A DNA stretch of 64,000 bases from Steroidobacteraceae bacterium (GTDB lineage: Bacteria; Pseudomonadota; Gammaproteobacteria; Steroidobacterales; Steroidobacteraceae). Location: assembly GCA_035995425.1 (NCBI GenBank), contig DASYKM010000173.1, positions 101,875 through 165,874 of the forward strand, in the 5' to 3' direction. The notes beneath the pieces were generated by a model. That model was not told the DNA's origin. It made no database searches and saw only the letters and a list, made by a program, of their open reading frames with translations. The translations under genes and the position numbers were made by a program. Positions 1-64,000 of this stretch are shown piece by piece. The first letter of the stretch is position 1; every line of letters starts with the position of its first letter.

Positions 1-2
1 CC

Positions 3-716
3 ATGAAAAAGATCCGCATGCTTGCATTGATTGCCTGTGGAATCGCGGCTTCCGCGTCCATCGCCTCGACGGGTACCTCGGAATCGAAACCGCAGAGCTG
101 GGATGCGTTCTGGCGCGCGCACAACGTGAATCCGCCGCCGCCGCGCAACTTCATGGGCAGTCTGCCGGCAAACCTGAAGGTGCTGAACATGACGAACGGC
201 GCCATCGACGACGCGGCCGCGCGACGCTGGGCCGAGGCAGCCTTGCGTCGAGGCCAGGCCGACAGATGGGCCGAGTGCAACCTGCGGCTCGACCTCGTGA
301 ATTCTGGAGTCCTGGGTCCGCCGGGCCTCAATGGGACCGGCCAGTTCGTCGAGAACGAGCTCGCCAACGGCACGAAATCGCTGAGCTGCAATCCAAGCGC
401 TGACGTCGAGAAGATCGCCGTGATCCATGTGACCGAGGACATGAGGCGCAAACATCCCGACGCGCACCTGACGCCCTATGTCATCGTCTTCATGTCGCGC
501 GTCAATGGCAGCGTCGGCACCCGCACGCGGTCTGATGGCAGCCAGGAAAGCCTGCCGACGCGCCTGAAGAAGGGCGAGATGGCCTGGCAGCTCGACATCG
601 GGCAGATCCGCGACAATCCGGCGATCGGTCAGCTCTGGTATCAGGCCAACGGCTTTGGCTGCAGAGCGGATGGGTCCACGCCGCTCGACGACATCTGCGC
701 TCTCGTGAAGCCGTAG
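3..716 (+). CDS. secreted hypothetical protein
   Basis: ATG at 3. N-terminal signal-peptide-like MKKIRMLALIACGIAASASIAS. No family motif recognised. Confidence 0.55.
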   Translation: MKKIRMLALIACGIAASASIASTGTSESKPQSWDAFWRAHNVNPPPPRNFMGSLPANLKVLNMTNGAIDDAAARRWAEAALRRGQADRWAECNLRLDLVNSGVLGPPGLNGTGQFVENELANGTKSLSCNPSADVEKIAVIHVTEDMRRKHPDAHLTPYVIVFMSRVNGSVGTRTRSDGSQESLPTRLKKGEMAWQLDIGQIRDNPAIGQLWYQANGFGCRADGSTPLDDICALVKP

Positions 717-1472
717 TTAGACGCCGGCTGGATGCCGGCCGGCGCGCTGCGGCAGGATGAAGATGAGTGCCAGCATGACGACGCCCAGCGCCAGCGACGC
801 GACCGGGCGGCTCAAGTTCAGCCCGCCATGGTCAATCGGCTTGTCGAGATAGTCGCCCAGCGTTGCGCCCAGCGGCCGCGTGAGAATGAACGCGGCCCAG
901 AAGAGCGTCACGCGCGAGATCGACGTCCAGAAATAGGCGGCGGCGACGAGCGCGAGGGCCGCCCCGAACACCAGCGCCGCGCCGGTGTAACCGAGCCCCG
1001 TGTCATCGGCCATCCAGTCGCCGAGAGCCGTGCCCAGCGTCTGGGAGAATGTGATCGTCGCCCAATAGAACGCTTCGACTTTCGGCGTGTTGACCGTGTC
1101 GACTGATACCGATCCTTGCGACCGATACCAGATTGCGAGGATCGCGAGCACGCAGATGAGCAGCACCGTCGATCCACCGGCATAGCCGATGCCCAGCGAG
1201 CGGTCGGCGAAATCGGCCATGGTGGTGCCGGCCGTCGTCGAGGCGACGATCGTGGCCCAATAGAGCAGCGGGTGAAATTTCGCGGCGCGTATCTGCACGA
1301 CGACCAGCACCAGCAGCGCGCTCAGGAAGATGAAGGTGCCGGTCAGGTAACCCAGGTTCATGGTCATCGTGACCGTGTCGCCGCCGGTTTCGCCGAGCGT
1401 GGTGGCGAGGATCTTGATGATCCAGAAGCCCAGCGTGACGGCGGGGATCTTGGAGACAGTGTCGTTGTTCAT
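717..1472 (-). CDS. integral membrane protein (COG4705-like repeated TM module)
   Basis: Hydrophobic throughout. An internal duplication is visible: 'LGETGGDTVT...' and 'LGTALGDWMAD', 'LGATLGDYLDK'. Confidence 0.6.
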   Translation of the reverse strand: MNNDTVSKIPAVTLGFWIIKILATTLGETGGDTVTMTMNLGYLTGTFIFLSALLVLVVVQIRAAKFHPLLYWATIVASTTAGTTMADFADRSLGIGYAGGSTVLLICVLAILAIWYRSQGSVSVDTVNTPKVEAFYWATITFSQTLGTALGDWMADDTGLGYTGAALVFGAALALVAAAYFWTSISRVTLFWAAFILTRPLGATLGDYLDKPIDHGGLNLSRPVASLALGVVMLALIFILPQRAGRHPAGV

Positions 1473-1538
1473 TCGCTGCGATCTTAGACGTCACGCGCAG
1501 TCGTGTCCCGTCGCCCGACAGTGCGCTCACGGCTGGCT

Positions 1539-2282
1539 TCAGGTTTTGGCGTATTCGTCATGCCGCTTCCACCACGGTCCCGTCTCGTTGCGCCCCATCG
1601 GCGCGCGGTCCAACCACTGGTACGCGCCCCACAGGCCGTCCAGCCCGCGCGCGTAGGTGGAATAGGTGTGATGGATCACGCCGTCCTTCAGCGCAAACGC
1701 GCTCATGCCCGGCCGGTCGCGCGTGTAGGTAGGGGCGTCGGTTCCGCAGTTCGCGGCGAACTGCACCACTGGTTCGGCGTGGCCACCGCGCTCGTAGTTG
1801 TACTCGATGGTTCCCGCACGTTGTTCTTCGGCTGTAAACGCGATGTTGAAGTCGAAGTTGAAGTCCGAACCGTTCGAGGACGCCCACGGGAACGTCCACC
1901 CCATGCGCCGCTTGTATGCCTGCAGCTTGGGCAGGGGCGCGCGCGACACGGCAGCCAGCGCGACATCGTGGTTTGCCAGGTGCACCGCGAAGCCCTCGAA
2001 GCCATCGGCGATCATCGAGCACGACGGGCAGCCGGCCTTGTAGTCGGGCCCGAACATGAAGTGATAGACCAGGAGCTGCGAGCGCCCGCGGAAGAGGTCC
2101 TTGAGCGTCGCGGTGCCGGCATCCGTCTCGAATCGGTACTCCTTATCTATACGCACCCAGGGCAGCGCCTGACGCAGCCGCGCCAGTTCGTCGCTGCGGC
2201 GTGTGAGCTCTTTTTCCGCCTCGAGCAGCTCGAGCCGCTTCGCCAGCCATTCCTTTCGCGTGCCTACGGGGTGTCGAGTCAT
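1539..2282 (-). CDS. DUF899 thioredoxin-like family protein
   Basis: N-terminal 'REWLAKRLELLEAEKELTR..DELA..RQALPW' and 'LVYHFMFGPDYKAGCPSCS' are typical of DUF899. The start overlaps the stop of the upstream SRPBCC gene by 4 nt. Confidence 0.75.
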   Translation of the reverse strand: MTRHPVGTRKEWLAKRLELLEAEKELTRRSDELARLRQALPWVRIDKEYRFETDAGTATLKDLFRGRSQLLVYHFMFGPDYKAGCPSCSMIADGFEGFAVHLANHDVALAAVSRAPLPKLQAYKRRMGWTFPWASSNGSDFNFDFNIAFTAEEQRAGTIEYNYERGGHAEPVVQFAANCGTDAPTYTRDRPGMSAFALKDGVIHHTYSTYARGLDGLWGAYQWLDRAPMGRNETGPWWKRHDEYAKT

Positions 2283-2707
2283 TTCGAGTCTCCTTCGATC
2301 AGGCTGCGCAAATCATCCTTGATGAGCGAGCTCCATGCGTCCGAGCAAGCTTCGAAACATTCATGGTCGGGAAGCAGGCCGACATGCGTGAAGCGCACTT
2401 CGGTCTTGGCATTTTTCTTCGCAATTTCGAAAGTGATCTTCGTGCCGTTCCACTCGCTCTTGTTTTCGACAAAATTCAAGGCGCCGTCGAGCACCAGCCA
2501 GACAACCTTCTTGCCGGGCACGAGCTCCGTGACGCGCTGTTTGCTCCAATGGAGGTCCTTGTAGCGATACGTAAACTCATCGCCGACTTTCTCGGCGCTC
2601 CCTTCGATTTTCCCCGTCCACCATGCGCGCACGTCCTTGATGGCCTCGAAGACTCGTGCCGGCGTCTGCTCGACGAGCATGGTCGTGTTGAAATTTCGCT
2701 TGCTCAT
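2279..2707 (-). CDS. SRPBCC / AHSA1-like domain protein
   Basis: 142 aa. 'PARVFEAIKDVRAWWTGKIEG' matches Activator-of-Hsp90-ATPase-like SRPBCC proteins. Confidence 0.7.
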   Translation of the reverse strand: MSKRNFNTTMLVEQTPARVFEAIKDVRAWWTGKIEGSAEKVGDEFTYRYKDLHWSKQRVTELVPGKKVVWLVLDGALNFVENKSEWNGTKITFEIAKKNAKTEVRFTHVGLLPDHECFEACSDAWSSLIKDDLRSLIEGDSK

Positions 2708-2790
2708 GAATCGCTCCTCTCATTTCACATTGGGGGTATCTTTGACGAGAGGCGGCCGAGCATGGGAGTGACAAGTTTGGCGGGATTCGC

Positions 2791-4008
2791 TTGGATTCTT
2801 TGATCACTGCTGCCGGGCGAGCCCTCGCCGCGGGAAACCCGCTGGGTGCGCTCAAGCTCGTCGCGCTGCGCGACGACGCACCGGCGCTGGCGCTGCGCGG
2901 CATTGCCATGGCGCAGCTCGGTGATTTCGCCAAGGCAAAAACGCTCTTGCGAAATGCCGCACGAAAATTTGGCGTGAAGGAGCCGGTGTCGCGCGCGCGT
3001 TGCGTCGTCGCCGAAGCCGAAGTCGCGCTGGCCTCGCGAGATCTGGCCTGGGACGCGAAGGGCTTGAAGGCGGCGCGTGTCACGCTCGATGAGCACGGCG
3101 ATCGGGCCAATGCCGCACACGCGCACTATCTGGAGGTGCGGCGGCTTCTGCTCATCGGGCGTCTCGACGAAGCCGAACGGCTGCTCGACGACCTCGACGC
3201 CGCGGATTGTTCACCGGCGTTGCGTACCGTTCATGAGCTGGTGATCGCGGGCATTGCCATCCGGCGCATCCGTACGAAAGACGCTCGCGCGGCATTGGTC
3301 CGGGCCGAGCACGCCGTGCGCGTGGCGGATATTCCGGCGCTGTGGGCCGAGGTCGATTCGGCACTGCGAATATTGAACGTGCCCGCCGCGCGGCTCATTA
3401 CGAATGGCGAAGACGAGCCACTGCGGCTCGAAGAAGTGGAAGCGCTGCTCGCGTCGCGCGTCTTCGTCGTCGACGCCTGCCGACTCACGGTTCGCCAGGG
3501 CAACACAGTTGTTGCGCTCAACAAGCGGCCGGTGCTGTTCGCGCTCGCGAGGGCATTGGCGGAAGCCTGGCCTGGCGATGTTTCGCGGGACTCGTTGGTC
3601 GCACGCGCCTTTCGCCTGAAGCGCGCCGACGAATCGCTGCGTGCGCGATTGCGCGTGGAGATCGGCCGCCTGCGTCGCGTATTGCGACCGCTGGCGGATC
3701 TCGTCGCCACACCGCAGGGCTTCGCATTGAAGCCACGCCGCGCGCGCGAAGTCGCGGTGCTCGCGCTGCCCGTGGAAGAGCAATACGCCACCGTGCTCGC
3801 GCTGCTGTCGGACGGCGAATCGTGGTCGAGCTCGGCATTGGGGCTGGCGCTCGGAACCAGTCAGCGCACCGTGCAGCGCGCTCTGGACGATCTCGCGGCC
3901 GCCGGCAAAGTGCAGTCCTACGGTCACGGGCGCGCGCGACGCTGGCTGACGCCGTTGCCGGGATTCACGACGGCCTTGTTACTCCCCACCTCGCTGCCAG
4001 TTGATTAG
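2791..4008 (+). CDS. hypothetical regulator-like protein with C-terminal winged-HTH
   Basis: C-terminal 'SQRTVQRALDDLAAAGKVQSYGHGRARRW' looks like a wHTH. The track start is TTG, so the true start is uncertain. Confidence 0.4.
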   Translation: MDSLITAAGRALAAGNPLGALKLVALRDDAPALALRGIAMAQLGDFAKAKTLLRNAARKFGVKEPVSRARCVVAEAEVALASRDLAWDAKGLKAARVTLDEHGDRANAAHAHYLEVRRLLLIGRLDEAERLLDDLDAADCSPALRTVHELVIAGIAIRRIRTKDARAALVRAEHAVRVADIPALWAEVDSALRILNVPAARLITNGEDEPLRLEEVEALLASRVFVVDACRLTVRQGNTVVALNKRPVLFALARALAEAWPGDVSRDSLVARAFRLKRADESLRARLRVEIGRLRRVLRPLADLVATPQGFALKPRRAREVAVLALPVEEQYATVLALLSDGESWSSSALGLALGTSQRTVQRALDDLAAAGKVQSYGHGRARRWLTPLPGFTTALLLPTSLPVD

Positions 4009-4018
4009 GATTCCTCGC

Positions 4019-4666
4019 ATGAACAATTCAAAAGCAGATGTGATTCGCGAATACGGGCCCTTCGAAGGCGTCGAGAGCGTGGCGGGAGTCACCTACGACG
4101 GCGAAAACGTGTGGTTCGCCTCGGGCAACAAACTCAATGCGTTCGATCCCGCGAGCGGCAAGACCGTGCGCGCCATCGACGTCGCCGCGCATGCGGGCAC
4201 GGCCTTCGACGGCAAGCACCTGTTCCAGATCTCCGAAAGCCGCATCCAGAAGATAGACGCGAAAACCGGCCGCGTGCTCGGTACGATTCCCGCGCCCGGC
4301 AACGGCGGTGATTCAGGCATGGCGTGGGCGGAAGGGTCGCTGTGGGTCGGCGAGTATCGCGCCCGCAAGATTCATCAGATAGATCCGGAGACCGGCAAGA
4401 TTCTGCGCACCATCGAATCCAATCGCTTCGTCACCGGCGTGACCTGGGTCGATGGCGAGATGTGGCACGGCACCTGGGAGAACGAGCAAAGCGAGTTGCG
4501 CCACGTCGATGCGCAGAGCGGCAAAGTGCTGGAGAGCGTCGAGCTGCCGGCCGGCGTGTTCGTCTCCGGGCTCGAGTCAGACGGGAAGGATCAATTCTTC
4601 TGCGGCGGTGGCAAGAGCGGGAAGGTGCGGGCCGTGCGCCGTCCACGGAAAGCGAAGGCCGCGTAG
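4019..4666 (+). CDS. glutamine cyclotransferase-like beta-propeller protein
   Basis: ATG at 4019 preceded by 'agga' 8 nt upstream; the track start at 4001 is TTG. Repeated blade-like segments (GVTYDGENVWF, GTAFDGKHLF, GMAWAEGSLWV, GVTWVDGEMW). Confidence 0.55.
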   Translation: MNNSKADVIREYGPFEGVESVAGVTYDGENVWFASGNKLNAFDPASGKTVRAIDVAAHAGTAFDGKHLFQISESRIQKIDAKTGRVLGTIPAPGNGGDSGMAWAEGSLWVGEYRARKIHQIDPETGKILRTIESNRFVTGVTWVDGEMWHGTWENEQSELRHVDAQSGKVLESVELPAGVFVSGLESDGKDQFFCGGGKSGKVRAVRRPRKAKAA

Positions 4667-4671
4667 TTGCA

Positions 4672-5715
4672 TTACTTCCGATGGGGCCGCAGCGCATCCG
4701 CGAGCAGTGAAGTAGGCAAGGCTGGCGGCGATGCAAATATCTTCGCTTGCCAGTCCGGCACCCACGCATCGAGAAGCAGGAACAACGCGAGGCCTTCCTC
4801 CTGGGACCAGGCCTTTCGATTGTCTCGTATGAAATCGACGGTCGCTGCGTCGCTCGCGGTGGGATCCGCGTGCGCCTTGGCGTACCGGTACGCAGCCCAC
4901 TGGGCCGCGCCCTCCATGCTGAGAAACAGCTCCTCGAATTCCGCGTACATTTGGTCCACACCTTTGAAGTATCGCGCCCGGCGCTGACGGATCATCGACA
5001 GGCCTCGCGCCGTCAATGCATGGCGCTTGCTCAGGTCGGCTTCGGAGGCGGCCTGGAAGAGCACGTCGCGCTCGGCCTCGAAAGCCTTCGTGAAGCCAGG
5101 AACACTTTCGAATCGATGCTGGATGATGTCGTCGTCAAGGTGCAGGTCGGGCAGATTGTTGCGATCGGCCACCTTCTGCATCTGCTCGACAAGCGCGGGC
5201 AGCTGCTGCGTATGGACCATCTCGTGTATCAGCACTCCCAACATGTATCGCACGAGCGTGGGGTCGCGCGCGTACTGGGGATCGAGCAACCACACCTCGG
5301 GCAAGGCCATCACGAAGAACGTCGCCGAGCCCTCGCCATACATCGACGCGTAGGCGATCGGATCGGCGGGAATGTCATCACCGCGCGGCAAACGAATCGT
5401 GCCGCCGTGTGGCTTTGCCCGAACCGGAATGGCGGCTCCGGCGAACGACAGTGAGGTCGCGATCGGCACCGTTTCAACCGGCACGCCGTCGCCAGGCATG
5501 AGATGCCAGACGCACGAGTTATCGAACAAGACCATCCATGGCAGCGGAGCGTTCTCCAGGTGCAACGACTCGCTCATCTCGTGCCAACCGTCGAGCGCCT
5601 TCTGGATCCATTGCGACTCCACTTCGGCGAGAGAGCAGACCGGTGCCGACCGAGCCGCTGGGTGCACGAACAACAGTGCTGCGAAGACGCTGAACAAAGC
5701 CCGAGGGTGTCTCAT
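4672..5715 (-). CDS. secreted HExxH metallopeptidase-like protein
   Basis: Internal ATG at 5715 gives MRHPRALFSVFAALLFVHPAARSAP, a signal peptide. 'LIHEMVHTQQ' is an HExxH motif. The 69-aa upstream extension in the track is Arg/Ala-rich junk. Confidence 0.55.
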   Translation of the reverse strand: MRHPRALFSVFAALLFVHPAARSAPVCSLAEVESQWIQKALDGWHEMSESLHLENAPLPWMVLFDNSCVWHLMPGDGVPVETVPIATSLSFAGAAIPVRAKPHGGTIRLPRGDDIPADPIAYASMYGEGSATFFVMALPEVWLLDPQYARDPTLVRYMLGVLIHEMVHTQQLPALVEQMQKVADRNNLPDLHLDDDIIQHRFESVPGFTKAFEAERDVLFQAASEADLSKRHALTARGLSMIRQRRARYFKGVDQMYAEFEELFLSMEGAAQWAAYRYAKAHADPTASDAATVDFIRDNRKAWSQEEGLALFLLLDAWVPDWQAKIFASPPALPTSLLADALRPHRK

Positions 5716-5783
5716 CGAAAGATTGTAAGCGGTTCCGCCGCGCCCTACAGTGGTGGAAGGTAGTTGGAGGGCGGGATTGCTCG

Positions 5784-6860
5784 ATGCGGCGCGTGCTAAA
5801 GACACTCGGTGTCCTTCTTGGAATCGCCGTTGTGGGCGTGCTCGTCCTGCTGTGCTGGCCATTCGTGAACCGGTCAGCGCCCGCGAGCCGACCGGTGCCG
5901 ATGCCGGAACTCCCGATGACAAATCCGCGGCCTCTCGTCGCGTTCATCGAAACCCGGGCGGAGGGTATCGACGCGTTCGTCGTTCACAAGAACGGCGCGG
6001 TCATCTTCAGCTACGGCCAGGCGGATGTGCCGATGAACTTGGCCTCGGCTCGCAAGAGTGTGCTCAGCCTTCTGTACGGAATTGCTTGGGACCGCGGACT
6101 CATCAAGCTATCGAAGGCACTCGGTGAGCTGGGCATCGATGAAAGCGCCACGCCCCTGACTCAGATCGAACGGCAGGCGACCATCGAACAACTTCTGCAG
6201 GCGCGATCGGGTGTCTATCTTCCCGCGGATGCGGAGACGCCGGAGATGAAGGCCGCTCGCCCGAAGCGCGGGCAGTATGCGCCGGGCGAGCACTTCTATT
6301 ACAACAACTGGGACTTCAATGTTCTGGGCGCGATATTCGAGAAAGAAACGGGGATGCGCATCGGCGACGCCTTGGATCAGTGGCTCGCACAGCCGCTCGG
6401 CATGGAGGATTTCAGTCCCTCGCATGTCTACTTCGGTCGCAGAGAGGGAACGACGGACTTCCCGGCGTACCGCATGAACATGAGCGCCCGGGATCTTGCG
6501 CGCCTGGGCACGCTGGTTCTTCAAAAAGGTGAATGGAAAGGAACAAGGATCGTCTCCGAAGCTTGGTTGAACAGGAGCTTTGCGGCCTCTTCGACTTTCG
6601 CGACGATGCAATGGGGGTTCTCCAACAACGCGTATGGCTACTCGTGGTGGCTCAACACGGACAACGGCGCGGTCGTGGCCGATGGATGGGGTGGCCAATA
6701 CCTGTATGTCGATCGTGCCAACAACATGGTGGTGGTCGCGCGGCGCGATATGGGCAATTCGAGTTTGGGATTTCTATGGTTCAGTCAGTTCAAGAAACCC
6801 GGCAACCAGGTTGACGTGATGACTCTGCGGGAACTGGCGCTGCAGCAGCCGACTCAGTAA
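5784..6860 (+). CDS. serine hydrolase, beta-lactamase (class C / PBP4*-like) family
   Basis: N-terminal TM helix, S-x-x-K ('SARKS') and Y-x-N ('YYNNW'). Confidence 0.75.
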   Translation: MRRVLKTLGVLLGIAVVGVLVLLCWPFVNRSAPASRPVPMPELPMTNPRPLVAFIETRAEGIDAFVVHKNGAVIFSYGQADVPMNLASARKSVLSLLYGIAWDRGLIKLSKALGELGIDESATPLTQIERQATIEQLLQARSGVYLPADAETPEMKAARPKRGQYAPGEHFYYNNWDFNVLGAIFEKETGMRIGDALDQWLAQPLGMEDFSPSHVYFGRREGTTDFPAYRMNMSARDLARLGTLVLQKGEWKGTRIVSEAWLNRSFAASSTFATMQWGFSNNAYGYSWWLNTDNGAVVADGWGGQYLYVDRANNMVVVARRDMGNSSLGFLWFSQFKKPGNQVDVMTLRELALQQPTQ

Positions 6861-6885
6861 GGGCGAAACCTTTTCGCCAGCCACC

Positions 6886-6912
6886 TGTCACAGCCGCACC
6901 TGACGAGTCGTC
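6886..6912 (+). promoter_or_regulatory. ECF41-type promoter motif TGTCACA-N16-CGTC upstream of the sigma gene
   Basis: TGTCACA at 6886-6892, exactly 16 nt, then CGTC at 6909-6912. The sigma ATG at 6921 is only 8 nt downstream. Confidence 0.55.
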
Positions 6913-6920
6913 TTACTTCC

Positions 6921-7808
6921 ATGCAGGCCGAAATCGAAAATCGTCACAGCGCCGCGTTCGCGGAGAACCGCGGACGCCTGTGGAGCATCGCCTATCGCAT
7001 GCTCGGCTCGCGCGCCGATGCCGACGATGCGGTGCAGGACGCCTATCTTCGCTGGCATGGCGCGCACCTCGAAGAAATCCGTTCGCCGCAGGCGTGGCTA
7101 GTCACCACCATCACGCGGCTGTGCCTCGACCGGCTGAAGCAACTGCGCGCCGAGCGCGAGCACTACACCGGGCCATGGCTGCCCGAGCCCATCGTCGAGG
7201 AGCCACACGCCCCCGACAAGACCGCTGAGCTCGCGTCGGAACTGTCCGTCGCGCTGCTGACCGTGCTCGAGCGGCTCGCGCCCGAGGAGCGCGCCGCATT
7301 CCTGCTGCACGAGATGTTCGACAGCGGCTACGACGACATCGCGCAGATCCTCGGCAAGAGCGAGGCCGCGTGTCGCCAGATCGTGAGCCGCGCGGTGAAG
7401 CGCGTGCGCGCGGAGCGGCCGCGCGTGCACGTCAGCGCGGAGGCCAAGCAACGCCTGCTCGACGGGCTCGTACAGGCGCTGCAAACGCACGACAAGGATG
7501 CGCTGCTGAAAATCCTGGCCAAGGATTCCGCCTGGATTTCCGACGGCGGCGGCAAGGCGCGCGCCGCACTCAAAGTGATTCGCGGCGCCGAGAGCGTGGC
7601 GCGGTTCGGCACCGGCGTGTACCGCAAGATACGTCAGTACGTCACGTTCCAACGCGTCGTCGTCAATGGCGAGCCCGGCTATGCCGGGTTCTACAACGGC
7701 CGGCTGTTTTCGGTCATCACCATCCGCACCGACGGTGAACGCATCCTGAATATCTTCACCATCCTGAACCCCGACAAGCTGCGCGCCGTCGAGGTCACGA
7801 AACACTGA
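6921..7808 (+). CDS. ECF sigma factor with fused C-terminal SnoaL-like regulatory domain (ECF41 / SigJ-like)
   Basis: 295 aa. Region 2 'RLWSIAYRMLGSRADADDAVQDAYLRW', region 4 'ERAAFLLHEMFDSGYDDIAQILGKSEAACRQIVSRA', plus an extra C-terminal extension of about 100 aa. Confidence 0.85.
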   Translation: MQAEIENRHSAAFAENRGRLWSIAYRMLGSRADADDAVQDAYLRWHGAHLEEIRSPQAWLVTTITRLCLDRLKQLRAEREHYTGPWLPEPIVEEPHAPDKTAELASELSVALLTVLERLAPEERAAFLLHEMFDSGYDDIAQILGKSEAACRQIVSRAVKRVRAERPRVHVSAEAKQRLLDGLVQALQTHDKDALLKILAKDSAWISDGGGKARAALKVIRGAESVARFGTGVYRKIRQYVTFQRVVVNGEPGYAGFYNGRLFSVITIRTDGERILNIFTILNPDKLRAVEVTKH

Positions 7809-7810
7809 CC

Positions 7811-7837
7811 TGTCACAACCGCAAGGCTTGACTCGTC
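7811..7837 (+). promoter_or_regulatory. ECF41-type promoter motif TGTCACA-N16-CGTC upstream of the CMD gene
   Basis: TGTCACA at 7811-7817, 16 nt, then CGTC at 7834-7837, 39 nt upstream of the ATG at 7876. A 7-bp hairpin (ggtttcg/cgaaacc) lies at 7840-7860. Confidence 0.65.
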
Positions 7838-7875
7838 TAGGTTTCGTAAACATCGAAACCGAAGGAGTGAAAGCC

Positions 7876-8367
7876 ATGAAACCCCGAATCGATTTTCTGC
7901 GTGTGTCACCGAAGGCCATGCAGGCCATGCTGGGCCTGCAAAACTACGTGAATGCCTCCGGCCTCGAGCACTCGCTGATGGAGCTCGTGAAGATGCGCGC
8001 TTCGCAGATCAACCACTGCGCCTACTGCCTCGACATGCACAGCAAGGACATGCGCGCCGCCGGCGAGACCGAGCAGCGCATCTATCTTCTCAATGCCTGG
8101 CGCGAGGCGCCGTTCTATAGCGACCGCGAGCGCGCCGCGCTCGAGTGGACCGAGACACTGACGCTGGTGAGTGAGACCGAGGCGCCGGACAGCGCGTTCG
8201 CCATCGTGCGGCAGCATTTCTCCGAAGAGGAGATCGTAAACCTCTCGCTCGCCATCGTCGCGATCAATGGGTGGAACCGCTTGTGTGTCGGGCTGCGGGC
8301 GGAGGCGGGGACGTATCAGCCGCGCGCCGCGGTGTCCGAGGCCGCCGCGAAACGGGCGCTTCCCTAA
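7876..8367 (+). CDS. carboxymuconolactone decarboxylase (AhpD-like) family protein
   Basis: 'NHCAYCLDMHSKD' is the CxxC AhpD/CMD motif. ATG at 7876 has 'gaaggag' upstream. The track start at 7828 would lie inside the promoter motif. Confidence 0.85.
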   Translation: MKPRIDFLRVSPKAMQAMLGLQNYVNASGLEHSLMELVKMRASQINHCAYCLDMHSKDMRAAGETEQRIYLLNAWREAPFYSDRERAALEWTETLTLVSETEAPDSAFAIVRQHFSEEEIVNLSLAIVAINGWNRLCVGLRAEAGTYQPRAAVSEAAAKRALP

Positions 8368-8430
8368 CGTCGCGAGGCGTGCTTTCATCCGCGCCGGGCA
8401 CGGATGCCAATGGGACGCGAGCGCAGCGCG

Positions 8431-9261
8431 ATGAAAAAGGAATTGGTGATCACCAGCGACGATCTCGGTATGACCCTCAGTGTCAACCAGGGCGTCGACA
8501 AGGCGCGCGAGCTGGGCGCGCTCACCAGCACCAACGTCATGGTGCCTTGTCCCTGGTTCGAGCACGCCGCGGTGCTCTTCCGCGATTCGGCCATCGACGT
8601 GGGCGTTCATTTCACGCTGACCTGCGAATGGACCCACTACAAGTGGCGGCCGCTCACGCGCGCGCCTTCCCTGCTCGATCGGGCCGGAGTCATGTATCGC
8701 ACCGTGTTCGATCTGATGACCCATGCGAATGCCGAAGACATTCGCGGTGAATGCCGCGCGCAGATCGAAACCGCGCTGCGGCGCGGGCTGCCGATAGGCT
8801 ATGCCGACGTGCACATGTGCATCCCGGTGGTGGAAGAATCCGCGGGCGCCTCGCGCATTGCGAACCCGGACTACGAGCTCGCACTCATGAATATCGTCGG
8901 CGGTGTCGCCCGTGAGTTCGGGTTGCCCTATCCCTATGCGCTCAAGGGCGAACGTCTCGAGCACTTCCGCTCCGCCTTGTCCATTTCCGGCAAGGGGCGT
9001 GATGCGATAGAGCGATACATCGGCTCGCTCGAGCCGGGCATTCACCATCTGAGCTGCCATTGCGCCATCGATTCGGAGGAGCAGAGCAATCTATCGGACG
9101 CTTCCGCCGCGGAATATCCGTGGTCTCTGCAGTATCGAGCTGATGACCTGCAATGCATCACGTCGCCGTGGTTCCGGAATTTGCTGGCCGTGCACGAGGT
9201 GCGCCTGGTGCGCATGCCATTTGGCGGGCGGCCCGCCGTTTCGAGTGTCACCGCGTCGTGA
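8431..9261 (+). CDS. YdjC / ChbG / HpnK-family carbohydrate deacetylase
   Basis: 'MKKELVITSDDLGMT' is the characteristic YdjC N-terminus. Upstream ATGs at 8404 and 8410 are also possible starts. Confidence 0.75.
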   Translation: MKKELVITSDDLGMTLSVNQGVDKARELGALTSTNVMVPCPWFEHAAVLFRDSAIDVGVHFTLTCEWTHYKWRPLTRAPSLLDRAGVMYRTVFDLMTHANAEDIRGECRAQIETALRRGLPIGYADVHMCIPVVEESAGASRIANPDYELALMNIVGGVAREFGLPYPYALKGERLEHFRSALSISGKGRDAIERYIGSLEPGIHHLSCHCAIDSEEQSNLSDASAAEYPWSLQYRADDLQCITSPWFRNLLAVHEVRLVRMPFGGRPAVSSVTAS

Positions 9262-10610
9262 GGCCGCGCGTGGACCTCGCGGTCGTCGGCGCGGGCCTCT
9301 CGGGAGCGCGCGCTGTCATCGAGCTGGTGCACGTACTTGACGCGCATCGTCACCCGCTGTCGCGTCCGCTGCGCGTCGCGCTCATCGATCCGGCCCCTGA
9401 TCACGGTCGCGGCGTGCCGTACGGCAACCGTTCGGATCGGCGGGCGTTGCTCATCGAGACGCTCGCGCAGACGCGCTGCCCGGAATTCTCGCGCTGGATT
9501 GGCGAGCATCGGGTCCTGCTCGCGGAAATGCAGCACTCGCAGGACACGGACGACCGCGCCTGGCATCGCCGCAATGCGGCGGCCGTCGCCGCCGGCGATT
9601 TGGCGGATCTCTATCTACCACGCCACGTGTTCGGGGCTTTCTCGGAAAGCTCGCTCGAGGATGCCCTGGCACTCGGCCGCCGCAACGGCCTGCTGACGGT
9701 GACCTCACATTGCGCCGAGGTGGTGGAGATCGAGCCGTCCGCCGGCGGATCCTACGGGCTGCGTTGCAGCGACGGGACCTCGATGGAGTGTGGCGCCGTG
9801 CTGATCGCCGTCGGATCCATCCCGCGTGGCGATGGGTTTCTTCCCACGCTCGGGCAACCCTTGGCGCACCGCTACATCACCGACCAGGCGTACTGCGGCA
9901 GCTTTCAGCTGCGCGATGCTTTCGACCTCTATCAAAGCCGCGAGTCCGCGGGGCCGGTGCGGCTCGCGATCATCGGCGCGGCGGCGTCCGCCATCGAAAG
10001 CCTGTACTGCGTCGTCAACCATCCACCGTTGTCGCAACGCATCGAGAGCATCACGACGATTTCGCGCAGCGGCATGTTGCCGGGAGGGATCACCGGCAAT
10101 CGGAGCGTGATCGCGTCCGACTATGCGATCAGGCGCACCTCCGCGGACGTCTATGTGCAGACGGCGCGCGAACTACTCGCACGCGGACATCTCGACATCG
10201 TACCTGCGCGCGTCGGGTCGATCGAAGCGGTGCCGGGCGCGTTGCGGCTGGAGCTGATCGACACGCTCGATGGCCAGCGCACCCAGACCGAGTTCGACCT
10301 CATCATCAATTGTTCGGGCGCCGGCGACGTGCAGACGAGCCGGTCACGTCTGCTGAATTTCCTGGGTCAACGGCTCGAAGTTCGCCGGCAGGGACGCGGG
10401 TTTCGAACCAACGGCGATCACTCGCTCGCTCAATGGCCGCGCGTATTTCTGGCCGGCCCACTGCTCAACGGTGGCGATGCCGGCAGCGACGTCGAGAGCA
10501 TCAGCGCGGTTTTCAAGGTCGGACGAGAGCTGGGTCAGGCCCTGGCCGCGTCGCTGACCGGCTCCGGCGCCGGAATGGCCACGGCGCCGCGCTCCGCGCA
10601 GGGCACCTGA
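9258..10610 (+). CDS. FAD/NAD(P)-binding oxidoreductase of unknown specificity
   Basis: GTG start overlaps the YdjC TGA (GTGA). Dinucleotide fold 'DLAVVGAGLSGARA' and a second 'RLAIIGAAASAIE'. Confidence 0.65.
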   Translation: MRPRVDLAVVGAGLSGARAVIELVHVLDAHRHPLSRPLRVALIDPAPDHGRGVPYGNRSDRRALLIETLAQTRCPEFSRWIGEHRVLLAEMQHSQDTDDRAWHRRNAAAVAAGDLADLYLPRHVFGAFSESSLEDALALGRRNGLLTVTSHCAEVVEIEPSAGGSYGLRCSDGTSMECGAVLIAVGSIPRGDGFLPTLGQPLAHRYITDQAYCGSFQLRDAFDLYQSRESAGPVRLAIIGAAASAIESLYCVVNHPPLSQRIESITTISRSGMLPGGITGNRSVIASDYAIRRTSADVYVQTARELLARGHLDIVPARVGSIEAVPGALRLELIDTLDGQRTQTEFDLIINCSGAGDVQTSRSRLLNFLGQRLEVRRQGRGFRTNGDHSLAQWPRVFLAGPLLNGGDAGSDVESISAVFKVGRELGQALAASLTGSGAGMATAPRSAQGT

Positions 10611-12079
10611 GGCAGCGTGATGGACGCCGGTTCCACGGCATTCGCGGCGATGACCTCGCGATACCAAAGCGCGCTGTCCTTGAAGCGACGCTCCTGCGTG
10701 TCGTAGTCCACCCAGACGATGCCGAAACGCTGCGTGTAGCCGCGCTCCCATTCGAAATTGTCGAGCAGCGACCACACGAAATAACCGGCGAGCGGAACGC
10801 CGGCGTCGATCGCGCGATGCGCTGCCAGAAAGTGGTCGCGAAGATATTCGGTGCGCCGTGTATCGCGGATGCGTCCTTCGGAATCGGGGCTGTCCGGGAA
10901 GCTGGCGCCGTTTTCAGTTATGAAAATGCTTGCCGGGGAATACTCGCGGTGCAATCGCAGCAGCGTCTCGTACAGGCCGGCGGGGTAGACCTCCCAGCCC
11001 ATGTCGGTCCACTGCGATTCGGGCGCGGCGTGCCGGGTGCGCGGAGCATTGTCATGCTCGGGCACGCGTGTGCTGCGAACGATCGCGCGGTAGTAGTAGT
11101 TCACGCCGAGGAAGTCGAGTGGCTTCGCGATGTCGGCGAGATCGCCGCGCGCGACGATCGTCTCCCAGTCGTCGGGCAATCGACCGTCGGCTGCGTAGTC
11201 GCGCAGCATGTCGGCTGGATACCCCCGACCAAACAGCGGATCGAGAAACCAGCGATTGAAATTGCCATCGAAATGTCTCGCCGCATCCGCATCAGCCGCG
11301 CTCGCCGAGGCGGGATGAGCGGGGCAGAGATTCAACGCGATGCCGACCTGCACTTGTTTGGAGCAATCACGTATGGCTTCGACCGCCCGGCCATGAGAGA
11401 GCAACAGGTGATGGCTCGCCGCGAGCGCCGCGGGCCAACTAGTGAGGCCCGGTGCGTGCTTGCCGATCTGGTAGCCGAGCATGCTGGTACACCAAGGTTC
11501 GTTGTGGGTGATCCAGCGGTGCACGCGGTCGCCGAGCCGGCGCGCCACGACATGCGCGTACTGGCCGAAGGCCTCCGCGGTTTCGCGTCGGGCCCAGCCG
11601 CCAGTTTCCTGCAGCGGTTGCGGGAGGTCCCAGTGGAAAAGCGTCGCAAATGGCTGAATTCCAGCGGTTTGCAGCATGTCTACTAGACGATCGTAGAAGT
11701 CGAGGCCAGCTTCGTTGATCGCGCCGCGTCCGTGCGGAACGATGCGCGGCCAGGCGATCGAGAACCGATAGGTGGACACCCCGAGCTCGCGCATGAGCGC
11801 CACGTCTTCGGCGAAGCGCCGGTAGTGATCGCAAGCCACGTCGCCGTTAGCGCCGTGCGCGATCTTGCCTGGCGTGCGGCAGAAGCGATCCCAGATCGAT
11901 TCACCGCGGCCATCGAGCTGCGCGGCGCCTTCGATCTGATAGGCGGAAGTGGCTACACCCCACAGGAAATCTGTAGGAAAAGTTACCTTGCTCAACTGGA
12001 TGGAGTTCTTTTGCAGACGCGATTTACCACCGGCTCCACGCGTTTGTCCCGCGCTGTCCGCATCGGGGACGCGGGACAA
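10535..12079 (-). CDS. GH1 beta-glucosidase
   Basis: 'FPTDFLWGVATSAYQIEGA', acid/base 'ITHNEPW', nucleophile 'ITENGA'. The N-terminal stretch of about 30 aa is probably over-extended. The 3' end overlaps the convergent FAD gene by 76 nt. Confidence 0.85.
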   Translation of the reverse strand: MSRVPDADSAGQTRGAGGKSRLQKNSIQLSKVTFPTDFLWGVATSAYQIEGAAQLDGRGESIWDRFCRTPGKIAHGANGDVACDHYRRFAEDVALMRELGVSTYRFSIAWPRIVPHGRGAINEAGLDFYDRLVDMLQTAGIQPFATLFHWDLPQPLQETGGWARRETAEAFGQYAHVVARRLGDRVHRWITHNEPWCTSMLGYQIGKHAPGLTSWPAALAASHHLLLSHGRAVEAIRDCSKQVQVGIALNLCPAHPASASAADADAARHFDGNFNRWFLDPLFGRGYPADMLRDYAADGRLPDDWETIVARGDLADIAKPLDFLGVNYYYRAIVRSTRVPEHDNAPRTRHAAPESQWTDMGWEVYPAGLYETLLRLHREYSPASIFITENGASFPDSPDSEGRIRDTRRTEYLRDHFLAAHRAIDAGVPLAGYFVWSLLDNFEWERGYTQRFGIVWVDYDTQERRFKDSALWYREVIAANAVEPASITLPQVPCAERGAVAIPAPEPVSDAARA

Positions 12080-12281
12080 TACTAAAAGTGATTTGCATTA
12101 ATCAAGCGGCACGGGCAGAATTTTCATTACTTCGCCGTCACGCACGCCTGGTGACGCACCGAAAACAAGGATAGTTAGGGGTCCCTGCATTGCCGTCGTT
12201 GCCGCGCCAGGATGGCGCGCGACCGGAACGCTGCACGCGCCCCCGCGCCGAGATTACAAGGAAGGACCGGGGGAATTCACG

Positions 12282-12770
12282 ATGAAGGCGAATCTGCACC
12301 GCATGGGCAAGGTCGATCATGTTGCGATCGCCGTGCGCGATCTGGACGCGGCGGTCGAGATGTATCAGTCGATTTTCGGCTTTGCACTGCTGAAAAGGCG
12401 CGAAGTGCAGGGCAAATTCTCCGGGATGCGCTCCGCCGAGATGGACGGCGGCAAGTTCACCATCGTGCTCATCGAAGGCACAGACCCCGCCTCGCAAGTC
12501 TGCCGCTATGTGGACCGTTACGGCCCCGGCGTGCAGCACATCGCCATCGTCGTCGACAACCTCGAAGCGACCGCGCGGCAGCTAGCCGACTCAGGGGCGC
12601 AGTTCGCCACCGAGATAATCCGCGGCGACGGGCTGCTGCAGCTGTTCACGAAGCGCGAAGACAACAGCGGAATGATGTTCGAATTCATCGAGCGCACCGA
12701 AGTCACTGGCTTCCAGGCGCAGAACATCCAGAAGCTCTTCGATCAACTGGAGAGTACCGCGGCTTACTGA
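12282..12770 (+). CDS. stand-alone HPPD / hydroxymandelate-synthase-like catalytic (C-terminal) barrel, VOC superfamily
   Basis: 162 aa. 'VDHVAIAV', 'SGMRSAEM', 'ASQVCRYVDRYGPGVQHIAI', 'LLQLFT', 'FEFIERTEVTGF..NIQKLFDQLE' track the Fe-binding C-terminal half of 4-hydroxyphenylpyruvate dioxygenases. 'ggggg' lies upstream of the ATG. Confidence 0.7.
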   Translation: MKANLHRMGKVDHVAIAVRDLDAAVEMYQSIFGFALLKRREVQGKFSGMRSAEMDGGKFTIVLIEGTDPASQVCRYVDRYGPGVQHIAIVVDNLEATARQLADSGAQFATEIIRGDGLLQLFTKREDNSGMMFEFIERTEVTGFQAQNIQKLFDQLESTAAY

Positions 12771-12805
12771 ACACATCTCGCGCGCGGCAAGGACAGGAGA
12801 AGGGG

Positions 12806-15793
12806 ATGACAGGTTCAGGGACGAGCGCGTCGGTGCGTTCGCGCGGAATGGCTTTCGATCCATCGCTTTGCATTCATGGGCTGGTTGAGCGGCAGGCGCA
12901 GCTCAGCCCGCGAAGCGTGGCGGTGAGCGACATGCGTGGCTCGTGCAGCTACGAGGAACTGGAGCGCGCGTCCGCGATTCTGGCGCGCCGGCTGCTTCGA
13001 TGCGGCGTGAAGCCGGACACCCTGGTCGGGCTCAGCGTACCGCGCGGCATCGACCTCATCGTCGGCGCGCTCGGCATCCTCAAGGCCGGCGGCGCCTACG
13101 TTGCACTCGACCCGTCCTATCCACCGCGACGGCTCGGCGAGATGGTCGAGGATGCAGCGCTGCGCGTGGTGGTGTGTACCCGCGCCACGCAAGCCGTCGC
13201 CGGTTCGGCGCATGCACTGCTGCTCGACGAAGATGACATCGCGGCCTCGGCACCGGAGGGCGTGCTCAACGCGCCGCGCAATCCGCAGGCAAGAAACCTC
13301 GCCTACGCGGTGTATACCTCCGGTTCCACCGGCCGGCCCAAGGCGTCGCTGCTCGAGCACCGCGGCCTGGTGAATCTCGCGCACGAGCAGTCGTTGCTGT
13401 TCGACGTTTCCACCCGCAGTCGCGTGTTGCAGTTCGCGTCCTTCTCATTCGATGCCGCGACATTCGAGTGGATCATGGCTCTCGCGAACGGTGCGCAGCT
13501 TTGTTTGCCCGACGAGCAGACGGTGAAGTCGCCGGCCGCGTTGTCGCGTTTCATCGCCGAACGTCAGATCACTCACGCCACCTTGCCTCCGGTGATGTTG
13601 GCCACGCTCGACCCGCAAGCGTGGCGTTCAGTCACGACGCTCATCGTCGCCGGCGAAGCCTGCAGTCGCGAACTCGCGGAGCGCTGGTGCGCAGGGCGCA
13701 GGTTCTTCAACGCGTATGGACCATCGGAGGTGACTGTGTGGTCGACCACCGGTGAATTCCGGCCCGGACAGCAGACAATCCACATTGGCCGGCCCATCGG
13801 CAATACGCATTGCCTGGTACTCGATGAAGCGCGCGCGCCGGTCGCGTCCGGCGAGGCGGGAGAGCTATATATCGCCGGCGTGGGAATTTCGCGCGGCTAT
13901 CTCCGGCGGCCGCAGCTCACCGCCGAGAGGTTCGTGCGAAATCCCTTTTCGCCCGCGCTCTCACCGCTCATGTTTCGCAGCGGTGATCGCGTGCGCGAGC
14001 TGCCCGACGGCAACTTCGAATTTCTCGGGCGTGTAGACCGCCAGGTCAAGGTGCGCGGCTTTCGCGTCGAGCCGGAAGAAATCGAAAGGTCCCTCGCCGA
14101 GCATCCGGCAGTCACGGCCGTCGCCGTCGAGCCGCAGCCGTGGCAAGGCACGAGCCGGCTGGTGGCTTACGTGGCGGTCGATGCCGGTTCGCTGTCCGGC
14201 GCCGACGCCGCGGCGGCCACCATGGCCCAGTGGGAAATTGCGTTCGATCGCACCTATCGCTCACGCAAACCAGCCTTCGCCGATTTCACCGGTTGGAACA
14301 GCAGCTATACGCGGGCCGCGATTCCGGAGCCGGCGATGCTCGGCTGGCGCGACGCCACCGTCGCGCGCATTCGGGCGTTCGCGCCGCGGCGATTGCTCGA
14401 GGTCGGTTGCGGTGCCGGGTTGCTGCTCGCGCCGCTGGTTGCGCACTGCGAGCACTACACGGCCACCGACATCTCCAGGGAGATAGTCGCCCGGCTCGCG
14501 CGCGACCTGCATCTGCTCGGCGAGAACGCGCGCAAGGTCGTGTGCCTCGCCGGCGCGGCGCACGAGCTCGAAGCGCTGGAAGGACAGCGCTTCGACACCA
14601 TCGTCATCAATTCCGTCATTCACTACTTCCCGAACGATCGCTTTCTGTGCGACACGCTCGCGCGTCTCATCGGCATGCTGAGCGAGGGAGGGCGCTTGTT
14701 CGTCGGCGACGTCCGCAACCTCAACTGGAATGAACAATTCCACGCTTCGGTGCTGCGCTTCCAGGGGCCATCGGATGCCGGGTTCTTCGAGCAGCGCCTG
14801 CGCGAGCGCTTGCGCACCGACCGCGAGCTGGTCGTTGCGCCCGAATTTTTCCTGAGCGCCGTGCGCGCCCTGCCGGGCGTGGAGTTCGTGGAAGTGCTGC
14901 CCAAGCTCGCGCGCGAAACCAATGAAATGAACGTCTTTCGTTACGACGCGATCATTCATCGCGCGGCGCCGGGCGCGCGGGCGGCCGTCAAGCCCGCGAC
15001 TCTGGAATGGGCATCGTCGCGGCGGGATTGGTCGGTGCAGCTGCACGAGCGATTCGCCGCGCAGGGCGCGCTCGTCATCCGGAATATTCCCAACGCGAGG
15101 CTCAGGAACGATGAGGATGCCGTCGATCCAGTCGAGTGGCTGGATCTCGCGCAGCGCCACGGCTGTGAAGTGGAGTTCGCCCTGGGCACGGGCTCGAACC
15201 ATGATCGCTTTCACGTGTTGCTGCGCCGTGGCGATCGCAACCCGGGCCTCACCGCGGCGATGTACGACGAGCCCATCGACACCACGCGCGAGCTCTGCAA
15301 CGACCCGCAGCGCAACCGCGTCGAACGCAGCCTCGAACCCGCGCTTCGCGAGCATCTGCGCGATCGGCTGCCGGCGTACATGGAACCGGCGGTCTTCGTG
15401 CTGTTGCCGGCGCTGCCGATGACGCTGAACGGAAAAATAGACCGACGGGCTCTTCCGATCCCCGATGCGAAGCCAACGGTCGAAGACGATTTGTCGCTCA
15501 CCGCCACCCAGCGGTTGCTGCGCGCCATCTGGCAACGACTGCTCGGCGCGCGGGAGTTCGGCATCAACGACAGCTTCCTCAGCGTCGGCGGCGATTCGTT
15601 GAGCGTCGTCAGCCTGGCGGCGGAGATCCACCAGCATTTCGACACCGACCTCGACTGGGCCGAGCTGCAGGGATCCACGCTGGCAACGCTCGCCGAACGC
15701 ATCGAGCTGCGGATCGCGGAGCGCACATCGCTCGCGGCGCAGCTGCAGATCGATCCACGGACCCAGGCTTCGCGCGAGGTATTGCGACTATGA
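12806..15793 (+). CDS. NRPS initiation module: A domain interrupted by a methyltransferase, then T (A(MT)-T)
   Basis: ATG at 12806 with 'ggagaagggg' upstream. A3 'LAYAVYTSGSTGRPKA', A5 'NAYGPSE', A7 'GELYIAGVGISRGYL', A8 'GRVDRQVKVRGFRVEPEEIE'. Then SAM motif 'LLEVGCGAGLL', A9 'LPAYMEP', A10 'NGKIDRRAL' and PCP 'GGDSL' (Ser codon 15596-15598). No C domain. Confidence 0.9.
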   Translation: MTGSGTSASVRSRGMAFDPSLCIHGLVERQAQLSPRSVAVSDMRGSCSYEELERASAILARRLLRCGVKPDTLVGLSVPRGIDLIVGALGILKAGGAYVALDPSYPPRRLGEMVEDAALRVVVCTRATQAVAGSAHALLLDEDDIAASAPEGVLNAPRNPQARNLAYAVYTSGSTGRPKASLLEHRGLVNLAHEQSLLFDVSTRSRVLQFASFSFDAATFEWIMALANGAQLCLPDEQTVKSPAALSRFIAERQITHATLPPVMLATLDPQAWRSVTTLIVAGEACSRELAERWCAGRRFFNAYGPSEVTVWSTTGEFRPGQQTIHIGRPIGNTHCLVLDEARAPVASGEAGELYIAGVGISRGYLRRPQLTAERFVRNPFSPALSPLMFRSGDRVRELPDGNFEFLGRVDRQVKVRGFRVEPEEIERSLAEHPAVTAVAVEPQPWQGTSRLVAYVAVDAGSLSGADAAAATMAQWEIAFDRTYRSRKPAFADFTGWNSSYTRAAIPEPAMLGWRDATVARIRAFAPRRLLEVGCGAGLLLAPLVAHCEHYTATDISREIVARLARDLHLLGENARKVVCLAGAAHELEALEGQRFDTIVINSVIHYFPNDRFLCDTLARLIGMLSEGGRLFVGDVRNLNWNEQFHASVLRFQGPSDAGFFEQRLRERLRTDRELVVAPEFFLSAVRALPGVEFVEVLPKLARETNEMNVFRYDAIIHRAAPGARAAVKPATLEWASSRRDWSVQLHERFAAQGALVIRNIPNARLRNDEDAVDPVEWLDLAQRHGCEVEFALGTGSNHDRFHVLLRRGDRNPGLTAAMYDEPIDTTRELCNDPQRNRVERSLEPALREHLRDRLPAYMEPAVFVLLPALPMTLNGKIDRRALPIPDAKPTVEDDLSLTATQRLLRAIWQRLLGAREFGINDSFLSVGGDSLSVVSLAAEIHQHFDTDLDWAELQGSTLATLAERIELRIAERTSLAAQLQIDPRTQASREVLRL
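14198..15340 (+). other. methyltransferase domain inserted between A8 and A9 of the loading A domain (approximate bounds)
   Basis: SAM-binding motif I 'LEVGCGAGL' at 14390-14416. 'TIVINSVIHYF' and 'GGRLFVGDV' follow. An insertion of about 380 aa lies between 'LVAYVAV' and 'LPAYMEP'. Confidence 0.75.
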
Positions 15794-15957
15794 ATGCGAC
15801 GTCGGTCCTGACGGTGCTCTTCAACAAGGGCGTACACGTCTCGACGCAGGACGACGAGCTCGTCATCGATGCGCCGAAAGGCGCGCTGCAGGCCGAGGAC
15901 GTCATGTTGATACGCGAGCATCGCGACGACATCGTCGACCTGCTGCGCCAGATCAAG
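15790..15957 (+). other. TubC_N-like NRPS docking domain
   Basis: 'VLTVLFNKGVHVSTQDDELVIDAPKGALQAEDVMLIREHRDDIVDLL' fits the pattern L..L...Gv.l..eGd.L.v.aP.gaL...l...l..hk..l..lL. Confidence 0.6.
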
Positions 15958-18900
15958 ATGCAGCGCGAGGCCGCCACCCCCGTGATCAGCGTGCAGCACG
16001 ACGGCCACGCGGCGTTGTCGGACATCCAGCAGAACGTGCTGCTCATGGAGGGCATGGCGCCGTCGATACCCTACGGGAACATCCCGCTGGCCTTCATGAT
16101 CGAGGGCGCGCTCGATCGAGCGGCGCTCGGCAAATCGCTGGACGCAGTCATTTCGATGCACGAAATCCTGCGCACCACGTATGTGGTCCGAGGCGATCGC
16201 ACCGTGCAGCAGATCGCGCCGGCGTCGTCGTTGCCGCTCGCTTTCACGGACTTTGCGCTCGAGCCCGACACAGAGGCCAGGATCGAAGCCGCGTTGCGCC
16301 AGCACGAGGCGCGACACTTCGACCTCGCCAGGGAATTGCCGGTGCGTGCCATGCTGTTGCGGCTCGCGCCTGGGCGTTACGTGCTCAGCCTGGTGTTTCA
16401 CCAGGTGGCGATGGATGGCCACAGCTGCCAGTTGTTCGTGCGCTACCTGTCCGAGACCTACGCGCGGATAGCGGCCGGTTCTGGCGAATCGCCGGCGGCG
16501 TTCGCCGGGCATCAATACGTGGACTTCGCCGATTGGCAGCGGCGCAGCGAGAAATCGCCTAACTATCGCCAGGCAGTGGCGTTCTGGAAAGACTCACTGG
16601 CCGGCGCTCCGGCGCTGCACGGCATACCCGGCGATTTCCTGCGGCCCGCGATCCAGACGTTCGCCGGCAGGACGCTCGCGACGGAGCTGGCGGCGCAGGA
16701 CCTTGCCCGCATCGAGCAGTTCGCGCGCGATCATGAAACCAGCGTATTCACCGTGCTGCAGGCGGCGTTCGCGCTGCTGGTGGCGCGCTACAGCGACTGT
16801 CACGATGTCGTGATCGGTACGGCCGTGGCGAATCGCACGCGCCGCGAATTCTTCGGCACGCTCGGCAACCTCGTGAACACGCTCGCGTTCCGCTTCGATC
16901 TCGAAGCGCCGCGGACTTTTGCCGGCCTGGTCGAGCACGCGAAACAGGTCATCGACCGCGCGATGCAGAACCAGCAGGTGCCGTTCAACGTGATCGTGGA
17001 CCAGGTGCGCCCCGCGCGCAGCTTCTCGCACAACCCGCTGGTGCAGCTCATGCTGGTCATCCAGGAAGAAGAGCAGACGCAGCTCTGCCTCGCCGGTACC
17101 ACCGTGACGCCGATGTTTCGCGATCCCGGCGTCGCCAAATTCGACCTGACACTGCACGTGTACAAACAAAGTGGCGGCGCGGCGCTGCGCTGGGAATTCA
17201 ACACCGCGCTGTTCCGCGACAACACGGTGACGAGGTTCGCGCGCCATTTCCAGGAACTGCTGCTGCGATGTATCGCCAGTCCGGAATACGACCTTGCGCA
17301 GTTGCCGCTGCGGGTGGACCGGGCGACGGGCCACGGTGCGCCCGAGGCCAGCGATTTCCCCGCGCCGGTGTGCATACACGATCTCATCGCGCGGCAGGTG
17401 CGCGAGACGCCGCTGAATATCGCGATCGCTGATGCGCACGGGCATCTCACCTACGCGGAGCTGGAAGCACAGGCCGAGAGAGTGGCATCGCACCTTCGCG
17501 CCCATCGTCCACGTGACCAGGAGTTCCGTGTCGCGATTTTCTGCGAACGTTCCGCACGGCTCGTCGTGGCTCTCTACGCGACGCTCAAGGCGGGCGGCGT
17601 CTACGTGCCGCTCGATCCGGCGTATCCGGAGGCGCGCATCGGATTCATGCTCGAGGATTCCGGCGCATCGCTGGTTCTCGGCGACGGCAGCGCACCGCAG
17701 ACCACATTGCCGGTGCTCGATCTGGCGGCGCTGTTGGCGGCCGAGGTGTCGACGCCGGCCGTTCAAACCACCGCCGCCGATTCCGCGTACGTCATCTACA
17801 CCTCGGGCTCTACCGGCAAACCCAAGGGCGTACTCGTATCGCATCGCAGTCTTTTCCACTCGCTGTCAGCCAACAAGGCGCTGATGCGGTTTGACGCATC
17901 GGATGAGATTCCCTGTCTCGGCTCTCAGGCTTTTGGCATTTCGCTGCTGGAGATCCTGCTGCCGCTCGTGAGCGGCGCCTGCGTGCGCATGCTCGCCCGC
18001 GATGCGATCCGCGATCTCGATCTGCTGATCTCGTCCACGCAGGACGCGACCATCCTGCACGCGGTGCCGAGCCTCATGTCGCGATGGCTGGAGCGGGTCG
18101 TGGAGCAGGGTGGCGGCGGCTATGAAAAGCTGCGCCTGCTGCTGGTCGGTGGCGAATCGGTCGCCGACGATCTGTTGCGCGCGATTCGCGCCTGGCGCCC
18201 GGACGTGGAGCTGATCGAGCTCTATGGCATGACCGAATCGGCCGTGGTCTGCGCCAGCTATCGCCCGGGCGCGAATTACTCCGCGCACTATTGCATCGGC
18301 AAGCCGCATCCCACGGCGAGCTTCTACGTCCTCAATCGTCATCTGCAGCAGCAGCCACCCGGCGTGCCCGGCGAGCTGCACATCGGCGGATTGAGTCTCG
18401 CGTCGGGATATCTCAATCAGCCGGAGCTCACCGCGCAGAAATTCATCCCCCATCCGTTCGCGACCGGCGAGCGCCTCTACAAGACGGGCGATCGCGTACG
18501 GCTGCTGCACGACGGACAGTTCGAGTTCCTCGGGCGCGTCGACCACCAGGTGAGTCTGCGCGGCGTGCGCATCGAGCCCGGCGAGATCGAAGCGCTGCTG
18601 GCGGCGCACGGCGACGTCAAGAAGGCCGTGGCGCACGTGGTCAAACTACCCAACGGCGAAGCGACGCTGGTCGCCTACTACACCACCGGCGAGCCGCCGG
18701 CCGACATCGCCACCCTCAACGAATCGTTGCGCGGGCACCTGTCGCGCTATCTGCCCGACTACATGCGGCCCACGTTGTACCAGCACCTGTCGGCGCTGCC
18801 GCTCAATCCCAACGGCAAGGTGGATCGCAACGCGTTGCCGATGCCGGTGGCCCATGTACGCGACGCGCCCCCCGAAACGCCGGCGGAGCGGCAGCTCGGC

Positions 18901-19170
18901 CATCTGTGGTGTTCGCTGCTCGGAATCGAAGTCGCGGGCGTCGAGGACAACTTCTTCGAGCTGGGCGGCAATTCGCTGCTGGGTACCCAGCTCATCGTCC
19001 AGGCGGAGAAACTTTTCGGCATCGAGCTGCCGGTGACTGCGCTGTTCGAGTCGCCCACGGTGCGCCAGCTGGCGAAGGTCGTCGATCAGAAGCTGCAACT
19101 TCGCGCCGTGTCGATGCTGATGTACGAAGCCCCCGGGCAGGCGGTGGCGACGAACGAGATGTTGATATGA
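15790..19170 (+). CDS. NRPS elongation module: N-terminal docking domain-C-A-T
   Basis: ATG overlaps the upstream TGA (ATGA). C3 motif reads 'FHQVAMDGHS' (16399-16419). A3 'SAYVIYTSGSTGKPKG', A5 'ELYGMTE', A7 'GELHIGGLSLASGYL', 'YKTGDRV', A10 'NGKVDRNAL', PCP 'LGGNSL' (Ser codon 18973-18975). Confidence 0.9.
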   Translation: MNATSVLTVLFNKGVHVSTQDDELVIDAPKGALQAEDVMLIREHRDDIVDLLRQIKMQREAATPVISVQHDGHAALSDIQQNVLLMEGMAPSIPYGNIPLAFMIEGALDRAALGKSLDAVISMHEILRTTYVVRGDRTVQQIAPASSLPLAFTDFALEPDTEARIEAALRQHEARHFDLARELPVRAMLLRLAPGRYVLSLVFHQVAMDGHSCQLFVRYLSETYARIAAGSGESPAAFAGHQYVDFADWQRRSEKSPNYRQAVAFWKDSLAGAPALHGIPGDFLRPAIQTFAGRTLATELAAQDLARIEQFARDHETSVFTVLQAAFALLVARYSDCHDVVIGTAVANRTRREFFGTLGNLVNTLAFRFDLEAPRTFAGLVEHAKQVIDRAMQNQQVPFNVIVDQVRPARSFSHNPLVQLMLVIQEEEQTQLCLAGTTVTPMFRDPGVAKFDLTLHVYKQSGGAALRWEFNTALFRDNTVTRFARHFQELLLRCIASPEYDLAQLPLRVDRATGHGAPEASDFPAPVCIHDLIARQVRETPLNIAIADAHGHLTYAELEAQAERVASHLRAHRPRDQEFRVAIFCERSARLVVALYATLKAGGVYVPLDPAYPEARIGFMLEDSGASLVLGDGSAPQTTLPVLDLAALLAAEVSTPAVQTTAADSAYVIYTSGSTGKPKGVLVSHRSLFHSLSANKALMRFDASDEIPCLGSQAFGISLLEILLPLVSGACVRMLARDAIRDLDLLISSTQDATILHAVPSLMSRWLERVVEQGGGGYEKLRLLLVGGESVADDLLRAIRAWRPDVELIELYGMTESAVVCASYRPGANYSAHYCIGKPHPTASFYVLNRHLQQQPPGVPGELHIGGLSLASGYLNQPELTAQKFIPHPFATGERLYKTGDRVRLLHDGQFEFLGRVDHQVSLRGVRIEPGEIEALLAAHGDVKKAVAHVVKLPNGEATLVAYYTTGEPPADIATLNESLRGHLSRYLPDYMRPTLYQHLSALPLNPNGKVDRNALPMPVAHVRDAPPETPAERQLGHLWCSLLGIEVAGVEDNFFELGGNSLLGTQLIVQAEKLFGIELPVTALFESPTVRQLAKVVDQKLQLRAVSMLMYEAPGQAVATNEMLI

Positions 19171-20906
19171 ACGACAGCCATGTGAAAACCGGGCGCCTCA
19201 CGCTCACGCGCCTGATCCTGCAGAGCTCGCCCAAGCTGCTGTGGTCTTCACTGACGCTCAGTCTCGTCGCCGGTATCTGCTACAGCCTGATCATCCCGTT
19301 CCTCATGCACGGCATCGGACCGGGCGGCATGCTCGATCCGGCGGCGCGCGCACAGGGGTGGCTCGCGGAAAATTTCGCCGTCCTGTTCTTCACGCTGTGC
19401 CTGGTCACCTTCGGCGCCAAGGCGATGTCGCTGATCCTCGTCACGTACCTGGTCAAGGATCTCGCCGCGGACATGCGCATCCGCCTGTGCCGCAAGATCA
19501 ATCGCGCCAGCGTGCAGGACATCGATACCTTCGGCATGGCCCGCCTCACGAACATCCTCGTCGAGGACATCGGGCGCGTGAGCTTTGCGGCGGTTTGCCT
19601 GCCCATGGTCGCGGTGCAGGTGACCACGGTCACCGGGATGCTCGTCTATCTCGCGTGGCTCGACTGGCGCGTGTTCCTGTGCGCCGTGGCGGTGATCGTC
19701 GGCGGGTTGTTCCTCAATCGCATTCCGCTGCGCATTTCGCTCGGCTACATGGAACAGTCGCGCCGCATTCGCGACCAGGTGCAGGGCGGCGTCAAGGGCA
19801 TCGTGTTCGGCGCGTACGAGCTCAAGCTCGCACGCGAGAAGTCCGAACAGTTCCTCGAGCAGGAGGTCGTCGGCCCGGAGCTGAAGGCCGCGCGCATCGA
19901 CAAGATCGCCGATACCTACCTGCACGTCGCCGGCAGCTTCGTGGAGCTGATCTCGTTCTTCGTCATCGGCCTCGTGGCATTCGTGCTGCCGCGCTACTTC
20001 AGCTTCCAGCTCACCGACATCTACGCCATCGTCATGGCGCTGCTGTACGTCATGTTGCCGATCATGATGGCCTACATGTTGCTGCCCAATATCCAGCGCG
20101 GCTCGGTGGCGCTGGCGCAGATCGAAGAGCTCGAGGCGCTCATCGAAGAACCGGTGGCGGGCGAGCCCATCGGTGCGTGGTCCACCTTCGAAGTGCGCAA
20201 CCTGCAGTATCGATATCACAATGCCGCGGAGCCCGGTGAGGGCTTCCGCCTGCAGCCCATCACGCTGCGCTTTCGCCGGGGCGAGGTGGTATTCGTGGTC
20301 GGCGGCAATGGCTCGGGCAAATCGACGCTGAGCAAGCTCATCTCGCTGCACTACGCGGCCGAGTCCGGTGAGATCCGCTTCGATGACACGCGCGTCGGTC
20401 CGCACAACCTCGGCGCGGCGCGCGAGCAGATCGCGGTGATCTATTCGAACTACTATCTGTTCGAACGCGTGTATGGTCCGCTGGATTCCGCGCGCGAGGC
20501 CGCGATGCAGAAGTATCTGCAATTGTTCGGGTTGCAGGACAAGGTGCGGTTCGAAGCGGGCAGATTCTCCACCACCAAGCTCTCCGACGGCCAGCGGCGG
20601 CGCCTGGCGCTCGTGGTTGCGCTGCTCGACGATCGCCAGATCTATCTGCTCGACGAATGGGCGGCGGACCAGGATCCGGAGTTCCGCGAGATCTTCTACA
20701 CGCAAGTGCTGCAGCAGATGCGCGCCGACGGCAAGCTGGTCATCGTGATCACGCACGACGACCGCTACTTCCATCACGCCGATCGCGTGGTGGTCATGGA
20801 ATTCGGCGGCGTGCGCCAGGAAACGCAGCGGCAGCACGGCCCGGCGCCGCTGCCGCGCAGCTTCGGCACTTCGCAGGCCCATGGGCCGGTCGCGTTGCAG
20901 TCATGA
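19167..20906 (+). CDS. cyclic-peptide / siderophore-type ABC exporter (SyrD / PvdE / YojI family, fused TMD-NBD)
   Basis: ATG overlaps the NRPS2 TGA. Six-helix TMD, Walker A 'GGNGSGKST', signature 'LSDGQRRRL', family-typical 'LLDEWAADQDPEFR'. Confidence 0.85.
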   Translation: MNDSHVKTGRLTLTRLILQSSPKLLWSSLTLSLVAGICYSLIIPFLMHGIGPGGMLDPAARAQGWLAENFAVLFFTLCLVTFGAKAMSLILVTYLVKDLAADMRIRLCRKINRASVQDIDTFGMARLTNILVEDIGRVSFAAVCLPMVAVQVTTVTGMLVYLAWLDWRVFLCAVAVIVGGLFLNRIPLRISLGYMEQSRRIRDQVQGGVKGIVFGAYELKLAREKSEQFLEQEVVGPELKAARIDKIADTYLHVAGSFVELISFFVIGLVAFVLPRYFSFQLTDIYAIVMALLYVMLPIMMAYMLLPNIQRGSVALAQIEELEALIEEPVAGEPIGAWSTFEVRNLQYRYHNAAEPGEGFRLQPITLRFRRGEVVFVVGGNGSGKSTLSKLISLHYAAESGEIRFDDTRVGPHNLGAAREQIAVIYSNYYLFERVYGPLDSAREAAMQKYLQLFGLQDKVRFEAGRFSTTKLSDGQRRRLALVVALLDDRQIYLLDEWAADQDPEFREIFYTQVLQQMRADGKLVIVITHDDRYFHHADRVVVMEFGGVRQETQRQHGPAPLPRSFGTSQAHGPVALQS

Positions 20907-21082
20907 ACGCCGAAGCAGCCGGACGCGCTGACGTTGCCGACGTGATCGCGCAGTGCGCGCGCTCCGGCGTGCGCATGTCGGTCGACGGCGAGCAGTTGCG
21001 CCTGCAACTGCCGCAGGGTGGCATAGCACCCGCGCTGGTCTCGCTGATCCGGGAGAACAAGTCCGGTCTGATCCGGGCGCTC
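20903..21082 (+). other. TubC_N-like NRPS docking domain
   Basis: 'VADVIAQCARSGVRMSVDGEQLRLQLPQGGIAPALVSLIRENKSGLIRAL' has the same pattern as the NRPS2 N-terminus. Confidence 0.6.
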
Positions 21083-24000
21083 ACCGCCGTCAATGCCAGC
21101 GTCGCGAGACTCGCTCCGCCGCCGATGAAACGCGCGGCGCACGCGGGACGCCTGCCACTCGCCTACGGCCAGGAGAATCTGTGGCTGGGCGAGGAGCTGG
21201 CCGAGGTGGGCGACATGTCGCACCTCACCGTGGTCGTGAAGCTCCAGGGCACGGTGGATGTCGGTGCGCTGAAATCGGCGATTGCTTTCATCATCGAGCG
21301 ACACGCGCCGCTGCGAACCCGGTACCCGGAAGCGGCGGACGGAAGACCGTATCAGGAAGTGCTTTCCGCGGACGATACGCCCTTCGAATCGCTCGATCGG
21401 TCGGGCGCGGCGCCGCAGGTCATCGAGACCCTGTTAGGCGAGCTGCACCGGCGGCGTTTCTGGCTCAAAGACGGATTTCCTTGCCGCAGCACGCTCATCC
21501 GGCTCGCGAACGAGCAGCACATCTTCGTTTTCACGACGCATCACATCTGCTCCGATGGATGGTCGATCGGCGTGCTGCTGCGGGAGATCGGCGAGTGCTA
21601 CAACGCCGTCGCCCGGGGCCGCGCGCCGTCATGCCCGCCGCTCGAGATCGAATATTCCGATTACGCACTGTGGCAGAAGGACGCGGAAGAGTCGGCGTGG
21701 TTCGGCGCGGGACTGCGGTACTGGAAGGAGCGGCTCAAGGATCCGCCGGCGCTGCATGGCCTGCCTCTCGACCGGCCGCGACCGACGGTTCAGTCGTATG
21801 CGACGGCTCGCGTGAGCCACGACATCGATGTCGCCACCCTGCGGCGGCTCGAGACCTTCGCGCGCGCGCAAGGCACGACCTTGTTCGTCGTGCTGATGAG
21901 TGCCTTCGGAATGCTGGTGCATCGCTACAGTGGTGACGAAGACATGATCGTCGGCACGCCGATCGCCAACCGGCTGCGCGACGAGATGTCCCCGCTCGTC
22001 GGACTCTTCATGAACGTGCTGGCGATGCGGCTGCGCATCCAGGCCGCCGACACGGGTGCGGACTTCATCGCGCGCACGCATGCGCACTATCTGCGCGACA
22101 TCGAGCACCAGGGCATCCCCATCGAGCGCGTGGCGGTCGAGGTGGCGCGCGAGTCGAAGGCCTCGAGCCATGCACCACTCGCGCAATTGTCGTTCGTGCT
22201 GCACAACAACGTCGTCGCCGAAGTATCCATGCAGGGTCTCCAGTGCCGCACGGAGTTCACGCTGCCGGGCGCGTCGGTCTATGAGCTCAACGTGTCCGCG
22301 CACGAGACGGCACAGGGACTGCATTTCGACTGGCAGTACAACACCGGCATTTTCGACCCGGACCGCATCGGCCGCATGGCCGCGCACTTCGCCTCTCTGC
22401 TGCGCGATCTGCTGAAGTCGCCGCGCAAGCGCGTCGGCCAGCTGCGGATGATCTCCGACGAAGAGCAGGCGGCGTTGCTCACGCTCGGCAACGACAGTGC
22501 GACGCCGTACGCGCCCGAAGTGGCGTTCCACGAATTGTTCGAAGCGCGTGCCGCGAGCGACCCGCGCAAGATCGCGGTGATCTGCGGCGAGCAGCGCCTC
22601 GACTACGATGCGCTGAACCGGCGCGCGAACCAGCTCGCGCACTGGCTGCGCGCGAGCGGCCGCGCGCAGGCGGATCTGCCCATCGGCGTGAGCCTCGAGC
22701 GCTCGGCGGACATGCTGGTGGCGCTGCTCGCGGTGGTGAAGGCCGGAGCCGCCTATCTACCGCTCGATCCGGCGTATCCCGCGGCACGGCTGGCCCACAT
22801 GGCCGGCCACGCCGGGGTGCGCACCGTGATTGCCTCGCGTGCCACCGCGGCGGGGGTCGGCGATCCGGCGGCGGCGGTACTGCTCGACGACGGCAGCTTC
22901 CGCGCGGTGCTCGAAGCGCAGCCGGACACCAATCCCTCGGCCACGACGGGCTGGCAGGGCGGCAACCGCCTCGCCTACGTGATCTACACCTCGGGATCCA
23001 CGGGTCAGCCGAAAGGCGTGATGATCGAGCATCGCAGCCTCACCAATTTCCTGCGTTCGATGCAGAAGGAACCGGGAATTCACACGGACGACGTGATGCT
23101 CGCTGTGACCACGCCGTCGTTCGACATCCACACCCTCGAGCTCTTCGCGCCGCTCGTGAGCGGTGCCACGGTGGTGATCGCCGGGCCCGGCGAATATGCC
23201 GATCCCGCCGAGCTCGCACGCCTCATCGACACGCACGCGGTATCCGTGGTCCAGGCCACGCCCACGACCTGGCTCGGGCTCATGGATTACGGCTGGTCGC
23301 CGCAGCGGGATCTCAAGGCCTTGTGTGGCGGGGAGGCGCTGCCCGAAGCGCTCCGGGACAAACTACTCGCGCGGCCACTGCTCGCGCTGTGGAACATGTA
23401 CGGACCCACCGAGACCTGCGTATGGTCGGCGGTCAAGCGCATCGAGAAAGACGTGGTGATCGGCCGGCCGATCGCCAACACCCGCTTCTACGTGCTCGAC
23501 CGCGAGCTGGCGCCGGTACCCATCGGCGTCGACGGCGATCTCTATATCGCGGGCGACGGCCTGGCACGCGGCTATCTGCATCAGCCCGAGCTCACGGCCG
23601 GGGCATTTCCGACGACGCTGCCGGCGTCGCTGCCGGAACAGCGCCTCTACAAGACTGGCGATCGGGTGTGCCGGCGCGCCGATGGCGACCTGGTCTTTCG
23701 CGGGCGGCAGGACCACCAGGTCAAGGTCAACGGCTTCCGCATCGAAACGGCGGAGGTGGCGGCCGCGCTCGAGACGCTGCCCGGCGTCAAACAAGCTGCC
23801 GTGGTTGTCAGGCAGCGCGCCAACGGCGCGTCATTTCTGGCGGCGTTCGTGGTGACTGATGGCGACGCGTGGTCGGCACGGGTGCTCGGCGCGCAACTGC
23901 AGATGCTGCTGCCACGCTACATGATTCCCGCGGTCATCGAGCGCCTGGAGCGCCTGCCACACACCGCGAACGGCAAGCTGGATTTGAAACAACTGGGCGC

Positions 24001-25663
24001 GCGTCCGCTGCAGACGCCGGAATTCGCCGCGGCGCAGTCCGTGGAGCTGCCGCAAACATCCGTCGAGCGTGCGATCGCCTCGGCGTGGACCGATCTGCTC
24101 GGCGTGCAAAGCCTCACGCTCGATGACGATGTGTTCGCGCACGGCGCCGACTCCATCCGCGTGCTCATGTTCATCGGGCGCATGCGCAAGCAAGGCCTGA
24201 AACTGCGGGTCGGCGACATCTATCGCCTGCCGACCGTGCGCGCGCTGGCCGGCATCGCCGAGCAGGTCGGCGATGACAGCGGTCGGTCGCTGTATTCCGG
24301 CCCGGCGCCGCTGCTCGCCGACCAGCTCGCGGCGCTCGGCAATGAGTTCGTGTGGCGCAAGTTCTTCATCAACTTCATGTTCGACCTGCCGCGGCCATTG
24401 GACCTCGCGATCCTGCAGCGTGCGTTCGAGCGGCTCGCCGGTACGCACGACGCCTTGCGCGCGCGACTCACGCGGACCGATGGCCGGTGGCGACAGCACA
24501 TTGCAGCGGAATGCGACCAGCCGGCGGTGTTTGCCGAGACCCTGGGCTGCGGTTGGCTCGAGGCGCAGGCGCCCGATGAGATCCGTGCCGCCACCGATCG
24601 TGTGCACGCGCGTCTGTCTATCGAGCAAGGGCCGCTGTCCTGCGCGGCCGAGATCGTCGACTCGCAGGGCGTGCGCAAGCTGCTGTTCTGCGTGAGCCAC
24701 CTCGTGGCGGACGGATTTTCCACCGTGGTGCTGCTCGAAGACCTCATCGAGGCCTACGCGGCGTTGCGAGCCGGTGCGCAGCCAGCGTCAGCCAACACCC
24801 TATCTATCGGCAAGTGGGCGCCGCTCTATCGTGAGTACGTGAGCTCCGCGGCGTTCTGCGCGCAGATTGCCTACTGGGAAGCGCTGCCGTGGAGCAGGTG
24901 CGCACCGTTGCCGCTCGATTATCCGCAGAACGATACGCCGCAGATCAACGTGGCGCATTCCTCCCAGCACACCGGACTGCAACTCGACGCCGCCTCGAGC
25001 CAGGCGGTACATCTCGATGTGCCGCGACAGCTCGGGATCACGGCGCGGAACTTCATCGCCATCGCGCTCGCGCGCGTGCTCATGCGCTGGAACGGAGCCG
25101 ATGCGGTGGCGCTCGACATCCACGACGCGGGGCGCCAGCACGTTCAGGACGCGCTCGGAATCGATCTGTCGCGGACCGTCGGCGCGTTCTCGATTCGCAA
25201 CCGCGTGCTGCTCGAGCGCGTGCCGGCCGCCGATGCACAGCGCGAGCTCCTGGAAATGCACCAGCAACTCGAGCTCATTCCGCAGGGCGGGGCGGGCCTG
25301 CTGCCGCTGCAGGTGGCCTGCGAACGTGAAGAGGTGGCCGAGCGGGCGCGCCGGATTCCGAAGGCCGAGGTGTGGTTCAACTATCTCGGGACTGTCAACG
25401 ACACGCTGTCGGCGCACGAGCGCGCCGATGCCGATATTCCCACGCGCATGTCCGAGGCCGTCCGCCACATCCAGGGCGTTACGCACGACCCGCGGACGCC
25501 GCGCGAGCGGACGCTGAGTCTCCTCGGCTTCGTCAGGAATGGCGTGCTCGAGCTCAGTTTCGAATACAGCGCGCAATTGCATCGCGAGGAAACCATCCGC
25601 GAGCTGGCGCAGCAGCTGCGCGTCGAGATGATGAACACACTGCGTGCCGTCGGCGCGATTTAG
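20903..25663 (+). CDS. NRPS termination module: docking-C-A(Gly-like)-T-terminal C domain
   Basis: ATG overlaps the exporter TGA. C3 'THHICSDGWS'. A3 'LAYVIYTSGSTGQPKG', A5 'NMYGPTE', A7 'GDLYIAGDGLARGYL', A10 'NGKLD'. PCP 'HGADSI' (Ser codon 24152-24154). Second C-like domain with 'SHLVADGFS'. No TE or R domain. Confidence 0.9.
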   Translation: MNAEAAGRADVADVIAQCARSGVRMSVDGEQLRLQLPQGGIAPALVSLIRENKSGLIRALTAVNASVARLAPPPMKRAAHAGRLPLAYGQENLWLGEELAEVGDMSHLTVVVKLQGTVDVGALKSAIAFIIERHAPLRTRYPEAADGRPYQEVLSADDTPFESLDRSGAAPQVIETLLGELHRRRFWLKDGFPCRSTLIRLANEQHIFVFTTHHICSDGWSIGVLLREIGECYNAVARGRAPSCPPLEIEYSDYALWQKDAEESAWFGAGLRYWKERLKDPPALHGLPLDRPRPTVQSYATARVSHDIDVATLRRLETFARAQGTTLFVVLMSAFGMLVHRYSGDEDMIVGTPIANRLRDEMSPLVGLFMNVLAMRLRIQAADTGADFIARTHAHYLRDIEHQGIPIERVAVEVARESKASSHAPLAQLSFVLHNNVVAEVSMQGLQCRTEFTLPGASVYELNVSAHETAQGLHFDWQYNTGIFDPDRIGRMAAHFASLLRDLLKSPRKRVGQLRMISDEEQAALLTLGNDSATPYAPEVAFHELFEARAASDPRKIAVICGEQRLDYDALNRRANQLAHWLRASGRAQADLPIGVSLERSADMLVALLAVVKAGAAYLPLDPAYPAARLAHMAGHAGVRTVIASRATAAGVGDPAAAVLLDDGSFRAVLEAQPDTNPSATTGWQGGNRLAYVIYTSGSTGQPKGVMIEHRSLTNFLRSMQKEPGIHTDDVMLAVTTPSFDIHTLELFAPLVSGATVVIAGPGEYADPAELARLIDTHAVSVVQATPTTWLGLMDYGWSPQRDLKALCGGEALPEALRDKLLARPLLALWNMYGPTETCVWSAVKRIEKDVVIGRPIANTRFYVLDRELAPVPIGVDGDLYIAGDGLARGYLHQPELTAGAFPTTLPASLPEQRLYKTGDRVCRRADGDLVFRGRQDHQVKVNGFRIETAEVAAALETLPGVKQAAVVVRQRANGASFLAAFVVTDGDAWSARVLGAQLQMLLPRYMIPAVIERLERLPHTANGKLDLKQLGARPLQTPEFAAAQSVELPQTSVERAIASAWTDLLGVQSLTLDDDVFAHGADSIRVLMFIGRMRKQGLKLRVGDIYRLPTVRALAGIAEQVGDDSGRSLYSGPAPLLADQLAALGNEFVWRKFFINFMFDLPRPLDLAILQRAFERLAGTHDALRARLTRTDGRWRQHIAAECDQPAVFAETLGCGWLEAQAPDEIRAATDRVHARLSIEQGPLSCAAEIVDSQGVRKLLFCVSHLVADGFSTVVLLEDLIEAYAALRAGAQPASANTLSIGKWAPLYREYVSSAAFCAQIAYWEALPWSRCAPLPLDYPQNDTPQINVAHSSQHTGLQLDAASSQAVHLDVPRQLGITARNFIAIALARVLMRWNGADAVALDIHDAGRQHVQDALGIDLSRTVGAFSIRNRVLLERVPAADAQRELLEMHQQLELIPQGGAGLLPLQVACEREEVAERARRIPKAEVWFNYLGTVNDTLSAHERADADIPTRMSEAVRHIQGVTHDPRTPRERTLSLLGFVRNGVLELSFEYSAQLHREETIRELAQQLRVEMMNTLRAVGAI
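24305..25660 (+). other. terminal condensation-like (CT-type) domain, approximate bounds
   Basis: About 450 aa after the last PCP. The active-site motif is SHxxxDG ('VSHLVADGFS', 24695-24715) rather than HHxxxDG. Confidence 0.7.
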
Positions 25664-25671
25664 GGGAACGC

Positions 25672-27702
25672 ATGGCGACCGGGCAACCTCTCGAATACGA
25701 ACGTCTGATCGTGCCGCGCGCGCGCCGGAAAGCCTCCGGGCCCGCGCGTGCCACGATTCTCAAGACTGCGCTCACGCGCCTCGACTATCACGGCCTCAGG
25801 AAGGTGGATGTCGACACCGGCACCGGCAGTCCGCGCTTCGAGCCGCAGAGCGCGCCCGACCTGCTGACCGTGTGCCTCACGGCCTATAACGAAGAGGTCT
25901 CCGCCTATCACACCTCGCTGAGCGCGCTGGCGCGCGGCGCGGACTATTTCGTCGGCGCGGGCGAGCCGCGCATCGGCCAGGAGTTCACCATCTGCATCCT
26001 GGTCGATGGCATCGAGCGCATGTCGGCGGGCTTTGCGGCCTATGCCCAGCGGCTGGGCATCTATCAACCGGCGCTGCTCGATCCGCGCGCCGACTATCAC
26101 CTGTTCGAGTCGTCCATCGACCGTCACCTGCTGCAGTTCGCGCCGCAGGACCTGCCGGCGCAGGGCGATCACGAAGCCGCGCTGCGCCGCGAGGCCGGCA
26201 ATCTCACCAATCTCACGCCGGAGGCGAATCGCCAGCGCATCGTGCTGTTCATCAAGCGCGATAACCGCGGCAAGCTCGATTCGCACCGCTGTTTTTTCGA
26301 GATCGCCTGCCGGGAAACGCGGCCGGCGTACTTCCTGCAGGTCGACGTGGGTACCAGCCCCGACGCGAGCGCGGTGCACGAGATGTGGCGCAGCATCGCG
26401 CACTCGGCCAACGTCGCCGCCGTCTCGGCGCGTTCGCACATGCCGTTGCCGCAGGGCGCCACCGACTTGTTAGGGTCGTGGCAATACGGTGACATCGCCA
26501 TCGAGCGCATCCTGCTCTGGCCCACCGAGATGCTCATGGGCTACATGAGCGTGCTGTCGGGACAGTTGTGCCTCACACGCAGCGATGCGGTGTGGCGCAA
26601 GCAGCCGGTTGCACCGGCGGCGAACGACGAGTTCGCCGCGCCACCGCCCGCCAACGGGCGCGTCATGCAGAGCTATCTACGCGGGCTGGAGCAGCTCGGA
26701 CCGTTCGAATCGAACATGTTCCTGGCCGAGGACCGCATCCTCGGGCTCGAGATCGTGTTTCAGCCGGACAGCCGTTGGGAGCTCGGTTACGTTCCGCAGG
26801 CGAACGCGGCCATCGACAAGTGCGAAAGCTGGAACGAGTTGCTGTGCCAGCGCCGCCGCTGGAAATGCAGCAGCGTTGCCTGCCGCCTGTGGATGTTCAC
26901 GCGCGTGCTCGACTACGCGCGAAGCGCCAACCGCACGCTGCCGCAGAAGCTGCGCATTCTTTCGGCCACCAGCTTTCACGCCGCGTATTTCCTCATCGAG
27001 TGGCTGATGCCGGCGTTCGCGGTGCTCATCTTCTCGTCGTTGCATCACTTCGCCGCCCTGGCCGTCGGCGCGGGCGGCCCATGGCGCGCGCTGGTAGATG
27101 CGAGCTTCTTCGGGCTGCTGGCGCTGCTTGGCACGCAGCTGGCGGTGTCGGCGTCGGGGCGGATCACGGCGGCCACCAATCGCTTCTATGGATTCTCGAT
27201 CGCCTGCCAGACGCTCTACACCTTGTGCATGACGGCGCTGGTGATCGGTGGCAACCTGCATGTAGCGGCGATCGTGAAGCCCCTGACATTGCTGGCCGTG
27301 ATGTTAGTCGCGGTCCTGGTTCTCGCGCATGGTTACGCGCGCGAGGTGTTTCGCGGCCTGCTGCGCTGCCTGGTCACGTACTGGACGTCGCGCCCCGCGG
27401 TGTCTTTCCTGATCATGACTTATGCGGCGCTCAACTCGCACAACACCAGCTGGGGGACCAAGGGACTGACGCGTCCGCACTACCTCGACGAGGCCGTGCG
27501 GGCGGGGTTCGAACACTTCCGTCTCAAGACCGTGTTGCTGATGGTCGCCGCCAACGCGGGTTTCTATACGCTCGCCGTACGCGGCGGGTGGACCACGTCG
27601 TTCGCGGGGCTCGAGAGCGTGTTGTGGCTGCTGCTCGCACAGATCGGCGTGGCGTTCATCGGGCGCTTCGTCATCGCGTTGCGGAATCACAGGGCGTCCT
27701 GA
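25672..27702 (+). CDS. chitin synthase homologue (GT2, eukaryotic division-1 Chitin_synth_1-like)
   Basis: ATG lies 9 nt after the NRPS3 stop. 'CLTAYNEE', 'ICILVDGIE', 'KRDNRGKLDSHRCFF', 'LQVDVGT', 'SVLSGQLCLTR', 'NMFLAEDRILGLEIV' (EDR 26728-26736), 'QRRRW' (26848-26862). Multi-helix C-terminal region with 'NTSWGTKG' (27448-27465). Confidence 0.8.
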   Translation: MATGQPLEYERLIVPRARRKASGPARATILKTALTRLDYHGLRKVDVDTGTGSPRFEPQSAPDLLTVCLTAYNEEVSAYHTSLSALARGADYFVGAGEPRIGQEFTICILVDGIERMSAGFAAYAQRLGIYQPALLDPRADYHLFESSIDRHLLQFAPQDLPAQGDHEAALRREAGNLTNLTPEANRQRIVLFIKRDNRGKLDSHRCFFEIACRETRPAYFLQVDVGTSPDASAVHEMWRSIAHSANVAAVSARSHMPLPQGATDLLGSWQYGDIAIERILLWPTEMLMGYMSVLSGQLCLTRSDAVWRKQPVAPAANDEFAAPPPANGRVMQSYLRGLEQLGPFESNMFLAEDRILGLEIVFQPDSRWELGYVPQANAAIDKCESWNELLCQRRRWKCSSVACRLWMFTRVLDYARSANRTLPQKLRILSATSFHAAYFLIEWLMPAFAVLIFSSLHHFAALAVGAGGPWRALVDASFFGLLALLGTQLAVSASGRITAATNRFYGFSIACQTLYTLCMTALVIGGNLHVAAIVKPLTLLAVMLVAVLVLAHGYAREVFRGLLRCLVTYWTSRPAVSFLIMTYAALNSHNTSWGTKGLTRPHYLDEAVRAGFEHFRLKTVLLMVAANAGFYTLAVRGGWTTSFAGLESVLWLLLAQIGVAFIGRFVIALRNHRAS

Positions 27703-27706
27703 GCGC

Positions 27707-28207
27707 ATGCAAGCGAACGCCATGACCGACATGCTCGTGCGGCTCTACGACCTGCCGCCCGTGGAGCCGATGCTGGCCGACTTCGCCGCACACGGCATCA
27801 CGGTCCGGCGGCCGCGCGCCTATGAGAAGAGCCTCGTGGTCGAGTGGGTCGCCAAGACCTTCAGCGCCGGCTGGGCGAGCGAATGCGACGTCTGCTTCGC
27901 GCGGGTTCCGGTGTCCGCCCACATCGCCACGCGCGACGGCGAGATCATCGGCTTTGCCTGCCACGAGAGCACGTACCGCAACTTCTTCGGTCCGGTCGGA
28001 GTGCTCGAGGAGTACCGCGCCGACGGGCTCGGCAAGTGCCTGCTGCTCGCGAGCCTGCACGCCATGCGCGACCTTGGCTATGCCTACGCCATCATCGGCG
28101 GACCCACGGATGCCGTGGGCTTCTACGTCCAGGCGGTCGGCGCGTCGCGCATCGACGGATCGAGCCCGGGCATCTACGTGGACCGTTTGCGCGGCTCGGA
28201 TAGCTAG
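27707..28207 (+). CDS. GNAT-family N-acetyltransferase
   Basis: Starts 5 nt after the CHS stop; ATG at 27722 is an alternative. GNAT core 'GPVGVLEEYRADGLGKCLLLASLHAMRDLGYAYAII'. Confidence 0.7.
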   Translation: MQANAMTDMLVRLYDLPPVEPMLADFAAHGITVRRPRAYEKSLVVEWVAKTFSAGWASECDVCFARVPVSAHIATRDGEIIGFACHESTYRNFFGPVGVLEEYRADGLGKCLLLASLHAMRDLGYAYAIIGGPTDAVGFYVQAVGASRIDGSSPGIYVDRLRGSDS

Positions 28208-28219
28208 CCAGGAAGACCC

Positions 28220-29224
28220 ATGCCCTCAACACCCCAGGCCGTCGACGTGCTCGACCGCATCGATCGCTGCACCTATCTCGAGCAGTACCGGTTTCGCAAG
28301 CCGTTCCTGCTGCGCGGCGGCGCGACGCACCTGCCCGCGTATCGCAAGTGGACGCTGGAATATCTCGAGAGCCAGATCGCCGACGTCATCATCCAGCCGC
28401 TGATCTATGAAGAAGACAAGCGCGACTATTCGCGGGCGAAATTCCTCGAGATGACGTTCCGTGATTTCGCGCGCGAGATCCGCTCCAGTAACTCGCGCAT
28501 GCTCTATTGGTTCGAGGGCCCCGCGTCGGCGAATTTCTGGGGCGGTGCGGGCAAGCAGGCGCGCGTGAACACCGAGCTCGCCATGCTCGCTGCCGATTTC
28601 GCGCCGCCGACGTTCCTGCACGAATCCGAGCTCATCTACGCGCAGATGATCCTCGGCACCGGCAAGAACGGCACCGTGGTCCACCACGACTACGGCGGCG
28701 AAGCGAAATGCCTGATGCAGCTCATTGGCGAGAAGCACGTGCTCCTCATCCCGCCGCAGCACGGGCGGGCGCTCAAGCTGCATCCGATCACCGGGCAGAA
28801 GAACTTCACCATCAGTACCCTCGACCTGCGCGGCGGCGACTTCAGGGCCATTGCCGACGATGCGCCGCTGTTCGAGGCGCGCATCCGCCCCGGTGATGTG
28901 CTGTATTGGCCGTCATTCTGGCTGCACGACGTCGCCAACGAAGGCGCGATCAACTTCGCGATCACCGTGCCGGTCGACGAGATGCCCGTGAACGCGCTCA
29001 TGTTGCGGCACCTGCTGGCCGAGAATCTGTCGCGACTTCGGCAGCTCGATCCGCAGCTGCGCATCTCGAGCGACGCGATTGCGCAGCTCGAGCAGGAGCT
29101 GCTCGATCACACCAGCGTCAACACGCTGTGGGATCTGCATACCGCCTCGATTGCCTATCGCGGCAAGCACTGGCGGCCGCGCCAGGAGCCGGAGATGACC
29201 GCGATCGCGGAACCCGCCGGTTGA
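28220..29224 (+). CDS. JmjC / cupin_8-type Fe(II)/2-oxoglutarate oxygenase-like protein
   Basis: 'FRKPFLLRGGATHLPAYRKWTLEYL'. HxD in 'TVVHHDYGG', 'LIGEKHVLLIPP', distal His in 'GDVLYWPSFWLHDV'. Confidence 0.7.
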   Translation: MPSTPQAVDVLDRIDRCTYLEQYRFRKPFLLRGGATHLPAYRKWTLEYLESQIADVIIQPLIYEEDKRDYSRAKFLEMTFRDFAREIRSSNSRMLYWFEGPASANFWGGAGKQARVNTELAMLAADFAPPTFLHESELIYAQMILGTGKNGTVVHHDYGGEAKCLMQLIGEKHVLLIPPQHGRALKLHPITGQKNFTISTLDLRGGDFRAIADDAPLFEARIRPGDVLYWPSFWLHDVANEGAINFAITVPVDEMPVNALMLRHLLAENLSRLRQLDPQLRISSDAIAQLEQELLDHTSVNTLWDLHTASIAYRGKHWRPRQEPEMTAIAEPAG

Positions 29225-29228
29225 CGTT

Positions 29229-30428
29229 TTACGGGCTCGCCGCCACGCGACGACGCATCACTTCATCGAAGATGTCGATCGCCGTGCTGGCGCGGTGCTG
29301 CGCCGCGTTCGCCGTGACGAACAATCCCACGTTGTTCGCCGGCGAGAACCAGGCCTTGGCGTACCACAGCTCGTTGGTGCCGGCGTGGTAGTAAACGACG
29401 CCGGGTAGCGGACCGAACTGCTGCTGCCACCAGCCGAGGGCGTAGTTTGCCGCTACCACCTGATGCAGGGTGTGGAACGACTCGACGCTGAGCAGGCCCG
29501 GAACGCCGCGCTCGCCTTCGATGTGCGCCATGAGGTAGCGCGCGTAGTCTGCGAGCGTGGTGTGGACGCCGGCCGCCGGCGCCACCGCCTTGGGAAAGTC
29601 CGCACCCGGGCCGACCGGTATCGGTTTGAATCCCGAATTCGTGTCGTTGTGCCCCAGTGGCTCATCGAGCGCGCCCGGCGTGCCGGGCGGACCGAAGCCA
29701 CTGTGCGTCATGCCGAGCGGCGCGTACACGCGGGTAGATAGCAGCGTTTCCCACGGCGTGCCGGTGCGTGCTTCGAGCATCGCGCCGGCCACCACGTAGC
29801 CCATGTTCGAATAGTTCCAGGTGCCGACCGGGAAGTCGGGCTTGCTCGACAGCAATTGCTCGGCCCATCGGCGGCGCTTCTCCATCAAGGTGCCGGAGGC
29901 CGCGTCCTTGACGAAATCCGGTTCGCCGCTGAAGGGCAGGCCTGCCGTGTGCGAGAGCAGCTGGCTCAGGGTCACGCCGCGAAGGTCCGCGTGCATGCTC
30001 GCGCTCCATTCCGGCCACACCTCGCTCGTGGTGGTGTCCCAGCCGATGGCGCCATCTTCCACCAGCACCGCGGCCAGCGTCGCCGTCATTGCCTTCGTGA
30101 CCGAGCCGACGATCCACTGATCCGAGGTCGTCACCAGCACCGCGGCATCGGCCGAGCGTTTGCCCACCGCGGTGAGCTCGGCCACCTGCCCGTTGCGCAC
30201 CAGCACCGCGCTCATGCCGGGAATCTCCTGCGAGGCGCGCGCCCATTCGAGCAACTCGGCCATTCGTCCGTCGCCGACGATTCCCGCGGGCGGCGCGGTG
30301 GACACCGGCAGAGGAGTGCGTCCTTCGCCGTCGATGGAGTTGTGATCGTTACCGCCACCGCCGCCGCAGGCGGCGAGTGTGAGGGCGGCTGCGATGGCAG
30401 GAAGTCGGAGCGGGCGCTTGGTGTGCAT
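29229..30428 (-). CDS. serine hydrolase, beta-lactamase-family lipoprotein
   Basis: Start taken at MHTKRPLRLPAIAAALTLAACGG (lipobox). S-x-x-K 'GSVTKAMT'. Convergent with the JmjC gene, 4 nt apart. Confidence 0.75.
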   Translation of the reverse strand: MHTKRPLRLPAIAAALTLAACGGGGGNDHNSIDGEGRTPLPVSTAPPAGIVGDGRMAELLEWARASQEIPGMSAVLVRNGQVAELTAVGKRSADAAVLVTTSDQWIVGSVTKAMTATLAAVLVEDGAIGWDTTTSEVWPEWSASMHADLRGVTLSQLLSHTAGLPFSGEPDFVKDAASGTLMEKRRRWAEQLLSSKPDFPVGTWNYSNMGYVVAGAMLEARTGTPWETLLSTRVYAPLGMTHSGFGPPGTPGALDEPLGHNDTNSGFKPIPVGPGADFPKAVAPAAGVHTTLADYARYLMAHIEGERGVPGLLSVESFHTLHQVVAANYALGWWQQQFGPLPGVVYYHAGTNELWYAKAWFSPANNVGLFVTANAAQHRASTAIDIFDEVMRRRVAASP

Positions 30429-30534
30429 CGATCCCCCGGAGTGCGTCACTGTTAGTGGTCTCTGGGTCGGAAAATCCTTCGCGATGAATCCTCACACTGG
30501 CGGCACCGATCGCTAGAATCGCGGCTCACCGCCC

Positions 30535-32406
30535 ATGGAGGCTCAGCCAGTGCCAATGAATTCTTCCTTCAAGGCTTCCGGAGCTGCGCTGCTGGCGTGT
30601 CTTTGGGTTACCGGCGCATTCGGCGCGGAATCGCTGGTCATCCAGAATGTGCTGGCGCGGCCTGGCATGACGCTCTCGGGCAAGTGGCACGTCATCGTCG
30701 ATCCCTACGAAAACGGGTACTACGACTATCGTCGCGAGCCATACGATGCCGTCGACCCGCCGCGCGGCGGCTACTTTCTCGATCGCAAGCCGGCCGACAA
30801 GTCCGACCTGGTCGAGTACGACTTCGATGCCAGCCCGACGCTCATGGTGCCTGGTGACTGGAACTCGCAGGAAGACCGGCTCTTCTATTACGAAGGCACG
30901 GTCTGGTATCGGCGCAAATTCGACTACACGCCGTCTTTGCCCGACAAACGGGTATTCATCCATTTCGGCGCGGCGAACTACCAAGCCGACGTCTATCTCA
31001 ACGGCCGCAAGCTTGGCCGCCATGTCGGCGGCTTTACGCCATTTGCCTTTGAAGTCACGGGTCTTTTGAAACCCGCCGGCAATTCACTGGTCGTGAAAGT
31101 GGACAACACTCGGCATGCCGAGGCGGTACCGACGGTGAACACCGATTGGTGGAACTACGGTGGACTCACGCGCGACGTGAGCGTCGTCGAGACCCCGTCC
31201 GCGTTCATCCGCGACTATCAAGTGCAGCTCGAGCCAGGTTCGCTGCGGCGAATTGCCGTGCGCGTGCAGATCGACGGTGCGAAAGCGCCGGTTCAAGTGA
31301 CGCTGTCGATACCCGAGGCAAAGCTCACGGCCAGTGCGAAGAGCGATGCCGCGGGTGTCGCGACCTTTTCGCTGGACGCGCGCAATCTCAAGTTGTGGTC
31401 GCCCGAGAACCCGAAGCGGTACCAGGTGTCGCTCGCCACCGGCGATGAGCGTGTCGAAGACCGCATCGGCTTTCGCAGCATTGCGGTTCGCGGCACGGAC
31501 ATCCTGCTGAACGGACACTCGGTCTTCCTGCGCGGCATTTCCCTGCACGAAGAGAATCCGCTGCGCGGTGGCCGTGCGTACTCGGTCGAAGACGCCAGGC
31601 TGCTGTTGGGATGGGCCAAGGAACTCGGCTGCAACTTCGTGCGGCTCGCGCACTATCCGCACAACGAATACATGGCGCGCGTCGCCGATGAGCTGGGCCT
31701 CATGCTGTGGGAAGAGGTGCCGGTCTACTGGACTATCCAGTGGGAGAATCCGCAGACGCTCGCGAACGCCAGGAATCAGCTCACCGAGCTGATCACGCGG
31801 GATCGCAATCGCGCGAGCGTGATCGTCTGGTCGGTGGCCAACGAAACCCCGGTGAGCGAGCCTCGCACGCGCTTTCTCAAAGAGTTGATCGACACCGCGC
31901 GCACGCTCGATGCCACGCGACTCGTCTCGGCAGCCATGGAAGTGCATGCGGATCCGAAGGATTCGAATCACCGCATCGTCGATGATCCGTTGGGCAACTA
32001 CACGGATCTTCTCAGCTTCAACCAATACGTTGGCTGGTATGACGGCCTGCCCGACAAGCTACCGCTGATTCACTGGTCGTTCGGCTATCAGAAGCCGGTG
32101 ATGATCAGCGAGTTCGGAGCGGATGCGCTGCAAGGATTTCATGCCGATCGCCTCACGCGTTTCAGCGAGGAATATCAGGAGGACCTGTATCGCCAGACCC
32201 TCGCGATGCTCGAACGCATTCCGCAGTGGCGCGGAACCACGCCGTGGATACTCACCGACTTCCGCTCGCCCCGCCGTCCGCTCCCGCACGTGCAGGATGG
32301 ATGGAACCGGAAAGGACTCATCGGTGAAAATGGCACCAAGAAGAAAGCTTTCTTCGTGCTCAAGGATTTCTACGAGCGTGTGAAAGCGTCGCCAGAGCGC
32401 CGATGA
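30535..32406 (+). CDS. GH2 glycoside hydrolase (beta-glucuronidase / beta-galactosidase-like), secreted
   Basis: Signal peptide. 'NFVRLAHYPHNE', acid/base 'WSVANE', nucleophile 'ISEFGAD'. An alternative ATG is at 30556. Confidence 0.8.
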   Translation: MEAQPVPMNSSFKASGAALLACLWVTGAFGAESLVIQNVLARPGMTLSGKWHVIVDPYENGYYDYRREPYDAVDPPRGGYFLDRKPADKSDLVEYDFDASPTLMVPGDWNSQEDRLFYYEGTVWYRRKFDYTPSLPDKRVFIHFGAANYQADVYLNGRKLGRHVGGFTPFAFEVTGLLKPAGNSLVVKVDNTRHAEAVPTVNTDWWNYGGLTRDVSVVETPSAFIRDYQVQLEPGSLRRIAVRVQIDGAKAPVQVTLSIPEAKLTASAKSDAAGVATFSLDARNLKLWSPENPKRYQVSLATGDERVEDRIGFRSIAVRGTDILLNGHSVFLRGISLHEENPLRGGRAYSVEDARLLLGWAKELGCNFVRLAHYPHNEYMARVADELGLMLWEEVPVYWTIQWENPQTLANARNQLTELITRDRNRASVIVWSVANETPVSEPRTRFLKELIDTARTLDATRLVSAAMEVHADPKDSNHRIVDDPLGNYTDLLSFNQYVGWYDGLPDKLPLIHWSFGYQKPVMISEFGADALQGFHADRLTRFSEEYQEDLYRQTLAMLERIPQWRGTTPWILTDFRSPRRPLPHVQDGWNRKGLIGENGTKKKAFFVLKDFYERVKASPERR

Positions 32407-32408
32407 CG

Positions 32409-33395
32409 CTACTTCACCAATGCGAGCCGGAAGCCGCGGTACGCACTGGCTTCCGCCGGCGGGTTGTCAGCCCGGCTCGCTGAACGTTCATCGCCCGCGC
32501 CGCTGCCGAAGCTGCCGCCACGATTCACACGTGCGGTGCCAGTGGCGGGGCCGGTGGGATCGGTGACTTCGCCACCGGGATAGAGCGCGTACCGGTCGCG
32601 ACACCACTGCCAGACGTTGCCGGCCATGTCGTACAGGCCGAAGTTGTTAGGGCGCTTGGTTGCAACGGCGCGCGGCCCGCCATTCGCGCCGGCCGCGACC
32701 TTGAAGCCCTTGCCTCGATAGCCGTCGGCGCTGTTCGCGTCGTACCAGGCGATGGCGTCGAGGGGTTCGGCATAGGTGGCGCCGGTGGTGCCGGCGCGCG
32801 CCGCATATTCCCACTGCGCCTCGGTCGGCAGGTTGTACTCATATCCGGCCGGCAGGCGACCCGCGGCGCGTTCAAGCACATTCAATCGCCGGCAGAATTC
32901 CATCGCGTCATCCCAGCTCACGAAGTACATCGGCAGGTCGGCGGATTCGTTGGCGAGATAGTCCGAAGCCTTCTCGCGCGAAAAGTTCATGTAGGCACGT
33001 TTCGTCTGCCGCTTGCCGCCGAGGTCGTATAGCGCGTTGTCGTCGATCACATGCATGAGCTGCGCGCGCACGTCGCGGCCCATGACCGCCTTCCACTGGC
33101 CGATCGTCACGTGGGTTCGTCCCAGCCAGAAGCCCTTGATCAGAGTGACCTTGGTCTGCGGCGCTTCGTCGGCGTGGCGCAAGGATTCGGAAGCCGGGCT
33201 GCCCATGGTGAAGCTGCCCGCTGGAATCCACGCCAGATCTAGTGTGACTTTGCCGGGCAACTCTAAGTTGTGAGGCTCGCCGACTGCGGGTGCGGCGCCA
33301 AATCCCAGCGCGGCGGTGCAGGCGAGCATCACACCGCAGATGCGCGCCACGAATGCCGGGTTCGAGATTTTCGCCATGCGGTGATTACACACCAT
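32409..33395 (-). CDS. formylglycine-generating-enzyme (SUMF1 / FGE-sulfatase) domain protein, exported
   Basis: 'GSFTMGSP', 'LPTEAQWEYAARAG', 'GLYDMAGNVWQWCRD', 'RVNRGGSF', 'YRGFRLA'. Confidence 0.8.
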   Translation of the reverse strand: MVCNHRMAKISNPAFVARICGVMLACTAALGFGAAPAVGEPHNLELPGKVTLDLAWIPAGSFTMGSPASESLRHADEAPQTKVTLIKGFWLGRTHVTIGQWKAVMGRDVRAQLMHVIDDNALYDLGGKRQTKRAYMNFSREKASDYLANESADLPMYFVSWDDAMEFCRRLNVLERAAGRLPAGYEYNLPTEAQWEYAARAGTTGATYAEPLDAIAWYDANSADGYRGKGFKVAAGANGGPRAVATKRPNNFGLYDMAGNVWQWCRDRYALYPGGEVTDPTGPATGTARVNRGGSFGSGAGDERSASRADNPPAEASAYRGFRLALVK

Positions 33396-33464
33396 CCACG
33401 CCCGAAAATCTCATAGTTGACGGAGTCAACTATCTTGGTTTAGCTTTCTCCCAGGGAGCCAACC

Positions 33465-34394
33465 ATGACCGACCACGTCGAAACCATTCGCGCCTTCAAC
33501 CGTTTCTACACGCGGCAGATCGGCCTGCTCGAAGAAAGCCTGCTCGACAGCGGATTCACGCTGACCGAGTGCCGTGTGCTCTATGAGCTCGCGCATCGCA
33601 CGGCGCCCACGGCCGCGCAGATCGGCAATGCGCTTGGCCTCGATGCGGGTTACCTGAGCCGCATCCTGGCGAAGTTCGAACAACGCAAGCTCGTGCGCCG
33701 CACGGACTCCAAACAAGACGTACGCGCCGCGCACGTCGGCCTGACCGCCGCGGGTCGAAAAGCATTTGCGCCCATCAATGCGGCTGCCCGCGAACACATC
33801 GACGGACTGTTGAAGCCGCTCGGCGCGGGTGACGTCGGTGCGCTCACCGATGCGATGGGCGTGGTGCGCCGCGTGCTGGGTGATTCGCGCGCGGAACCCA
33901 ACGCCTATCAACTGCGCGATCTAGAGGTCGGGGACGTCGGCTGGATCGTGCACCGCCAGGCGATGCTGTACACACGGGAGTACGGCTGGGACACGACCTA
34001 CGAAGCGTTGGTCGCCGACATCCTGAGCGGCTTCATCAAGAGTTTCGATGCGCAGCGCGAGCGCAGTTGGATAGCGGAACGCGACGGGCAGATCATCGGC
34101 AGCGTATTCGTGATGCGCGAGAGCGATGACGTGGCGAAGCTGCGCCTGCTCTACGTGGAGCCATCGGCTCGGGGCCTGGGAGTGGGGCGCCATCTCGTCG
34201 ATGAATGCATCCGCTTTGCTCGAGCGAAGGGATACAAGAAGCTGACGCTGTGGACCAACGATTGCCTGACAGCCGCTCGCAAGATCTATCTCGCGGCGGG
34301 GTTCAAGCTCGTCAAAGAGAAGAAGCACCACTCATTCGGCAAGGACCTGGTGGGGCAGACCTGGGATCTCGATCTTCGGTCGCCGGCCTCGTGA
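33465..34394 (+). CDS. MarR-family HTH fused to GNAT acetyltransferase
   Basis: N-terminal 'FTLTECRVLYELAHRTAPTAAQIGNALGLDAGYLSRILAKFEQRKLVRR'. C-terminal GNAT 'LRLLYVEPSARGLGVGRHLVDECIRFARAKGYKKLTLWT'. Confidence 0.8.
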   Translation: MTDHVETIRAFNRFYTRQIGLLEESLLDSGFTLTECRVLYELAHRTAPTAAQIGNALGLDAGYLSRILAKFEQRKLVRRTDSKQDVRAAHVGLTAAGRKAFAPINAAAREHIDGLLKPLGAGDVGALTDAMGVVRRVLGDSRAEPNAYQLRDLEVGDVGWIVHRQAMLYTREYGWDTTYEALVADILSGFIKSFDAQRERSWIAERDGQIIGSVFVMRESDDVAKLRLLYVEPSARGLGVGRHLVDECIRFARAKGYKKLTLWTNDCLTAARKIYLAAGFKLVKEKKHHSFGKDLVGQTWDLDLRSPAS

Positions 34395-34419
34395 CAGCGT
34401 CATCGAGGCCGGCGCTCCG

Positions 34420-34671
34420 TTAGTTCGCCGCCTTCGAATCGGCCATGCACTTCTTGACGAAAGACTTGCGCGCGGCGCCGGCGAGCTTCTTGGCGTTCGC
34501 GTCATCGCGGCAGTGATGATCGGGGTGGGCGGCGGTGGACGTCGGCTTCGCGGCGGGCGCGGTGGCATCGGCGGCGAAAGCCGAGCCGGCGGCCAGCAGA
34601 GAGGTGAGAGCGAGCGTTGCAATCAGTTTCACGGTGGAGTCCTCGAAAGTTGCTGCTGTTGCACAACGCAT
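34420..34671 (-). CDS. PsiF-repeat small periplasmic protein
   Basis: 'CRDDANAKKLAGAARKSFVKKCMAD' plus the signal peptide 'KLIATLALTSLLAAGSAFA'. The true start is probably the GTG near 34633, which has 'gaggac' upstream. Confidence 0.6.
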   Translation of the reverse strand: MRCATAATFEDSTVKLIATLALTSLLAAGSAFAADATAPAAKPTSTAAHPDHHCRDDANAKKLAGAARKSFVKKCMADSKAAN

Positions 34672-34729
34672 ATGCAGCTACGCGCCACGATAGTTGGGGC
34701 GCGATGGCCGAGGCCTTTCGGGAAGATTA

Positions 34730-35242
34730 TTAATTGTTAATGGAGCCGCTCGTCCCGCAAGCCCAGGCGTGAAATGCGGCGGGCATCGTGCCTGGCCTGA
34801 TCGGCAGCGGATCGACCGGCTCGGAGTGCGTGCCTATCTTGCCCTGCAGGTCGCGCTTCGAGTAACCCGTCGACGACAGCAGCTTCATGGTGTTCTTCGC
34901 GCAATCGAACTCCGCCACCGCCACGCTGCTTTGCGGCACCTGCGTCTTCTGGAATTCGACGCGCAGCGAAACTGTCGCGATCGCGCCTACCCGCTTCGCG
35001 CTTTTTCGGGCGCCATACGTCGCGAGCTCGCCGTCTCCTTCCAGGGAAATGAGCTCCCATCCTTCGGGCCCCGGAATCGTGAGCGACTTGACCCACGCGA
35101 ATGCGTCCGATGCTGGAGCCTTGGCAGCCGGCGGTTCCGCCGCGCTTGCCGTACCACAGGCCGCGGCACAGAAAGTCGCGGCGGCCACCGCGACGATCAG
35201 AATTCTTGCGACGCGCGCGTTCAATGCTTGTACCCGCGCCAT
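34730..35242 (-). CDS. small lipoprotein or secreted hypothetical protein
   Basis: Internal ATG at 35242 gives MARVQALNARVARILIVAVAAATFCAAACG (lipobox-like). The upstream 129-aa extension in the track overlaps the esterase gene out of frame. Confidence 0.45.
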   Translation of the reverse strand: MARVQALNARVARILIVAVAAATFCAAACGTASAAEPPAAKAPASDAFAWVKSLTIPGPEGWELISLEGDGELATYGARKSAKRVGAIATVSLRVEFQKTQVPQSSVAVAEFDCAKNTMKLLSSTGYSKRDLQGKIGTHSEPVDPLPIRPGTMPAAFHAWACGTSGSINN

Positions 35243-36399
35243 ACCCACTCGAGCGCCTGCGGCAGAGTCTGCCCGCGAACGCGCCCATCGCAGTGGCCCG
35301 AGTCGAGCGCGAACGTGTACTGGTACTCGTAGCCTTTCTCTTTCAGCACCTTTGCCATGCGGTGGTTGGCGATGACCCAGTCGTGCATGTCGTCGCGCAT
35401 GAGGTTCGGGTTGTAGAGGTCGCGGTCGCCCACGTGCATCCAGATACGAATCGGTTTGTGCTCCGCGTTCGCGATGATCGACTCGTGATAGCCCCAGGCG
35501 CCGCCCGGCGTCTCCGCGTTGAACGGCCACTGCTGGTTCACGTACGTGCCCGAGTAGCTGATGACGCGGTGGTACCACTCCGGGTGATACCAGGCCATCG
35601 ATAGCGCCGCCGCCGCGCCCGAGCTGCAACCCATCACCGCGCGCGCGCCGGGTTTGCGCGAAAGCTTCAGCTCATAGCGCTTCTCCACCGCCGGCAGCAC
35701 CTCCGCCTCGATGAACTCCGCGAACTTGCCCGACATCGTGTCGTACTCGAGGCCGCGCTCGCTGCCTTGCGCGTCGCCGCCGCCGTTCTGGATCATGATG
35801 GCGATCATCGACGGCACGCGCTTCTGCGCGATGAGATTGTCGAGGATGTGCGGCAACGTCCGGTCAGGCTCGCCGAACTTCGGCCCGTCGTGCGTGACGA
35901 TGAACGGCGACTTCCCCACGTGTTGGTACTGCGCCGGAATGTAGACCGTGATCGTGCGCAGGTAGGGCGCCGGATGCGTCGCGACGATCAGTGTCTTCGG
36001 GTTGTTTGGGTCGACCGTGCCGAACACGTCGCGGCCGATGCCGGGGTAGAACTTGCTGTCCTTCGAGTCGAGCTGGAACTGCTGCACCGTGCCCGACTTG
36101 ACGCCATCGACCATCATGATTTCGCGCGCCGGGACGTAGGTCGGTCCGATGACGAAGTCGCCATTCTTATCTATAGGGGCGCTGGCACCCTTGCCCTCGA
36201 TTTTCGTGAACGCCGGGGCTTCCGGCCCGTCGGCGGCGCGGGTGGGGGGAGTGGGGCGCGCGACGGGCGGGAAAGCGGGAGCGGGGGGTGGCGGAGTGAC
36301 GGCAGGTTCGGGCGCTGGCGTGGTTTGCGCGCCGGCGAAGGATTGCGCCAACAGGCAGCCGGTGAGAACCGCAAGTCGATGTGTTCGCGTTATTCGCAT
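35221..36399 (-). CDS. secreted esterase-family alpha/beta hydrolase (enterochelin-esterase-like fold)
   Basis: Signal peptide, Pro-rich linker, nucleophile elbow 'MGCSSGAAAALSMAW', 'IWMHVGDRD'. Confidence 0.75.
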   Translation of the reverse strand: MRITRTHRLAVLTGCLLAQSFAGAQTTPAPEPAVTPPPPAPAFPPVARPTPPTRAADGPEAPAFTKIEGKGASAPIDKNGDFVIGPTYVPAREIMMVDGVKSGTVQQFQLDSKDSKFYPGIGRDVFGTVDPNNPKTLIVATHPAPYLRTITVYIPAQYQHVGKSPFIVTHDGPKFGEPDRTLPHILDNLIAQKRVPSMIAIMIQNGGGDAQGSERGLEYDTMSGKFAEFIEAEVLPAVEKRYELKLSRKPGARAVMGCSSGAAAALSMAWYHPEWYHRVISYSGTYVNQQWPFNAETPGGAWGYHESIIANAEHKPIRIWMHVGDRDLYNPNLMRDDMHDWVIANHRMAKVLKEKGYEYQYTFALDSGHCDGRVRGQTLPQALEWVWRGYKH

Positions 36400-36498
36400 G
36401 ACGAGACCCCCAGAACTTCGGCCGATCCTAGCGTGGCCTCGCGGATGTTGCGAGTGAACGGGTAGGCAGCCCGTTCGCCGGGGCTCACAATCCCCTCC

Positions 36499-37428
36499 AT
36501 GTGCTATTCAGCTCAAATCCAGGCCGCGTACATGAAGTACCTCCGCGAGACCGGCGCGGAGATGGACATCGACCAGTTCGAGGAGATCTTCGGCGCGCGA
36601 GTGTCGGATTCGAGCATCCGCATTCCGCGGGCCGTGGAGCGGTGGTTCGATGAGCCCAAGACCGATGGCGAGCGGCGCATCAAGACGTCGATCGATCAGT
36701 ATCGCGAGGCCGAGATCACCAAGCTCGAGCGTGAAGTGTTCATTCAGCACAAGCGGCTCGTCGATGCCGAGCGCTCGCTGGCAGCGGCGCCGACCAAAGC
36801 CGCGACCGAGAGCAAGCGCATCGCCGGCAACAAGATTGAGCAGGCGATGACGCGCCTCGAGCGGCTCAAAGCCACCAAGCCGCATGTGGCCGAGGCGCGC
36901 TTCTTCCCGATGCACCACGCGCCGATTGTTCTGCAGGACGGCAACCGGCGAGTCATGAGGTTAGGCCGCTATCACTGCCGTAAGCCGGGCGAGCCCGAGA
37001 GCATCGATCGAAAACTCCCCGGCCTCTACAGTGCGCGGCGAGATAGTTTGGGCAAGTACTGGCAAGGGTTGTTTGGCGTGTCGCACGCCGTGATGGCGAT
37101 CGAGTCGCTCTTCGAGAACGTCGAGCGCGATGGCAAGAACCAGGTGCTGCATTTCGTGCCACGGCCGGCGGAGACGATGCTGGTCGCGTGCCTGTGCGCG
37201 ACGTGGCAGGACCCGAGTGGCGGGCGGCCGCTGTTGTCGTTTGCGGCTATTACGGATGAGCCGCCGCCGGAGGTCGCGGCGGCTGGACATGATCGGATGA
37301 TCATCAATCTGAAGCCGGAGCACTTGGATGCGTGGCTTCAGCCTGCGGGAAGGTCGTTAGATGAGTTGGAGCGGATATTGAGTGACCGGCAGATACCTTA
37401 CTACGAGCATGAGGTGATGGCGGCGTAA
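36499..37428 (+). CDS. SRAP (SOS-response-associated peptidase / YedK)-like protein with a large insertion
   Basis: Cys2 ('MCYSAQ'), 'LYSARRDSL', 'HAVMAIESLFE', 'HDRMIINLKPEHLDAWL' parallel the SRAP motifs MCGR, NARAE, RCLIPADGFYEW and HDRMPVIL. About 120 aa of charged, coiled-coil-like sequence follow Cys2. Confidence 0.6.
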   Translation: MCYSAQIQAAYMKYLRETGAEMDIDQFEEIFGARVSDSSIRIPRAVERWFDEPKTDGERRIKTSIDQYREAEITKLEREVFIQHKRLVDAERSLAAAPTKAATESKRIAGNKIEQAMTRLERLKATKPHVAEARFFPMHHAPIVLQDGNRRVMRLGRYHCRKPGEPESIDRKLPGLYSARRDSLGKYWQGLFGVSHAVMAIESLFENVERDGKNQVLHFVPRPAETMLVACLCATWQDPSGGRPLLSFAAITDEPPPEVAAAGHDRMIINLKPEHLDAWLQPAGRSLDELERILSDRQIPYYEHEVMAA

Positions 37429-37702
37429 AGTAGAGAGTCGAGTCTACTCAGACAGGTCAATTCGCATCTTGCTCGCAACGGAAGGACTGATTCAGCGTTG
37501 CTCAAAACCTGTGCACCGCCAGTGCCTCGCGACCACGGCTACATCGATGGCAGTAGACTTTCGCGAAAGGGGGCACGCACGTTGCGTTCGCCCGCAAAGT
37601 ACCGCCATGCACCGTCTAAATGACTGAGCGAACGTCGGGCTGCTCTCCCTGCCGAAGCAAGTCTTTGATATATCAGCGGTATGATCATCGCCAACAAATC
37701 TG

Positions 37703-38986
37703 TTGACACAGATTCGAGATGATGAGAAAACGCCAGCAGAATTGTTGGCGACGGGCGACGCTGTGAAATTGAAACAAGGGCTTGGCAATTGGGTCGACGG
37801 CGATCGCTTCTTCAATCGCGAGAAGGAGATGGCCGTTTTTCGTACTTATCTTCTCGATGGCGTGAGCCTTCTGCTTGTTGCGCCACGGAGAATCGGAAAG
37901 ACAAGCTTCATGCGTGAAGCAGGTCGCCAACTAGAAACAGAAATCGTTGCTCTGCATGTTGATCTGCAGAAGGCGAATTCCGCCGAGGAAGCGATTGTCG
38001 AGCTGGGACTCGCATGTCGCCTTCTTGAGCCAATGTGGAAGCGCGCGTTAGGGGCATTCGGGCAGCTGTTCGGCAGAATTGAATCGCTCAAGCTGAGTGA
38101 GCTTTCGGTAACCCTCCGGGGCCTACTCAATTCTACAAACTGGCGCCAGAAGGGAGACGAGCTCATTGGTGTACTTTCGGAGTATTCGAAAGAAGTTAGA
38201 AAGCCCGTCGTAGTCTTTTTTGACGAAGTTCCAATTCTCGTAAACCGCTTGCTTCACGATGAAGCCGCGGGTTCTAAGGCTGAGCGTCGTGCTCGGGCAG
38301 ATGAGCTCATGTCTTGGATGCGAGACAATCTTATTAGGCATAAGAGTCGCGTAGTGTTTGTCGTGACCGGCTCGATTGGCCTTGAGCCAGTTCTACGTTC
38401 GGCCGGTCTTAGTGGGACTCTTAACGCCTTCCACTCTTTCGACCTGCGCCCATGGAAAGACGAAACCGCTGCTGCATGCCTCCTGGCTTTGGCACTTGAG
38501 AAGGAGTTCCCACTTCCCACGGCCGTGGCTGCCCATATGGTCAAACTACTCGGCAGCGCTATTCCGCATCATGTGCAGCTCTACTTCGACCACGTGTTTT
38601 CAAGCTACGTCCTTGACGAAGCAGCCGGCGAGGTGACGGTTGCGTACGTTGACGAGGTCTACTCGACAAGGATGATTGGTCTGCGAGGCCATGCCGATCT
38701 GATGCATATGGAGGAACGCCTGCGCCTCGTGTTAACAGAATCAAGATTCTGCCTTGCGCTTACTCTTCTTACGGAGGCAGCGGCGGTTGGATTGCTCACT
38801 GTTAGCGCCAGCAAATCAATCGTGTCGAGTCATCGTGCGACCAATGATGACTTGCTTGAGACCTTGGCAATACTCGAACACGATGGATACTTGTGTAAGC
38901 AAGCAGATCGGTTTGTTTTTGTCTCCAACCTAGTTAGAGACTGGTGGCGGAATCGCTTCGGGTTTGGCTACTGTCCAGCTCAGTGA
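37703..38986 (+). CDS. P-loop NTPase, Arch_ATPase / Orc-Cdc6-like with C-terminal wHTH
   Basis: 'FFNREKEMAVFRTYL', Walker A 'APRRIGKTS' (37880-37906), Walker B 'VVVFFDEV', C-terminal 'LETLAILEHDGYL...FVSNLVRDWW'. The track start is TTG and is uncertain. Low-GC codon usage. Confidence 0.7.
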   Translation: MTQIRDDEKTPAELLATGDAVKLKQGLGNWVDGDRFFNREKEMAVFRTYLLDGVSLLLVAPRRIGKTSFMREAGRQLETEIVALHVDLQKANSAEEAIVELGLACRLLEPMWKRALGAFGQLFGRIESLKLSELSVTLRGLLNSTNWRQKGDELIGVLSEYSKEVRKPVVVFFDEVPILVNRLLHDEAAGSKAERRARADELMSWMRDNLIRHKSRVVFVVTGSIGLEPVLRSAGLSGTLNAFHSFDLRPWKDETAAACLLALALEKEFPLPTAVAAHMVKLLGSAIPHHVQLYFDHVFSSYVLDEAAGEVTVAYVDEVYSTRMIGLRGHADLMHMEERLRLVLTESRFCLALTLLTEAAAVGLLTVSASKSIVSSHRATNDDLLETLAILEHDGYLCKQADRFVFVSNLVRDWWRNRFGFGYCPAQ

Positions 38987-38994
38987 GCGTTTAT

Positions 38995-41900
38995 ATGAAT
39001 TACAAGTACAATCCCGGCTTCTTGAGCGACGAAGAAATAATTCGCAAGTTCGTAGTTCGCCAGAAGGACTTTCGGATCCTTCGAGAGATTCTTCGTGAAA
39101 ATACTCATGCGTCTTCAAATCGACATGTCCTAGTAATTGGGCCTCGCGGTTCAGGAAAATCGACGCTCGCGCGGCGCTTAGTCGCGGAAGTCAGGCAGGA
39201 TGAAATACTGCGCTCAGATTGGTACCCGATTGTTCTGGCGGAAGAAAGCTATGGTGTGACTTCTCCGGGTGAATTCTGGCTGGAATGTGTTTTCCAGCTT
39301 TCCGAACATTCCGGCCGACTAGACGTAGCAACGCGATACCGCGAGCTAAAGATTGAGCAGGATGAAGCGCGGCTAAGGGAACTCGCTCTCGGCGCTTTGA
39401 TTTCGTTCGCCGCAAGAATGCAATGCCGTTTTCTCTTGGTCGTCGAAAACCTTAATCAGATCCTCGACGAGCAGATGGATGCGCAGCAGGGTTGGGAGAT
39501 CCGCCACGCATTGCAAAACGTTCCGGAAATCATGTTGCTTGCGACGGCGACGAAGAGATTCGACAGTATAGAAAATGCCAAGGACGCTCTATTTGAGCAG
39601 TTCAAAGTGCATGAACTGCGGCCGCTGACTCTCAGCGATGTATCTGCATTGTGGGGCGGATTGACCGATGAACGCCTCCGACGCTCAAAGTCGCGTCCGA
39701 TTCAAATTCTCACAGGCGGAAGCCCGCGATTGGTGGTGATTCTTGCGGAATTCGCAGTCAGCCATTCGTTTGCCAATTTGATGTCGCAATTGAATTCACT
39801 TGTCGACCAATACACCGACTACTTCAAATCGCAGCTTGATGCATTGGCGTCTGCTGAGCGCAAGGTGTTCGTAACGGTTTTGGAAAAGTGGGATCCTGCA
39901 ACTACACGTGAAGTTGCGGAGAGCGCGCGTGTTTCGGTAAATACGACGAGCGCTCAACTTAGCAGACTTCGTTCGCGAGGTGCCGTTCACCGCCGAATCT
40001 CGAATGGGAGCCAATACTGGGAGGCGTCAGAAAGGCTTTTTAATCTTTACTACCTAATGAGGCGACGCGGCGCTCCTTCAAGTCGCGTCAACGCGTTGGT
40101 CAGGTTCATGACCGTATATTACGGCCGTGAGCAGCTGTATGAGCGAGCAACAGACCTCGCCAGAGAGTGCGGCGCGCTCGATCCAAAGCTGCGGCAGGAC
40201 CACTACTTTGCTTTGGAGCAGATTATTCCGAAGCTAGATGAGGAGAGGCGCGCGGCTTTGCTCTCGCAGTCGCCTCCGGAGTTTGCAAAACGGTTTGAGA
40301 TTGCTGTGGCGGGGCAGCATAGGAAAGAGAATGCGACACCTAAGGGCGATCGCCTTTCGGTAAGAAAACGAATACTGGAGCTTGTTCAAGAAGGCGATGC
40401 GGAGACGGCGACTAAGCTTCTCGAAGAATGCGAAGGGTTAAGCAAGGAAGATTCAGCACTTTTGGCGCTGGTAGGTTTCTCGAACGGGCTGAATTCTGGA
40501 GATTTTGGAAAGGCTCACGAGCTAGTTGGCAAAGCGCTTGAACTAGACAGTAGCGTCGGTGTGATTTGGTATTTTCGTGGACTCTTGCTGAGAGCGCAGG
40601 ATCTTCATCGTGAAGCCATTGGAGCGCTGAAGAATGCAATTGAGCGTGGCAACGACGACGCAGATGCATGGCTCGCGCTCGGAGATTCGCACGCTGAAAT
40701 GGCGGAAAAATCAGAAGCAGAAGCATCCTATCGTTTTGCAATCGCCAAGGATCGTGACCACGCGCATTCTTGGCTTGCTCTCGGCTGCCTTTTGGCCACT
40801 CAAATAGAGAGGCTCGATGAGGCAGAGGAAGCGCTGCGCACCGCGGTGAAGCTTAAGCCCGATGAAGAGGAATTCCTCGGCGCCCTTGGCAAGTTTCTGC
40901 TTGAGAAGCGGGGCGATGCGTCAAGTGCGCAAAACTTATTTCGATCAATTGTGCTTCGTGACTCAACGGGATGGCGGGGGTGGATGTACTTAATTCGCGC
41001 CCTTTCAGAAGGAAAGCGCTCGTCCGAAGAAATCGCGGTGCAGTTTAGGACTGCGATGGAAACGCCTGGCCTTATGAAGCGCTGGAAGGTGAGTTACGCA
41101 TATGCGGAGCATCTAAGCAGCGTCCGTGAAGACAAGCGGGCCGAGCGGGTCTTGCAGGAAGCTACGAGCTCCGACCCAGAGAGCGGGGAAGCGTGGTTTC
41201 AATACGCTCGCCTCTTGTCCCTAGATCTCGATAATCACAAGCTTTCGATGCAGGCGTATAAGCGCGCATTGGATTTAGAACCGAATGAAGGCTATTTCTG
41301 GAGCACTTTTGGAAACTACCTAACAAAGCAAGGAGAGCACCTTGCTGAAGCCGAAGAAGCCTATAGAAAAGCGACTAAAGTCAGTCCGAACGAATGTGGC
41401 GCGTGGCGAACACTGGGTGATCATCTCGTAGAACGAGAACGACATGAAGAAGCGCGTCAGTATTTTGAGAAGGCGCTTTCAGTCAATCCACGCTGCGGTT
41501 GCGCAGTTGCTGGCTATTCTTCAATCCTAGCAAGAGGGGAGAAAGGCTTTGACGAGGTAGATGAGATGATTCGTGAGTTTATTGCGCGGGTTCCGGAAAT
41601 TCCTGGGCCTCACGTTGCTCTTGCAAAATACATGTTTTCGTTGCGGCAAGATCGGCAGGGAGCAATTAAAGAATACCTAAAGGCTCTCAAGAAGGGTGCA
41701 ACTCCGAGTGCCTTGGTCGAATCTTTCATCGATGTGTTAGACCTAAGCGAGTTCTCCCATGCCGTCGAGTCTTTGGCTTCCTTCTTGGAAGCTTCGCGCG
41801 AGGGCGATGAAGAAGACATTGGGAACTTGATTGCGTGGACTCTCTACCTAAAACAGGCAAAGGGAGAATTGCTCGAATACGCGCTATCGCTTGCCCAAGA

Positions 41901-42303
41901 AAGTGTGAATCGTCTGCCCGGTCAGTGGGAAAGGCGACACACTTTGGCTAGCTTGCAGTTTGTTGCGGGGCGAAATGAAGAGTCGTTTGCTCAGATTCGT
42001 TGGTTGGCTGATCAGATTCTCGGTGGGTCATTGGAGGCTTTCATTGACCTATGCATCGCAGTCGCTCGCGGCGGCGAAGGAGATATTTTGTTAGGTGTTT
42101 TGTCGAACTCTCGCTCTAGAGAGACATTCGAGCCAATGATCGTGGCTTTGCAATTTGATCAGTCTAAGGAAGAGCCCCGAGTCGCGCGAGAGGTGCTTGA
42201 GGTCGCGCGCGATATCCATCGACAAATTGTCGAAGACAAAAATGCAACTACTCATCAACTCGATTCCGTTACAACGAGTCTCGGCGTCACGGGGAGAATT
42301 TAA
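38995..42303 (+). CDS. STAND-like P-loop NTPase-wHTH-TPR array protein (1102 aa)
   Basis: ATG lies 8 nt after the upstream stop. 'FVVRQKDFRILREIL', Walker A 'GPRGSGKST' (39139-39165), Walker B 'FLLVVENLN', wHTH 'ATTREVAESARVSVNTTSAQLSRLRSRGAV'. At least 10 TPR-like repeats lie at about 40400-41700 (e.g. 'AWLALGDSHAEMAEKSEAEASYRFAIAKDRDHAHSW'). Confidence 0.75.
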   Translation: MNYKYNPGFLSDEEIIRKFVVRQKDFRILREILRENTHASSNRHVLVIGPRGSGKSTLARRLVAEVRQDEILRSDWYPIVLAEESYGVTSPGEFWLECVFQLSEHSGRLDVATRYRELKIEQDEARLRELALGALISFAARMQCRFLLVVENLNQILDEQMDAQQGWEIRHALQNVPEIMLLATATKRFDSIENAKDALFEQFKVHELRPLTLSDVSALWGGLTDERLRRSKSRPIQILTGGSPRLVVILAEFAVSHSFANLMSQLNSLVDQYTDYFKSQLDALASAERKVFVTVLEKWDPATTREVAESARVSVNTTSAQLSRLRSRGAVHRRISNGSQYWEASERLFNLYYLMRRRGAPSSRVNALVRFMTVYYGREQLYERATDLARECGALDPKLRQDHYFALEQIIPKLDEERRAALLSQSPPEFAKRFEIAVAGQHRKENATPKGDRLSVRKRILELVQEGDAETATKLLEECEGLSKEDSALLALVGFSNGLNSGDFGKAHELVGKALELDSSVGVIWYFRGLLLRAQDLHREAIGALKNAIERGNDDADAWLALGDSHAEMAEKSEAEASYRFAIAKDRDHAHSWLALGCLLATQIERLDEAEEALRTAVKLKPDEEEFLGALGKFLLEKRGDASSAQNLFRSIVLRDSTGWRGWMYLIRALSEGKRSSEEIAVQFRTAMETPGLMKRWKVSYAYAEHLSSVREDKRAERVLQEATSSDPESGEAWFQYARLLSLDLDNHKLSMQAYKRALDLEPNEGYFWSTFGNYLTKQGEHLAEAEEAYRKATKVSPNECGAWRTLGDHLVERERHEEARQYFEKALSVNPRCGCAVAGYSSILARGEKGFDEVDEMIREFIARVPEIPGPHVALAKYMFSLRQDRQGAIKEYLKALKKGATPSALVESFIDVLDLSEFSHAVESLASFLEASREGDEEDIGNLIAWTLYLKQAKGELLEYALSLAQESVNRLPGQWERRHTLASLQFVAGRNEESFAQIRWLADQILGGSLEAFIDLCIAVARGGEGDILLGVLSNSRSRETFEPMIVALQFDQSKEEPRVAREVLEVARDIHRQIVEDKNATTHQLDSVTTSLGVTGRI

Positions 42304-42310
42304 GCTAGGT

Positions 42311-42350
42311 GGCGGGCCCGTCAGTTACAGCTGCCGGGCCCGCCTTGTTC
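42311..42350 (+). terminator. rho-independent-type hairpin after the NTPase-TPR gene
   Basis: Perfect 10-bp stem ggcgggcccg (42311-42320) / cgggcccgcc (42335-42344), 14-nt loop, then 'ttgttc'. Confidence 0.5.
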
Positions 42351-42523
42351 CAACGAAAAGCGAAGCAAACCGGGCATTGCCCGCACTTGCCACTACTTTA
42401 GGTTAGACGCCCACCGCAGTTTAGTGCGGTCCTACTGGTATTGCCAAGTTCTGCGCCCGGTCCCCACTCACGCGGGGGCAAAGCCGCGGGCTGCAAGAAC
42501 ACATCACCAGTTAGGAAACTCAA

Positions 42524-42829
42524 ATGAACGAATTTCAAGTTACATGTATTACAAAGCCAAATCGGGCAAGCCAACATGAACACATCACACATATCGGCAA
42601 TATCGCAGGTTCCTGGAAGTTGACACGTGAAGAGGCAATTCGGCGCATCGACGCGAACATCGAGGGTTACTACACAATTGAGAAGACCACAGGAAAGAGA
42701 GCCGTAGTTGGCGTAGTTCGCGGGGACGGTAACAAAGCGCCGTACTTACGAACGCACGCCGACGGAAAATGGAATGACAATCTTCTCGCTCAGGACGAGT
42801 GCACGGCGAGTTGTGACCTGAAAGGTTGA
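42524..42829 (+). CDS. DUF3892-like small protein
   Basis: 101 aa. 'HEHITHIG...WKLTREEAIRRIDAN..YYT....GKRAVVGVV' resembles DUF3892. 'aggaaactcaa' lies upstream of the ATG. Confidence 0.6.
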   Translation: MNEFQVTCITKPNRASQHEHITHIGNIAGSWKLTREEAIRRIDANIEGYYTIEKTTGKRAVVGVVRGDGNKAPYLRTHADGKWNDNLLAQDECTASCDLKG

Positions 42830-42836
42830 TAGGGGT

Positions 42837-42868
42837 GGCCGGTCGCTGTTCCGACCGGCCGTTCTTTG
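42837..42868 (+). terminator. rho-independent terminator after the DUF3892 gene
   Basis: Perfect 9-bp stem ggccggtcg (42837-42845) / cgaccggcc (42852-42860), 6-nt loop, then 'gttctttg'. Confidence 0.6.
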
Positions 42869-43134
42869 CGTGAATTGTCTATGCAATCGGACGATCAAGA
42901 CTGGTCAAATTAACACTTGTAGAGCATCAACTACGTGCGCGCAGTCCGATGTGCTTTTATTTTTGGGACGTAAAACATGTTGGAATCGTTAGAGGCGCAA
43001 GTGAATTGTCTGCCCAAATCGAACACAGAAAGCCAAAGTCAACCCCCGTTCACGGGTTCTTGATCAATCAAGTCCTCGACTAAGTTCACCCAGCAAGGAA
43101 TGGGGAAGAACTCTAACAACGTCGAGGTGCTTTC

Positions 43135-44865
43135 ATGGATTGCCGTCGCTTTCAAGTCGCCGCGCTCACGCTGGCCGGCTTGCTCTTCAACATTTCTTCA
43201 CTGCAAGCTGGTCCTTCCGCTTCCGGCCCCAACACAGTTCTCGAGGTGACGGGCGATGGCCTCGCGCGCCTCGATGTATCCCTCACCGCCAAAGGATTGA
43301 AAGAACCGCTCCGGCTCTCGTTCAAGGGAGACGGTGGCTTGATCGTCGGCAGCTTCGCGCTCTCAACCGAAGTCAGCACGAACTACGAGATCACGGCCTT
43401 CAACACCGACGGTAAAGCCACGCACTACGGCAAGGGATCGCTGCCGCGCTTTGTGAACGCGGATCGGCCGCTGGTTCTGCCACTGGCAGCGACGGGCGAG
43501 GGCAGCGGACTCGTGGTCTCGCTGGCGCACGAACGCCTGGCGATCGACGTGAAGCCGGCGGAGAAGGGCGAGTACACGGCGCACTTCAGCGCCTTCGACG
43601 CACTCGGCAATCCAAAGGAACTGGATCCGAAAGACATCCGTTGGGGTCTGTCGGATTCGCGCTATCTCGACATTCAGCAATTCGACAAGTACGACGTCAA
43701 ACTACCGCCGAAAGATCCGCTGCAGGTCTTCGAGCTCTGCTCGCTGACGCCGGAGGTCACCGCCTGCATCCCGAACGGCCACTGCCGCCAGGTCAAGGTC
43801 TGCTCTGATCCGTGGAAGATGATCAGCGCGGGCGGCAACCATACCTGCGGCATCAAGGAGAGCGGTGTCGCGTTCTGCTGGGGCCGGAACCAGGAAGGCG
43901 AGCTGGGCGTGACGACCAACGTCTCCTGCAGCGCCAACACGGCGATCAACGCGCCTTGCTCCCGGCGTCCGCTGCCGGTGGTGTGCCAGCCCGGCGCGCC
44001 GTGCCGCTTCACGCAGATTTCTTCGGGCCAGACGTTTACGGCGGCCATCGACACCAACGGCGACGCCTGGTGGTGGGGCCGCGGCACCGTGGATCATCAC
44101 CGGGTAAACGCGGTGCTCAACGGCGTTCAGGTGAAGTTCTCCTCGGTCGCGGCGGGCTTCGGCCATGCCTGTGCGATCTCGCAGCTGCGCAGCGAAATCT
44201 GGTGCTGGGGTACGAATGCCTTCGGTGAGTCCGGGTTACCGGCGTCTCCGCAAGAAGTCCACTACCTGGCGCCCGCTCGCGTTCTCGTGCCGTTCAAGTT
44301 CAAGAAGGTCGTGGCGGGCGGTGAACACACCTGCGCCATCGGCGACACGGGCGTGGACATCGTGTGCTGGGGACGCGACGACAACAATCAGACCAGCGGC
44401 CCGAGCTCGACCAAGCTCGGTCAGTTCTTCTTCCAGCAGTTCGGCGGACTGATCCAGATCAACGATGTGGCCGCCTCGCAGACGAGCACTTGCGTCACGC
44501 TCGCGGGTACCAACGGCGTGCGCTGCTGGGGCGAACGCGCAACGACGAGCGTGGCTGGATTCGGCGCACCGGATCATCTGACGGTGGGCATCGCGCAGGT
44601 GTGCGCGACCACCGGGCAGGTGGCCAACTGCGTCGGCACTAACAACTGGGCCGAGCTCGGCAACGGTTCGCTCTTGCAGCAGATGGTTCCGGGTCCGGTG
44701 AAAGCACCGCCGCCGCTATACATGGGCATCTCGGCGGGCGACACGCACACCTGCGGCGTCACGCCGACGGGCGAAGCCTATTGCTGGGGCGGCGATCAGT
44801 CGGGCCAGGTCGGCAACGGCACGTCCGGCAACAGCGTGCGCGAGCCAGCGCTGGCGACGCCCTAA
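43135..44865 (+). CDS. secreted RCC1 / BLIP-II-repeat beta-propeller protein
   Basis: Signal peptide. Six to seven repeats carry 'CWG': 'HTCGIKESGVAFCWGRNQEGELG', 'IWCWGTNAFGESG', 'IVCWGRDDNNQTSG', 'VRCWGERA', 'HTCGVTPTGEAYCWGGDQSGQVGNG'. Confidence 0.8.
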   Translation: MDCRRFQVAALTLAGLLFNISSLQAGPSASGPNTVLEVTGDGLARLDVSLTAKGLKEPLRLSFKGDGGLIVGSFALSTEVSTNYEITAFNTDGKATHYGKGSLPRFVNADRPLVLPLAATGEGSGLVVSLAHERLAIDVKPAEKGEYTAHFSAFDALGNPKELDPKDIRWGLSDSRYLDIQQFDKYDVKLPPKDPLQVFELCSLTPEVTACIPNGHCRQVKVCSDPWKMISAGGNHTCGIKESGVAFCWGRNQEGELGVTTNVSCSANTAINAPCSRRPLPVVCQPGAPCRFTQISSGQTFTAAIDTNGDAWWWGRGTVDHHRVNAVLNGVQVKFSSVAAGFGHACAISQLRSEIWCWGTNAFGESGLPASPQEVHYLAPARVLVPFKFKKVVAGGEHTCAIGDTGVDIVCWGRDDNNQTSGPSSTKLGQFFFQQFGGLIQINDVAASQTSTCVTLAGTNGVRCWGERATTSVAGFGAPDHLTVGIAQVCATTGQVANCVGTNNWAELGNGSLLQQMVPGPVKAPPPLYMGISAGDTHTCGVTPTGEAYCWGGDQSGQVGNGTSGNSVREPALATP

Positions 44866-45776
44866 CTGCCCGCGCGCGCGGAAAAGCGAATCGGTATGAG
44901 CTGGGACCCGATTCCGCTGGCGACGAAAACCGCGCGCCGGTTCGAGGTGAGTTTTGCCAGCCAGTCGAAGGTCCCGCCGTCCGCCAGCGCCAGCTCGGCG
45001 CTGTCGGACGCGGTGACCCATAGTTTGTAGCGCAGCCCGGCGGAGTAGTAAGCGTGTTCGAGCGTGGACCGTGAGGCGATGCGCCCGAGCTCCTCCGCCA
45101 CGCGATCGCCGAGCTCCTCGCGCTCGGGCGTCGCGAGCACTTCGACCCGACGCGCGCCGAAGGCGTAACCGAGCTGCTCGAGTCTATCCAGCGCCGCGAG
45201 CATGGTGCGCACCTGCCGCACCAGCGATTCGACAGTGAAGCCGTGGTCTTCGGTCTCGATGCCGCCGCTCGCCAGTGCAAAGAGCCGGAAGTGTTGCGAG
45301 AAACCGGGCGCGGGCCGCGCGGCTTGGACGCGAACCACGCGCTGGCTCGCGGCGAGATCCACCGGTTCGTTTCGATTCGCGCGCAACCGAACCGCGCATT
45401 CGAGCGCGAGCACGTTGGTCGGATCGGCCGCGACCTCGGTCGAGCGCAACGCGGAGAGCACGCGGTTCTGGTCGGTGAGCGCAACAGCCGAGCAGGCGCC
45501 GAGCGGCGCGACGGGCGATAGTTCGATGGCCTCGAAGCCGTCAGCGGCCGCGAATAGCTCGGTATCGACGGCGAGGGCGGCGCGAGGGTCGGCCACCGCC
45601 GGCCGGCAGAACGCGTCGCGCTCGTACTGCGCCAGCACTTCAGCGGGCGAGCGCGCGCCGGCGCGCGTGTGCATGACTTCGAGCAGCAGCGACTGAACCT
45701 CGGAAGGTTTGAGCTTCTGCGACAACAGATCGAACGCTTCAGCGCCGATGAGCTCGGCGATCCAGTCTCGGTTCAT
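44862..45776 (-). CDS. hypothetical protein
   Basis: Coherent 304-aa ORF with ATG and protein-like composition. No motif recognised. Its stop overlaps the RCC1 stop (convergent). Confidence 0.5.
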   Translation of the reverse strand: MNRDWIAELIGAEAFDLLSQKLKPSEVQSLLLEVMHTRAGARSPAEVLAQYERDAFCRPAVADPRAALAVDTELFAAADGFEAIELSPVAPLGACSAVALTDQNRVLSALRSTEVAADPTNVLALECAVRLRANRNEPVDLAASQRVVRVQAARPAPGFSQHFRLFALASGGIETEDHGFTVESLVRQVRTMLAALDRLEQLGYAFGARRVEVLATPEREELGDRVAEELGRIASRSTLEHAYYSAGLRYKLWVTASDSAELALADGGTFDWLAKLTSNRRAVFVASGIGSQLIPIRFSARAGS

Positions 45777-45800
45777 GATGACCGGGACTCTACATTCTTC

Positions 45801-46622
45801 TCACCCATTCAGGAATTTCAGCACATCGTCGGTGACGCGCTTCTTGTCCGTCGCCAGCAGCCCATGCGGCGACCCTTCATATTCAATGAGCTTCGCGTTG
45901 CGGATTCCCTGGTGCGCGGCTCGCGCGGACGCATCGATGGGCACGGTCTTGTCCGCCGTGCCATGAATGATGAGTGTCGGTACCTTGAATGATGCGAGGT
46001 CGGGCCGGAAGTCGGTGCCGGCGAACGACTCCGCGCAGGCGAGCGTGGGCCTCAAGCCCGCTTGCATGGCGACATTCCACGACGCCTGCCGCACTTCGTC
46101 GCTGACCGGACGCGCCATCGTGCCGACGCCGTAGAAGCTCTTGAAGAATTCCGCGAAAAACTTGGCACGGTCTTCCTGCATGGCGGCGCCGAAGCCGTCG
46201 AACATTGTTTGTTCGGTGCCGTTCGGGTTGTCAGGTGTCTTGAGCATGTACGGCACGATGGAGGCGATGAGCCCCGCCTGCGCGATCCCGGCGCCGCTGT
46301 ACTTGCTCATGTAGCGCGCCACCTCGCCGCCGCCCATCGAAAAGCCGATGAGCGAGGCCTCGGACACCTTGCAGGCCTTGAGAACTTCGGCGAGATCATC
46401 GGTGAGCGTGTCGTAGTCGTATCCATTCCAGGGTTGCGCGGACCGGCCGAACCCGCGGCGATCGTAGGCAATGACGCGGTAGCCGGCGTTCGCGAACGCG
46501 AAGGCATGGTCGTCCCATGAGTCGGCGCTCAACGGCCATCCATGCAGCAGGATCACGGGCCGGCCTTTGCCCCAATCCTTGTAATAGAGCTGCGTTTTGT
46601 CGTGCGTCGTCACGTATGGCAT
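45801..46622 (-). CDS. alpha/beta hydrolase (non-haem haloperoxidase / arylesterase-like)
   Basis: Start at MPYVTTHDKTQLYYKDWGKGRPVILLHGWPLS with 'gaggag' upstream. Nucleophile 'GFSMGGG'. 'LIIHGTADKTVP'. Confidence 0.8.
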   Translation of the reverse strand: MPYVTTHDKTQLYYKDWGKGRPVILLHGWPLSADSWDDHAFAFANAGYRVIAYDRRGFGRSAQPWNGYDYDTLTDDLAEVLKACKVSEASLIGFSMGGGEVARYMSKYSGAGIAQAGLIASIVPYMLKTPDNPNGTEQTMFDGFGAAMQEDRAKFFAEFFKSFYGVGTMARPVSDEVRQASWNVAMQAGLRPTLACAESFAGTDFRPDLASFKVPTLIIHGTADKTVPIDASARAAHQGIRNAKLIEYEGSPHGLLATDKKRVTDDVLKFLNG

Positions 46623-46747
46623 GGGCACTCCTCGCTTCACCGAAGTATTCGACGTGCGCGCGTGCCGCCTATACCTGACAACGGCGGTTTCGGGTGTGGG
46701 ATGGCATGAACTTCCGCCCTCTGGCATCGTCTGTCTGGGAGCGGCCG

Positions 46748-47899
46748 ATGAAAAGAAAGCGACTCATATTGCGGATCACGCTGGGCGTCATCGCCCTGGG
46801 CGCCATTGGCTTTGGCGGCTGGATAGTTTCATTGCCCGACGAAAAGGTCGCCGCGGATCTGCCGCGCGTGCCGCCGGAGGAATCCGACACGACGCTCGCG
46901 GCCCTCAAACCACCGAAGCGGCAGCGGCCGATCATCGCGATCATTGGTGCCAACGAAGGCACGGAGACCGTGGACTATCTGATGCCCTTCGGCATCCTGA
47001 AGCGCGCGGACGTGGCGGACGTATTTGCGCTTGCCACCAAGGCCGGGCCCGTAACTCTGTACCCGGTGTTCAAAGTGCAGCCGCAAGCGACGGTCGCGGA
47101 CTTCGACGCGCAGCACCCGGATGGCGCGGATTACGTGATCGTGCCGGCGCTGCAGAATCCCGACGATGCGGCGGTGCTGCAGTGGATCAAGGCGCAGCGC
47201 GAGAAGGGCGCCACGATCATCAGCGTGTGCGCGGGTGCGCTCGTGATCGCGAACGCGGGGTTGCTCGACGGCCACCGCGCGACGACGCACTGGTACTACC
47301 TGAAGGGCCTGCTCAAACAACATCCGTCCATTCAGTACGTACCGAACCGGCGTTTCGTGGTAGATAGGGGCGTGGCGACGACCACGGGCATCACGGCGTC
47401 GATGCCGATGTCGCTCACGTTGATCGAAGCGATCGCCGGCCGCGAGAAAGCGGTCGCGGTGGCCGAGCAGTTAGGCGTGCGTCGCTGGGGCGCGCGCCAC
47501 AACAGCGCGGTGTTCAAGTTCACGCGGCCGTTTGCGTTGACCGCCATGACCAATCGACTGGCGTTCTGGAATCACGAGGAGCTGGGGCTCGAGCTGAAGC
47601 CAGGCGTGGACGAAGTCACGCTCGCGCTCGTCGCCGATGCCTGGTCGCGCACCTATCGCTCGAGCGCCGTGTCGTTCGCCGCGACGACGGCACCCATCGA
47701 AACGCGAAACGGCCTGCGCGTCTTCCCCGCGAGGGCTGCGACGGACTGGCCCGGGACGCGATTGCTGGCGCCGATCGGAACGCTGCCGCCGGCGGACGCG
47801 CTCGACGAAACGCTGCGTCAGATAACACTACGCTATGGCATCGGCACGGCGCGCTTCGTCGCCATGCAGCTGGAATATACGAAGCAAGCCGCGCTGTAA
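46748..47899 (+). CDS. membrane-anchored DJ-1/PfpI-family protein with C-terminal extension
   Basis: Start at MKRKRLILRITLGVIALGAIGFGGWIV (TM anchor). 'DYVIVPAL', nucleophile-elbow-like 'ISVCAGALVIANAGLLDGHRATTHW'. Paralogous to 56726-57850. Confidence 0.7.
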   Translation: MKRKRLILRITLGVIALGAIGFGGWIVSLPDEKVAADLPRVPPEESDTTLAALKPPKRQRPIIAIIGANEGTETVDYLMPFGILKRADVADVFALATKAGPVTLYPVFKVQPQATVADFDAQHPDGADYVIVPALQNPDDAAVLQWIKAQREKGATIISVCAGALVIANAGLLDGHRATTHWYYLKGLLKQHPSIQYVPNRRFVVDRGVATTTGITASMPMSLTLIEAIAGREKAVAVAEQLGVRRWGARHNSAVFKFTRPFALTAMTNRLAFWNHEELGLELKPGVDEVTLALVADAWSRTYRSSAVSFAATTAPIETRNGLRVFPARAATDWPGTRLLAPIGTLPPADALDETLRQITLRYGIGTARFVAMQLEYTKQAAL

Positions 47900-47957
47900 G
47901 GCATCGCTGCCCGATTTTTACAAGACGCCGAATTCCGCCACGGACATACTTGCCGCG

Positions 47958-48452
47958 ATGGAGAGCGCATCCGCGAAAACGCCACGGCTCGTGATCCCCT
48001 GGATAGGGGCCTACTTCATTGCCTCACTCGTCGGCTACACGCTCGCCGTAGCCTCCATCACCGCGCATAACCTTGTGAGGCTCATGCAGGTCGGCGCCCA
48101 CATCAGCGCTGCCGATGCCTTGAGCACGTTTGCATCCGATTTCAAAGGTTTGTCGCCCACCTTCGGCACGATCACCAAGTACGGCAGCATTCTTTTCCTG
48201 GGCTTCGCCATCGCCTTTGCGACGGCCCACGTGCTGTATTTCTTTCTTGCGCCGCGCCTTCGCTCAGCGAGGCTGGCGAGGGGGCTGTTCCCTCTGGCGG
48301 GTGCGACCGGCATGGCGGTGGGCCTTGCGATCCTCAACGCTCAATATGATGTGTCGATGATCGCGGGAACGCGCGGCATCACGGGCCTCGGCATGCAGTA
48401 TGTGGCGGGCGCGATCGCCGGCTGGGTCTTCGTGCGCGGAATCAAGCCATGA
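47958..48452 (+). CDS. small integral membrane protein
   Basis: ATG at 47958. Four or five hydrophobic helices. Its stop overlaps the next ATG (ATGA). Confidence 0.45.
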   Translation: MESASAKTPRLVIPWIGAYFIASLVGYTLAVASITAHNLVRLMQVGAHISAADALSTFASDFKGLSPTFGTITKYGSILFLGFAIAFATAHVLYFFLAPRLRSARLARGLFPLAGATGMAVGLAILNAQYDVSMIAGTRGITGLGMQYVAGAIAGWVFVRGIKP

Positions 48453-49564
48453 TGCGGCCGCTGCGGTGGTTGGCGTGCCTGTGGCTGACCCTCACGCCGG
48501 CGCTCACTCTGGCGCAGAACGTCAAGGTCGACGTACTCACTGACAAGCTCGACGCGCCCTGGGGTCTCGCGCAACTGCCGGATGGCGAAATGTTGCTGAG
48601 CGAACGCAGTGGGGCGTTGTGGCGGCTCGACGCGCGCGGCGTGCGCCTCGCGAAGATCGAGAACGTGCCGGCTGCCTACGTGGAGTCACAGGGTGGCCTC
48701 TTCGACATCGCGCTGCATCCGCAATTCGCGACGAACGCCACGCTCTATCTATCATTTGCCGCGGGCAATCTCGGTCACAACACGCTGCGCGTCGTCAGGG
48801 CGGTGTTGAGGGGCAACCGCCTGACCGATGTGCGCACGGTGTTCGACTCCACGCCGAAGTCGACGGCCGTGCATTACGGCGGTCGCCTGGGCTTCATGAA
48901 AGATGGCACGTTGCTGGTCACCATCGGCGACGGCTATGACGAGCGGTACAACGCGCAACGCCTGGGTGCGCTGCTCGGCAAGGTGGCGCGCATCAACGAT
49001 GACGGCACGGCCCCGCCTGACAACCCTTTCGTGAGGCGCGAAGGCGCGGCGCCCGCGGTCTGGTCGTACGGCCACCGCAATCCTCAAGGGCTGGCGGTCG
49101 ATCCTTTGACCGGCGTCGTCTATCTCAGCGAGCACGGCCCTCAGGGCGGCGATGAGATCAATGTAATCGAGCCGGGCGTGAACTATGGATGGCCGGTCGC
49201 GACTCACGGCATCGACTACACCGGTGGGCGCATCTCGCCGTTCGCAACCTATGAGGGTATGCGCGAGCCGCTGGTGTTCTGGGATCCATCGATTGCACCG
49301 GCTGGCATTGCTGTCTATCGCGGGAACGAATTTCCTGAGTGGAATGGCGATCTCCTCGTCGCGGTCCTCAAGTTCACGCAACTGCGGCGCGTCGACCTGG
49401 AGGGCGGGCGCGTCGTCGGCGAGCATTTCCTGCTGGCAGATCGATCGGCGCGATTCCGCCACGTGCTGATTGCGGCGGACGGCGCGATTCTCGCGCTCGT
49501 TGAATCGGTGGAAGGGAAGGAACGCTCCGGCCAGCTCCTGCGCCTCTCGCGGGCGGCGCCATGA
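48449..49564 (+). CDS. PQQ-dependent soluble sugar (glucose/sorbosone) dehydrogenase, YliI-like
   Basis: Signal peptide. 'GGLFDIALHPQF', 'HYGGRLGF', 'WSYGHRNPQGLA', 'EHGPQGGDEIN', 'NYGWP'. Confidence 0.8.
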   Translation: MMRPLRWLACLWLTLTPALTLAQNVKVDVLTDKLDAPWGLAQLPDGEMLLSERSGALWRLDARGVRLAKIENVPAAYVESQGGLFDIALHPQFATNATLYLSFAAGNLGHNTLRVVRAVLRGNRLTDVRTVFDSTPKSTAVHYGGRLGFMKDGTLLVTIGDGYDERYNAQRLGALLGKVARINDDGTAPPDNPFVRREGAAPAVWSYGHRNPQGLAVDPLTGVVYLSEHGPQGGDEINVIEPGVNYGWPVATHGIDYTGGRISPFATYEGMREPLVFWDPSIAPAGIAVYRGNEFPEWNGDLLVAVLKFTQLRRVDLEGGRVVGEHFLLADRSARFRHVLIAADGAILALVESVEGKERSGQLLRLSRAAP

Positions 49565-50478
49565 GCTGGATCACGCGCTTCGACACTGCGGCGCCTTCAA
49601 ACCTGGATTTCAGAGTGATGGCGCCGTGCGCGCGCCTGCGTCCGTTCGTGCGCTACTACTGGACGCTGAAGAGCCATGGCGATCCACGCGCAACCGACGA
49701 GTACCTCGCGCCGGATGGTTTCGAAGAACTGATCTTCAGCTTCGTGGGACGCTTTCGCCGCACGGAACATGCCGGCGACGTCGAGCGTACGCAGTTTCTC
49801 GATCGCAGCTACGTCGTCGGCTGCAAGACCACGGGCGTCAGTTGCCTGCGGCTCTCCAACCAGGCCATGGTGGGCGTAAAGCTGCGGCCGAATTCACTGT
49901 TCTCACTGCTCGGGTTGTCGTTGAAGGAGCTGCACGGCAGTCCGGTCACCATGGATCAACTGCGGGTTCCGAGGTTGCGCGAGATCGAGGATCGGCTCTT
50001 CGAGGCGCGCAGCGACACGCAGATCAAGCAGGTGCTCGATGAGCTGTTGACTCCCGATGACCTGGGCCGTCGCTCGAGCGCGGTCGTGGGCCTTGCCGTG
50101 GACCGCATCTTCCACGAGCGCGGCGCGGTCGGGGTCGGTGAGATGCTTCGCGACATCGACTGCCACTACCGCACGGCGGCGCGCACCTTCGAGGAGCGCG
50201 TCGGCATTTCGCCGAAGCAGCTCGCCCGGGTGATTCGCTTCAAGCATGCGTTTGCCGCTCTCAAGGCTGCGCGGACCGCTCGCTTCCTGAGCCCCGTGGA
50301 CTTCGGATACTTCGACGCTTCGCATTTCGCCAAGGAATTCCGCCTCTTCACGGGCAAGTCGTCCACGGCGTTCTTTCGCGAACCCGATGCGCTGTCCACG
50401 CGGATCTTCGGGTTCTGTCACGACGTGGACATTCATCGGCTGGACGCGGAGCGCCGGACGCCGATGTTCGCGTTGTGA
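49561..50478 (+). CDS. AraC-family transcriptional regulator
   Basis: ATGA overlap with the dehydrogenase gene. C-terminal HTH_18 'ISPKQLARVIRFKHAF....FGYFDASHFAKEFRLFTG'. Confidence 0.75.
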   Translation: MSWITRFDTAAPSNLDFRVMAPCARLRPFVRYYWTLKSHGDPRATDEYLAPDGFEELIFSFVGRFRRTEHAGDVERTQFLDRSYVVGCKTTGVSCLRLSNQAMVGVKLRPNSLFSLLGLSLKELHGSPVTMDQLRVPRLREIEDRLFEARSDTQIKQVLDELLTPDDLGRRSSAVVGLAVDRIFHERGAVGVGEMLRDIDCHYRTAARTFEERVGISPKQLARVIRFKHAFAALKAARTARFLSPVDFGYFDASHFAKEFRLFTGKSSTAFFREPDALSTRIFGFCHDVDIHRLDAERRTPMFAL

Positions 50479-51377
50479 ACCCGCGCTTCGCACTGCTTTT
50501 CCTTGCGGGCATCGCCAGCGCCGCTCCCGGCATCGATATCGAGGGCGACGACATCTACCCGGAAAGCATCACCTCGACGGCCGATGGCACGGTGATCGTC
50601 GGCAGCGCGAAGCGGACCATCTACCGCGCGCTGGCGGGCGCGACCGTGGCCGTGCCTTGGATCGAACTAGAGGCGGCGAGCCCGCGAAGCGTGTTCGGCG
50701 TGTTTGCCGATGAGCGGGCAGGTGTGCTGTGGGGCTGCACCGCGACGTACGGGCCGTCGGAAACGATCCCGCCACGCTCGGCGCTCTATGGCTTCGATCT
50801 TGCGACCGGAGCGCAGAAGCATCGCTATCCACTGCCGACCGAGGGCGCGCTGTGCAATGACATCGCCGTGGGCCGCGATGGCAGCGTCTATGCGACGGAC
50901 ACTGACAACATGGAAATCGTGCGCCTGGCTCCCGGGAGTGAACGGCTCGAGACCTGGGTGGGCGGCGGCGCTTTCGGTCCAAAGGGGGACGTGCTCGACG
51001 GCATCGCCGTATTGGGCGATCGCGTGATCGTGAACACCCTCGCCACCGGCAAGCTGTTCGCGGTGCGCATCGGCAAGAGTGGCAGCGCCCAACGGGTCAG
51101 GCCAATTCTCCTCGCCCGGCCGATCGAGAAGCCCGACGGCATGCGCGCGATCGGCAGGTCGACGCTGTTGCTGGCGGAAAACGTCGCCCGTGGTCGTGTG
51201 ACTCGTGTGCGAATCCGCGGCGATCGTGCGCGACTCAGTGCGGTTGCAGAGAACCTGCCGCGCGGAGCGGTGGCCGTGACAGCGTCCGGCAACAAGATTT
51301 GGGTCCTGGAGCGTCAACCGACTGAGACGAATGGGAGGCAGCGTCGAGTCCGCGCGGAGCCGATGCTCCTCGAGTGA
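50475..51377 (+). CDS. secreted beta-propeller (SMP-30/gluconolactonase-like) hypothetical protein
   Basis: GTG start overlaps the AraC TGA. Signal peptide. Blade-like 'CNDIAVGRDGSVYATD', 'LDGIAVLGDRVIV'. Confidence 0.5.
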   Translation: MNPRFALLFLAGIASAAPGIDIEGDDIYPESITSTADGTVIVGSAKRTIYRALAGATVAVPWIELEAASPRSVFGVFADERAGVLWGCTATYGPSETIPPRSALYGFDLATGAQKHRYPLPTEGALCNDIAVGRDGSVYATDTDNMEIVRLAPGSERLETWVGGGAFGPKGDVLDGIAVLGDRVIVNTLATGKLFAVRIGKSGSAQRVRPILLARPIEKPDGMRAIGRSTLLLAENVARGRVTRVRIRGDRARLSAVAENLPRGAVAVTASGNKIWVLERQPTETNGRQRRVRAEPMLLE

Positions 51378-51470
51378 TGCAATTGGTCAGGCCAGTTGCG
51401 GCGACTTTGTTGTTATCGGTACCATCCGTCCCTTCCGAAGCACAAATCGGCCTAATCGAGGGGGACTCAC

Positions 51471-54400
51471 ATGGGCAAGCGCAAAGCTTTTCAGGCTTTC
51501 GGCTATTCAATTCTCGGATGTGGTGTGGCGGGTTTCATCACGCCCGCCGTGATGGCGCAGGATTCAGCGCCCGCAGGTTCGTCGAACGGCGAGGAAATCG
51601 AAGAGGTGGTCGTCACCGGCTTCCGCCGCAGTCTGGCGGACGCAACGGCGGCGAAGAAGGCATCGATCGGGTTCGTGGATTCGGTGTTCGCCGAAGACAT
51701 CGGCAAGTTTCCCGATACGAACCTGGCGGAATCGTTCAATCGCATTCCGGGCATCAACATCTCGCGCGAAATCACCGGAGAAGGCCTGAACGTCGCCATT
51801 CGCGGCCTCAACACGAACTTCACGCGCGTTCTGCTCAACAACGCGCCCGTGGCCCTGGCCGCGGCCGGTCAGGACGCGCAGAACCAGAATCGCGAAGTCG
51901 ACCTGGACATGCTTCCTTCGGAGCTTTTTTCGCAGTTGACCGTCTCCAAGACGGCGGCGGCGGATCTCATCGAAGGCGGCGCTGCCGGCACCGTGAATAT
52001 GCGCATGGCGCGTCCGTTCGATCGTGAAGGCGGGCGGCTCGCGTATTCGTTGCAGGGCCTGGACAACAGCAAGGCCGACGATCTGGGCCTGCGCGGCTCG
52101 CTCGTTGCCAGCAACACCTGGGGCGAGAAGTTTGGCGTGCTGGTGGGATTCGCCGGCGTGCAGAGCAAGATTGCCACCACGGGTTTCGAAACCGTCGGCT
52201 GGACCAGCCTGAACCTGACGCAGGCGCAGTGCGGCTTCGGCCCCGCTCCCGGAAATGCTCCGCTGCCGTGTAACGCCACCGGCGGTGCCGGCGCGGGTCC
52301 GGGCCAGCTAACTACGGTTCCGAACAACCCCAGCACCATAGGCGCCGGTCTCACGCCGGGCGCGACCATCGACCAGGCGTTCCTGCTCGCGCAGAACCCG
52401 GGCCGGACCATTCAGCAGATCGACAATGCGATCTTCCCGCGTCTCGGCCGTCCGATGGCGGACACGGGCACGAAAGACCGCTACAGCGGCGTTGTCAGCC
52501 TGGAATACCGCCCGACTGAAACCCTGCAGTTCCACCTCGACTCCATGTACGGCAAGCGCAAGACCGAGCTCGAGCGCGTCGACATGATGTGGGCAGTGCG
52601 CCGCACGAGCCAGGGCGGATTGGTCATACCTCAGAACATGGAAGTGGACCGCGAGAATTGCACCACCGGTTGCGTGGTCACCAGCGCCACCTTCTCCAAT
52701 TCGATGTTCCTGCTCGAATACCGTCCGTACACCGAAGACCTGGACTTCTGGGGCACGAACCCCGGCATGCACTGGGAGATCAGCGACAAGTGGAAGATGG
52801 ACGTCGAGGCCAACTACACCAACAGCACGTTCTATCGCGAAGACCCGACCGTGCTCGTGATCACCGGCCCGTCGACCGTCAATTACACCAACGACGGCGG
52901 AATTCCGCAGATGAACTCGGCCGTGGACGTGAACAACCCGGCCTCGTTCCAGTGGATGGTCACCAACCGCGGCGGCGGCAACGAAGTCGGCCGAACCGAC
53001 CTCGTCGACGAATCGCGTGAGACTGAAACGACGGGTGGCCGTTTGGCCATGACCTGGGGTGGCGACAAGCTCAACCTCAAGTTCGGCGGCGCCTGGGATG
53101 AAACCTCCCGCGACATCCGGCCGCTCGCCAACTCGCAGCAGCTGCAGAACGCGGTCTGCGGCGGCAATCCGAACGTCTTCCTGCCGGCACCGAACAGCAA
53201 CCCGGCTTGCCGTGGTGAAGCGGTCGGGGCCATCGCTCCCGGAGTGAACGGCTACCCGGCATACCCCGGCCTCGGCACGGGGTTCTCGAGCGGGCAGGGA
53301 CCGCTGACCTACGGCGGCTCGCTCATTCCGAACGGCAGCGTGGCGGGCTTGCTCGAACCGAGCGAGTTCGGCTTCGTGTTCGTCGATTGGGACGCGTTCC
53401 GCGCGGCATCTAACTACGACGCCATCCATGCCCAGATCGGTGAAGCGGGCGCGACGCCCACGACGGCCAACTGGGGCTCGATCGATGAGAAGGTGACGGC
53501 GGCGTTCGCAATGCTGTCCGGTGACACCGAGATCGGCGACAACCGCCTGCGGTACAACCTCGGCCTGCGCTACGTGGAGACGGACCAGGCGGTCACTTCG
53601 CGCATCACGGTGCCCGATTCCCGCAACCTGGTCGCCGGCGTGCAGACTGCCGATGGCTCGCGTTATCCGGACGTCGCAAGCGCGGTGGAGCTGGATCGCG
53701 AATACCGCAACGTGCTGCCGTCCGGCAACATGGCGTGGAACGTCACCGACGACCTCGTGGTACGCGGCGGCATTTCCCGCACGTTGACGCGCGCCAATCC
53801 GTCGTCCATGTTGCTCGGCTTGAGCATTCCGAACGCCGACGTGTCATCAGTGAACCTCGGCAATCCGGATCTCGAGCCGTACCTCTCGGACAACTTCGAC
53901 GTGGGCTTCGAGTACTACACGGGTGACGAGGGGTACTTCGGTATCGCCGCGTTCCGCAAGGTGCTCGAAGGCTTCACGACGCGCCAGGTGAGCACGGTCA
54001 CCTTCGGTGACCTGGCGCAGTTCGGCGTGACGCTCGATTCACTGGGTGCCAGCCAGCGCGATGCCGTCAACAACCGTGGCGGCAACGCCGCGCTCGTGCA
54101 GTTGAACCAGACCGTCAATGCCAGTGGCAAGCTGCGCATCAACGGCCTGGAGTTCAACTGGGTGCAGCCGCTCGACTTCCTCCTCGGCAAGGTCGGCATC
54201 AACGGCCTGGGCTTCACGGCGAACTTCACCATCATCGACCAGACAGGTGAGGGTGCGGCGCCGGCGATCGCCATCGGCGTGCCGCCGCAGACGGTCAACG
54301 CCACGCTGTACTACGAGAACCATGGCGTGAGCGCGCGCGTGTCGATGAACAAGCAGCTTGGCTCGCAGGGCTCGGGCCCGAACAGCAACCAGCAGCAGGT

Positions 54401-54626
54401 CACGGGCGCCGAGCTGTATGGAGTGGACTACAAGCAGATCGACTTCTCGGCAAGCTTCGACTTGTCGAAGATGTTTGGCTGGTCGGAGTTCACGCCGCAG
54501 CTGACGATCGACGGCATCAATCTCACGGAAGAGAAGCGTCGGACGAACTTCCAGTTCACCAACGCGATGTTCAGCGAGTTCGACTCGGGCCGCACCATCA
54601 TGGTCGGCCTGCGCGGCTCGTTCTAG
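51471..54626 (+). CDS. TonB-dependent receptor
   Basis: Signal peptide, plug 'EEVVVTGFRRSL...IGKFPDTNLAESFNRIPGI', long beta-barrel, C-terminal '...MVGLRGSF'. Confidence 0.85.
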   Translation: MGKRKAFQAFGYSILGCGVAGFITPAVMAQDSAPAGSSNGEEIEEVVVTGFRRSLADATAAKKASIGFVDSVFAEDIGKFPDTNLAESFNRIPGINISREITGEGLNVAIRGLNTNFTRVLLNNAPVALAAAGQDAQNQNREVDLDMLPSELFSQLTVSKTAAADLIEGGAAGTVNMRMARPFDREGGRLAYSLQGLDNSKADDLGLRGSLVASNTWGEKFGVLVGFAGVQSKIATTGFETVGWTSLNLTQAQCGFGPAPGNAPLPCNATGGAGAGPGQLTTVPNNPSTIGAGLTPGATIDQAFLLAQNPGRTIQQIDNAIFPRLGRPMADTGTKDRYSGVVSLEYRPTETLQFHLDSMYGKRKTELERVDMMWAVRRTSQGGLVIPQNMEVDRENCTTGCVVTSATFSNSMFLLEYRPYTEDLDFWGTNPGMHWEISDKWKMDVEANYTNSTFYREDPTVLVITGPSTVNYTNDGGIPQMNSAVDVNNPASFQWMVTNRGGGNEVGRTDLVDESRETETTGGRLAMTWGGDKLNLKFGGAWDETSRDIRPLANSQQLQNAVCGGNPNVFLPAPNSNPACRGEAVGAIAPGVNGYPAYPGLGTGFSSGQGPLTYGGSLIPNGSVAGLLEPSEFGFVFVDWDAFRAASNYDAIHAQIGEAGATPTTANWGSIDEKVTAAFAMLSGDTEIGDNRLRYNLGLRYVETDQAVTSRITVPDSRNLVAGVQTADGSRYPDVASAVELDREYRNVLPSGNMAWNVTDDLVVRGGISRTLTRANPSSMLLGLSIPNADVSSVNLGNPDLEPYLSDNFDVGFEYYTGDEGYFGIAAFRKVLEGFTTRQVSTVTFGDLAQFGVTLDSLGASQRDAVNNRGGNAALVQLNQTVNASGKLRINGLEFNWVQPLDFLLGKVGINGLGFTANFTIIDQTGEGAAPAIAIGVPPQTVNATLYYENHGVSARVSMNKQLGSQGSGPNSNQQQVTGAELYGVDYKQIDFSASFDLSKMFGWSEFTPQLTIDGINLTEEKRRTNFQFTNAMFSEFDSGRTIMVGLRGSF

Positions 54627-54646
54627 TAAGCAGCTGAGCAAGGAAC

Positions 54647-54672
54647 GGCGCGCACTCTTCGGGGTGCGCGCC
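54647..54672 (+). terminator. GC-rich hairpin after the TonB-dependent receptor gene (no U-tract)
   Basis: Stem ggcgcgcac (54647-54655) / gtgcgcgcc (54664-54672), 8-nt loop. Confidence 0.4.
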
Positions 54673-54719
54673 GGTCACGATCTGGCTCTATCGCAAACGC
54701 TGAGCAGTTCATATCAACC

Positions 54720-55220
54720 ATGCACACCATCCGTCGCTGCCGCCCCGATGAAAGCACCGCAATACTTCACATCGTGAATGCGGCGGCCGAGGCTTATCGC
54801 GGAGTGATCCCGCCCGATCGCTTTCACGATCCCTACATGTCGCAGGCCCACCTCGACGAGGAGATTGCCGCCGGCGTGGAGTTCTGGGGTTATGAGCTCG
54901 TGGGCGACTTGCTTGGAGTGATGGGTATGCAGCGCGTGCGCGACGTCGATCTGATTCGCCACGCGTATGTGAAGCCCGGTAGTCAGGGTTTGGGCATCGG
55001 CGGTGCGCTGATCGCGCACATCCGGCGCTTGAACGAACGGCCCATGCTCGTCGGCACCTGGGCCGATGCGACATGGGCGATTCGATTTTACGAGCGGCAT
55101 GGCTTCGAGCTCGTGCCGGCGCCGCGCGCCGCCGAGCTGCTCAAGACTTACTGGAATATTCCCGATCGGCAGATTGAGACATCGGTGGTGCTGGAGCAGT
55201 CCGACCAGCCACACGTGTAA
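54720..55220 (+). CDS. GNAT-family N-acetyltransferase
   Basis: 'IRHAYVKPGSQGLGIGGALIAHIRRL....FYERHGFELV'. Confidence 0.75.
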   Translation: MHTIRRCRPDESTAILHIVNAAAEAYRGVIPPDRFHDPYMSQAHLDEEIAAGVEFWGYELVGDLLGVMGMQRVRDVDLIRHAYVKPGSQGLGIGGALIAHIRRLNERPMLVGTWADATWAIRFYERHGFELVPAPRAAELLKTYWNIPDRQIETSVVLEQSDQPHV

Positions 55221-55279
55221 GACGACTCCGAAATCCGCAATGCCGCGTTTGTCGTCTTAGTTCGTGGGCAACCGCGGAA

Positions 55280-55588
55280 ATGAGGCTGATGAACGACGAG
55301 ACAATCCTGCGGGAAAAGGCCCGCAACGCTATCCAGGCTGGACAACTCCCGGATCGTGAGCCCAACCGCACCTGGGCTGGCAAAGGGGGTGGTGGCACCT
55401 GCTCCGTGTGCACCGATGAGGTACAGCCCCAGGAGATCGAGTTCGAGCTGGAGTTCCAGTCCGGCAAAGGACAGCCTGGTGGGCTGGCGAACTACCGGTT
55501 TCACATGCGATGCTTCGCGGCATGGGAGTTCGAGCGGCAAAGCCGTTCCAGCAACGGGCGGCACGTTGATGGAAGGGAGCCAGCATGA
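55280..55588 (+). CDS. small hypothetical CxxC protein
   Basis: 102 aa. 'GGTCSVCTDEV' and 'FHMRCFAAWEFE'. The 3' end overlaps the sigma-factor start by 20 nt. Confidence 0.4.
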   Translation: MRLMNDETILREKARNAIQAGQLPDREPNRTWAGKGGGGTCSVCTDEVQPQEIEFELEFQSGKGQPGGLANYRFHMRCFAAWEFERQSRSSNGRHVDGREPA

Positions 55589-56192
55589 AAGTGCAGCCGG
55601 AACACTGGGCGCGCTGCTTTATGCAGACAAATCCAGGGTCCGCGCGCCCGAAGAAGAATGGGTTTCTTTGGTCCACGCGATGGCCAGTGGCGATCAGCGT
55701 GCGCTGCATACTCTCTATGAACGGACGCATCGCCTCGTCTTCACCCTGATCATGCGCATCTGCAGAAACCGCGAAGCGGCGGATGAATTGACCGTGGACG
55801 TCTTCCACGGGGTGTGGCGGCGCGCGTCCGCATACGATCCGACGGGTGGTTCGGTGGTGGGATGGATCATGAATCAGGCGCGCTCGCGCGCGCTCGATCG
55901 GTTGCGTTTCGAGGGCCGCAAGAAGCGCGTGAACCCATACACCGCCGAGTCGCCGGCCATGTCTGCCGTTGAGGACTCTGCCGAGCAAATGACCCTGGAT
56001 GAGCGGGGCGCGCTCTTGCGAAAAGCGCTGCTCGTTCTTTCGCCGGAGGAGCGCCGGGCGATCGAGTCGGCCTTTTTTTTGGACCTCACTTACGCCGAAG
56101 TGGCGACGCGGCACGACCAGCCGGTCGGGACCGTCAAGACGCGCATCCGTTCCGGTCTGAACAAGCTGCGGCAGGAGCTGGAAATTGGATAA
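55569..56192 (+). CDS. ECF sigma factor (RpoE/ChrR-partner type)
   Basis: Start taken at MEGSQ. Region 2 'LHTLYERTHRLVFTLIMRICRNREAADELTVDVF', region 4 'ERRAIESAFFLDLTYAEVATRHDQPVGTVKTRIRSGL'. Confidence 0.8.
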   Translation: MEGSQHESAAGTLGALLYADKSRVRAPEEEWVSLVHAMASGDQRALHTLYERTHRLVFTLIMRICRNREAADELTVDVFHGVWRRASAYDPTGGSVVGWIMNQARSRALDRLRFEGRKKRVNPYTAESPAMSAVEDSAEQMTLDERGALLRKALLVLSPEERRAIESAFFLDLTYAEVATRHDQPVGTVKTRIRSGLNKLRQELEIG

Positions 56193-56754
56193 CAAGCTCT
56201 GCGCACAGATCGAGCGCGTCGCGGTCTTCTCGCTGCGTGCGCTTCCCGAACATGAAGTGCCCGCCATCGAAGCGCACATCGCCGAGTGTGAGCAGTGCCG
56301 CAAGGAACTGAACCGGCTGCGTCCGATCGTCGATTTCTTCGTCGACTGGCCTACGGACGTCTTGCGCCCGTCGGAATCGCTGCAGGAGCGCCTGGCGCGG
56401 CGCATCGCCGCCGAGACTGGCGGAGACATCGTGTTGCCGACGACGCGAGCCTGGACCGAACCGGAATGGGAGGAAGTCGCGCCGGGAATTTCCTGCAAGC
56501 TCCTGTCTTCGGACCCGGAACAGAATCGCGTGAGCATGCTGGTGCGGCTCGCGCCCGGAGTCGACTACCCGCCCCACACGCACGCGGGAGTCGAAGAATT
56601 GCACCTGCTCGATGGCGAGCTGTGGATCGATGACCGCAAACTCTATCCCGGAGATTTCAATCGCGCGGAGCCGGGCACCTCCGATCGGCGCGTGTGGAGC
56701 GAGACGGGTTGCACCTGCGTGTTGATCACCTCGCCGCGCGACGTGCTTCGTTGA
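56185..56754 (+). CDS. ChrR-like anti-sigma factor (zf-HC2 plus cupin)
   Basis: TTG start overlaps the sigma stop by 8 nt. 'HIAECEQCRKEL' is zf-HC2. Cupin 'HTHAGVEELHLLDGEL'. Confidence 0.75.
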   Translation: MDNKLCAQIERVAVFSLRALPEHEVPAIEAHIAECEQCRKELNRLRPIVDFFVDWPTDVLRPSESLQERLARRIAAETGGDIVLPTTRAWTEPEWEEVAPGISCKLLSSDPEQNRVSMLVRLAPGVDYPPHTHAGVEELHLLDGELWIDDRKLYPGDFNRAEPGTSDRRVWSETGCTCVLITSPRDVLR

Positions 56755-57850
56755 TTCCCCGCTGAGCAACCGGGAATCCGGGCCGCGGATATTCGAGCTG
56801 CAAGGCGACGAAGCTCGCGGTGGAGCTGCCATACATGCGCGTGATGTCGGCGAGCGTCTGGTCGAGCACCTCGCCGGGCAAAAATCCATCGAGCGTCATG
56901 ACAATGTCACGCGATGACTTCACGTCGGCTTCGGTGCGATCCGGCAACAGCATCAAGCCGCCTTTCGTGCGTACGGCGCCGGCCGTGCTTGCCAGTGTGA
57001 AGGCGCGGTTTCGAAATGTGCGCGAATACGCATCGGCGGCCAGTGCGAGCGAGATCTCGTCTTCGCCCGCGGAGACTTGAAGATCAATCGTCCGCTTTCG
57101 TGACAAGAGGTTCCGGATCGCCAGCGCGTAGGTCGAAGCGCGCATATGGAACTGCTGGCTGTCGTGCTCGCTGCTCCAGTCGCTGACGCCGAGCTCTCTG
57201 GCGACGCGCGCCGCGGAGTCGGTGCCGGCAAACGCTTCGACGAGGGCGAGCGAGAGCGGAATGGCGGCGGTAACGCCGGCACTGGAGATCACCTTGCCGT
57301 CGGCGACATAGCGCGTGTTCTCCAACCACTGCGTATCCGGGAATGCGTGCTCGCGTTTTGATTGCGTTGCCCAATGGCCGGTGGCGCGGTGGCCTTTGAA
57401 CAAGCCTGCCTGGGCGACCACCATCGCTCCGTCGCAGATGCTCACCACGGTGGCACCCTTGGCGGCTTGTGCGCGCAGCCAGTCCAGCACGATCGATTGC
57501 GCGGCACGACTCTCGAACATCATCGCCGGCACGATCACGTAGTCGGCACCGTCCGGAAATCGCTGATCGAAGGTGACGAGCGTGGCCTGCGGCTCGATGC
57601 GCAGCGCCGGACGCATCCGTATCGGGCCGGCGCCAGTGCCCACGGCCAGCACCTCCGCCGCGCCAGACTGCGCAAGGATTCCATACGGAATCACGAAATC
57701 GATGAGCTCCGTGGCGTAGTTCTCACCGAGCACCGCGACGACCGGACGCGTGCGTTCGAACCGCCCCTGGTACGGCGCGATCTGCGCCTGCGCGGGGAGA
57801 AGCGCGCTCACGAGGAGCGCGCTTGCCCAAACAATAGATTGGCGAATCAC
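56726..57850 (-). CDS. exported DJ-1/PfpI-family protein with C-terminal extension
   Basis: GTG start at 57850 gives (M)IRQSIVWASALLVSALLPAQAQ, a signal peptide. 'DYVIVPAM', 'SICDGAMVVAQAGLFKGHRATGHW'. The remainder of the 696-aa track ORF is artefactual. Confidence 0.7.
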   Translation of the reverse strand: MIRQSIVWASALLVSALLPAQAQIAPYQGRFERTRPVVAVLGENYATELIDFVIPYGILAQSGAAEVLAVGTGAGPIRMRPALRIEPQATLVTFDQRFPDGADYVIVPAMMFESRAAQSIVLDWLRAQAAKGATVVSICDGAMVVAQAGLFKGHRATGHWATQSKREHAFPDTQWLENTRYVADGKVISSAGVTAAIPLSLALVEAFAGTDSAARVARELGVSDWSSEHDSQQFHMRASTYALAIRNLLSRKRTIDLQVSAGEDEISLALAADAYSRTFRNRAFTLASTAGAVRTKGGLMLLPDRTEADVKSSRDIVMTLDGFLPGEVLDQTLADITRMYGSSTASFVALQLEYPRPGFPVAQRGINEARRAAR

Positions 57851-58011
57851 GCTTTGGCACTCGTGGTCTTGGCGCACTTGCAGGCCGAGCCGCAGGCGCA
57901 ACCGGGACCACAGCCGCAGGTCGCGGGCGCGGCAGCCTTCTGACAACCGCAGGTGCACGTGGATCCGGCGCAGTTCTGGCAGCCGCAAGGCTTCTTGTTC
58001 GCTTCGTTCAT
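57847..58011 (-). CDS. 54-aa Cys-rich metallothionein-like peptide (absent from the ORF track)
   Basis: Hand translation: MNEANKKPCGCQNCAGSTCTCGCQKAAAPATCGCGPGCACGSACKCAKTTSAKA*. It has 12 Cys in CxC/CxxC clusters. 'agaggaga' lies 5 nt upstream of the ATG. Its TGA overlaps the GTG of the DJ-1/PfpI gene (GTGA). Confidence 0.6.
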   Translation of the reverse strand: MNEANKKPCGCQNCAGSTCTCGCQKAAAPATCGCGPGCACGSACKCAKTTSAKA

Positions 58012-58086
58012 GATGTTCTCCTCTGGGTGGTTGATATCGCCAGTGCAATCTACCGGCGCCCGCCCACAGAGCCTTGAACGAAACGG

Positions 58087-58848
58087 CTATTCGGGCCGCA
58101 CGCTCGCCGGCGTGATGCCGAACATCTTCTTGAACGTGCGCGAGAAGTGCGCCGAGTCCGCAAAGCCGCCGGCGTGAGCGGCTTCCGTGAGCGACTTGCC
58201 ACGCACATACGCCGACAGCGCGGCCTCGAGCCGCAGCCACAGCAGATACGGCCGAAAGCCGACACCGGTCTCGTGCATGAACAGATGCCGAAAGCGATCC
58301 GGCGACAGGTGCACGGCCGCAGCGATGGATTTGAGCGGAATCGAGTCGCTCAATCGCTCGCGTATCAATTCCAGCGCGCGCGCAATGCGCGCGTCGGGCA
58401 ACTTGGCGGATGAAGCCGCGGCGCCAGCGAGCTTTGCGATCGCGGCGCGCGTGAGTGCAACGAGCTCGGCATCGGTCGCGCGTTTTTGGAAAGCGGTGGC
58501 GAACGCCGCCACTTCGGCCTTGAGCGCAGCGGCGGGCAGTGCGCAGATTCCCGCATCGCGATATCGAAGCTGAAGGATCCGACCTTCGCGCGACTCTGGC
58601 TCGACGAACACCTGCGCCATGAATTGCCCGCGCGCATCGAACGCATGCGGCTGCTGGGCGGCAACGATGGCGGCGGTATAGCTTTTCCAACTCTCGGACG
58701 GGCGCTGCAGCTTCACGCGTCCGGGTTGAAAGGGCAGCGTGATCTGTAACGCGTGATGGGAGTGGAGGCCGGCCGGTTCGCCGGCAAGCCCGATCCACAG
58801 GCTGCCGCTGCGCCACATGACGATTCTTCCGGAGGCGCTGGGTTTCAT
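58087..58848 (-). CDS. AraC-family transcriptional regulator
   Basis: Start at MKPSASG overlaps the MocR stop (ATGA). C-terminal 'LSPDRFRHLFMHETGVGFRPYLLWLRLEAA.......GFADSAHFSRTFKKMFGITP'. Confidence 0.75.
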   Translation of the reverse strand: MKPSASGRIVMWRSGSLWIGLAGEPAGLHSHHALQITLPFQPGRVKLQRPSESWKSYTAAIVAAQQPHAFDARGQFMAQVFVEPESREGRILQLRYRDAGICALPAAALKAEVAAFATAFQKRATDAELVALTRAAIAKLAGAAASSAKLPDARIARALELIRERLSDSIPLKSIAAAVHLSPDRFRHLFMHETGVGFRPYLLWLRLEAALSAYVRGKSLTEAAHAGGFADSAHFSRTFKKMFGITPASVRPE

Positions 58849-60278
58849 AGAACCTCGCCCAGTCGCCTGATGCCCTCGCGAATCTCCGCTTCCTTCATGC
58901 GCGAAAAACCGAGCATCCATCCGGCTCTCGCGGGCTTGGTCAGAAAGTAGCGCGAGATGCCATATATCCCGACGCCGCGGGCGGCGGCCTTGTCGACCAC
59001 CATGCTTTCCGCGACGCGCTTGCGCGGCCACAGAACGACGTGGGCGCCGGCGCCTTCACCGGTGATTTCGACCCGGTCGCCGAGATATCGGCCGACGGAG
59101 TCGCGCAGCACGTCGCGACGCGCGGTGTTTCTGCGTCGCACGCGGCGCAAATGCCGCTCATACACGCCGGTGTTGATGAACTCGGCGAGCGCCTCCTGCT
59201 CGAGCGTGGCCGTGTGGCGGTCGCAGAGCCACTTGGCCGATGTGAAGGTGGCAACCAGGCTTTGCGGCACGACCAGGTAGCCGATGCGCAGCGCCGAGAA
59301 GACCGTGCGCGAAAACGTCCCGACGTAGAGGACGCGCCCCTCGGTATCCAGGCCCTGCAGGGATTCGAGCGGCTGCGCGCCGTAGTGAAACTCGCCGTCG
59401 TAGTCGTCCTCGACGATCAATGCATCGTTGTGCCTGGCCCAGTCGAGCAACGCCATGCGCCGCGCCAGCGGCAGGACGACGCCGGTGGGAAACTGGTGTG
59501 ACGGCGTGACGAAGGCAACGCGGGCGTCGGCCGGCAGCCGCGCGGGATCGATGCCGTCGCGGTCGACCGGCACGGGCAGCAGGCGCGCGCCGGCGGCGCG
59601 CAGGACCTCGCGAGTGCCCTGATAGTTAGGGTTCTCGATGGCGACTCGATCGCCGCGGTCGATCAGCACGCGCGCAATCAGGTCGAGCGCCTGCTGCGAG
59701 CCGTTGACGACGATCACTTGCGACGGCTCGCAGACCACGGCACGAGACCGTCGCAGGTGCACGGAGATGGCGTGGCGCAGGGCGAGACTTCCGGCGGCCG
59801 GCCCATAGTCGAGCTCGCGTCCCGGCGTCTTGCGCGCGTGCCGCAGCAGCGTGCGGCGCCACGCTTCGAACGGAAACGTGGCGACGTCGCTGCGTCCGTA
59901 GGCGAAATCGTAACGCAGCGCCGCAGCTTGTTTGCCCGGGATATCGACGATTGTCGCGGCGGCCGCCGCGGCGGACCCGAAGCGCGACAACTTCACTTTG
60001 CGTGGACTGGCGCGGCCGCCCGGTTGGCGCGCGCGCAGCGCTTCGGCCACATAGGTTCCCGAACCGGCGCGACCCGCCACGAAACCTTCGGCGAGCAGGT
60101 GTTCGTAGGCCAGCACCACTGCGGTTCGCGAAACCTGCAGCTGTTCCGCCAGCTCGCGCGTCGACGGTAGACGTTCACGCGCGCGCAGCGTGCCGCGCAG
60201 GATTGCCTGGCGGAACCAGTGGTAGATCTGCCGCGACAGCGGCACGCCGTTCTTTGAAAGTGGTATGGCGGATGGCAC
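58845..60278 (-). CDS. MocR/PdxR-type GntR-family regulator with aminotransferase-like domain
   Basis: N-terminal GntR wHTH 'LPSTRELAEQLQVSRTAVVLAYEHLLAEGF'. Fold-type-I PLP domain 'YGPAAG...LRHAISVHL', 'TFSRTVFSALRIGYLVVP'. Confidence 0.85.
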   Translation of the reverse strand: MPSAIPLSKNGVPLSRQIYHWFRQAILRGTLRARERLPSTRELAEQLQVSRTAVVLAYEHLLAEGFVAGRAGSGTYVAEALRARQPGGRASPRKVKLSRFGSAAAAAATIVDIPGKQAAALRYDFAYGRSDVATFPFEAWRRTLLRHARKTPGRELDYGPAAGSLALRHAISVHLRRSRAVVCEPSQVIVVNGSQQALDLIARVLIDRGDRVAIENPNYQGTREVLRAAGARLLPVPVDRDGIDPARLPADARVAFVTPSHQFPTGVVLPLARRMALLDWARHNDALIVEDDYDGEFHYGAQPLESLQGLDTEGRVLYVGTFSRTVFSALRIGYLVVPQSLVATFTSAKWLCDRHTATLEQEALAEFINTGVYERHLRRVRRRNTARRDVLRDSVGRYLGDRVEITGEGAGAHVVLWPRKRVAESMVVDKAAARGVGIYGISRYFLTKPARAGWMLGFSRMKEAEIREGIRRLGEVL

Positions 60279-60325
60279 AAAAAGCGGACCTTTGAAAAAA
60301 CCAGTCTGTCAGGCACGCTCGAAAG

Positions 60326-60862
60326 ATGAAAGCGCAGCGACGTATTTGGATTTGTCTCCTGGCGTGCGGGCTGGCGCTGGGCATTCAGCCCGTGCAGGCC
60401 GCCGAGCGGGACTTCGACTTCCATGTCGGCACGTGGAAAACCCATCTGTCGCGCCTTCAGCATCCGTTGACTGGATCCAAGAGCTGGGTCGACTACGATG
60501 GAACGACGCGGGTCCGGAAGGTCTGGAACGGCAACGCCAACCTCGTGGAGCTCACGGCCGACGGACCCGCGGGTCACATCGAAGCGTTGAGCCTGCGCTT
60601 GTACAACCCCGAAGCGAGGCAGTGGAGCCTCAATTTTTCGAACATCAAGAGCGGCACGCTGAGTCCGCCCACCATCGGTGAATTCAAGAACGGGCGGGGC
60701 GAGTTCTTCTCAGCGGAAACATTGAATGGCCGGGCCATTCTCGTTCGCTTCGTGATCTTCGACATCACGGCGAATTCGGTCCGGTTCGAGCAATCGTTCT
60801 CGGACGATGGCGGCAAGACCTGGGAGCTGAACTGGGTCGCCGTCGATACCAGGGTGAACTGA
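60326..60862 (+). CDS. secreted hypothetical protein
   Basis: Signal peptide MKAQRRIWICLLACGLALGIQPVQA. No family motif recognised. Confidence 0.5.
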   Translation: MKAQRRIWICLLACGLALGIQPVQAAERDFDFHVGTWKTHLSRLQHPLTGSKSWVDYDGTTRVRKVWNGNANLVELTADGPAGHIEALSLRLYNPEARQWSLNFSNIKSGTLSPPTIGEFKNGRGEFFSAETLNGRAILVRFVIFDITANSVRFEQSFSDDGGKTWELNWVAVDTRVN

Positions 60863-60889
60863 CTCACCGCTGAGTGTACGCTGCCCGGC

Positions 60890-61429
60890 GTGTCTCCCAA
60901 GTATTCGGTTTCGATCGCGAGCGTCCGCGACGCGCGCGCACTGGTGGCGCTGCGCACCTCCGTCGCGCACGACATGACGCAACGGTTTGGCGCGGGCGAC
61001 TGGTCCGCAACCCCGGATGAGACCGATGTCGTAGGGCAGGTGAGCGCGTCGCGCGTGTTAGTGGCGCGCGGCGATGCCGGGATCATCGGCACGGTTCGCC
61101 TGGCGAAGGCCTTGCCCTGGGCCATCGACTCGAGCTCATTCACTCCCGTCGCGACCGCGCTCTATGTTCTGGGTCTGGCCGTTGCGCCGGATGCGCGGGG
61201 GCAGGGAGTCGGGCGGCTGCTCATGGACGCGGCGAAAGAGACCGCCCGTTCGGATGCCGCGGATGCGCTGTGGCTGGATGCGTTCGATCACGTCGCCGGG
61301 GCGGGGCCGTTCTATATAAAGAGTGGCTTTCGCGCCGTCGGGCGCACCAAGCACAAAGAAGTGACCCTGATCTATTACGAGTGGCTTCGTAGCGTCGTTG
61401 CGCGCTCTATTACAGATGTCATAGGATAA
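60890..61429 (+). CDS. GNAT-family N-acetyltransferase
   Basis: GTG start. 'LYVLGLAVAPDARGQGVGRLLMDAAKETAR....FYIKSGFRAVG'. Confidence 0.7.
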   Translation: MSPKYSVSIASVRDARALVALRTSVAHDMTQRFGAGDWSATPDETDVVGQVSASRVLVARGDAGIIGTVRLAKALPWAIDSSSFTPVATALYVLGLAVAPDARGQGVGRLLMDAAKETARSDAADALWLDAFDHVAGAGPFYIKSGFRAVGRTKHKEVTLIYYEWLRSVVARSITDVIG

Positions 61430-61468
61430 GCCACAGTTGTAGTCCGGATACCGGGGAGTGCATGCGGA

Positions 61469-62620
61469 ATGCTCAAGTGGTTCCCGCTCTTGTGGGCAAA
61501 TCTGACGCGCAAGAGACTCCGGACCGCATTGACGATCATCTTGGTGGTCGCGACATTCACGCTCTTCGGTTTGCTCGAGTCATTTCGACACGCCGTAACT
61601 ACCTATGCCGACGACTTCTCCAATGCGCTCGTAGTGCAAAGTCGAAATGTTCCCTTGCCTTACGCTCACGTGCAGAGGGTGCAGGCCATCGAGGGGATCA
61701 AGAGCGCCTGTGGCGTCATGCTCGTCTTCGGGCAGGTGGCAGCGCAACGGCCTGCCATGGTTCAAGCCGTATCGACTGCAGAACTCTTCGCTGTCTATCC
61801 CGGCATCAAACTCGACGACGCAGCGCGCCAGCGCTGGCATCGGGAGCGCACCGCGGCCCTGGTCGATCAGAAGGTAGCTGCCGCGAACGGTTGGAAAGTC
61901 GGTGACCGCGTCATGCTAGCGGGTTCGGCAGATGGCGTCGTTTTCCAGCGTCCGGACGGTCGTAACTCGCTGGAGATGGTCATCGCCGGCATCTATTCGA
62001 CTGCTAACAACCTCGCGGCGAAAGGCATCTTCGCCAGGTATGACTATGTCAGGGACGTGGTTGGGTCCGACCGGGCCGGCCTCGAGTACATCACCGTGCG
62101 CATTCGCGATGACCAGGATGTGGATGCCATGCGGAGCATCATCGATGCGAAGTTCCAGAACTCCGCCGCTCCGACCAAGACGTATTCCTTCCGCGCTCTG
62201 CTGCGTGCCTACTACGGAACGTTCAGAGACTTGTCAGCGCTGTCTTCCATCGTGCTCTCGATCACTTTCGTGACGCTGCTGCTCGTCGCAGGCAGCGTGC
62301 TCGCCCTGGCTCAGCAAGAGCGCATCCGCGAGGTGGCGGTGCTGGAGGTGCTCGGCTTTGCGCGACTGCGATTGCTTGGGCTCCTGGCGATGGAGGTACT
62401 CGCGCTAACAGGGCCTGCGGCGTTCGCGGGTCTGATCCTTGCCGGACTTCTGGGCAATCAGATCGATGTCGGTGTTGCGGTTGCGTCGAACGGCGTACTT
62501 CCGCAACACACGTTTGCCGCCGCATTGAGTTTGCTGGTCGTGTTGGCGGTGGCGGTTTTCATTGTCCCGGCGGTGCGCATGATCCGTACTCCGCTCGCGC
62601 TCAATCTGCGTGGCGAGTAG
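61469..62620 (+). CDS. ABC transporter permease, FtsX/MacB-type
   Basis: N-terminal TM 'LRTALTIILVVATFTLFG', large periplasmic domain, C-terminal FtsX helices 'REVAVLEVLGFARLRLLGLL'. Confidence 0.75.
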   Translation: MLKWFPLLWANLTRKRLRTALTIILVVATFTLFGLLESFRHAVTTYADDFSNALVVQSRNVPLPYAHVQRVQAIEGIKSACGVMLVFGQVAAQRPAMVQAVSTAELFAVYPGIKLDDAARQRWHRERTAALVDQKVAAANGWKVGDRVMLAGSADGVVFQRPDGRNSLEMVIAGIYSTANNLAAKGIFARYDYVRDVVGSDRAGLEYITVRIRDDQDVDAMRSIIDAKFQNSAAPTKTYSFRALLRAYYGTFRDLSALSSIVLSITFVTLLLVAGSVLALAQQERIREVAVLEVLGFARLRLLGLLAMEVLALTGPAAFAGLILAGLLGNQIDVGVAVASNGVLPQHTFAAALSLLVVLAVAVFIVPAVRMIRTPLALNLRGE

Positions 62621-62627
62621 CCGCATC

Positions 62628-63821
62628 ATGGCAACGTCTGTCTCGCAATTCTGCTCGCTGCTCGGCGTGTACCTGCGGGACTGGCCTGGTCGAATCGGCA
62701 CGCTGATGGTTGGAGTCGCCGGCGCGGCGGGTACCACATTCATATTTGTATCGGTGCTGGCCATCGCGAATGGTGTCGAGGATGCGGCCGAGCGCGCCGG
62801 TGACAATGATGTGGTGCTCGTCGTTCAGCGTGCCGCCGAAGTTGAAATGGCCAGCAGTCTTTCTGATGCTGATCTCGACGCGATAACCGCGCGGATGAAC
62901 GATGACGCTTTAAGCGCTATTGCCCGTACCAGCTTCGCGTCCGCGGAACTGGTCAAGATGGTGGATACGATCTCGCAAGGCGGTGAGTATGGGGCCCAAG
63001 TGCTTGCGCGCGGCGTCAGTGCTTCGGGGCTGGAAATGCGGAGGCATTTTCGAATCGTAACGGGTCGCGCCTTCACGCCGGGAAAGCTGGAAGTGATCGT
63101 TGGCAGACAGCTGGCGCGCGAAATTACCGGGTTGGGTATCGGGCAGACTGTCACCGGGACGGCGCAGGAGTGGAATATCGTCGGCGTCTTCGAAGACAAC
63201 GGAGGCCTCGGAGAATCCGAGGTATGGATGGATCTCGACACCGCGCGCATGGAATCCGGTGAGCGCAGCAACGTCAGCTCAGTGAGAGTCCGCATCGCGT
63301 CGGCGACAGACTTGTCGAAGATCCGTGCGCTAATCGAAGCGGATCCGCGGCATCAACTGCGGGTTTTCACGGAGCGCGAGTATCAGGCGCATCAATCGGA
63401 AGCACTGCTTCGGCGGGTGCGACTGCTCGCGGTGGTGCTGGCGCTATTACTAGGCATAGGCGCTGTGATCGCGACAATGAATGCGATGAACAGCGTGATT
63501 GCCAAGCGGCAACAGTCAGTGGCGACGCTGCGGGCTTTGGGTTTCGGTGCGGCTCCTGCCGCGGCTGCCGTGTTCGTAGAGGCGGCGTTATTAGGGCTGG
63601 TAGGTGGAGTGATTGGCGCCGCGCTTAGCGTCGCGCTGGCCGACGGGTTTGGATTGTCCTTGCTGAATGCGAACACTCATGCACCCATCGCGCTCGATGC
63701 CCATGTGACATTCAAGAGTGCGCTTCAGGGCGTGACGGCCGGCGCACTACTCGGAATATTGGCGGCGGTGCTTCCGAGCGTCACCGTTGCTCGGACGCCA
63801 ATCCTCTACGGATTACGATAG
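62628..63821 (+). CDS. ABC transporter permease, FtsX/MacB-type (second copy)
   Basis: ATG at 62628 lies just after the upstream stop; the track GTG at 62610 would overlap. 'QSVATLRALGFGAAPAAAAVFVEAALLGLVGG'. Confidence 0.75.
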   Translation: MATSVSQFCSLLGVYLRDWPGRIGTLMVGVAGAAGTTFIFVSVLAIANGVEDAAERAGDNDVVLVVQRAAEVEMASSLSDADLDAITARMNDDALSAIARTSFASAELVKMVDTISQGGEYGAQVLARGVSASGLEMRRHFRIVTGRAFTPGKLEVIVGRQLAREITGLGIGQTVTGTAQEWNIVGVFEDNGGLGESEVWMDLDTARMESGERSNVSSVRVRIASATDLSKIRALIEADPRHQLRVFTEREYQAHQSEALLRRVRLLAVVLALLLGIGAVIATMNAMNSVIAKRQQSVATLRALGFGAAPAAAAVFVEAALLGLVGGVIGAALSVALADGFGLSLLNANTHAPIALDAHVTFKSALQGVTAGALLGILAAVLPSVTVARTPILYGLR

Positions 63822-64000
63822 TTCGAATCAGTTGCTGCCACTGCCCGGAAGGCGCCGCCGAGATGCATGGCGAATGGCTTGCCGGCATCGATCCTCACCT
63901 CGGTCACGCGCGGGCTCTTGCGCCAGTTTGAATAGTCGAGCTCGAGCGGGATGTCGAGGAACGCAGGCTTGGGACACCTCGCGAAGCCGCACTCGCGTTT
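63806..64000 (-). CDS. possible 3' end of a CDS running off the window
   Basis: Hand translation of the minus strand from 64000: KRECGFARCPKPAFLDIPLELDYSNWRKSPRVTEVRIDAGKPFAMHLGGAFRAVAATDSNYRNP*. Open to the window edge and protein-like, but not in the track and with no family recognised. Confidence 0.3.
   Translation of the reverse strand, partial: KRECGFARCPKPAFLDIPLELDYSNWRKSPRVTEVRIDAGKPFAMHLGGAFRAVAATDSNYRNP

Follow-up and report, generated by a model that had tools for sequence, protein, structure and literature searches.

In the Nod-factor pathway a GlcNAc oligomer is made by the GT2 enzyme NodC, the CE4 deacetylase NodB frees one amine, NodA transfers an acyl group from acyl-ACP onto this amine and the ABC-2 transporter NodIJ exports the product, with NodH, NodS, NolL and NoeI providing the tailoring. 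In hopanoid synthesis the GT2 enzyme HpnI adds GlcNAc, which is then de-N-acetylated by the YdjC-family deacetylase HpnK to free glucosamine. Condensation-family domains may use a soluble amine as the acceptor; examples are VibH of vibriobactin, the T-C didomain ORF18 of streptothricin, whose acceptor is an amino sugar, and the rhabdopeptide-type terminal C domains. The offloading by VibH is described in PMC10510592. Bacterial division-1 chitin synthases were surveyed by Goncalves et al. 2016 (PMC5122149), and some of the CHS genes lie inside secondary-metabolite clusters.

Here we analyse a 64,000-nucleotide stretch (the window) of a MAG contig from a soil bacterium of the Steroidobacteraceae. 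Positions 8431-29224 hold a conserved biosynthetic cluster, in which a three-module NRPS without a thioesterase is combined with a sugar branch. Judged from the genes alone, it is similar to the Nod-factor pathway: a GT2 enzyme for a GlcNAc oligomer, a deacetylase for freeing one amine, acyl transfer onto this amine and ABC export would all be represented. Sulfotransferases, an FkbM-type methyltransferase and an Acyl_transf_3 O-acyltransferase, found in the relatives of the cluster, resemble the Nod tailoring set. However, the components differ. NodC is replaced by a eukaryote-type division-1 chitin synthase with a large membrane domain, NodB by a YdjC protein, NodA by an NRPS condensation-family domain, acyl-ACP by a carrier-bound tripeptide and NodIJ by an exporter of the SyrD/PvdE type (TIGR01194). 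Membership in the Nod pathway was rejected, as there is no orthologue of NodA, NodB, NodC or NodIJ and the proteins match Chitin_synth_1/2, YdjC and Condensation. The synthase belongs to the same protein family as those surveyed in 2016; the YdjC-FAD-C*-GNAT-Cupin_8 cassette, the analysis of the release domain, the peptide-sugar hypothesis and the Steroidobacteraceae-type cluster are not part of that survey.

Gene order and conservation

The features are as follows (positions in the window, strand where assigned, basis in brackets):
8431..9261, +, YdjC: predicted YdjC/ChbG-family carbohydrate de-N-acetylase, conserved 5' border (Pfam YdjC, 138.8 bits)
9258..10610, +, FAD: FAD/NAD(P)-binding protein, NAD_binding_9, YdhS-like, coupled to YdjC (Pfam)
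10535..12079, -, GH1 beta-glucosidase (Pfam, 560 bits)
12282..12770, +, VOC: glyoxalase/bleomycin-resistance protein of 162 aa (Pfam Glyoxalase, 61 bits)
12806..15793, +, NRPS1: loading module A-MT-T (Pfam domains)
15790..19170, +, NRPS2: docking (TubC_N)-C-A-T, non-canonical module (Pfam domains)
19167..20906, +, ABC half-transporter, SyrD/PvdE-type cyclic-peptide exporter (TIGR01194)
20903..25663, +, NRPS3: docking (TubC_N)-C-A(Gly)-T-C* (Pfam domains)
24278..25660, +, C*: terminal condensation-family domain (PDB matches, motifs)
25672..27702, +, CHS: eukaryote-type (division 1) chitin synthase homologue (Pfam, motifs, PDB matches, AF2 fold)
27707..28207, +, small GNAT acyltransferase (Pfam Acetyltransf_1, 26.8 bits)
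28220..29224, +, Cupin_8/JmjC-type Fe(II)/2-oxoglutarate oxygenase (Pfam, 89 bits)
29229-30449, beta-lactamase-fold protein
30535-32406, GH2 (Pfam)

All genes named in a preliminary description of the locus were found by Pfam where that description had placed them. The seven genes from NRPS1 to Cupin_8 are joined by ATGA overlaps or gaps of at most 12 nt (8 nt between C* and CHS), a packing that indicates translational coupling throughout. The NRPS1 reading frame from 12212 is overextended. Its true start is at about 12806, where an ATG is preceded by the RBS-like GGAGAAGGGG; the homologues are 1003-1022 aa long. The VOC gene, missed in the preliminary description, is concealed within this overextended frame; L110, L111 and the P0054 contig each have a 162-aa orthologue at the corresponding site. 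VOC may serve in self-protection or tailoring. The 3' ends of GH1 and FAD overlap by 76 nt. In the same three relatives GH1 is absent at this position and VOC directly follows FAD; GH1 is probably a window-specific insertion outside the pathway. GH1 and GH2 are both present near the locus, as was described, but neither belongs to the conserved cluster. For the beta-lactamase-fold gene at 29229-30449 tblastn found no counterpart in the related loci. Beta-lactamase-fold genes flank the cluster, and sulfatase-maturation genes are also close to it.

In L110, L111 and the P0054 contig the order YdjC-FAD-VOC-NRPS1-NRPS2-ABC is found on a single strand, with different housekeeping flanks. NRPS3(T-C*) comes after ABC in L110 and L111, and the continuations of these contigs, L001 and L002, carry NRPS3-CHS-GNAT, followed by Cupin_8 in L002 only. 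The order is YdjC-FAD-CHS-C*-GNAT-Cupin_8 in L004, where C* is free-standing and adjoins CHS, and NRPS3(T-C*)-CHS-YdjC-FAD-...-GNAT in L008 and L011; CHS is directly beside YdjC in four more distant loci. The same gene set with other flanks occurs in Steroidobacterales-like and Cellvibrionaceae genomes. L005 is a sugar-only variant of the cassette (YdjC-FAD-ABC-CHS-GlcNAc 2-epimerase-like) with no visible NRPS; thus, YdjC and FAD accompany CHS independently of the peptide. In L012 and L013 the C*-CHS adjacency is kept although the CHS identity is only 31-32%, and neither YdjC nor FAD was found within 10 kb of the pair. L009 and L010 both carry CHS-YdjC and a type II thioesterase, with no C* found within 10 kb.

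YdjC is present with CHS in 9/13 loci of the NRPS-linked CHS clade versus 0/13 loci of other bacterial CHS clades (Fisher p = 4.6e-4), and the 80 ordinary YdjC loci (755 kb in total) contain no CHS, FAD, GNAT, Cupin_8 or C*. The YdjC-CHS linkage is beyond chance. The preliminary description had allowed that the linkage of YdjC/FAD to the cluster might be coincidental; this caveat falls, since three close relatives have YdjC-FAD-VOC straight upstream of NRPS-ABC-NRPS-CHS-GNAT. YdjC is syntenic with the cluster in the relatives (L110, L111, L004, L005, L008, L009, L010 and L011), where YdjC-FAD is the conserved 5' border or YdjC directly adjoins CHS. That CHS, YdjC and the terminal C domain should occur together in other genomes had been suggested earlier as a check; the comparison was made and bore this out.

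Peptide and sugar branches

For NRPS1, whose A-domain code is DAFTIAAVWK, the loading of an N-methylated aromatic (Phe-like) residue is predicted. In NRPS2 the C domain has the HQxxxDG motif, and in the Gly-like pocket of the A domain Gly replaces Asp235; both features are kept in 5 orthologues. The first C domain of NRPS3 is canonical (HHICSDG) and its A-domain code, DILQLGMVWK, is of the Gly type. The codes were read against what we take to be the GrsA segment, which reproduces DAWTIAAIC. In agreement with the preliminary description, Pfam shows no thioesterase domain in NRPS1-3. The ABC protein, a fused TMD-NBD, scores 342.7 bits against TIGR01194 (cut-off 286.2). Its gene is located between NRPS2 and NRPS3 in the relatives and adjoins CHS in the NRPS-free L005.

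CHS scores 60.2 bits against PF01644 (cut-off 25) and 26.7 bits against PF03142, marginally below the cut-off of 27. The chitin-synthase signatures EDR, Q(R/Q)xRW and (S/T)WGT(R/K) correspond to E353-D354-R355, Q393-RRR-W397 and S593-WGTKG598, which are invariant or nearly so in 21 sequences, among them fungal CHS. In the PDB the only sequence matches are chitin synthases of fungi and oomycetes (CaChs2, PsChs1, ScChs1), and there is no NCBIfam match. The AF2 model (pLDDT 81.5) aligns in Foldseek with ScChs1/CaChs2 over ~690-770 columns of the GT and membrane domains, with TM of 0.75 (query) and up to 0.81 (target), compared with 0.37 for the next class, hyaluronan synthases. As modelled, CHS has the full Chs1/Chs2 fold with the GT-A domain and the membrane channel domain. 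No enzyme assay of any bacterial division-1 CHS was found in the literature searched.

The YdjC start at 8431, not 8404, is correct because the homologues begin with MKKxLV. The active site of KpChbG comprises D10, D11, H61, H125 and H206 (PMC9402603); the matching D10, D11, H60, H128 and H205/H206 are invariant in six CHS-linked YdjC sequences. YdjC scores 67.6 bits against the equivalog profile of the chitobiose deacetylase ChbG (cut-off 227) and 46.9 bits against that of HpnK (cut-off 232.6), far under both cut-offs, which rules it out as an equivalog of either. It represents a distinct subfamily with at most 37% identity to ordinary YdjC proteins. Like HpnI/HpnK, the cluster pairs a GT2, predicted to add GlcNAc, with a YdjC-family de-N-acetylase that has weak profile matches to HpnK and ChbG and keeps the catalytic residues of ChbG; however, the GT2 partner here is a processive-type CHS, and FAD is a partner that only this cassette has.

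The FAD gene starts with GTG 9258, overlapping the YdjC stop codon (GTGA), and is always partnered with YdjC in the relatives. The protein has no sequence match in the PDB or NCBIfam. The best TM-scores of its AF2 model (pLDDT 87) are with the N-hydroxylating monooxygenases PvdA and Lys 6-monooxygenase (0.58/0.62), compared with ~0.48 for lipoamide dehydrogenases. The enzyme may possibly N-hydroxylate an amine, an assignment made from moderate TM-scores only.

GNAT has no informative PDB or NCBIfam match. Its identity is 60-75% in L001, L002, L004, L008 and L011, where that of CHS is only 40-67%; by this measure no other accessory protein of the cassette is as well conserved as GNAT. Cupin_8 occurs in L002, L004, L009 and L011 and matches JMJD5, JMJD7 and FIH in the PDB. 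With the HxD...H triad kept in 5 orthologues, it is a probable hydroxylase.

The terminal domain C*

The best PDB matches of C* are E domains (PvdL, 143 bits; TycA 2xhg, 111; GrsA 5isw, 94; 6ta8, 92), while the C domains in the PDB score at most 43 bits; PapA5 is among the weak matches. The score against TIGR01720 is sub-threshold, 48.8 bits with the cut-off of 74.2. By sequence, C* descends from the epimerization-domain clade. The terminal C domain without a TE reported in the preliminary description is present, but it derives from the E-domain clade and is no VibH-type C domain.

C* has SHLVADG where HHxxxDG is expected and HDAGRQ where EGHGRE is expected. [H/N/F]D[A/S/T/P]GR is found in 8/8 CHS-linked domains from the loci and in 6/6 database homologues (P0032-P0037, a set that partly overlaps the eight locus domains). 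[S/T]HxxxD is present in the CHS-linked C* and the database homologues, except in one truncated fragment, whereas the nearest ordinary E domains retain HH and E[GA]HGRE. C* has lost the first His of the motif and, in addition, the epimerase Glu, but it keeps the catalytic second His and the Asp. The A domain upstream of C* carries DIL[Q/A]LG[M/L]VWK, a code that predicts the Gly type, in 7/7 loci examined. A working epimerase was therefore rejected: HHxxxD and the catalytic Glu are gone, and epimerisation would be without effect because the preceding module is Gly-type.

The retained second His and Asp, the position at the NRPS end and the lack of a TE or R domain are the sequence features of a terminal release domain. 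We propose that C* is an offloading transferase. It differs from VibH, ORF18 and the rhabdopeptide-type domains in its epimerization-clade origin, the [S/T]HxxxD motif and the proposed CHS-made acceptor. Similarly to C*, LgrA has an E-type domain after a Gly module, but there the chain is handed to LgrB, and such a downstream module is absent here. The SHxxxD variant is also the one listed in a review for fungal CT release domains; however, these catalyse intramolecular cyclisation, and C* can also be a separate protein encoded next to CHS. In one Bacteroidota MAG the gene after CHS encodes an unrelated free-standing C domain, and a BAHD/C-like transferase adjoins CHS in another contig.

Proposed pathway and rival explanations

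Our preferred reading, held tentatively and at slightly less than an even chance, is that an N-Me-aromatic-X-Gly tripeptide would be offloaded onto a glycan that contains GlcN, made by CHS and deacetylated by YdjC, and that the product would be exported via the SyrD/PvdE-type ABC transporter. From the gene content, motifs, folds and synteny, which are observed directly, we infer the six steps below, together with the nucleophile, the step order and the oligomer length.

Step 1: UDP-GlcNAc would be polymerised by the chitin synthase to a GlcNAc glycan, which is probably short.

Step 2: One amine would be freed by the YdjC deacetylase. The coupled FAD enzyme may alter this amine further, possibly by N-hydroxylation.

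Step 3: NRPS1-3 would assemble N-methyl-aromatic-X-Gly on the last carrier domain.

Step 4: C* would free the peptide by its transfer from the glycyl thioester to the sugar amine.

Step 5: The product would be tailored by GNAT and the JmjC oxygenase.

Step 6: The SyrD/PvdE-type ABC transporter would export the product, and VOC may protect the producer.

The Nod-like logic with a peptide as the acyl group, put forward in the preliminary description, is supported in part: the intact catalytic residues of CHS and YdjC, the loss of a working epimerase in C*, the Nod-like tailoring genes and L005 speak for it, but it does not extend to orthology with the Nod proteins. Several observations are against the offloading of the peptide onto a deacetylated glycan. 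The CHS model has the full membrane domain, as in extruding processive synthases, and cytoplasmic tailoring of a released oligomer therefore fits poorly. C*-CHS exists without YdjC/FAD (L012, L013), and CHS-YdjC without C* (L009, L010). LgrA (PMC10510592) is a case in which a Gly module precedes an inactive E domain.

The complete membrane domain and the 8-nt spacing of C* and CHS would also suit another order of events, in which C* first puts the tripeptide on GlcN or UDP-GlcN, supplied by YdjC from GlcNAc or a GlcNAc derivative, and the N-peptidyl-GlcN primes CHS, which extends and extrudes it. For yeast Chs2, 2-acylamido GlcNAc analogues are reported to act as primers (PMC4007471). We consider this order quite improbable: the tripeptide at C2 would presumably have to traverse a channel sized for N-acetyl groups, and the exporter accompanies CHS also in L005, a locus without a visible NRPS, which indicates a cytoplasmic end product. 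It is unlikely, too, that the coupling is real but C* transfers no amide. In this case C* would hydrolyse the thioester or esterify a sugar hydroxyl, and CHS, YdjC and FAD would attach sugar to the free peptide or produce a distinct glycan under common regulation. Hydrolytic release by a C-like domain is cited for crocacin biosynthesis, SHxxxD is common to C* and the fungal terminal release domains, PapA5 among the weak matches of C* points to the ester-forming mycobacterial PapA enzymes as a parallel, and the C*-CHS pair persists where YdjC and FAD are missing (L012, L013). However, in L004 the free-standing C* has CHS on one side and GNAT on the other, three different C/BAHD-type transferases were recruited beside CHS, and YdjC with its intact active site is conserved in 9/13 loci, all of which is simpler to explain if the transferase acts on a sugar.

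The similarity of C* to E domains, together with the flanking beta-lactamase-fold genes, could instead mean that C* is an epimerization domain, either ordinary or degenerate, and that the protein at 29229-30449 releases the peptide as a SurE-like PBP-type thioesterase, with CHS unrelated to the release. A T-E terminus served by a trans-acting PBP-type thioesterase is a known design, with surugamide SurE as the precedent. Such a release is very improbable here: the beta-lactamase-fold gene lacks a counterpart in any related locus, the Gly-type last module leaves nothing for epimerisation, the epimerase Glu is missing in every member and tripeptides are poorly suited to macrocyclisation. We strongly disfavour the chance placement of CHS, YdjC and FAD, as polysaccharide metabolism of a glycan-degrading bacterium, beside the NRPS operon. 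The nearby GH1, GH2 and sulfatase-maturation genes and the non-NRPS contexts of other bacterial CHS genes in the 2016 survey would agree with it, but the translational coupling from NRPS1 to Cupin_8, the recurrence of the gene set with different flanks and the negative control loci make it extremely improbable.

Last but not least, because a TE-less NRPS is combined here with a chitin synthase of the fungal type and with a deacetylase for sugars, the product of the cluster is probably an undescribed peptide-aminosugar conjugate. Bacterial CHS genes in secondary-metabolite clusters were known before; the logic by which a peptide would be transferred to a chito-sugar is new relative to the 2016 survey.

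Gene content and neighbours of the cluster

The genes named in the preliminary description (YdjC, FAD, GH1, NRPS1-3, ABC, CHS, GNAT and Cupin_8) are borne out by Pfam where it had placed them. The GC content is ~65% throughout the cluster region, which carries the following features:

8431-9261: YdjC carbohydrate deacetylase (Pfam)
start GTG 9258, overlapping the YdjC stop codon: FAD/NAD(P) protein, NAD_binding_9 (Pfam)
10535-12079, minus strand, opposite to the cluster: GH1 (Pfam)
12282-12770: glyoxalase/VOC protein, 162 aa, inside the overextended NRPS1 ORF
start ~12806: NRPS1, A-MT-T (Pfam domains)
15790-19170: NRPS2, TubC_N-C-A-T (Pfam domains)
ABC half-transporter (Pfam)
NRPS3, TubC_N-C-A-T-C (Pfam domains)
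25672-27702: Chitin_synth_1/2 protein, CHS (Pfam)
GNAT (Pfam)
Cupin_8/JmjC protein (Pfam)

The NRPS1 start at 12212 was rejected as a high-GC overextension, the 12212-12805 stretch giving an Arg-rich, nonsensical N-terminus. The VOC gene lies in another frame than this overextended ORF and is conserved at this position in three relatives. The seven genes NRPS1 through Cupin_8 follow each other with ATGA overlaps or gaps of at most 12 nt. The Pfam domain search found no thioesterase or reductase domain in the NRPS proteins, and the Rfam scan over the window gave no match.

GH1, GH2, the beta-lactamase-fold genes, a SigJ-like sigma factor and a CMD gene were rejected as cluster members, as none is conserved in the relatives. 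GH1 sits between FAD and VOC in convergent orientation, its 3′ end overlapping that of FAD by 76 nt; a GH1 with 47% identity is found a few kb from the cluster of a Cellvibrionaceae relative (L008, 19552-20835), by coincidence or in an accessory role. Two beta-lactamase-fold (PF00144) genes, 5784-6860 and 29229-30449, flank the cluster and are both unconserved in relatives, and the latter was for this reason also rejected as a SurE-like release enzyme. Directly upstream of YdjC on the same strand (6921-8367) are the SigJ-type ECF sigma factor, SnoaL-like in its C-terminal domain, and the CMD-family gene; being unconserved, they are probably outside the cluster. A low-GC island (37703-43000, ~52% vs ~64%) encodes a protein of 427 aa that matches nothing in Pfam, together with a STAND-type NTPase (AAA_16/TPR, 1119 aa); the island was probably acquired horizontally and may be defence-related.

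Linkage of the YdjC, FAD, NRPS and CHS genes across relatives

CHS homologues like that of the window are rare, with only 28 bacterial clusters in a 5.8-billion-protein collection. Their contexts were read from gene tables and by tblastn, with the window proteins as queries against every locus retrieved. In three close relatives (L110, L111 and the P0054 contig) the order YdjC-FAD-VOC-NRPS1-NRPS2-ABC is kept on one strand, and in L110 and L111 the ABC gene is followed by NRPS3 with its carrier and terminal condensation-family (C*) domains. L110 shares a contig with L002, and L111 with L001; L001 and L002 continue through NRPS3-CHS-GNAT, and only L002 has Cupin_8. The flanks in the three relatives are unrelated housekeeping genes (ligA/zipA/smc; uvrB; an RND efflux pump). 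Hence, the cluster has YdjC-FAD as its conserved left border, and the GH1 insertion is peculiar to the window.

The same genes recur in other orders: YdjC-FAD-CHS-free-standing C*-GNAT-Cupin_8 in L004, NRPS3(T-C*)-CHS-YdjC-FAD-...-GNAT in Cellvibrionaceae L008 and L011, and CHS-YdjC in L010 and in L009, a cultured Cellvibrionaceae isolate. The C*-CHS pair is kept in L012 and L013 despite a CHS identity of only 31-32%. A sugar-only variant is found in a Steroidobacter MAG (L005/L006, 1-11599), where the order is YdjC-FAD-DUF1796-ABC-CHS-GlcNAc 2-epimerase-like and then a TonB-dependent receptor; neither NRPS nor C* is in view. At enterobacterial, cyanobacterial and most Bacteroidota CHS loci tblastn found no genes of this cassette. 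Within the NRPS-linked CHS clade 9 of 13 loci carry YdjC, compared with 0 of 13 in other bacterial CHS clades (Fisher p = 4.6e-4). As a reverse control, a metagenome scan with the YdjC alignment, which returned only ordinary YdjC genes of at most 37% identity, gave 80 loci (755 kb), in all of which CHS, FAD, GNAT, Cupin_8 and C* are absent.

Two contexts outside the cassette also speak for the link. L016 (10010-18488, an uncultured Bacteroidota MAG) has a CHS homologue (28% identity) and, after it, a free-standing C-domain protein (470 aa, PHMIIDG); next come two proteins that Pfam does not match and two radical SAM/SPASM enzymes, and the visible stretch holds no NRPS module. This is an independent pairing of CHS and a C domain in another phylum, the domain being of a different subtype from C*. 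In another contig a BAHD/C-like transferase adjoins CHS; thus, different members of the C/BAHD superfamily were recruited next to CHS on more than one occasion. The preliminary description had proposed a Nod-factor-like logic, with a peptide and not a fatty acid loaded onto a chito-oligosaccharide. Its genomic predictions, synteny and co-occurrence, hold, and the interpretation as a whole is partly supported.

Glycan enzymes, terminal domain and predicted peptide

Among PDB sequences CHS matches only fungal and oomycete chitin synthases. An alignment that includes fungal CHS shows its EDR, QRRRW and SWGTKG motifs as invariant or nearly so, and its AF2 model (pLDDT 81.5) superposes on both the GT and the membrane domains of ScChs1 and CaChs2 with TM 0.75-0.81, vs 0.37 for hyaluronan synthases. 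That CHS serves self-resistance, as a second copy of the target of an inhibitor, was rejected, since bacteria presumably lack an essential chitin synthase that would need protection. In YdjC the five active-site residues of KpChbG are all invariant; the protein falls under the ChbG and HpnK equivalog cut-offs and thus forms a distinct subfamily. The FAD protein gave no PDB or NCBIfam sequence match. Its model is confident (pLDDT 87) and shows a two-dinucleotide-binding flavoprotein, the best global matches being the N-hydroxylating monooxygenases PvdA and lysine 6-monooxygenase (TM 0.58 and 0.62), a hint, not an assignment, that it may be a PvdA-like N-hydroxylating enzyme.

The ABC transporter scores above the cut-off of TIGR01194 (SyrD/PvdE-type peptide exporters), Cupin_8 keeps the HxD...H triad, and GNAT, for which the search of PDB sequences was uninformative, is the most conserved of the accessory proteins. 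Relatives carry further tailoring genes, which recall Nod-factor decoration: three sulfotransferases, a type II thioesterase and a protein of the penicillin-amidase family in L009 (13987-18115, 6468-7445), and an FkbM methyltransferase and an Acyl_transf_3 O-acyltransferase in L011 (13955-16513).

The best solved relatives of C* are the epimerization domains of PvdL, TycA and GrsA and 6ta8, the last given as an E domain in a review (PMC10510592). In C*, SHLVADG replaces HHxxxDG and HDAGRQ replaces EGHGRE. In eight CHS-linked domains from the loci and in the database homologues P0032-P0037, two sets that share some proteins, Ser or Thr stands in for the first His wherever this motif is covered, and every domain has His, Asn or Phe in place of the epimerase Glu. 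The next-nearest relatives in the database, ordinary T-E ends, retain HH and E[GA]HGRE; the distant matches P0038-P0041, ordinary T-E ends with further modules after them, were rejected as evidence for a link to CHS. Judged by these motifs, C* is no normal epimerase. An SHxxxD variant is reported for fungal terminal release domains (PMC10510592). Moreover, the A domain directly upstream of C* has a Gly-type code, DIL[Q/A]LG[M/L]VWK, in 7/7 loci examined, so that epimerisation would be without effect. In LgrA, too, an inactive E domain follows a Gly module. However, the LgrA chain is handed to LgrB, whereas the window has no downstream module and L004 encodes C* as a protein of its own, between CHS and GNAT. 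Most economically, C* is read as a repurposed release transferase.

The A-domain codes were read by alignment to a segment that we take to be the GrsA reference and that gives the published DAWTIAAIC. The A domain of NRPS1 has a Phe-like code (DAFTIAAVWK) and is followed by an MT domain, which predicts an N-methyl residue; that of NRPS3 is Gly-type. The pocket of the NRPS2 A domain (G[I/V]L[H/S]LGLVVK) is Gly-like but has Gly at the alpha-amine-binding Asp235, a change borne out by HMMER alignment to LgrA. The 572-bit match of this A domain to LgrA was rejected as a special similarity, being the sum of two ordinary A-domain matches. The NRPS2 C domain reads HQxxxDG, with Gln for the usually catalytic second His, and the oddities of both domains are also found in L110, L111, L008 and L011. 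They suggest that module 2 may use a small substrate without the normal alpha-amine contact.

Proposed pathway and its alternatives

From gene content, motifs, folds and synteny we infer each chemical step of a pathway that, taken whole, we consider plausible, if somewhat short of probable. CHS would make a GlcNAc glycan, and YdjC would free an amine, which FAD may modify. C* would move N-Me-aromatic-X-Gly from the NRPS3 carrier domain onto this amine, GNAT and Cupin_8 would tailor the product, and the ABC transporter would export it, with the VOC protein perhaps shielding the producer. Against this pathway, the CHS membrane domain is like those found in extruding synthases, neither YdjC nor FAD lies within 10 kb in L012 and L013, and C* is not visible within 10 kb in L009 and L010, both of which have a type II thioesterase.

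The channel, which is complete in the CHS model, favours priming of CHS by peptidyl-GlcN, as does the reported acceptance of 2-acylamido GlcNAc analogues by yeast Chs2 (PMC4007471); we nevertheless hold this to be improbable. Coupling without amide transfer by C*, through a hydrolytic release of the kind cited for crocacin or an ester-forming one, is unlikely, if less so. That C* epimerises and a PBP-type thioesterase releases the peptide is very improbable, as the beta-lactamase-fold gene is not conserved, and coincidental co-location is scarcely credible.

Returning to transfer by C*, we tentatively suggest that the family makes N-peptidyl chito-oligosaccharides, a new class in which an epimerase-derived transferase offloads the NRPS onto a CHS-made, deacetylated glycan. 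If the FAD enzyme N-hydroxylates the freed amine, the products could instead be N-hydroxy or hydroxamate derivatives. The logic parallels Nod-factor synthesis, and relatives of the cluster even have sulfotransferases, an FkbM methyltransferase and an Acyl_transf_3 O-acyltransferase. However, the cluster has no orthologue of NodA, NodB, NodC or NodIJ, and is thus akin to the Nod pathway in its logic without belonging to it.

The first description of bacterial division-1 CHS genes dates from 2016, and chs genes were noted within secondary-metabolite clusters both in Teredinibacter turnerae and in Cellvibrio mixtus (PMC5122149); neither the YdjC-FAD-C*-GNAT-Cupin_8 cassette nor the peptide-sugar logic is described there. 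Literature searches over 8 million papers for peptidyl-chitooligosaccharides, for NRPS with chitin synthase and for shipworm cluster families turned up neither a characterised product nor a class of peptide-chitooligosaccharides. NRPS clusters and Nod-like glycan acylation are known kinds; there is a realistic chance that this cluster yields a new class of metabolite.

Since a related cluster is present in the cultured isolate L009, the hypothesis is directly testable. If true, it would give a horizontally acquired eukaryote-type chitin synthase its first biochemical role in bacteria, and NRPS a new release strategy, an epimerization-clade domain turned into a sugar-directed transferase. It would also predict peptide-chitooligosaccharide metabolites in soil bacteria and in the family holding shipworm symbionts, where oligomers of chitin have a strong signalling effect. 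Such compounds, made by soil Steroidobacteraceae and by Cellvibrionaceae, would be the peptide counterparts of Nod/Myc factors.

Follow-up and report, generated by a model that had tools for sequence, protein, structure and literature searches.

Why would a soil bacterium of the Steroidobacteraceae carry a eukaryote-type chitin synthase homologue at the end of a run of nonribosomal peptide synthetase (NRPS) genes, and what might the two produce together? We addressed this question within a 64,000-nt stretch of DNA, hereafter the window. An earlier note on this DNA had described eight co-directional, tightly packed genes at 12282-29224, which the coordinates and junctions read from the sequence confirm. 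All on the plus strand, these encode a VOC/glyoxalase-fold protein resembling a single barrel of HPPD/HmaS ('mini-HPPD', 12282..12770, Pfam Glyoxalase), NRPS1 (12806..15793), NRPS2 (15790..19170), an ABC exporter with fused permease and ATPase (19167..20906), NRPS3 (20903..25663), the chitin synthase homologue (CHS, 25672..27702), a GNAT-fold acyltransferase of 166 aa (27707..28207, Pfam Acetyltransf_1 6.6e-6) and a homologue of JmjC/Cupin_8 Fe(II)/2-oxoglutarate oxygenases (28220..29224, Pfam Cupin_8 5.8e-25). Pfam upheld every domain call that had been made for them. The 35-nt gap between the VOC gene and NRPS1, which holds a ribosome-binding site (GGAGAAGGGG), and the three ATGA overlaps (at 15790, 19167 and 20903) were as reported, but the gaps between NRPS3, CHS, GNAT and JmjC genes measure 8, 4 and 12 nt rather than 9, 5 and 13.

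The idea of a compact NRPS operon with a functionally linked accessory set is supported, but the unit is larger than was recognized. It starts upstream of 12282 with two plus-strand genes that had been missed, encoding a YdjC-family carbohydrate de-N-acetylase (8404..9261, Pfam YdjC 3.9e-40) and a YdhS-type FAD/NAD(P)-binding flavoprotein (9270..10610, Pfam NAD_binding_9, PF13454). These two are translationally coupled: an alternative GTG start of the flavoprotein at 9258 overlaps the YdjC stop codon, although the NCBI gene call places the start at 9270. The conserved unit thus comprises ten core genes (~8404-29224) in the order YdjC, flavoprotein, mini-HPPD, NRPS1, NRPS2, ABC exporter, NRPS3, CHS, GNAT and JmjC/Cupin_8. 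On the opposite strand, between the flavoprotein and VOC genes, lies a GH1 beta-glucosidase gene (10535..12079, minus strand; Pfam Glyco_hydro_1 3e-168, NCBIfam TIGR03356 above cut-off). L031, L032 and JGI 3300056388 have no such gene at the equivalent point, and a 47%-identical homologue is found ~8 kb from CHS in L012; its membership of the cluster is doubtful.

The same gene order is present in at least four other metagenomic loci, with protein identities of 54-82% and unrelated flanks. In L001, L002/L031 and L113/L114, a three-protein NRPS with an embedded exporter is followed by CHS, GNAT and, in part, Cupin_8 genes; L005, L006/L015 and L012 show the same arrangement with variations, and CHS-GNAT-Cupin_8 recurs on three short metagenome contigs. 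L031 and L002 belong to a single 309-kb contig, on which ligA is followed by the ten genes from YdjC to Cupin_8 in order and then by rotamase and BolA genes, such that housekeeping genes bracket exactly these ten. The order is also the same in L001 and L032+L114, and partly so in JGI 3300056388. Because it recurs in independent loci, this arrangement is not chance. The earlier note had named, as an observation that would refute it, a lack of conservation of the CHS, GNAT and JmjC genes with the NRPS genes; the loci above pass this test. Cupin_8 is missing after GNAT from L001 and L113 and is therefore not essential to the cluster. Cupin_8 is present in L002, L005, L006, L013, L033, L036 and L037. 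Hosts of the cluster belong to the Steroidobacteraceae and Cellvibrionaceae.

By Pfam, NRPS1 is an initiation module with a methyltransferase (MT)-interrupted adenylation (A) domain and a carrier (T) domain, NRPS2 consists of a TubC_N dock, C, A and T domains, and NRPS3 has the same series followed by a second Condensation-family domain. The three AMP-binding domains (Pfam E-values of 6e-69 to 2e-84) qualify as adenylation domains and carry K517 equivalents within NGKIDR, NGKVDR and NGKLDL; PP-binding domains are found in all three synthetases, with carrier serine motifs GGDSLS, GGNSLL and GADSIR. We derived the Stachelhaus codes afresh by comparison with GrsA, checking the residue numbering on 1AMU. 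The codes previously given for A1 (DAFTIAAVWK, 7/10 to the Phe code) and A3 (DILQLGMVWK, 8/10 to the Gly code) are exact. That for A2 is GILHLGLVVK, with Val at position 331, and not one ending in VCK, although the reported lack of Asp235 holds, this position being Gly. Asp235 is absent from A2 in every orthologue, and the A-domain codes of the last module indicate Gly in every cluster variant.

The C domain of NRPS2 reads FHQVAMDG, an HQxxxDG variant in which Gln replaces the second His; the first C domain of NRPS3 is canonical (HHICSDG). The Gly235 code and HQ motif are kept in orthologues including L001, L002, L032, L006 and L012 (six orthologues for HQ), and, as far as these signature residues can tell, module 2 is non-canonical throughout. 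The MT region of NRPS1, for which only about eight full-length orthologues were found, matches the interrupted A domain of TioS (5WMM, 2.2e-48) and is predicted to be of the TioS backbone N-methyltransferase type. We rejected a NodS reading of a sub-threshold match in NRPS1 (25.7 bits), which stems from the fold that class I methyltransferases have in common. The building blocks envisaged earlier, namely a methylated aromatic or hydrophobic residue, an unusual non-alpha-amino unit and Gly, are consistent with this MT type, an A2 without Asp235 and a Gly-like A3.

How would such a chain be released? In line with the earlier note, Pfam found no TE (Thioesterase) or R (NAD_binding_4) domain in any of the three synthetases, leaving them without a dedicated release domain, and tblastn and motif searches of the window for MbtH and Sfp gave no significant match, a weak negative only. 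The sole C-terminal domain of NRPS3 (24290..25663, plus strand) is of the epimerisation type by sequence: its best PDB matches are the E domains of PvdL (9e-41), TycA (2XHG, 4e-31) and GrsA (5ISW, 1e-25), whereas ordinary C domains match at only 1e-10 or weaker. It keeps the His in SHLVADG, but the E-motif EGHGRE aligns to HDAGRQ, with loss of the catalytic Glu. Across nine family members this position is H, N, L or F, and xD[APTS]GR is conserved in the alignment of orthologues, a stand-alone protein of L005, and L016/L017. In a search of 1.8 billion representatives, the nearest relatives outside the family lay inside large NRPSs; the majority of those examined are internal E domains with HH...DG, EGHGRE and FNYLGQ, and two or three carry variants.

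We considered and rejected normal epimerase activity: because the residue upstream is Gly, without a stereocentre, and the catalytic Glu is lost, the domain cannot be a normal epimerase, even though its His is kept. It is instead a candidate off-loading transferase whose acceptor is unknown and for which there are no activity data. Some NRPSs, including those for vibriobactin (VibH) and of the rhabdopeptide/xenortide type, release their chains to a free amine by way of a condensation domain that is either terminal or free-standing. We presume a likeness to these, based on the lack of TE and R domains, a C-terminal condensation-superfamily domain without a downstream carrier, and TubC_N-type docks that link small subunits. 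The window differs from them in that its terminal domain groups with epimerisation domains (SHxxxDG, EGHGRE Glu lost) and in that its conserved genomic partner is a chitin synthase and not an amine-forming decarboxylase. Release by the terminal domain, as proposed in the earlier note for what it called a C domain, is plausible; it is not a routine inference, because the domain is closest to epimerisation domains and lacks their Glu. To our knowledge, peptide transfer onto a sugar amine has not been demonstrated for any E-type domain.

The gene context ties this domain to CHS. The two abut in the window, L001, L002, L113, L006, L012, L016 and L017, over CHS identities from 67% down to 31%. In L005, a 47%-identical homologue of the terminal domain is a stand-alone, translationally coupled gene between CHS and GNAT; in a Bacteroidetes MAG (CHS 28% identical), the next gene encodes a stand-alone Condensation protein; and at one further locus a Condensation/BAHD-like transferase adjoins CHS. 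No condensation-family domain lies within the available sequence of L013, L014 or L007, and the link is thus frequent but not universal.

At 162 aa, the VOC protein corresponds to the catalytic C-terminal barrel of HPPD/HmaS and falls short of the two-barrel form (~350-400 aa); it reaches 91.6 bits (6.8e-26) against NCBIfam 4HPPD, below the cut-off of 277. Ordered by E-value, its PDB matches are 3ZGJ (8.4e-16, deposited as 4-hydroxyphenylpyruvic acid dioxygenase), glyoxalase, methylmalonyl-CoA epimerases, and then 2R5V and HPPDs. The label of mini-HPPD is nonetheless well founded, as the His/His/Glu metal ligands are kept relative to 3ZGJ (DHVA, GPGVQH(I/L)A, FEFIER) and conserved in L031 and L032; three orthologues retain both the ligands and the LLQxFT...FEFIxR tail. 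The gene lies directly upstream of NRPS1 in L031 (87% identity), L032 (71%) and JGI 3300056388. The exporter exceeds the cut-off of NCBIfam TIGR01194 for cyclic peptide export (342.7 against 286.2 bits), bearing out its SyrD/PvdE-type assignment, and CHS loci, L007 among them, retain it at 36-82% identity. The GNAT ranks with the best-conserved genes of the cluster (78 invariant columns; 60-75% identity in L001, L002, L005, L006, L012, L113, L033, L036 and L037) and mostly directly follows CHS or the E-like gene. For the JmjC protein, whose nearest PDB relatives are JMJD5, TYW5, JMJD7 and FIH, VVHHD and FWLHDV align to the JMJD5 ligands and the HxD...H iron triad is kept in five orthologues.

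Our preferred reading, held tentatively and at a little under an even chance, is that the cluster makes an N-peptidyl chito-oligosaccharide by Nod-factor-like logic; the product and the chemical steps are inferred from gene content and adjacency. The NRPS would assemble a tripeptide-like chain from an N-methylated aromatic or hydrophobic amino acid, a second unit without a normal alpha-amino group, perhaps derived from an aryl-keto acid via the mini-HPPD (both the A2 substrate and this role are guesses), and glycine. In parallel, the membrane CHS would convert UDP-GlcNAc to a beta-1,4-GlcNAc oligomer or short chain, though neither the length of its product (oligomer or polymer) nor the side of the membrane where it would form is known. 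YdjC would strip one N-acetyl group to expose a GlcN amine, and the flavoprotein may N-hydroxylate or otherwise oxidise this deacetylated unit. The sugar nitrogen would then attack the Gly-thioester on the last carrier domain, catalysed by the terminal E-derived domain or, alternatively, by the conserved GNAT, releasing the N-peptidyl chito-oligosaccharide. The JmjC enzyme would hydroxylate this product and the ABC transporter export it. The GNAT could be the transferase, or could simply re-acetylate. In favour of this reading are the shared ten-gene order, the recurrent pairing of CHS with a condensation-family domain, the sugar genes and exporter that accompany CHS elsewhere, the intact CHS motifs, the Gly code of the last module, and synthetases with neither TE nor R domain. 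As a precedent, yeast chitin synthase takes 2-acylamido GlcNAc analogues as primers (PMC4007471).

The proposed logic is that of Nod factors (NodC/NodB/NodA, with NodS, NodH, NodX/NodL and NodIJ): a GT2 enzyme builds an oligomer of GlcNAc, one residue loses its N-acetyl group and has the freed amine acylated from a carrier-protein thioester, and the product is decorated and exported by an ABC transporter. The likeness is one of logic, not of family, as no component is orthologous; Pfam and NCBIfam scans assigned none of the cluster proteins to the NodA, NodB or NodC families, and the cluster does not qualify as a Nod system. In place of NodC there is a eukaryote-type division-1 chitin synthase, the deacetylase is YdjC-fold and not CE4 as in NodB, and without a NodA-family gene the candidate transferase is the NRPS E-derived domain or the GNAT. 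The proposed acyl group is a non-ribosomal tripeptide instead of a fatty acid, and the hosts are not rhizobia. Genes for Nod-factor-like decorations occur in relatives of the cluster. L013, from a cultured shipworm symbiont, combines CHS with TE, YdjC, flavoprotein, two sulfotransferases, a penicillin-amidase-type acylase, an ABC exporter and FAAL-ACP, a combination that by analogy recalls genes for a lipo-chito-oligosaccharide sulfated in the manner of NodH. L006 additionally encodes an FkbM-type methyltransferase and an Acyl_transf_3 O-acyltransferase, both typical oligosaccharide decorations.

The CHS homologue might instead be a tailoring glycosyltransferase. The terminal domain would free the NRPS peptide by hydrolysis, cyclisation or transfer to a small amine, the JmjC enzyme would hydroxylate it, CHS would O-GlcNAcylate this hydroxyl with one or a few units, and YdjC and GNAT would remodel the sugar N-acyl group, as in teicoplanin-type or hopanoid HpnI/HpnK pathways. 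In the latter, a GT2 enzyme adds GlcNAc and the YdjC-family HpnK deacetylates it to GlcN; adding GlcNAc, removing the acetyl and installing a new acyl is a motif that recurs across both systems. A deacetylase together with a GNAT fits such an acyl swap on an already attached sugar, and the set usually includes a hydroxylase whose HxD...H triad is intact. YdjC has sub-threshold NCBIfam matches to carbohydrate deacetylase, chitin disaccharide deacetylase and HpnK, the partner of a GT2 in hopanoid GlcN formation, but the last lies far under the model cut-off (46.9 against 232.6 bits). Its gene adjoins or is near CHS or NRPS1 in L031, L005, L006, L007, L012, L013, L014 and JGI 3300056388 (45-71% identity where measured).

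The synthase itself is harder to reconcile with a tailoring role. It is a GT2 protein of the division-1 type (Pfam Chitin_synth_1, 60.2 bits against a cut-off of 25) with a start codon backed by homologue N-termini, and nothing but chitin synthases is matched in the PDB at E<=0.001 (7STL, 7WJM and 7XS6; 3e-25 to 9e-23). An alignment of 22 sequences, two fungal CHS among them, shows no variation in TAYNE, DVGT, WQYGD, LAEDR, QRRRW or SWGTKG, and a hydropathy scan, without a structure model, places 5-6 hydrophobic segments in the C-terminal region (aa 437-670). All catalytic motifs of a chitin synthase are intact by alignment; GlcNAc-chain formation itself is inferred, without an assay. Motifs of processive membrane synthases (such as QRRRW and SWGTKG) and a multi-helix C-terminal region are unlike a soluble tailoring enzyme, and the hopanoid and teicoplanin systems use soluble or monotopic glycosyltransferases to attach a single sugar to their lipid or peptide aglycone. 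CHS, YdjC, flavoprotein and exporter also occur with no NRPS visible in the 16.8 kb contig of L007, and with FAAL-ACP and sulfotransferases in L013. Finally, the otherwise complete clusters L001 and L113 lack the Cupin_8 hydroxylase, and the repeated tight adjacency of condensation-family domains and CHS is left unexplained. We consider this reading unlikely, if still deserving of attention.

A hydroxamate, siderophore-like product appears less likely again. Here the flavoprotein would be an N-hydroxylating monooxygenase (NMO) converting an amine of GlcN or of an amino-acid side chain to a hydroxylamine, which the GNAT or terminal domain would acylate to yield an iron-binding glycopeptide, exported in PvdE-like fashion. 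An NMO, a GNAT, an NRPS and a PvdE-type exporter form the classic hydroxamate siderophore set, which the gene content would fit. In Foldseek searches, an AlphaFold2 model of the flavoprotein (pLDDT 87.7) falls among two-dinucleotide-binding flavoproteins, and its best whole-length TM-scores are to NMOs: PvdA, KtzI, SidA, lysine 6-monooxygenase and FzmM (TMq 0.55-0.61). Its second nucleotide-binding motif, GAAASAIE, recalls what we take to be the NMO motif, GGGQSAAE, and in L007 a TonB-dependent receptor adjoins a CHS-epimerase pair. This fold similarity is modest, however (13-17% identity, rmsd 6-7 Å), and Foldseek E-values are no better for NMOs than for thioredoxin/ferredoxin reductases and other two-Rossmann flavoproteins. 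No PDB match was found by sequence, and Pfam gives only NAD_binding_9, not K_oxygenase. The window cluster neither contains nor adjoins a TonB receptor, an iron-regulation feature or a further chelating unit, the nearest receptor being 22 kb off, and the model itself does not explain the chitin synthase. Only 27 homologues of the flavoprotein were found in 5.8 billion proteins, several on contigs with a CHS-subfamily gene.

We likewise give little weight to mere co-location of two separate functions, a small NRPS peptide and an operon for a chitin-like exopolysaccharide (CHS and YdjC among its genes, as proposed for enterobacterial chs operons). Bacterial division-1 chitin synthase genes were acquired from eukaryotes, and secretion of chitin exopolysaccharide or chito-oligosaccharides has been proposed for them (Gonçalves et al. 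2016, PMC5122149). That study mainly treats the enterobacterial DUF1800/DUF1501/epimerase operon type, and includes a secondary-metabolism type without its anatomy or mechanism. Relatives of the first type (L008 and L026-L028, 25-29% identity) sit in DUF1800/DUF1501 operons without NRPS genes, and none were seen near cyanobacterial relatives. The window CHS shares the protein family and the short N-terminus without Chitin_synth_1N, but represents a separate, rare subfamily (21 loci in 185,579 species genomes) that reaches the Steroidobacteraceae and has a defined ten-gene architecture; its members repeatedly adjoin condensation-family domains and YdjC and, in relatives, also sulfotransferases and FAAL-ACP. 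Several lines of evidence argue against co-location alone. First, the genes share one strand, with overlaps or gaps of 4-35 nt between them. Second, the NRPS-CHS junction is kept from 67% down to 31% CHS identity while NRPS architecture and flanks vary. Third, YdjC and the flavoprotein lie across the NRPS genes from CHS, such that the unit is interleaved and not juxtaposed. Finally, the NRPS has no release domain of its own.

In genome mining, a copy of the target gene within a cluster is an established clue. An antifungal NRPS peptide aimed at chitin synthase, with CHS as a captured target copy, sensor or decoy of eukaryotic origin (PMC5122149), is nonetheless very hard to credit, given a bacterium without an essential chitin synthase to protect, the conservation of all CHS catalytic motifs, and the unexplained YdjC, flavoprotein, sulfotransferases and adjacent condensation-family domains.

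For the preferred reading, an N-peptidyl chito-oligosaccharide, a precedent for acylating a sugar amine comes from the streptothricin and BD-12 family. There, deacetylation of an N-acetyl-hexosamine frees a C2 amine to which NRPS-type or Fem-like (glycine) enzymes attach an amino acid; streptothricin-type pathways place glycine on this amine, and the works cited in the same paper include an N-acetyl-D-gulosamine deacetylase and an amide-forming stand-alone adenylation domain (PMC10156733 and references therein). These pathways differ in using a single gulosamine attached to streptolidine by a different glycosyltransferase, and have no chitin synthase, YdjC, multimodular NRPS or E-type terminal domain. 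As the earlier note had suspected, the literature searched yielded no characterised pathway that matches the locus, nor any characterised NRPS-chitin synthase product.

Together, these findings define a conserved, uncharacterised cluster in which a three-module NRPS is coupled to a eukaryote-type chitin synthase and a sugar deacetylase. If our proposal is true, a peptide-decorated chitin oligosaccharide would be a kind of molecule not yet described.

Direct reading of the gene junctions, together with an ORF listing, bore out the eight co-directional genes that the earlier note had placed at 12282-29224 of the window, whose G+C content is ~65%. All on the + strand, they encode a VOC-fold protein (12282-12770), the synthetases NRPS1 (12806-15793) and NRPS2 (15790-19170), an ABC exporter (19167-20906), NRPS3 (20903-25663), a chitin synthase homologue (CHS, 25672-27702), a GNAT protein (27707-28207) and a Cupin_8/JmjC protein (28220-29224). 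A 35-nt spacer with a strong Shine-Dalgarno sequence lies between the VOC gene and NRPS1, and the three ATGA overlaps described previously are real. The short gaps after NRPS3, put at 9, 5 and 13 nt, are actually 8, 4 and 12 nt, each figure having been one too many. The domain strings that had been deduced for the synthetases, namely A(MT)-T, dock-C-A-T and dock-C-A-T-C, are exactly those returned by Pfam, which also recognises the docking domains of NRPS2 and NRPS3 as TubC_N, and the transporter scored above the cut-off for the NCBIfam cyclic-peptide exporter family, in line with its proposed type. The reported lack of a TE or R domain holds for the three synthetases in Pfam, and that of an MbtH-like gene or PPTase is supported, as a weak negative, by tblastn searches with MbtH and Sfp, which gave no significant match anywhere in the window. 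Promoter and terminator scans yielded signal at or below shuffled background and thus carry no information on operon structure; an Rfam scan of the window found no match, and when the 17-kb span was compared by megablast with PLSDB plasmids, the only alignments were short and of a generic NRPS or ABC kind. Overall, the original observation is confirmed with small corrections, and its interpretation is both supported and extended by the comparisons below.

The CHS is rare, with only ~28 bacterial relatives among 5.8 billion clustered proteins. Scanning one genome per species across 185,579 species, we found it in 21 loci; the window CHS itself has a 100%-identical counterpart, annotated as a hypothetical protein, on a 186-kb contig from a Steroidobacteraceae MAG. 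The gene order A-MT-T, dock-C-A-T, ABC, dock-C-A-T-C*, CHS, GNAT, where C* denotes the terminal condensation-superfamily domain of NRPS3, recurs in three metagenomic loci (L001; L002/L031; L113/L114 with L032) at identities of 54-82% and with Cupin_8 present or absent. The CHS, GNAT and JmjC genes are therefore conserved with the NRPS genes, the test on which the earlier note had staked its reading, with the proviso that Cupin_8 does not always accompany them. A scan of metagenome contigs with the subfamily CHS alignment was flooded by 22-28% matches, probably eukaryotic chitin synthases, owing to the conserved patterns that these share with the subfamily, and only the short contigs L033, L036 and L037 were usable.

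The boundaries of the unit are settled decisively by the 309-kb ENA contig that holds L002 and L031, which reads LigA, YdjC, NAD_binding_9 flavoprotein, 162-aa VOC, three synthetases with the exporter, CHS, GNAT, Cupin_8, rotamase and BolA. The YdjC-flavoprotein-VOC-NRPS1 head is also found on a JGI contig. The span of eight genes first proposed is thus correct as far as it goes, and the unit is larger, extending upstream to YdjC (8404-9261, + strand, Pfam 3.9e-40) and the flavoprotein (9270-10610, + strand), which may start instead at a GTG at 9258, overlapping the stop codon of YdjC. In the window, a GH1 beta-glucosidase gene (10535-12079, - strand) is inserted inside this conserved unit, between the flavoprotein and VOC genes, its 3′ end overlapping that of the flavoprotein gene by 76 nt. 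In L012, a Cellvibrionaceae locus, a GH1 homologue (47% identical) is also found ~8 kb from the CHS; GH1 could be there by coincidence or could serve in trimming or activation.

Three neighbouring genes were considered as members and are not counted in the unit, as none has a homologue in any related locus: an ECF sigma gene upstream of YdjC (6921-7808), a CMD-family gene (7828-8367) and a convergent beta-lactamase-fold gene (29229-30449), the last as a SurE-like stand-alone peptide cyclase or release enzyme. This last gene, whose end is separated by 4 nt from the stop codon of the JmjC gene on the opposite strand, and a second serine hydrolase gene of the same fold (5784-6860) flank the region, and neither is conserved with the cluster elsewhere. 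Further to the right, a single 309-aa protein (33465-34394) is a fusion of a MarR winged-helix domain and a GNAT acetyltransferase domain, its gene adjoining an FGE-sulfatase-family gene and a GH2 gene. A low-G+C island at 37703-44865 (52-57% G+C vs ~64% elsewhere) carries genes for an AAA ATPase of 427 aa, a TPR-repeat STAND-type NTPase of 1119 aa and an RCC1-repeat protein, with a SRAP-domain gene just upstream; it looks horizontally acquired and is possibly defence-related. The right-hand part of the window also holds two unusually long DJ-1/PfpI-domain proteins (46694-47899 and 56726-58816; 401 and 696 aa) and a GntR-aminotransferase fusion regulator.

All division-1 catalytic signatures of the CHS (TAYNE, DVGT, WQYGD, LAEDR, QRRRW and SWGTKG) are invariant relative to fungal sequences, its only PDB sequence matches are Candida, Phytophthora and yeast chitin synthases, and its C-terminal third contains 5-6 hydrophobic segments. 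The 2016 paper that reported eukaryote-derived chitin synthases in bacteria remarked, without giving anatomy or function, that those of T. turnerae and C. mixtus are encoded within secondary-metabolism clusters (PMC5122149). Our full-text searches gave no later characterisation of such clusters.

More distant loci indicate which parts of the unit travel together. In L005 (CHS 54% identical), the order is MBOAT, an unknown gene, YdjC, flavoprotein, CHS, a stand-alone condensation-family protein, GNAT and Cupin_8, with larger NRPS genes nearby. Loci of Cellvibrionaceae MAGs (L006/L015 and L012; CHS 40% identical) carry dock-C-A-T, ABC, C-A-T-C*, CHS, YdjC and flavoprotein, followed by an FkbM-type methyltransferase, GNAT, an Acyl_transf_3 protein and Cupin_8. 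At L016/L017 (CHS 31-32%), the gene abutting the CHS encodes a synthetase of the form C-A(Gly)-T-C-A(Gly)-T-C*. A lipid-type variant is found in the cultured shipworm symbiont Cellvibrionaceae bacterium 1162T.S.0a.05 (LANB01000001.1; locus L013, 7334-21802), which encodes Cupin_8, a type II TE, CHS, YdjC, flavoprotein, two sulfotransferases, a penicillin-amidase-type acylase, an ABC exporter and FAAL-ACP, and which is a tractable organism for a chito-oligosaccharide hypothesis. No NRPS is visible at the locus of a Steroidobacter MAG (L007/L010), which has YdjC, flavoprotein, DUF1796, ABC exporter, CHS and a GlcNAc 2-epimerase. Together, these variants define a sugar module of CHS, YdjC, flavoprotein and ABC exporter, a recurrent link between CHS and a condensation-family domain, and a variable acyl-donor module consisting of a tripeptide NRPS, a Gly-Gly NRPS or FAAL-ACP. 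The CHS/condensation pairing reaches beyond Proteobacteria: in an uncultured Bacteroidetes MAG (L020, 8478-13432), a LytTR response regulator and a NusG-like gene precede a CHS homologue (28%), and a stand-alone Condensation protein comes next after it. Enterobacterial relatives (25-29%) lie in operons of the DUF1800/DUF1501 type, which Gonçalves et al. had described (PMC5122149). In the cyanobacterium Tolypothrix campylonemoides VB511288 (L018, 9878-12788), the CHS homologue is truncated and followed by a DDE transposase, in agreement with the disrupted gene mentioned in the same 2016 study (PMC5122149).

We re-derived the adenylation-domain specificity codes using GrsA numbering verified on PDB 1AMU. 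Those extracted earlier stand for A1 (DAFTIAAVWK) and A3 (DILQLGMVWK); that of A2 is GILHLGLVVK, without the Cys previously read at position 331. A2 lacks Asp235, and its code is conserved as G[IV]LHLGLV[VC]K. It is paired within NRPS2 (15790-19170) with a C domain that reads HQxxxDG, not HHxxxDG, placing Gln at the second, normally catalytic His; this motif is present in all six orthologues examined, down to 40% identity, and the pairing is kept in six. A literature search on HQxxxDG gave nothing relevant. Judged from these residues alone, the two anomalies point to a building block without a normal alpha-amino group. The VOC protein corresponds to the catalytic C-terminal barrel of HPPD/hydroxymandelate synthase, with the His/His/Glu ligands and characteristic C-terminal tail conserved, and in L031 no other gene of the set is as well conserved (87% identity). 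It may supply module 2 with an aryl alpha-hydroxy or other non-amino acid, an attractive but untested idea. Both module 2 and this half-size HPPD represent unexplained enzymology in their own right. For the methyltransferase of NRPS1, the match is to TioS, an interrupted A domain with a backbone N-methyltransferase (5WMM, 2e-48).

The terminal domain of NRPS3 (24290-25663) is a Condensation domain in Pfam, yet its best PDB relatives are the epimerisation (E) domains of PvdL, TycA and GrsA (1e-25 to 9e-41), with ordinary C domains at 1e-10 or worse. In an all-against-library HMMER search, its nearest relatives outside the CHS-linked family (window, L001, L002, L113, the L005 stand-alone protein, L006, L012, L016 and L017) were internal E domains of large NRPSs. 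Most of the E domains sampled have HHLVVDG, EGHGRE and FNYLGQ. The CHS-linked domains keep the His (SHLVADG), and the EGHGRE position becomes HDAGRQ in the window and xD[APTS]GR overall, so that the epimerase catalytic Glu is lost and a new Asp fixed. Furthermore, the domain follows a glycine module, which leaves nothing to epimerise. By these motifs the domain fails the defining test of an epimerase, and we conclude that it is E-derived with a putative new function. Chain release is the obvious candidate, and a literature search on terminal E domains gave nothing relevant. The earlier suggestion that a terminal C domain releases the product is therefore right about a C-terminal Condensation-family domain in the absence of TE and R domains; the domain's E-derived sequence was not foreseen, and release is only a candidate.

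Of the remaining enzymes, the Cupin_8 protein is JMJD5/JMJD7/TYW5/FIH-like with an intact HxD...H triad. The flavoprotein has only 27 homologues and no PDB relative by sequence. Its AlphaFold2 model (confident, pLDDT 87.7) falls among two-Rossmann flavoproteins, with its best whole-length superpositions on the amine N-hydroxylases PvdA, KtzI, SidA, lysine 6-monooxygenase and FzmM (TMq 0.55-0.61), vs 0.35-0.54 for thioredoxin/ferredoxin reductases. The model is suggestive, not conclusive, of an amine N-hydroxylase-like enzyme. For the GNAT, a PDB profile search gave only weak generic acetyltransferase matches, and the single-sequence AlphaFold2 pLDDT was 38, so that it is placed in no subfamily.

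These data establish a ten-gene conserved unit comprising a chitin synthase with intact motifs, a sugar deacetylase and an NRPS without a release domain, whose final Gly-T is followed by an E-derived domain conserved next to the synthase. The gene-level facts are solid and unusual; the chemistry of the product is entirely inferred. We infer that the chitin synthase would make a GlcNAc oligomer on which YdjC would expose one amine, and that this amine may be oxidised or N-hydroxylated by the flavoprotein. Either the terminal domain or the GNAT would then move the N-methyl-Xaa/unusual unit/Gly chain from the last carrier domain onto the sugar nitrogen, the JmjC enzyme may hydroxylate the product and the ABC transporter may export it. 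Alternatively, the peptide could be placed on GlcN first, with peptidyl-GlcN then priming the synthase, an order compatible with the ability of yeast chitin synthase to extend 2-acylamido GlcNAc analogues (PMC4007471). There is precedent in the streptothricin family, where NRPS-type or Fem-type enzymes acylate the amine that deacetylation frees on an amino sugar (PMC10156733). The FAAL-ACP and sulfotransferases of the shipworm symbiont and the decorations of L006 fit this picture, which resembles the Nod-factor system in logic, although its parts are unrelated: the cluster contains no NodA, NodB or NodC family protein. As a whole, we give the mechanism slightly less than an even chance.

Several other explanations remain. 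The synthase could instead O-glycosylate a hydroxylated peptide, for which the cluster offers an oxygenase with an intact triad. A hydroxamate or siderophore-like reading would put the flavoprotein and GNAT at its centre; it can draw on the N-hydroxylase superpositions, themselves only suggestive. The NRPS and chitin synthase could also be independent, co-located functions; we consider it highly probable that the NRPS and the chitin synthase module make one joint product. A decoy-target model for the chitin synthase stands beside a protein whose catalytic signatures are all invariant.

As the earlier note had anticipated, we recognise no known pathway here: our literature searches turned up no characterised NRPS-chitin synthase product. 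This is an NRPS cluster whose partner is a carbohydrate polymerase, whose terminal domain derives from E domains and whose module 2 is non-canonical, and we found none of these features described in the literature searched. The absence of a known match rests on those searches and the rarity of homologues; no MIBiG or antiSMASH comparison was made. Even if the product is an O-glycosylated peptide, the cluster is uncharacterised, well delimited and, at ~21 kb, small enough for heterologous expression.

In its fullest form, transfer of peptide to sugar nitrogen would mean that soil Steroidobacteraceae and marine Cellvibrionaceae, the latter a family to which shipworm symbionts belong, all non-rhizobial, use a eukaryote-captured chitin synthase as the core of a secondary-metabolite pathway. 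Its products would be chito-oligosaccharides N-acylated with non-ribosomal peptides (or, in relatives, carrying lipids and sulfate), and an epimerisation-type domain turned to a new use would pass the peptide straight from the assembly line to an amine or hydroxylamine of the sugar. We offer this reading tentatively, as a possibility that may well prove wrong. To our knowledge, acylated chito-oligosaccharides are well known only as symbiosis signals, made by rhizobia and mycorrhizal fungi. If the reading is true, peptidyl chito-oligosaccharides would be a new scaffold class, and transfer to a carbohydrate nitrogen by an E-derived terminal domain would be a new way for an NRPS to release its product. 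Bacterial chitin synthases horizontally acquired from eukaryotes, whose role has been open since 2016, would gain a concrete function. The products would be structural analogues of Nod/Myc factors and could act on LysM-type chitin receptors of fungi, plants or animal hosts, and the cluster, with one relative in a cultured shipworm symbiont, would provide a direct way to test whether non-rhizobial bacteria signal to chitin-sensing hosts.

Follow-up and report, generated by a model that had tools for sequence, protein, structure and literature searches.

Textbooks present chitin synthases as eukaryotic enzymes of the cell wall, and in fungi their full helical bundle and WGTKG motif serve polymer extrusion, not the release of oligomers in the cytosol. 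Division-1 chitin synthases also form a bacterial clade, described by Goncalves et al. (2016, BMC Evol Biol 16:252, PMC5122149) from a dozen genomes, mostly of plant-pathogenic Enterobacterales with a DUF1800–DUF1501–synthase–epimerase operon, and chitin exopolysaccharide or chito-oligosaccharides were proposed as the products. In the Cellvibrionaceae Teredinibacter turnerae and Cellvibrio mixtus, the same study placed the synthase genes within secondary-metabolism clusters; those of T. turnerae are listed by Yang (2009) with the products not given. We found no characterised product or assay of a bacterial chitin synthase in the literature beyond Goncalves et al. The synthase described here belongs to their clade, sharing its short N terminus, its Chitin_synth_1 core and its lack of a Chitin_synth_1N domain, and a Cellvibrionaceae locus of our survey (L004, strain 1162T.S.0a.05) falls in the same clade as their Cellvibrionaceae genes. 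The 2016 study did not include Steroidobacteraceae, did not analyse the partnership with non-ribosomal peptide synthetase (NRPS), epimerase-like (E-like), YdjC, flavoprotein, GNAT and Cupin_8 genes that we report, and tested no function. The earlier note on this DNA had stated that chitin synthases are not a known component of NRPS pathways; this holds in that no characterised pathway contains one, but their siting in secondary-metabolism clusters was already on record (PMC5122149).

The synthase gene lies in a 64,000-nucleotide stretch of Steroidobacteraceae DNA, which we call the window. The source is a metagenome-assembled genome of an uncultured soil gammaproteobacterium. The genes and domains that concern us are:

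8404–9261, forward strand: YdjC-family carbohydrate deacetylase, of the ChbG chitooligosaccharide-deacetylase family (Pfam YdjC, 138.8 bits)
9270–10610, forward strand (alternative ATG start at 9153): FAD/NAD(P)-binding oxidoreductase, NAD_binding_9 (PF13454, 57 bits)
10535–12079, reverse strand: GH1 β-glucosidase (Pfam GH1, 560 bits; TIGR03356, 621 bits)
12806–15793, forward strand: NRPS1, a loading module whose A domain contains an inserted methyltransferase, followed by T (Pfam AMP-binding, Methyltransf_12 and PP-binding)
15790–19170, forward strand: NRPS2, with docking, C, A and T domains (Pfam and motifs)
19167–20906, forward strand: ABC exporter, fused permease and ATPase, of the cyclic-peptide exporter family (TIGR01194, 342.7 bits against a cut-off of 286.2)
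20903–25663, forward strand: NRPS3, 1586 residues, with docking, C (HHICSDG), A, T and terminal epimerase-like domains (Pfam and motifs)
24257–25660, forward strand: the E-like, condensation-superfamily domain of NRPS3, adjoining the synthase gene (Pfam Condensation, 111 bits)
25672–27702, forward strand: chitin synthase homologue, bacterial division-1, 676 residues (Pfam, PDB, AF2 and Foldseek)
27707–28207, forward strand: GNAT acyltransferase, 166 residues (Pfam Acetyltransf_1, 26.8 bits)
28220–29224, forward strand: Cupin_8/JmjC-type Fe(II)/2-oxoglutarate oxygenase, presumed hydroxylase (Pfam Cupin_8, 89 bits)

The synthase frame at 25672–27702 translates into 676 residues free of stops. 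The stop-to-stop frame around it extends upstream to a GTG at 25372; we prefer the ATG at 25672 because a GGGGAA Shine–Dalgarno-like stretch precedes it and because the resulting length fits that of the homologues (676–690 residues). The GT2 catalytic domain occupies approximately residues 60–400, and behind it comes a bundle of long helices that presumably span the membrane. All of the motifs quoted in the earlier note occur in this translation and in the order claimed: CLTAYNEE at residues 68–75, ICILVDGIE at 107–115, KRDNRGKLDSHRCFF at 195–209, LQVDVGT at 222–228, SVLSGQLCLTR at 293–303, SNMFLAEDRILGLEIV at 347–362, QRRRW at 393–397 (nucleotides 26848–26862) and SWGTKG at 593–598 (nucleotides 27448–27465). 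In HMMER alignments these blocks line up with their counterparts in Candida Chs2 (7stl) and Phytophthora Chs1 (7wjm). The DxD-type VDVGT, EDR (nucleotides 26728–26736), Q(R/x)xRW and the C-terminal (S)WGT(R/K)G follow one another in order, and across 19 homologues, at identities down to 25%, EDR, QRRRW, WGTKG and the catalytic motifs show no variation.

Domain searches and a structural comparison, both suggested in the earlier note as checks, place the protein among chitin synthases. Pfam Chitin_synth_1 (PF01644) matches over profile positions 2–162 of 163 with E = 3e-16 and 60.2 bits, where the cut-off is 25, and each of the 30 other homologues listed has a precomputed match to it. Chitin_synth_2 falls slightly below its cut-off (26.7 against 27 bits), and Pfam gives no match to Glyco_tranf_2_3/Glyco_trans_2_3 at E ≤ 1. 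Chitin_synth_1N (PF08407) is likewise unmatched in Pfam, with about 60 residues preceding the GT core; since its absence is a hallmark of the bacterial subclade (PMC5122149), this counts against a eukaryotic chitin synthase but not against a bacterial division-1 enzyme. A phmmer search of the PDB with the protein as query returned chitin synthases only (E = 3e-25 to 3e-22), and with a profile of the bacterial family these enzymes scored E = 1e-85 to 1e-75, the next match being a hyaluronan synthase at E = 0.09. The AF2 model (pLDDT 82, pTM 0.81) is closest to solved chitin synthases, which make up all of the top 20 Foldseek matches at TM 0.72–0.76 (CaChs2, ScChs1 and PsChs1), with hyaluronan synthases mostly at or below 0.34 (best 0.38) and BcsA at or below 0.30. 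In this outgroup comparison, which ranked profile and fold matches in the PDB in place of a tree with NodC, HasA and BcsA sequences, the placement with NodC or cellulose synthases that the earlier note had named as contrary to its reading did not occur, and its claim of a full-length, fungal-type division-1 chitin synthase is borne out by the Pfam score, the PDB matches and the fold. NodC-type enzymes, moreover, are about 400–450 residues long in place of 676, and no Pfam family covering them matches.

That the gene is a decaying or functionless passenger passed from a eukaryote to a bacterium, or else a generic GT2 that merely resembles a chitin synthase, is in our judgment very improbable. 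Such readings draw on the NCBI name of the protein (it is 100% identical to 'hypothetical protein VGO61_14240, Steroidobacteraceae bacterium'), on the fact that NCBIfam offers only a 17-bit PgaC/IcaA match, and on the marginal Chitin_synth_2 score. The frame is intact, however, the motifs are invariant, same-size proteins clustered at 50% identity fall into no fewer than about 140 distinct groups, and the gene has the GC content of its surroundings (66% against 65–68% in the flanks), all of which speaks against a decaying gene. Generic GT2, NodC, PNAG and cellulose synthases were discarded as well, with no Pfam match beside that 17-bit PgaC score and with hyaluronan synthases and BcsA tens of orders of magnitude behind chitin synthases in sequence and far behind them in fold. 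The uniform GC content over 0–36 kb of the window (64–68%) also rules out a recent foreign island. We take the synthase to be an intact member of the bacterial division-1 family that keeps all catalytic and channel motifs and, in the model, the fold; its catalysis is predicted.

The synthase gene is tightly packed between the NRPS3 and GNAT genes, as the earlier note had it. The NRPS3 stop codon (TAG, 25661–25663) is separated by 8 nucleotides from the synthase ATG, and the synthase stop (TGA, 27700–27702) by 4 nucleotides from the GNAT ATG at 27707; 12 nucleotides further separate GNAT from Cupin_8. Three upstream junctions (15790, 19167 and 20903) are ATGA stop/start overlaps, two of which join the ABC exporter gene to its neighbours on either side, the second being the start of NRPS3 on the exporter stop. 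No promoter-like site was found within the operon, the sole predicted one lying downstream at 30491–30519, and the nine terminator-like sites are no more than the 10.8 expected from shuffled sequence. The start that the earlier note gave for the last NRPS gene, 20657, is corrected here to 20903, and NRPS1 begins at 12806, behind a GGAGAAGGGG ribosome-binding site, and not at 12212; both starts were moved inward because the longer frames carry Arg-rich, high-GC read-through.

The three synthetases carry TubC_N docking domains and form a collinear modular line, A(MT)-T, C-A-T and C-A-T-E-like. The specificity codes, read by comparison with GrsA, for which the reading reproduces the published DAWTIAAICK, and giving approximate substrate calls, are DAFTIAAVWK in NRPS1 (aromatic, Phe-like), GILHLGLVVK in NRPS2 (lacking Asp235) and DILQLGMVWK in NRPS3 (glycine-like). 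The C domain of NRPS2 has the non-canonical motif HQVAMDG, and both oddities of this protein are kept in the four orthologues examined, the A2 code not being extractable for L003. Pfam detects no thioesterase domain in the NRPS line, and some release chemistry is therefore needed. We also considered a hydroxamate siderophore cluster on account of the flavoprotein, GNAT and NRPS genes; it lacks support, with no K_oxygenase/IucB-type match and no receptor in the window. Among the loci examined, a TonB receptor occurs only in L001.

The best PDB matches of the terminal domain of NRPS3 are PvdL and the E domains of TycA (2xhg) and GrsA (5isw), and the domain matches TIGR01720 of NCBIfam, on the strength of which we dropped an ordinary condensation domain in favor of an epimerase-like one. 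The glutamate of EGHGRE is catalytic in epimerisation domains. In the window domain, IHDAGRQ stands where EGHGRE is expected and SHLVADG takes the place of HHxxxDG; in an alignment of 10 orthologues SHxxxD is invariant and xDxGR replaces EGHGRE. The A domain ahead of it has a Gly-like code in all 10, in lieu of a chiral-loading module, so that all three departures from an epimerisation domain are conserved. Because the preceding A domain is Gly-like, epimerisation would serve no purpose, and with the glutamate also lost we rejected a true epimerase; judged by these residues, that function is very unlikely. In two loci (L020 and L026) the orthologue is a free-standing protein encoded directly after the synthase gene, with 46.6% identity to the window domain in L020.

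The remaining genes encode candidate tailoring and export functions. The YdjC deacetylase has no signal peptide, matches the NCBIfam carbohydrate and chitin-disaccharide deacetylase models below their cut-offs, and is 47% identical to that of L006 over 269 residues (tblastn). It lies 3.5 kb upstream of the operon, behind the opposite-strand GH1 gene, whereas in relatives it adjoins the synthase gene. A 384-residue minus-strand frame at 7906–9060 proved spurious, having no Pfam match, and tblastn puts YdjC at 8404–9261. YdjC is paired with the flavoprotein gene in the window as in L020, L026 and L029, and flavoprotein orthologues (29–48% identity) lie beside the synthase gene in L001, L003, L004, L006 and L020; no PDB relative of this protein was found. 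GH1 sits between the pair and the NRPS operon, and L003 also holds a GH1 (47% identical), yet its membership of the cluster is uncertain. The GNAT protein is the best conserved of the set, at 60–75% identity to orthologues in L002, L003, L006, L019, L020 and L021, and the Cupin_8 oxygenase, whose best PDB relatives are JMJD5, JMJD7 and FIH, has orthologues at 48–75% identity in L002, L004, L006, L020 and L021.

The same genes recur around related synthases. An identical operon is found in L019, L021/L002 and L025 (synthase identity 64–67%). L003, L006 and L029 carry NRPS, E-like domain, synthase, YdjC, flavoprotein, FkbM methyltransferase and GNAT; L020 and L026 carry MBOAT, YdjC, flavoprotein, synthase, the free E-like protein, GNAT and Cupin_8; and L007, L008 and the P0018 contig carry NRPS, E-like domain and synthase. 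Strict co-inheritance does not hold for YdjC and the E-like domain, with L007 having the E-like domain and synthase with YdjC absent within 10 kb, and L004, L005 and L027 having synthase and YdjC with no adjacent E-like domain. In a neighbor-joining tree of 176 sequences, the NRPS-linked synthases all fall into a single clade (bootstrap 87/100, inner nodes 99 and 100) that spans Steroidobacterales and Cellvibrionales, the window synthase grouping with Cellvibrionaceae loci L003–L008 (bootstrap 87–99); rooting against eukaryotes is not rigorous, as six eukaryote-size sequences gave no single split. The DUF1800–DUF1501-type synthases of Pectobacterium and Dickeya (L016–L018) fall outside this clade, in a wider group of bacterial size. 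The earlier note had held that contexts always free of NRPS genes, together with a promoter of the gene's own, would count against it; NRPS genes are instead present repeatedly in a survey of contexts that leaves out the sister-clade representatives P0038, P0039 and P0041. The NRPS link of one chitin synthase subclade is thus systematic across two gammaproteobacterial orders, and the recurring set consists of a Gly-type-ending NRPS, the E-like domain, YdjC, the NAD_binding_9 flavoprotein, GNAT, Cupin_8 and a peptide ABC exporter.

With moderate confidence, and by analogy, we propose that the synthase works as an integral part of this conserved NRPS cluster, in a Nod-factor-like route to a conjugate of peptide and GlcNAc oligosaccharide. 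The synthase would convert UDP-GlcNAc into a β-1,4-GlcNAc oligomer at the inner membrane, and YdjC would remove one N-acetyl group to expose a sugar amine. The NRPS would assemble a short peptide consisting of a methylated aromatic residue, an unusual unit lacking a normal α-amine and then glycine, and the E-like domain, which keeps the His and Asp of condensation domains and has lost the epimerase glutamate, may free the peptidyl-glycyl thioester by amide formation with the sugar amine. The flavoprotein, GNAT and JmjC oxygenase would tailor the product, and export would proceed through the ABC exporter or the synthase channel. As a variant, the E-like domain could acylate GlcN first, and the N-(peptidyl-glycyl)-GlcN would then prime the synthase; the precedent is yeast Chs2, which can be primed with 2-acylamido GlcNAc analogues (PMC4007471). 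The E-like domain could instead cyclise, hydrolyse or merely dock, and the peptide might leave the cell alone, the exporter being of a cyclic-peptide family. Also speaking against the proposal are the loose co-inheritance of YdjC with the E-like domain, the 3.5 kb between YdjC and the operon in the window, and the retention by the synthase of the complete helical bundle and WGTKG, features tied to extrusion in fungi. Somewhat more tentatively, and a little short of an even chance, we suggest that non-ribosomal peptidyl chito-oligosaccharides constitute an unprecedented product class, made by a horizontally acquired eukaryote-type synthase and an E domain repurposed as an amino-sugar N-peptidyl transferase. 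If so, they would be a peptide counterpart of Nod/Myc lipo-chitooligosaccharides and possible inter-kingdom signals or antifungals of soil Steroidobacteraceae and marine Cellvibrionaceae.

Two other arrangements deserve weight. The synthase and YdjC may extrude free chitin or a partly deacetylated chito-oligosaccharide as exopolysaccharide, matrix or signal, with the ABC protein exporting an independent peptide that is simply co-expressed. This fits the complete channel architecture, which the synthase shares with polymer-extruding enzymes, as well as the exporter family, the non-NRPS, polysaccharide-like contexts of other bacterial chitin synthases (DUF1800–DUF1501 or GT2/PMT_2 types) and the proposal already made in PMC5122149. 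Co-regulation alone, however, hardly explains the coupling to NRPS genes or why the E-like domain and synthase stay adjacent when split (L020 and L026), the linkage is clade-wide over two orders, and the NRPS would still need its release chemistry; we rate separate products as unlikely, though the strongest of the competitors.

In glycopeptide NRPSs a degenerate, C/E-like domain, the X domain, recruits trans-acting enzymes, and the E-like domain could act in the same way if the synthase were a membrane glycosyltransferase and exporter that adds one or a few GlcNAc units to a peptide hydroxyl and threads the glycopeptide through its channel, leaving the E-like domain only to release or dock. 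The JmjC-type hydroxylase, a core gene, could install that hydroxyl; on the other hand, the often-adjacent YdjC deacetylase would be left with no role, and we know of no chitin synthase that glycosylates peptide hydroxyls. The tolerance of chitin synthases for non-natural primer acceptors (PMC4007471) also speaks for such glycosylation, which we nevertheless consider less probable again than separate products. Two of the roles raised in the earlier note, a GlcNAc oligomer joined to the peptide and direct glycosylation, are live hypotheses. We dismissed on logical grounds a self-resistance decoy for a chitin synthase inhibitor, since the producer itself contains no native chitin synthase that would need protecting.

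Chitin synthases in bacteria were already known; what is new relative to 2016 is the systematic NRPS partnership. Bacterial homologues had been known from that one comparative paper with no assigned function, and the tie to NRPS clusters gives them a first concrete, testable biochemical role. The recurrence of the gene set in a marine order suggests an undescribed peptide–chitin-sugar hybrid product. Should the proposed conjugation chemistry prove true, it would establish a new hybrid class of peptide and GlcNAc oligomer, with potential as plant, fungal or animal signals or as antifungals, a novel catalytic use for an NRPS epimerase-like domain, and a small, 676-residue division-1 enzyme that might express more easily than the fungal ones for structural and inhibitor work. 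Even if only free chitin is made, this would be a eukaryote-derived gene stably recruited to bacterial secondary metabolism.

Compared with the solved fungal and oomycete enzymes (Candida albicans Chs2, 7stl–7sto; Saccharomyces cerevisiae Chs1, 7xs6/8k3p-x; Phytophthora sojae Chs1, 7wjm), the window synthase has in common the GT2 core, EDR, QRRRW, (S)WGT(K/R)G and the transmembrane bundle, and its TM scores extend over approximately 700 aligned columns at an identity of only 18–20%. It differs in lacking the eukaryotic N-terminal region of 300–450 residues (Chitin_synth_1N) and in being encoded within an NRPS operon, in contrast to the cell-wall role of those enzymes. The closest solved relatives of the E-like domain, TycA-E and GrsA-E, share with it the TIGR01720 region, RTVG and FNYLG; the window domain differs in having xDxGR for EGHGRE, SH for HH and a Gly-type module before it, and its orthologues can be stand-alone proteins beside the synthase gene.

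The proposed logic resembles that of the Nod-factor pathway (NodC, NodB, NodA and NodIJ, with NodH, NodS and NodL) by functional analogy: a GT2-made oligomer, a deacetylase, acyl transfer, ABC export and decoration by sulfo-, methyl- and acetyltransferases, enzyme types that all occur in the cluster family. Sugar-type tailoring genes, namely sulfotransferases in L004, Acyl_transf_3 in L006 and L029, a second GT2 in L005, L020 and L027 and a GlcNAc 2-epimerase in L001, recall the Nod decorations, and we count them for a Nod-like pathway. No part is orthologous, however. The synthase is of division 1 and not NodC, YdjC is not a CE4 NodB, and no NodA is present, neither the NodA nor the NodB family having a match among the neighbors scanned. 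In place of the fatty acyl-ACP of the Nod pathway, a peptide bound to the NRPS would donate the acyl group.

The gene at 25672–27702 on the forward strand is an open reading frame of 676 codons with no internal stop. An in-frame GTG at 25372 provides an alternative upstream start; we favor the ATG at 25672 because it is preceded by a ribosome-binding-like stretch (GGGGAA) and because homologues are 676–690 aa long. All eight sequence blocks from which the earlier note recognized a chitin synthase are present in the translation in the order claimed, with QRRRW at nucleotides 26848–26862 and SWGTKG at nucleotides 27448–27465. In an alignment of 19 bacterial homologues (A1), the invariant columns include the NE motif, the DxD-type VDVGT, EDR, QRRRW and WGTKG. 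An identical NCBI protein, "hypothetical protein VGO61_14240", comes from a 186-kb contig of a Steroidobacteraceae MAG.

The likeness of the product to chitin synthases is far above chance. The hmmscan against Pfam proposed in the earlier note scored Chitin_synth_1 at 60.2 bits (gathering score 25) and placed Chitin_synth_2 just under its cut-off (26.7 versus 27), with no other Pfam family at E ≤ 1. Searching all PDB sequences with phmmer gave six matches, every one a chitin synthase (Candida albicans Chs2, Phytophthora sojae Chs1 and S. cerevisiae Chs1; E 3e-25 to 3e-22), in whose alignments the quoted blocks pair with their fungal counterparts. NCBIfam holds no model for the protein and returned only a 17-bit match to PgaC. 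Placement relative to other GT2 enzymes was made by profile and fold ranking against the PDB, in place of an outgroup tree with NodC, HasA and BcsA. With the A1 profile, alignments to solved chitin synthases span almost the entire protein (E 5e-85 to 4e-75); hyaluronan synthase ranked next at E of about 0.09, and the cellulose synthase BcsA was absent from the matches among PDB sequences. An AlphaFold2 model built from A1 (mean pLDDT 82, pTM 0.81) predicts a GT-A-type α/β domain with eight or nine long helices after it. The top 20 Foldseek matches of this model in the PDB are chitin synthases (TM 0.72–0.76, E 1e-28 to 1e-23), with hyaluronan synthases (TM ≤0.38), plant CesA (~0.33) and BcsA (≤0.30) at lower ranks. 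Since both rankings put chitin synthases first, the best placement of the enzyme is with chitin synthases rather than with NodC- or cellulose-synthase-like GT2s. Beside an intact frame and these rankings, a dead or misidentified gene is scarcely credible. The synthase adds a member to the bacterial division-1 clade, in which Steroidobacteraceae had no earlier representative among the genomes covered by the literature searched.

The family overall is not tiny: a profile search of the full library returned 639 representatives at E ≤ 1e-30, and nearly all of the best 150 of these are 590–700 aa. Some members of this bacterial-size family are far longer fusion proteins, among them representatives P0054 (2326 aa, four matched stretches) and P0102, P0113 and P0156 (950–1120 aa). 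The 1026-aa form at the Pectobacterium locus L016 agrees with the aminotransferase fusion described by Goncalves et al. 2016 (PMC5122149).

In the window, the synthase gene lies within an NRPS operon, which is listed here with its neighbors.

8404–9261, upstream of the operon: YdjC-family carbohydrate deacetylase (Pfam, 138.8 bits)
9270–10610, upstream of the operon: NAD_binding_9 flavoprotein (Pfam)
10535–12079, − strand: GH1 β-glucosidase, between the YdjC–flavoprotein pair and the NRPS operon
12806–15793, + strand: NRPS1, A domain interrupted by a methyltransferase, then T (Pfam)
15790–19170, + strand: NRPS2, docking, C, A, T (Pfam)
19167–20906, + strand: ABC exporter, TIGR01194 cyclic-peptide exporter (342.7 bits versus a cut-off of 286.2)
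20903–25663, + strand: NRPS3, docking, C, A, T, terminal C-superfamily domain (Pfam)
25672–27702, + strand: chitin synthase, the gene under study
27707–28207, + strand: GNAT, small acyltransferase
28220–29224, + strand: Cupin_8/JmjC oxygenase, presumed hydroxylase
29229–30449, − strand: β-lactamase-family gene, convergent, closing the operon

At its first three junctions the operon has ATGA overlaps; the remaining three are spaced by 8 nt (NRPS3 to synthase), 4 nt (synthase to GNAT) and 12 nt (GNAT to Cupin_8). We found no promoter-like site inside the operon, and its terminator-like sites show no excess over shuffle expectation. The YdjC gene was located by tblastn with its orthologue from the Cellvibrionaceae locus L006; the encoded sequence has no signal peptide, so the enzyme is probably cytoplasmic. 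The nearest solved relatives of the JmjC-type oxygenase are JMJD5, JMJD7 and FIH.

As mechanical ORFs, NRPS1 and NRPS3 begin with Arg/Ala-rich extensions of ~200 and ~80 aa (12212–12805 and 20657–20902). These are artefacts of high-GC read-through, and the starts at 12212 and 20657 were ruled out in favor of 12806 and 20903. An out-of-frame translation of the ABC gene (19241–20906) matches the equally incorrect frame at 3564–5180 of loci L002/L021 with 57% "protein" identity; tblastn matches between related high-GC loci therefore need a frame check.

Directly upstream of the YdjC–flavoprotein pair are genes for a sigma-70 factor of ECF type that has a SnoaL-like tail (6921–7808) and for a carboxymuconolactone-decarboxylase-family protein (7828–8367). 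An ECF sigma gene also adjoins the orthologous operon in L019, and the window gene is a candidate cluster regulator. The flanks at 29229–30449 (−), 5784–6860 (+), 30535–32406 (+) and 32409–33395 (−) encode two β-lactamase-family serine hydrolases, a GH2 glycosidase and an FGE-sulfatase-family protein. A GH1 47% identical to that of the window occurs in the Cellvibrionaceae cluster L003 (19552–20835, −), which could be chance or could reflect glycoside processing within the pathway. A low-GC island at ~37700–43000 (52% versus about 64% elsewhere in the window) contains an AAA ATPase (37703–38986) and a 1119-aa AAA_16/STAND-like and TPR protein (38944–42303), and is perhaps a defence or signalling module gained by horizontal transfer.

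Homologues lie near NRPS genes repeatedly in other genomes. We surveyed 18 loci (one genome per species) and eleven further places reached via exact-protein look-ups, annotating them with precomputed Pfam data, our own Pfam scans and tblastn with the window proteins. L021 and L002 match the window operon gene for gene, with synthase identities of 64–67%; L019 has a window-type operon without the Cupin_8 gene, and L025 has one whose available sequence begins in NRPS2 and in which another gene follows GNAT. In L020 and L026 (synthase identity 54–56%), the order is MBOAT, unknown, YdjC, flavoprotein, synthase, free-standing C-superfamily protein, GNAT, Cupin_8, and the L020 set is flanked by large NRPS genes. 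The Cellvibrionaceae loci L003 and L006, and also L029, carry in order NRPS, ABC, NRPS, synthase, YdjC, flavoprotein, FkbM methyltransferase, GNAT, Acyl_transf_3 and Cupin_8. Locus L004, of the isolate Cellvibrionaceae bacterium 1162T.S.0a.05, has synthase, YdjC, flavoprotein, two sulfotransferases, penicillin amidase, ABC and NRPS. L005 and L027 combine synthase, YdjC, GT2 and type II thioesterase; in L007 and L008 the end of a two-module NRPS directly meets the synthase gene; and the contig of representative P0018 has ABC, a 3111-aa NRPS and synthase. Within 10 kb, no homologues of NRPS, YdjC, GNAT or Cupin_8 were found in the Nostoc, Tolypothrix, Bacteroidota, Pectobacterium and Dickeya loci. 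The Pectobacterium and Dickeya contexts are of the DUF1800–DUF1501 type, as is that of P0028. Neighbor-joining of 176 family members places every NRPS-linked synthase within a single 31-tip clade (bootstrap 87/100, inner nodes 99 and 100). A distant member outside this clade (29% identity; L028, 509–4700) belongs to an operon of synthase, GT2 and PMT_2-like genes adjoining a mobile-element-like block (HTH_17, AAA_25); this setting, of polysaccharide type, is the third for bacterial chitin synthases.

Division-1 chitin synthases were described "for the first time" from roughly twelve bacteria by Goncalves et al. 2016; most of these are Enterobacterales, and the others include two Cellvibrionaceae, one Pseudomonas and one Agrobacterium. 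The proteins are monophyletic, short at the N terminus and without Chitin_synth_1N, and most of the genes lie in a DUF1800–DUF1501–synthase–epimerase operon; in Teredinibacter turnerae and Cellvibrio mixtus the gene belongs to a secondary-metabolism cluster (PMC5122149). The full-text literature searched yielded neither a functional study of a bacterial chitin synthase nor any report connecting such a synthase, or YdjC, with the product of an NRPS. The earlier note's reading of a full-length division-1 synthase in an NRPS operon is thus supported, its claim of novelty excepted: the gene family and its association with secondary metabolism were already known (PMC5122149), whereas no description of the pathway turned up in the literature searched.

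The last domain of NRPS3 (24257–25660; Pfam Condensation) is epimerase-like (E-like), with PvdL and the epimerization domains of TycA (2xhg) and GrsA (5isw) as its nearest solved relatives, and it carries the TIGR01720 region. We aligned ten orthologues with the GrsA domain, using a GrsA sequence that reproduces the published PheA code. SHxxxD is invariant and EGHGRE is replaced by xDxGR, so the epimerase glutamate is lost. The preceding A domain has a glycine-type specificity code, itself an approximate predictor, in every orthologue (DILQLGMVWK in the window, DIL(Q/A)LG(M/L)V-K in the others), which would leave an epimerase nothing to act on. A working epimerase was rejected on both grounds, the lost glutamate and the achiral residue upstream. 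In L020 and L026 the domain is a separate 475–477-aa protein (46.6% identity to the window domain in L020) encoded directly after the synthase gene; adjacency to the synthase is therefore kept whether fused or unfused. Pfam identifies no thioesterase domain in the window assembly line. Together with the conserved adjacency, this suggests that the E-like domain is a release or transfer catalyst whose partner would be the synthase or its product.

NRPS2 is also unusual. Its C domain has HQxxxDG for HHxxxDG, the second His being replaced by Gln, in all four orthologues examined (L003, L006, L019 and L021). Its A domain lacks the α-amine-binding Asp235 (window code GILHLGLVVK; family G[I/V]L[S/H]LGLV[V/C]K), the code being kept in the three orthologues where it was extractable (L006, L019 and L021, not L003), and reads ELYGMTES where NxYGPTE is expected. 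The missing Asp235 suggests a building block without a normal α-amino group, rather than an α-amino acid.

We give about an even chance to a product in which peptide and GlcNAc oligomer are covalently joined. The synthase would be a GlcNAc-polymerizing GT2 and YdjC a cytoplasmic sugar N-deacetylase, and the E-like domain would perform acyl or peptidyl transfer, amide-linking the C-terminal glycyl carbonyl to a deacetylated glucosamine of (GlcNAc)n. Of the peptide analogues of N-acetyl, the resulting N-(peptidyl-glycyl) group would be the least bulky. The ABC exporter is another of the recurring parts, to which sulfo-, methyl-, O-acyl- and extra glycosyltransferases are added in particular lineages, and the flavoprotein, GNAT and JmjC-type oxygenase may tailor either the peptide or the sugar moiety. 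Processive GT2s extend the chain at its cytoplasmic, non-reducing end, which would limit the peptide to two sites. It could sit on the last-added residue, as in Nod factors, terminating the chain, or on a reducing-end primer. The primer option has experimental precedent in yeast Chs2, which is reported to use 2-acylamido GlcNAc analogues as primers (PMC4007471).

Several observations count against such a conjugate. YdjC and the E-like domain do not always co-occur (L007 versus L004, L005 and L027), and the window YdjC gene is detached from the operon; the synthase retains a complete polymer-type channel, and the exporter is of the peptide type. Separate products that are only co-expressed would fit the channel and the exporter type, but are hard to square with the kept adjacency of E-like domain and synthase, and we regard them as rather unlikely. 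Direct glycosylation of the peptide by the synthase, with export through its channel, is less likely still. For the natural-product and glycobiology fields, the conjugate model offers a concrete, testable function for bacterial chitin synthases.

The established pathway of lipo-chitooligosaccharide synthesis uses NodC, NodB, NodA, NodIJ and NodH/S/L. The recurring parts of the cluster parallel this logic, and it is from this parallel that we propose a peptide–(GlcNAc)n conjugate, although no part is orthologous to its Nod counterpart except at the level of the GT2 superfamily. By this analogy, the conserved NRPS/E-like/YdjC architecture appears to be a variant of acylated-chitooligosaccharide-type pathways.
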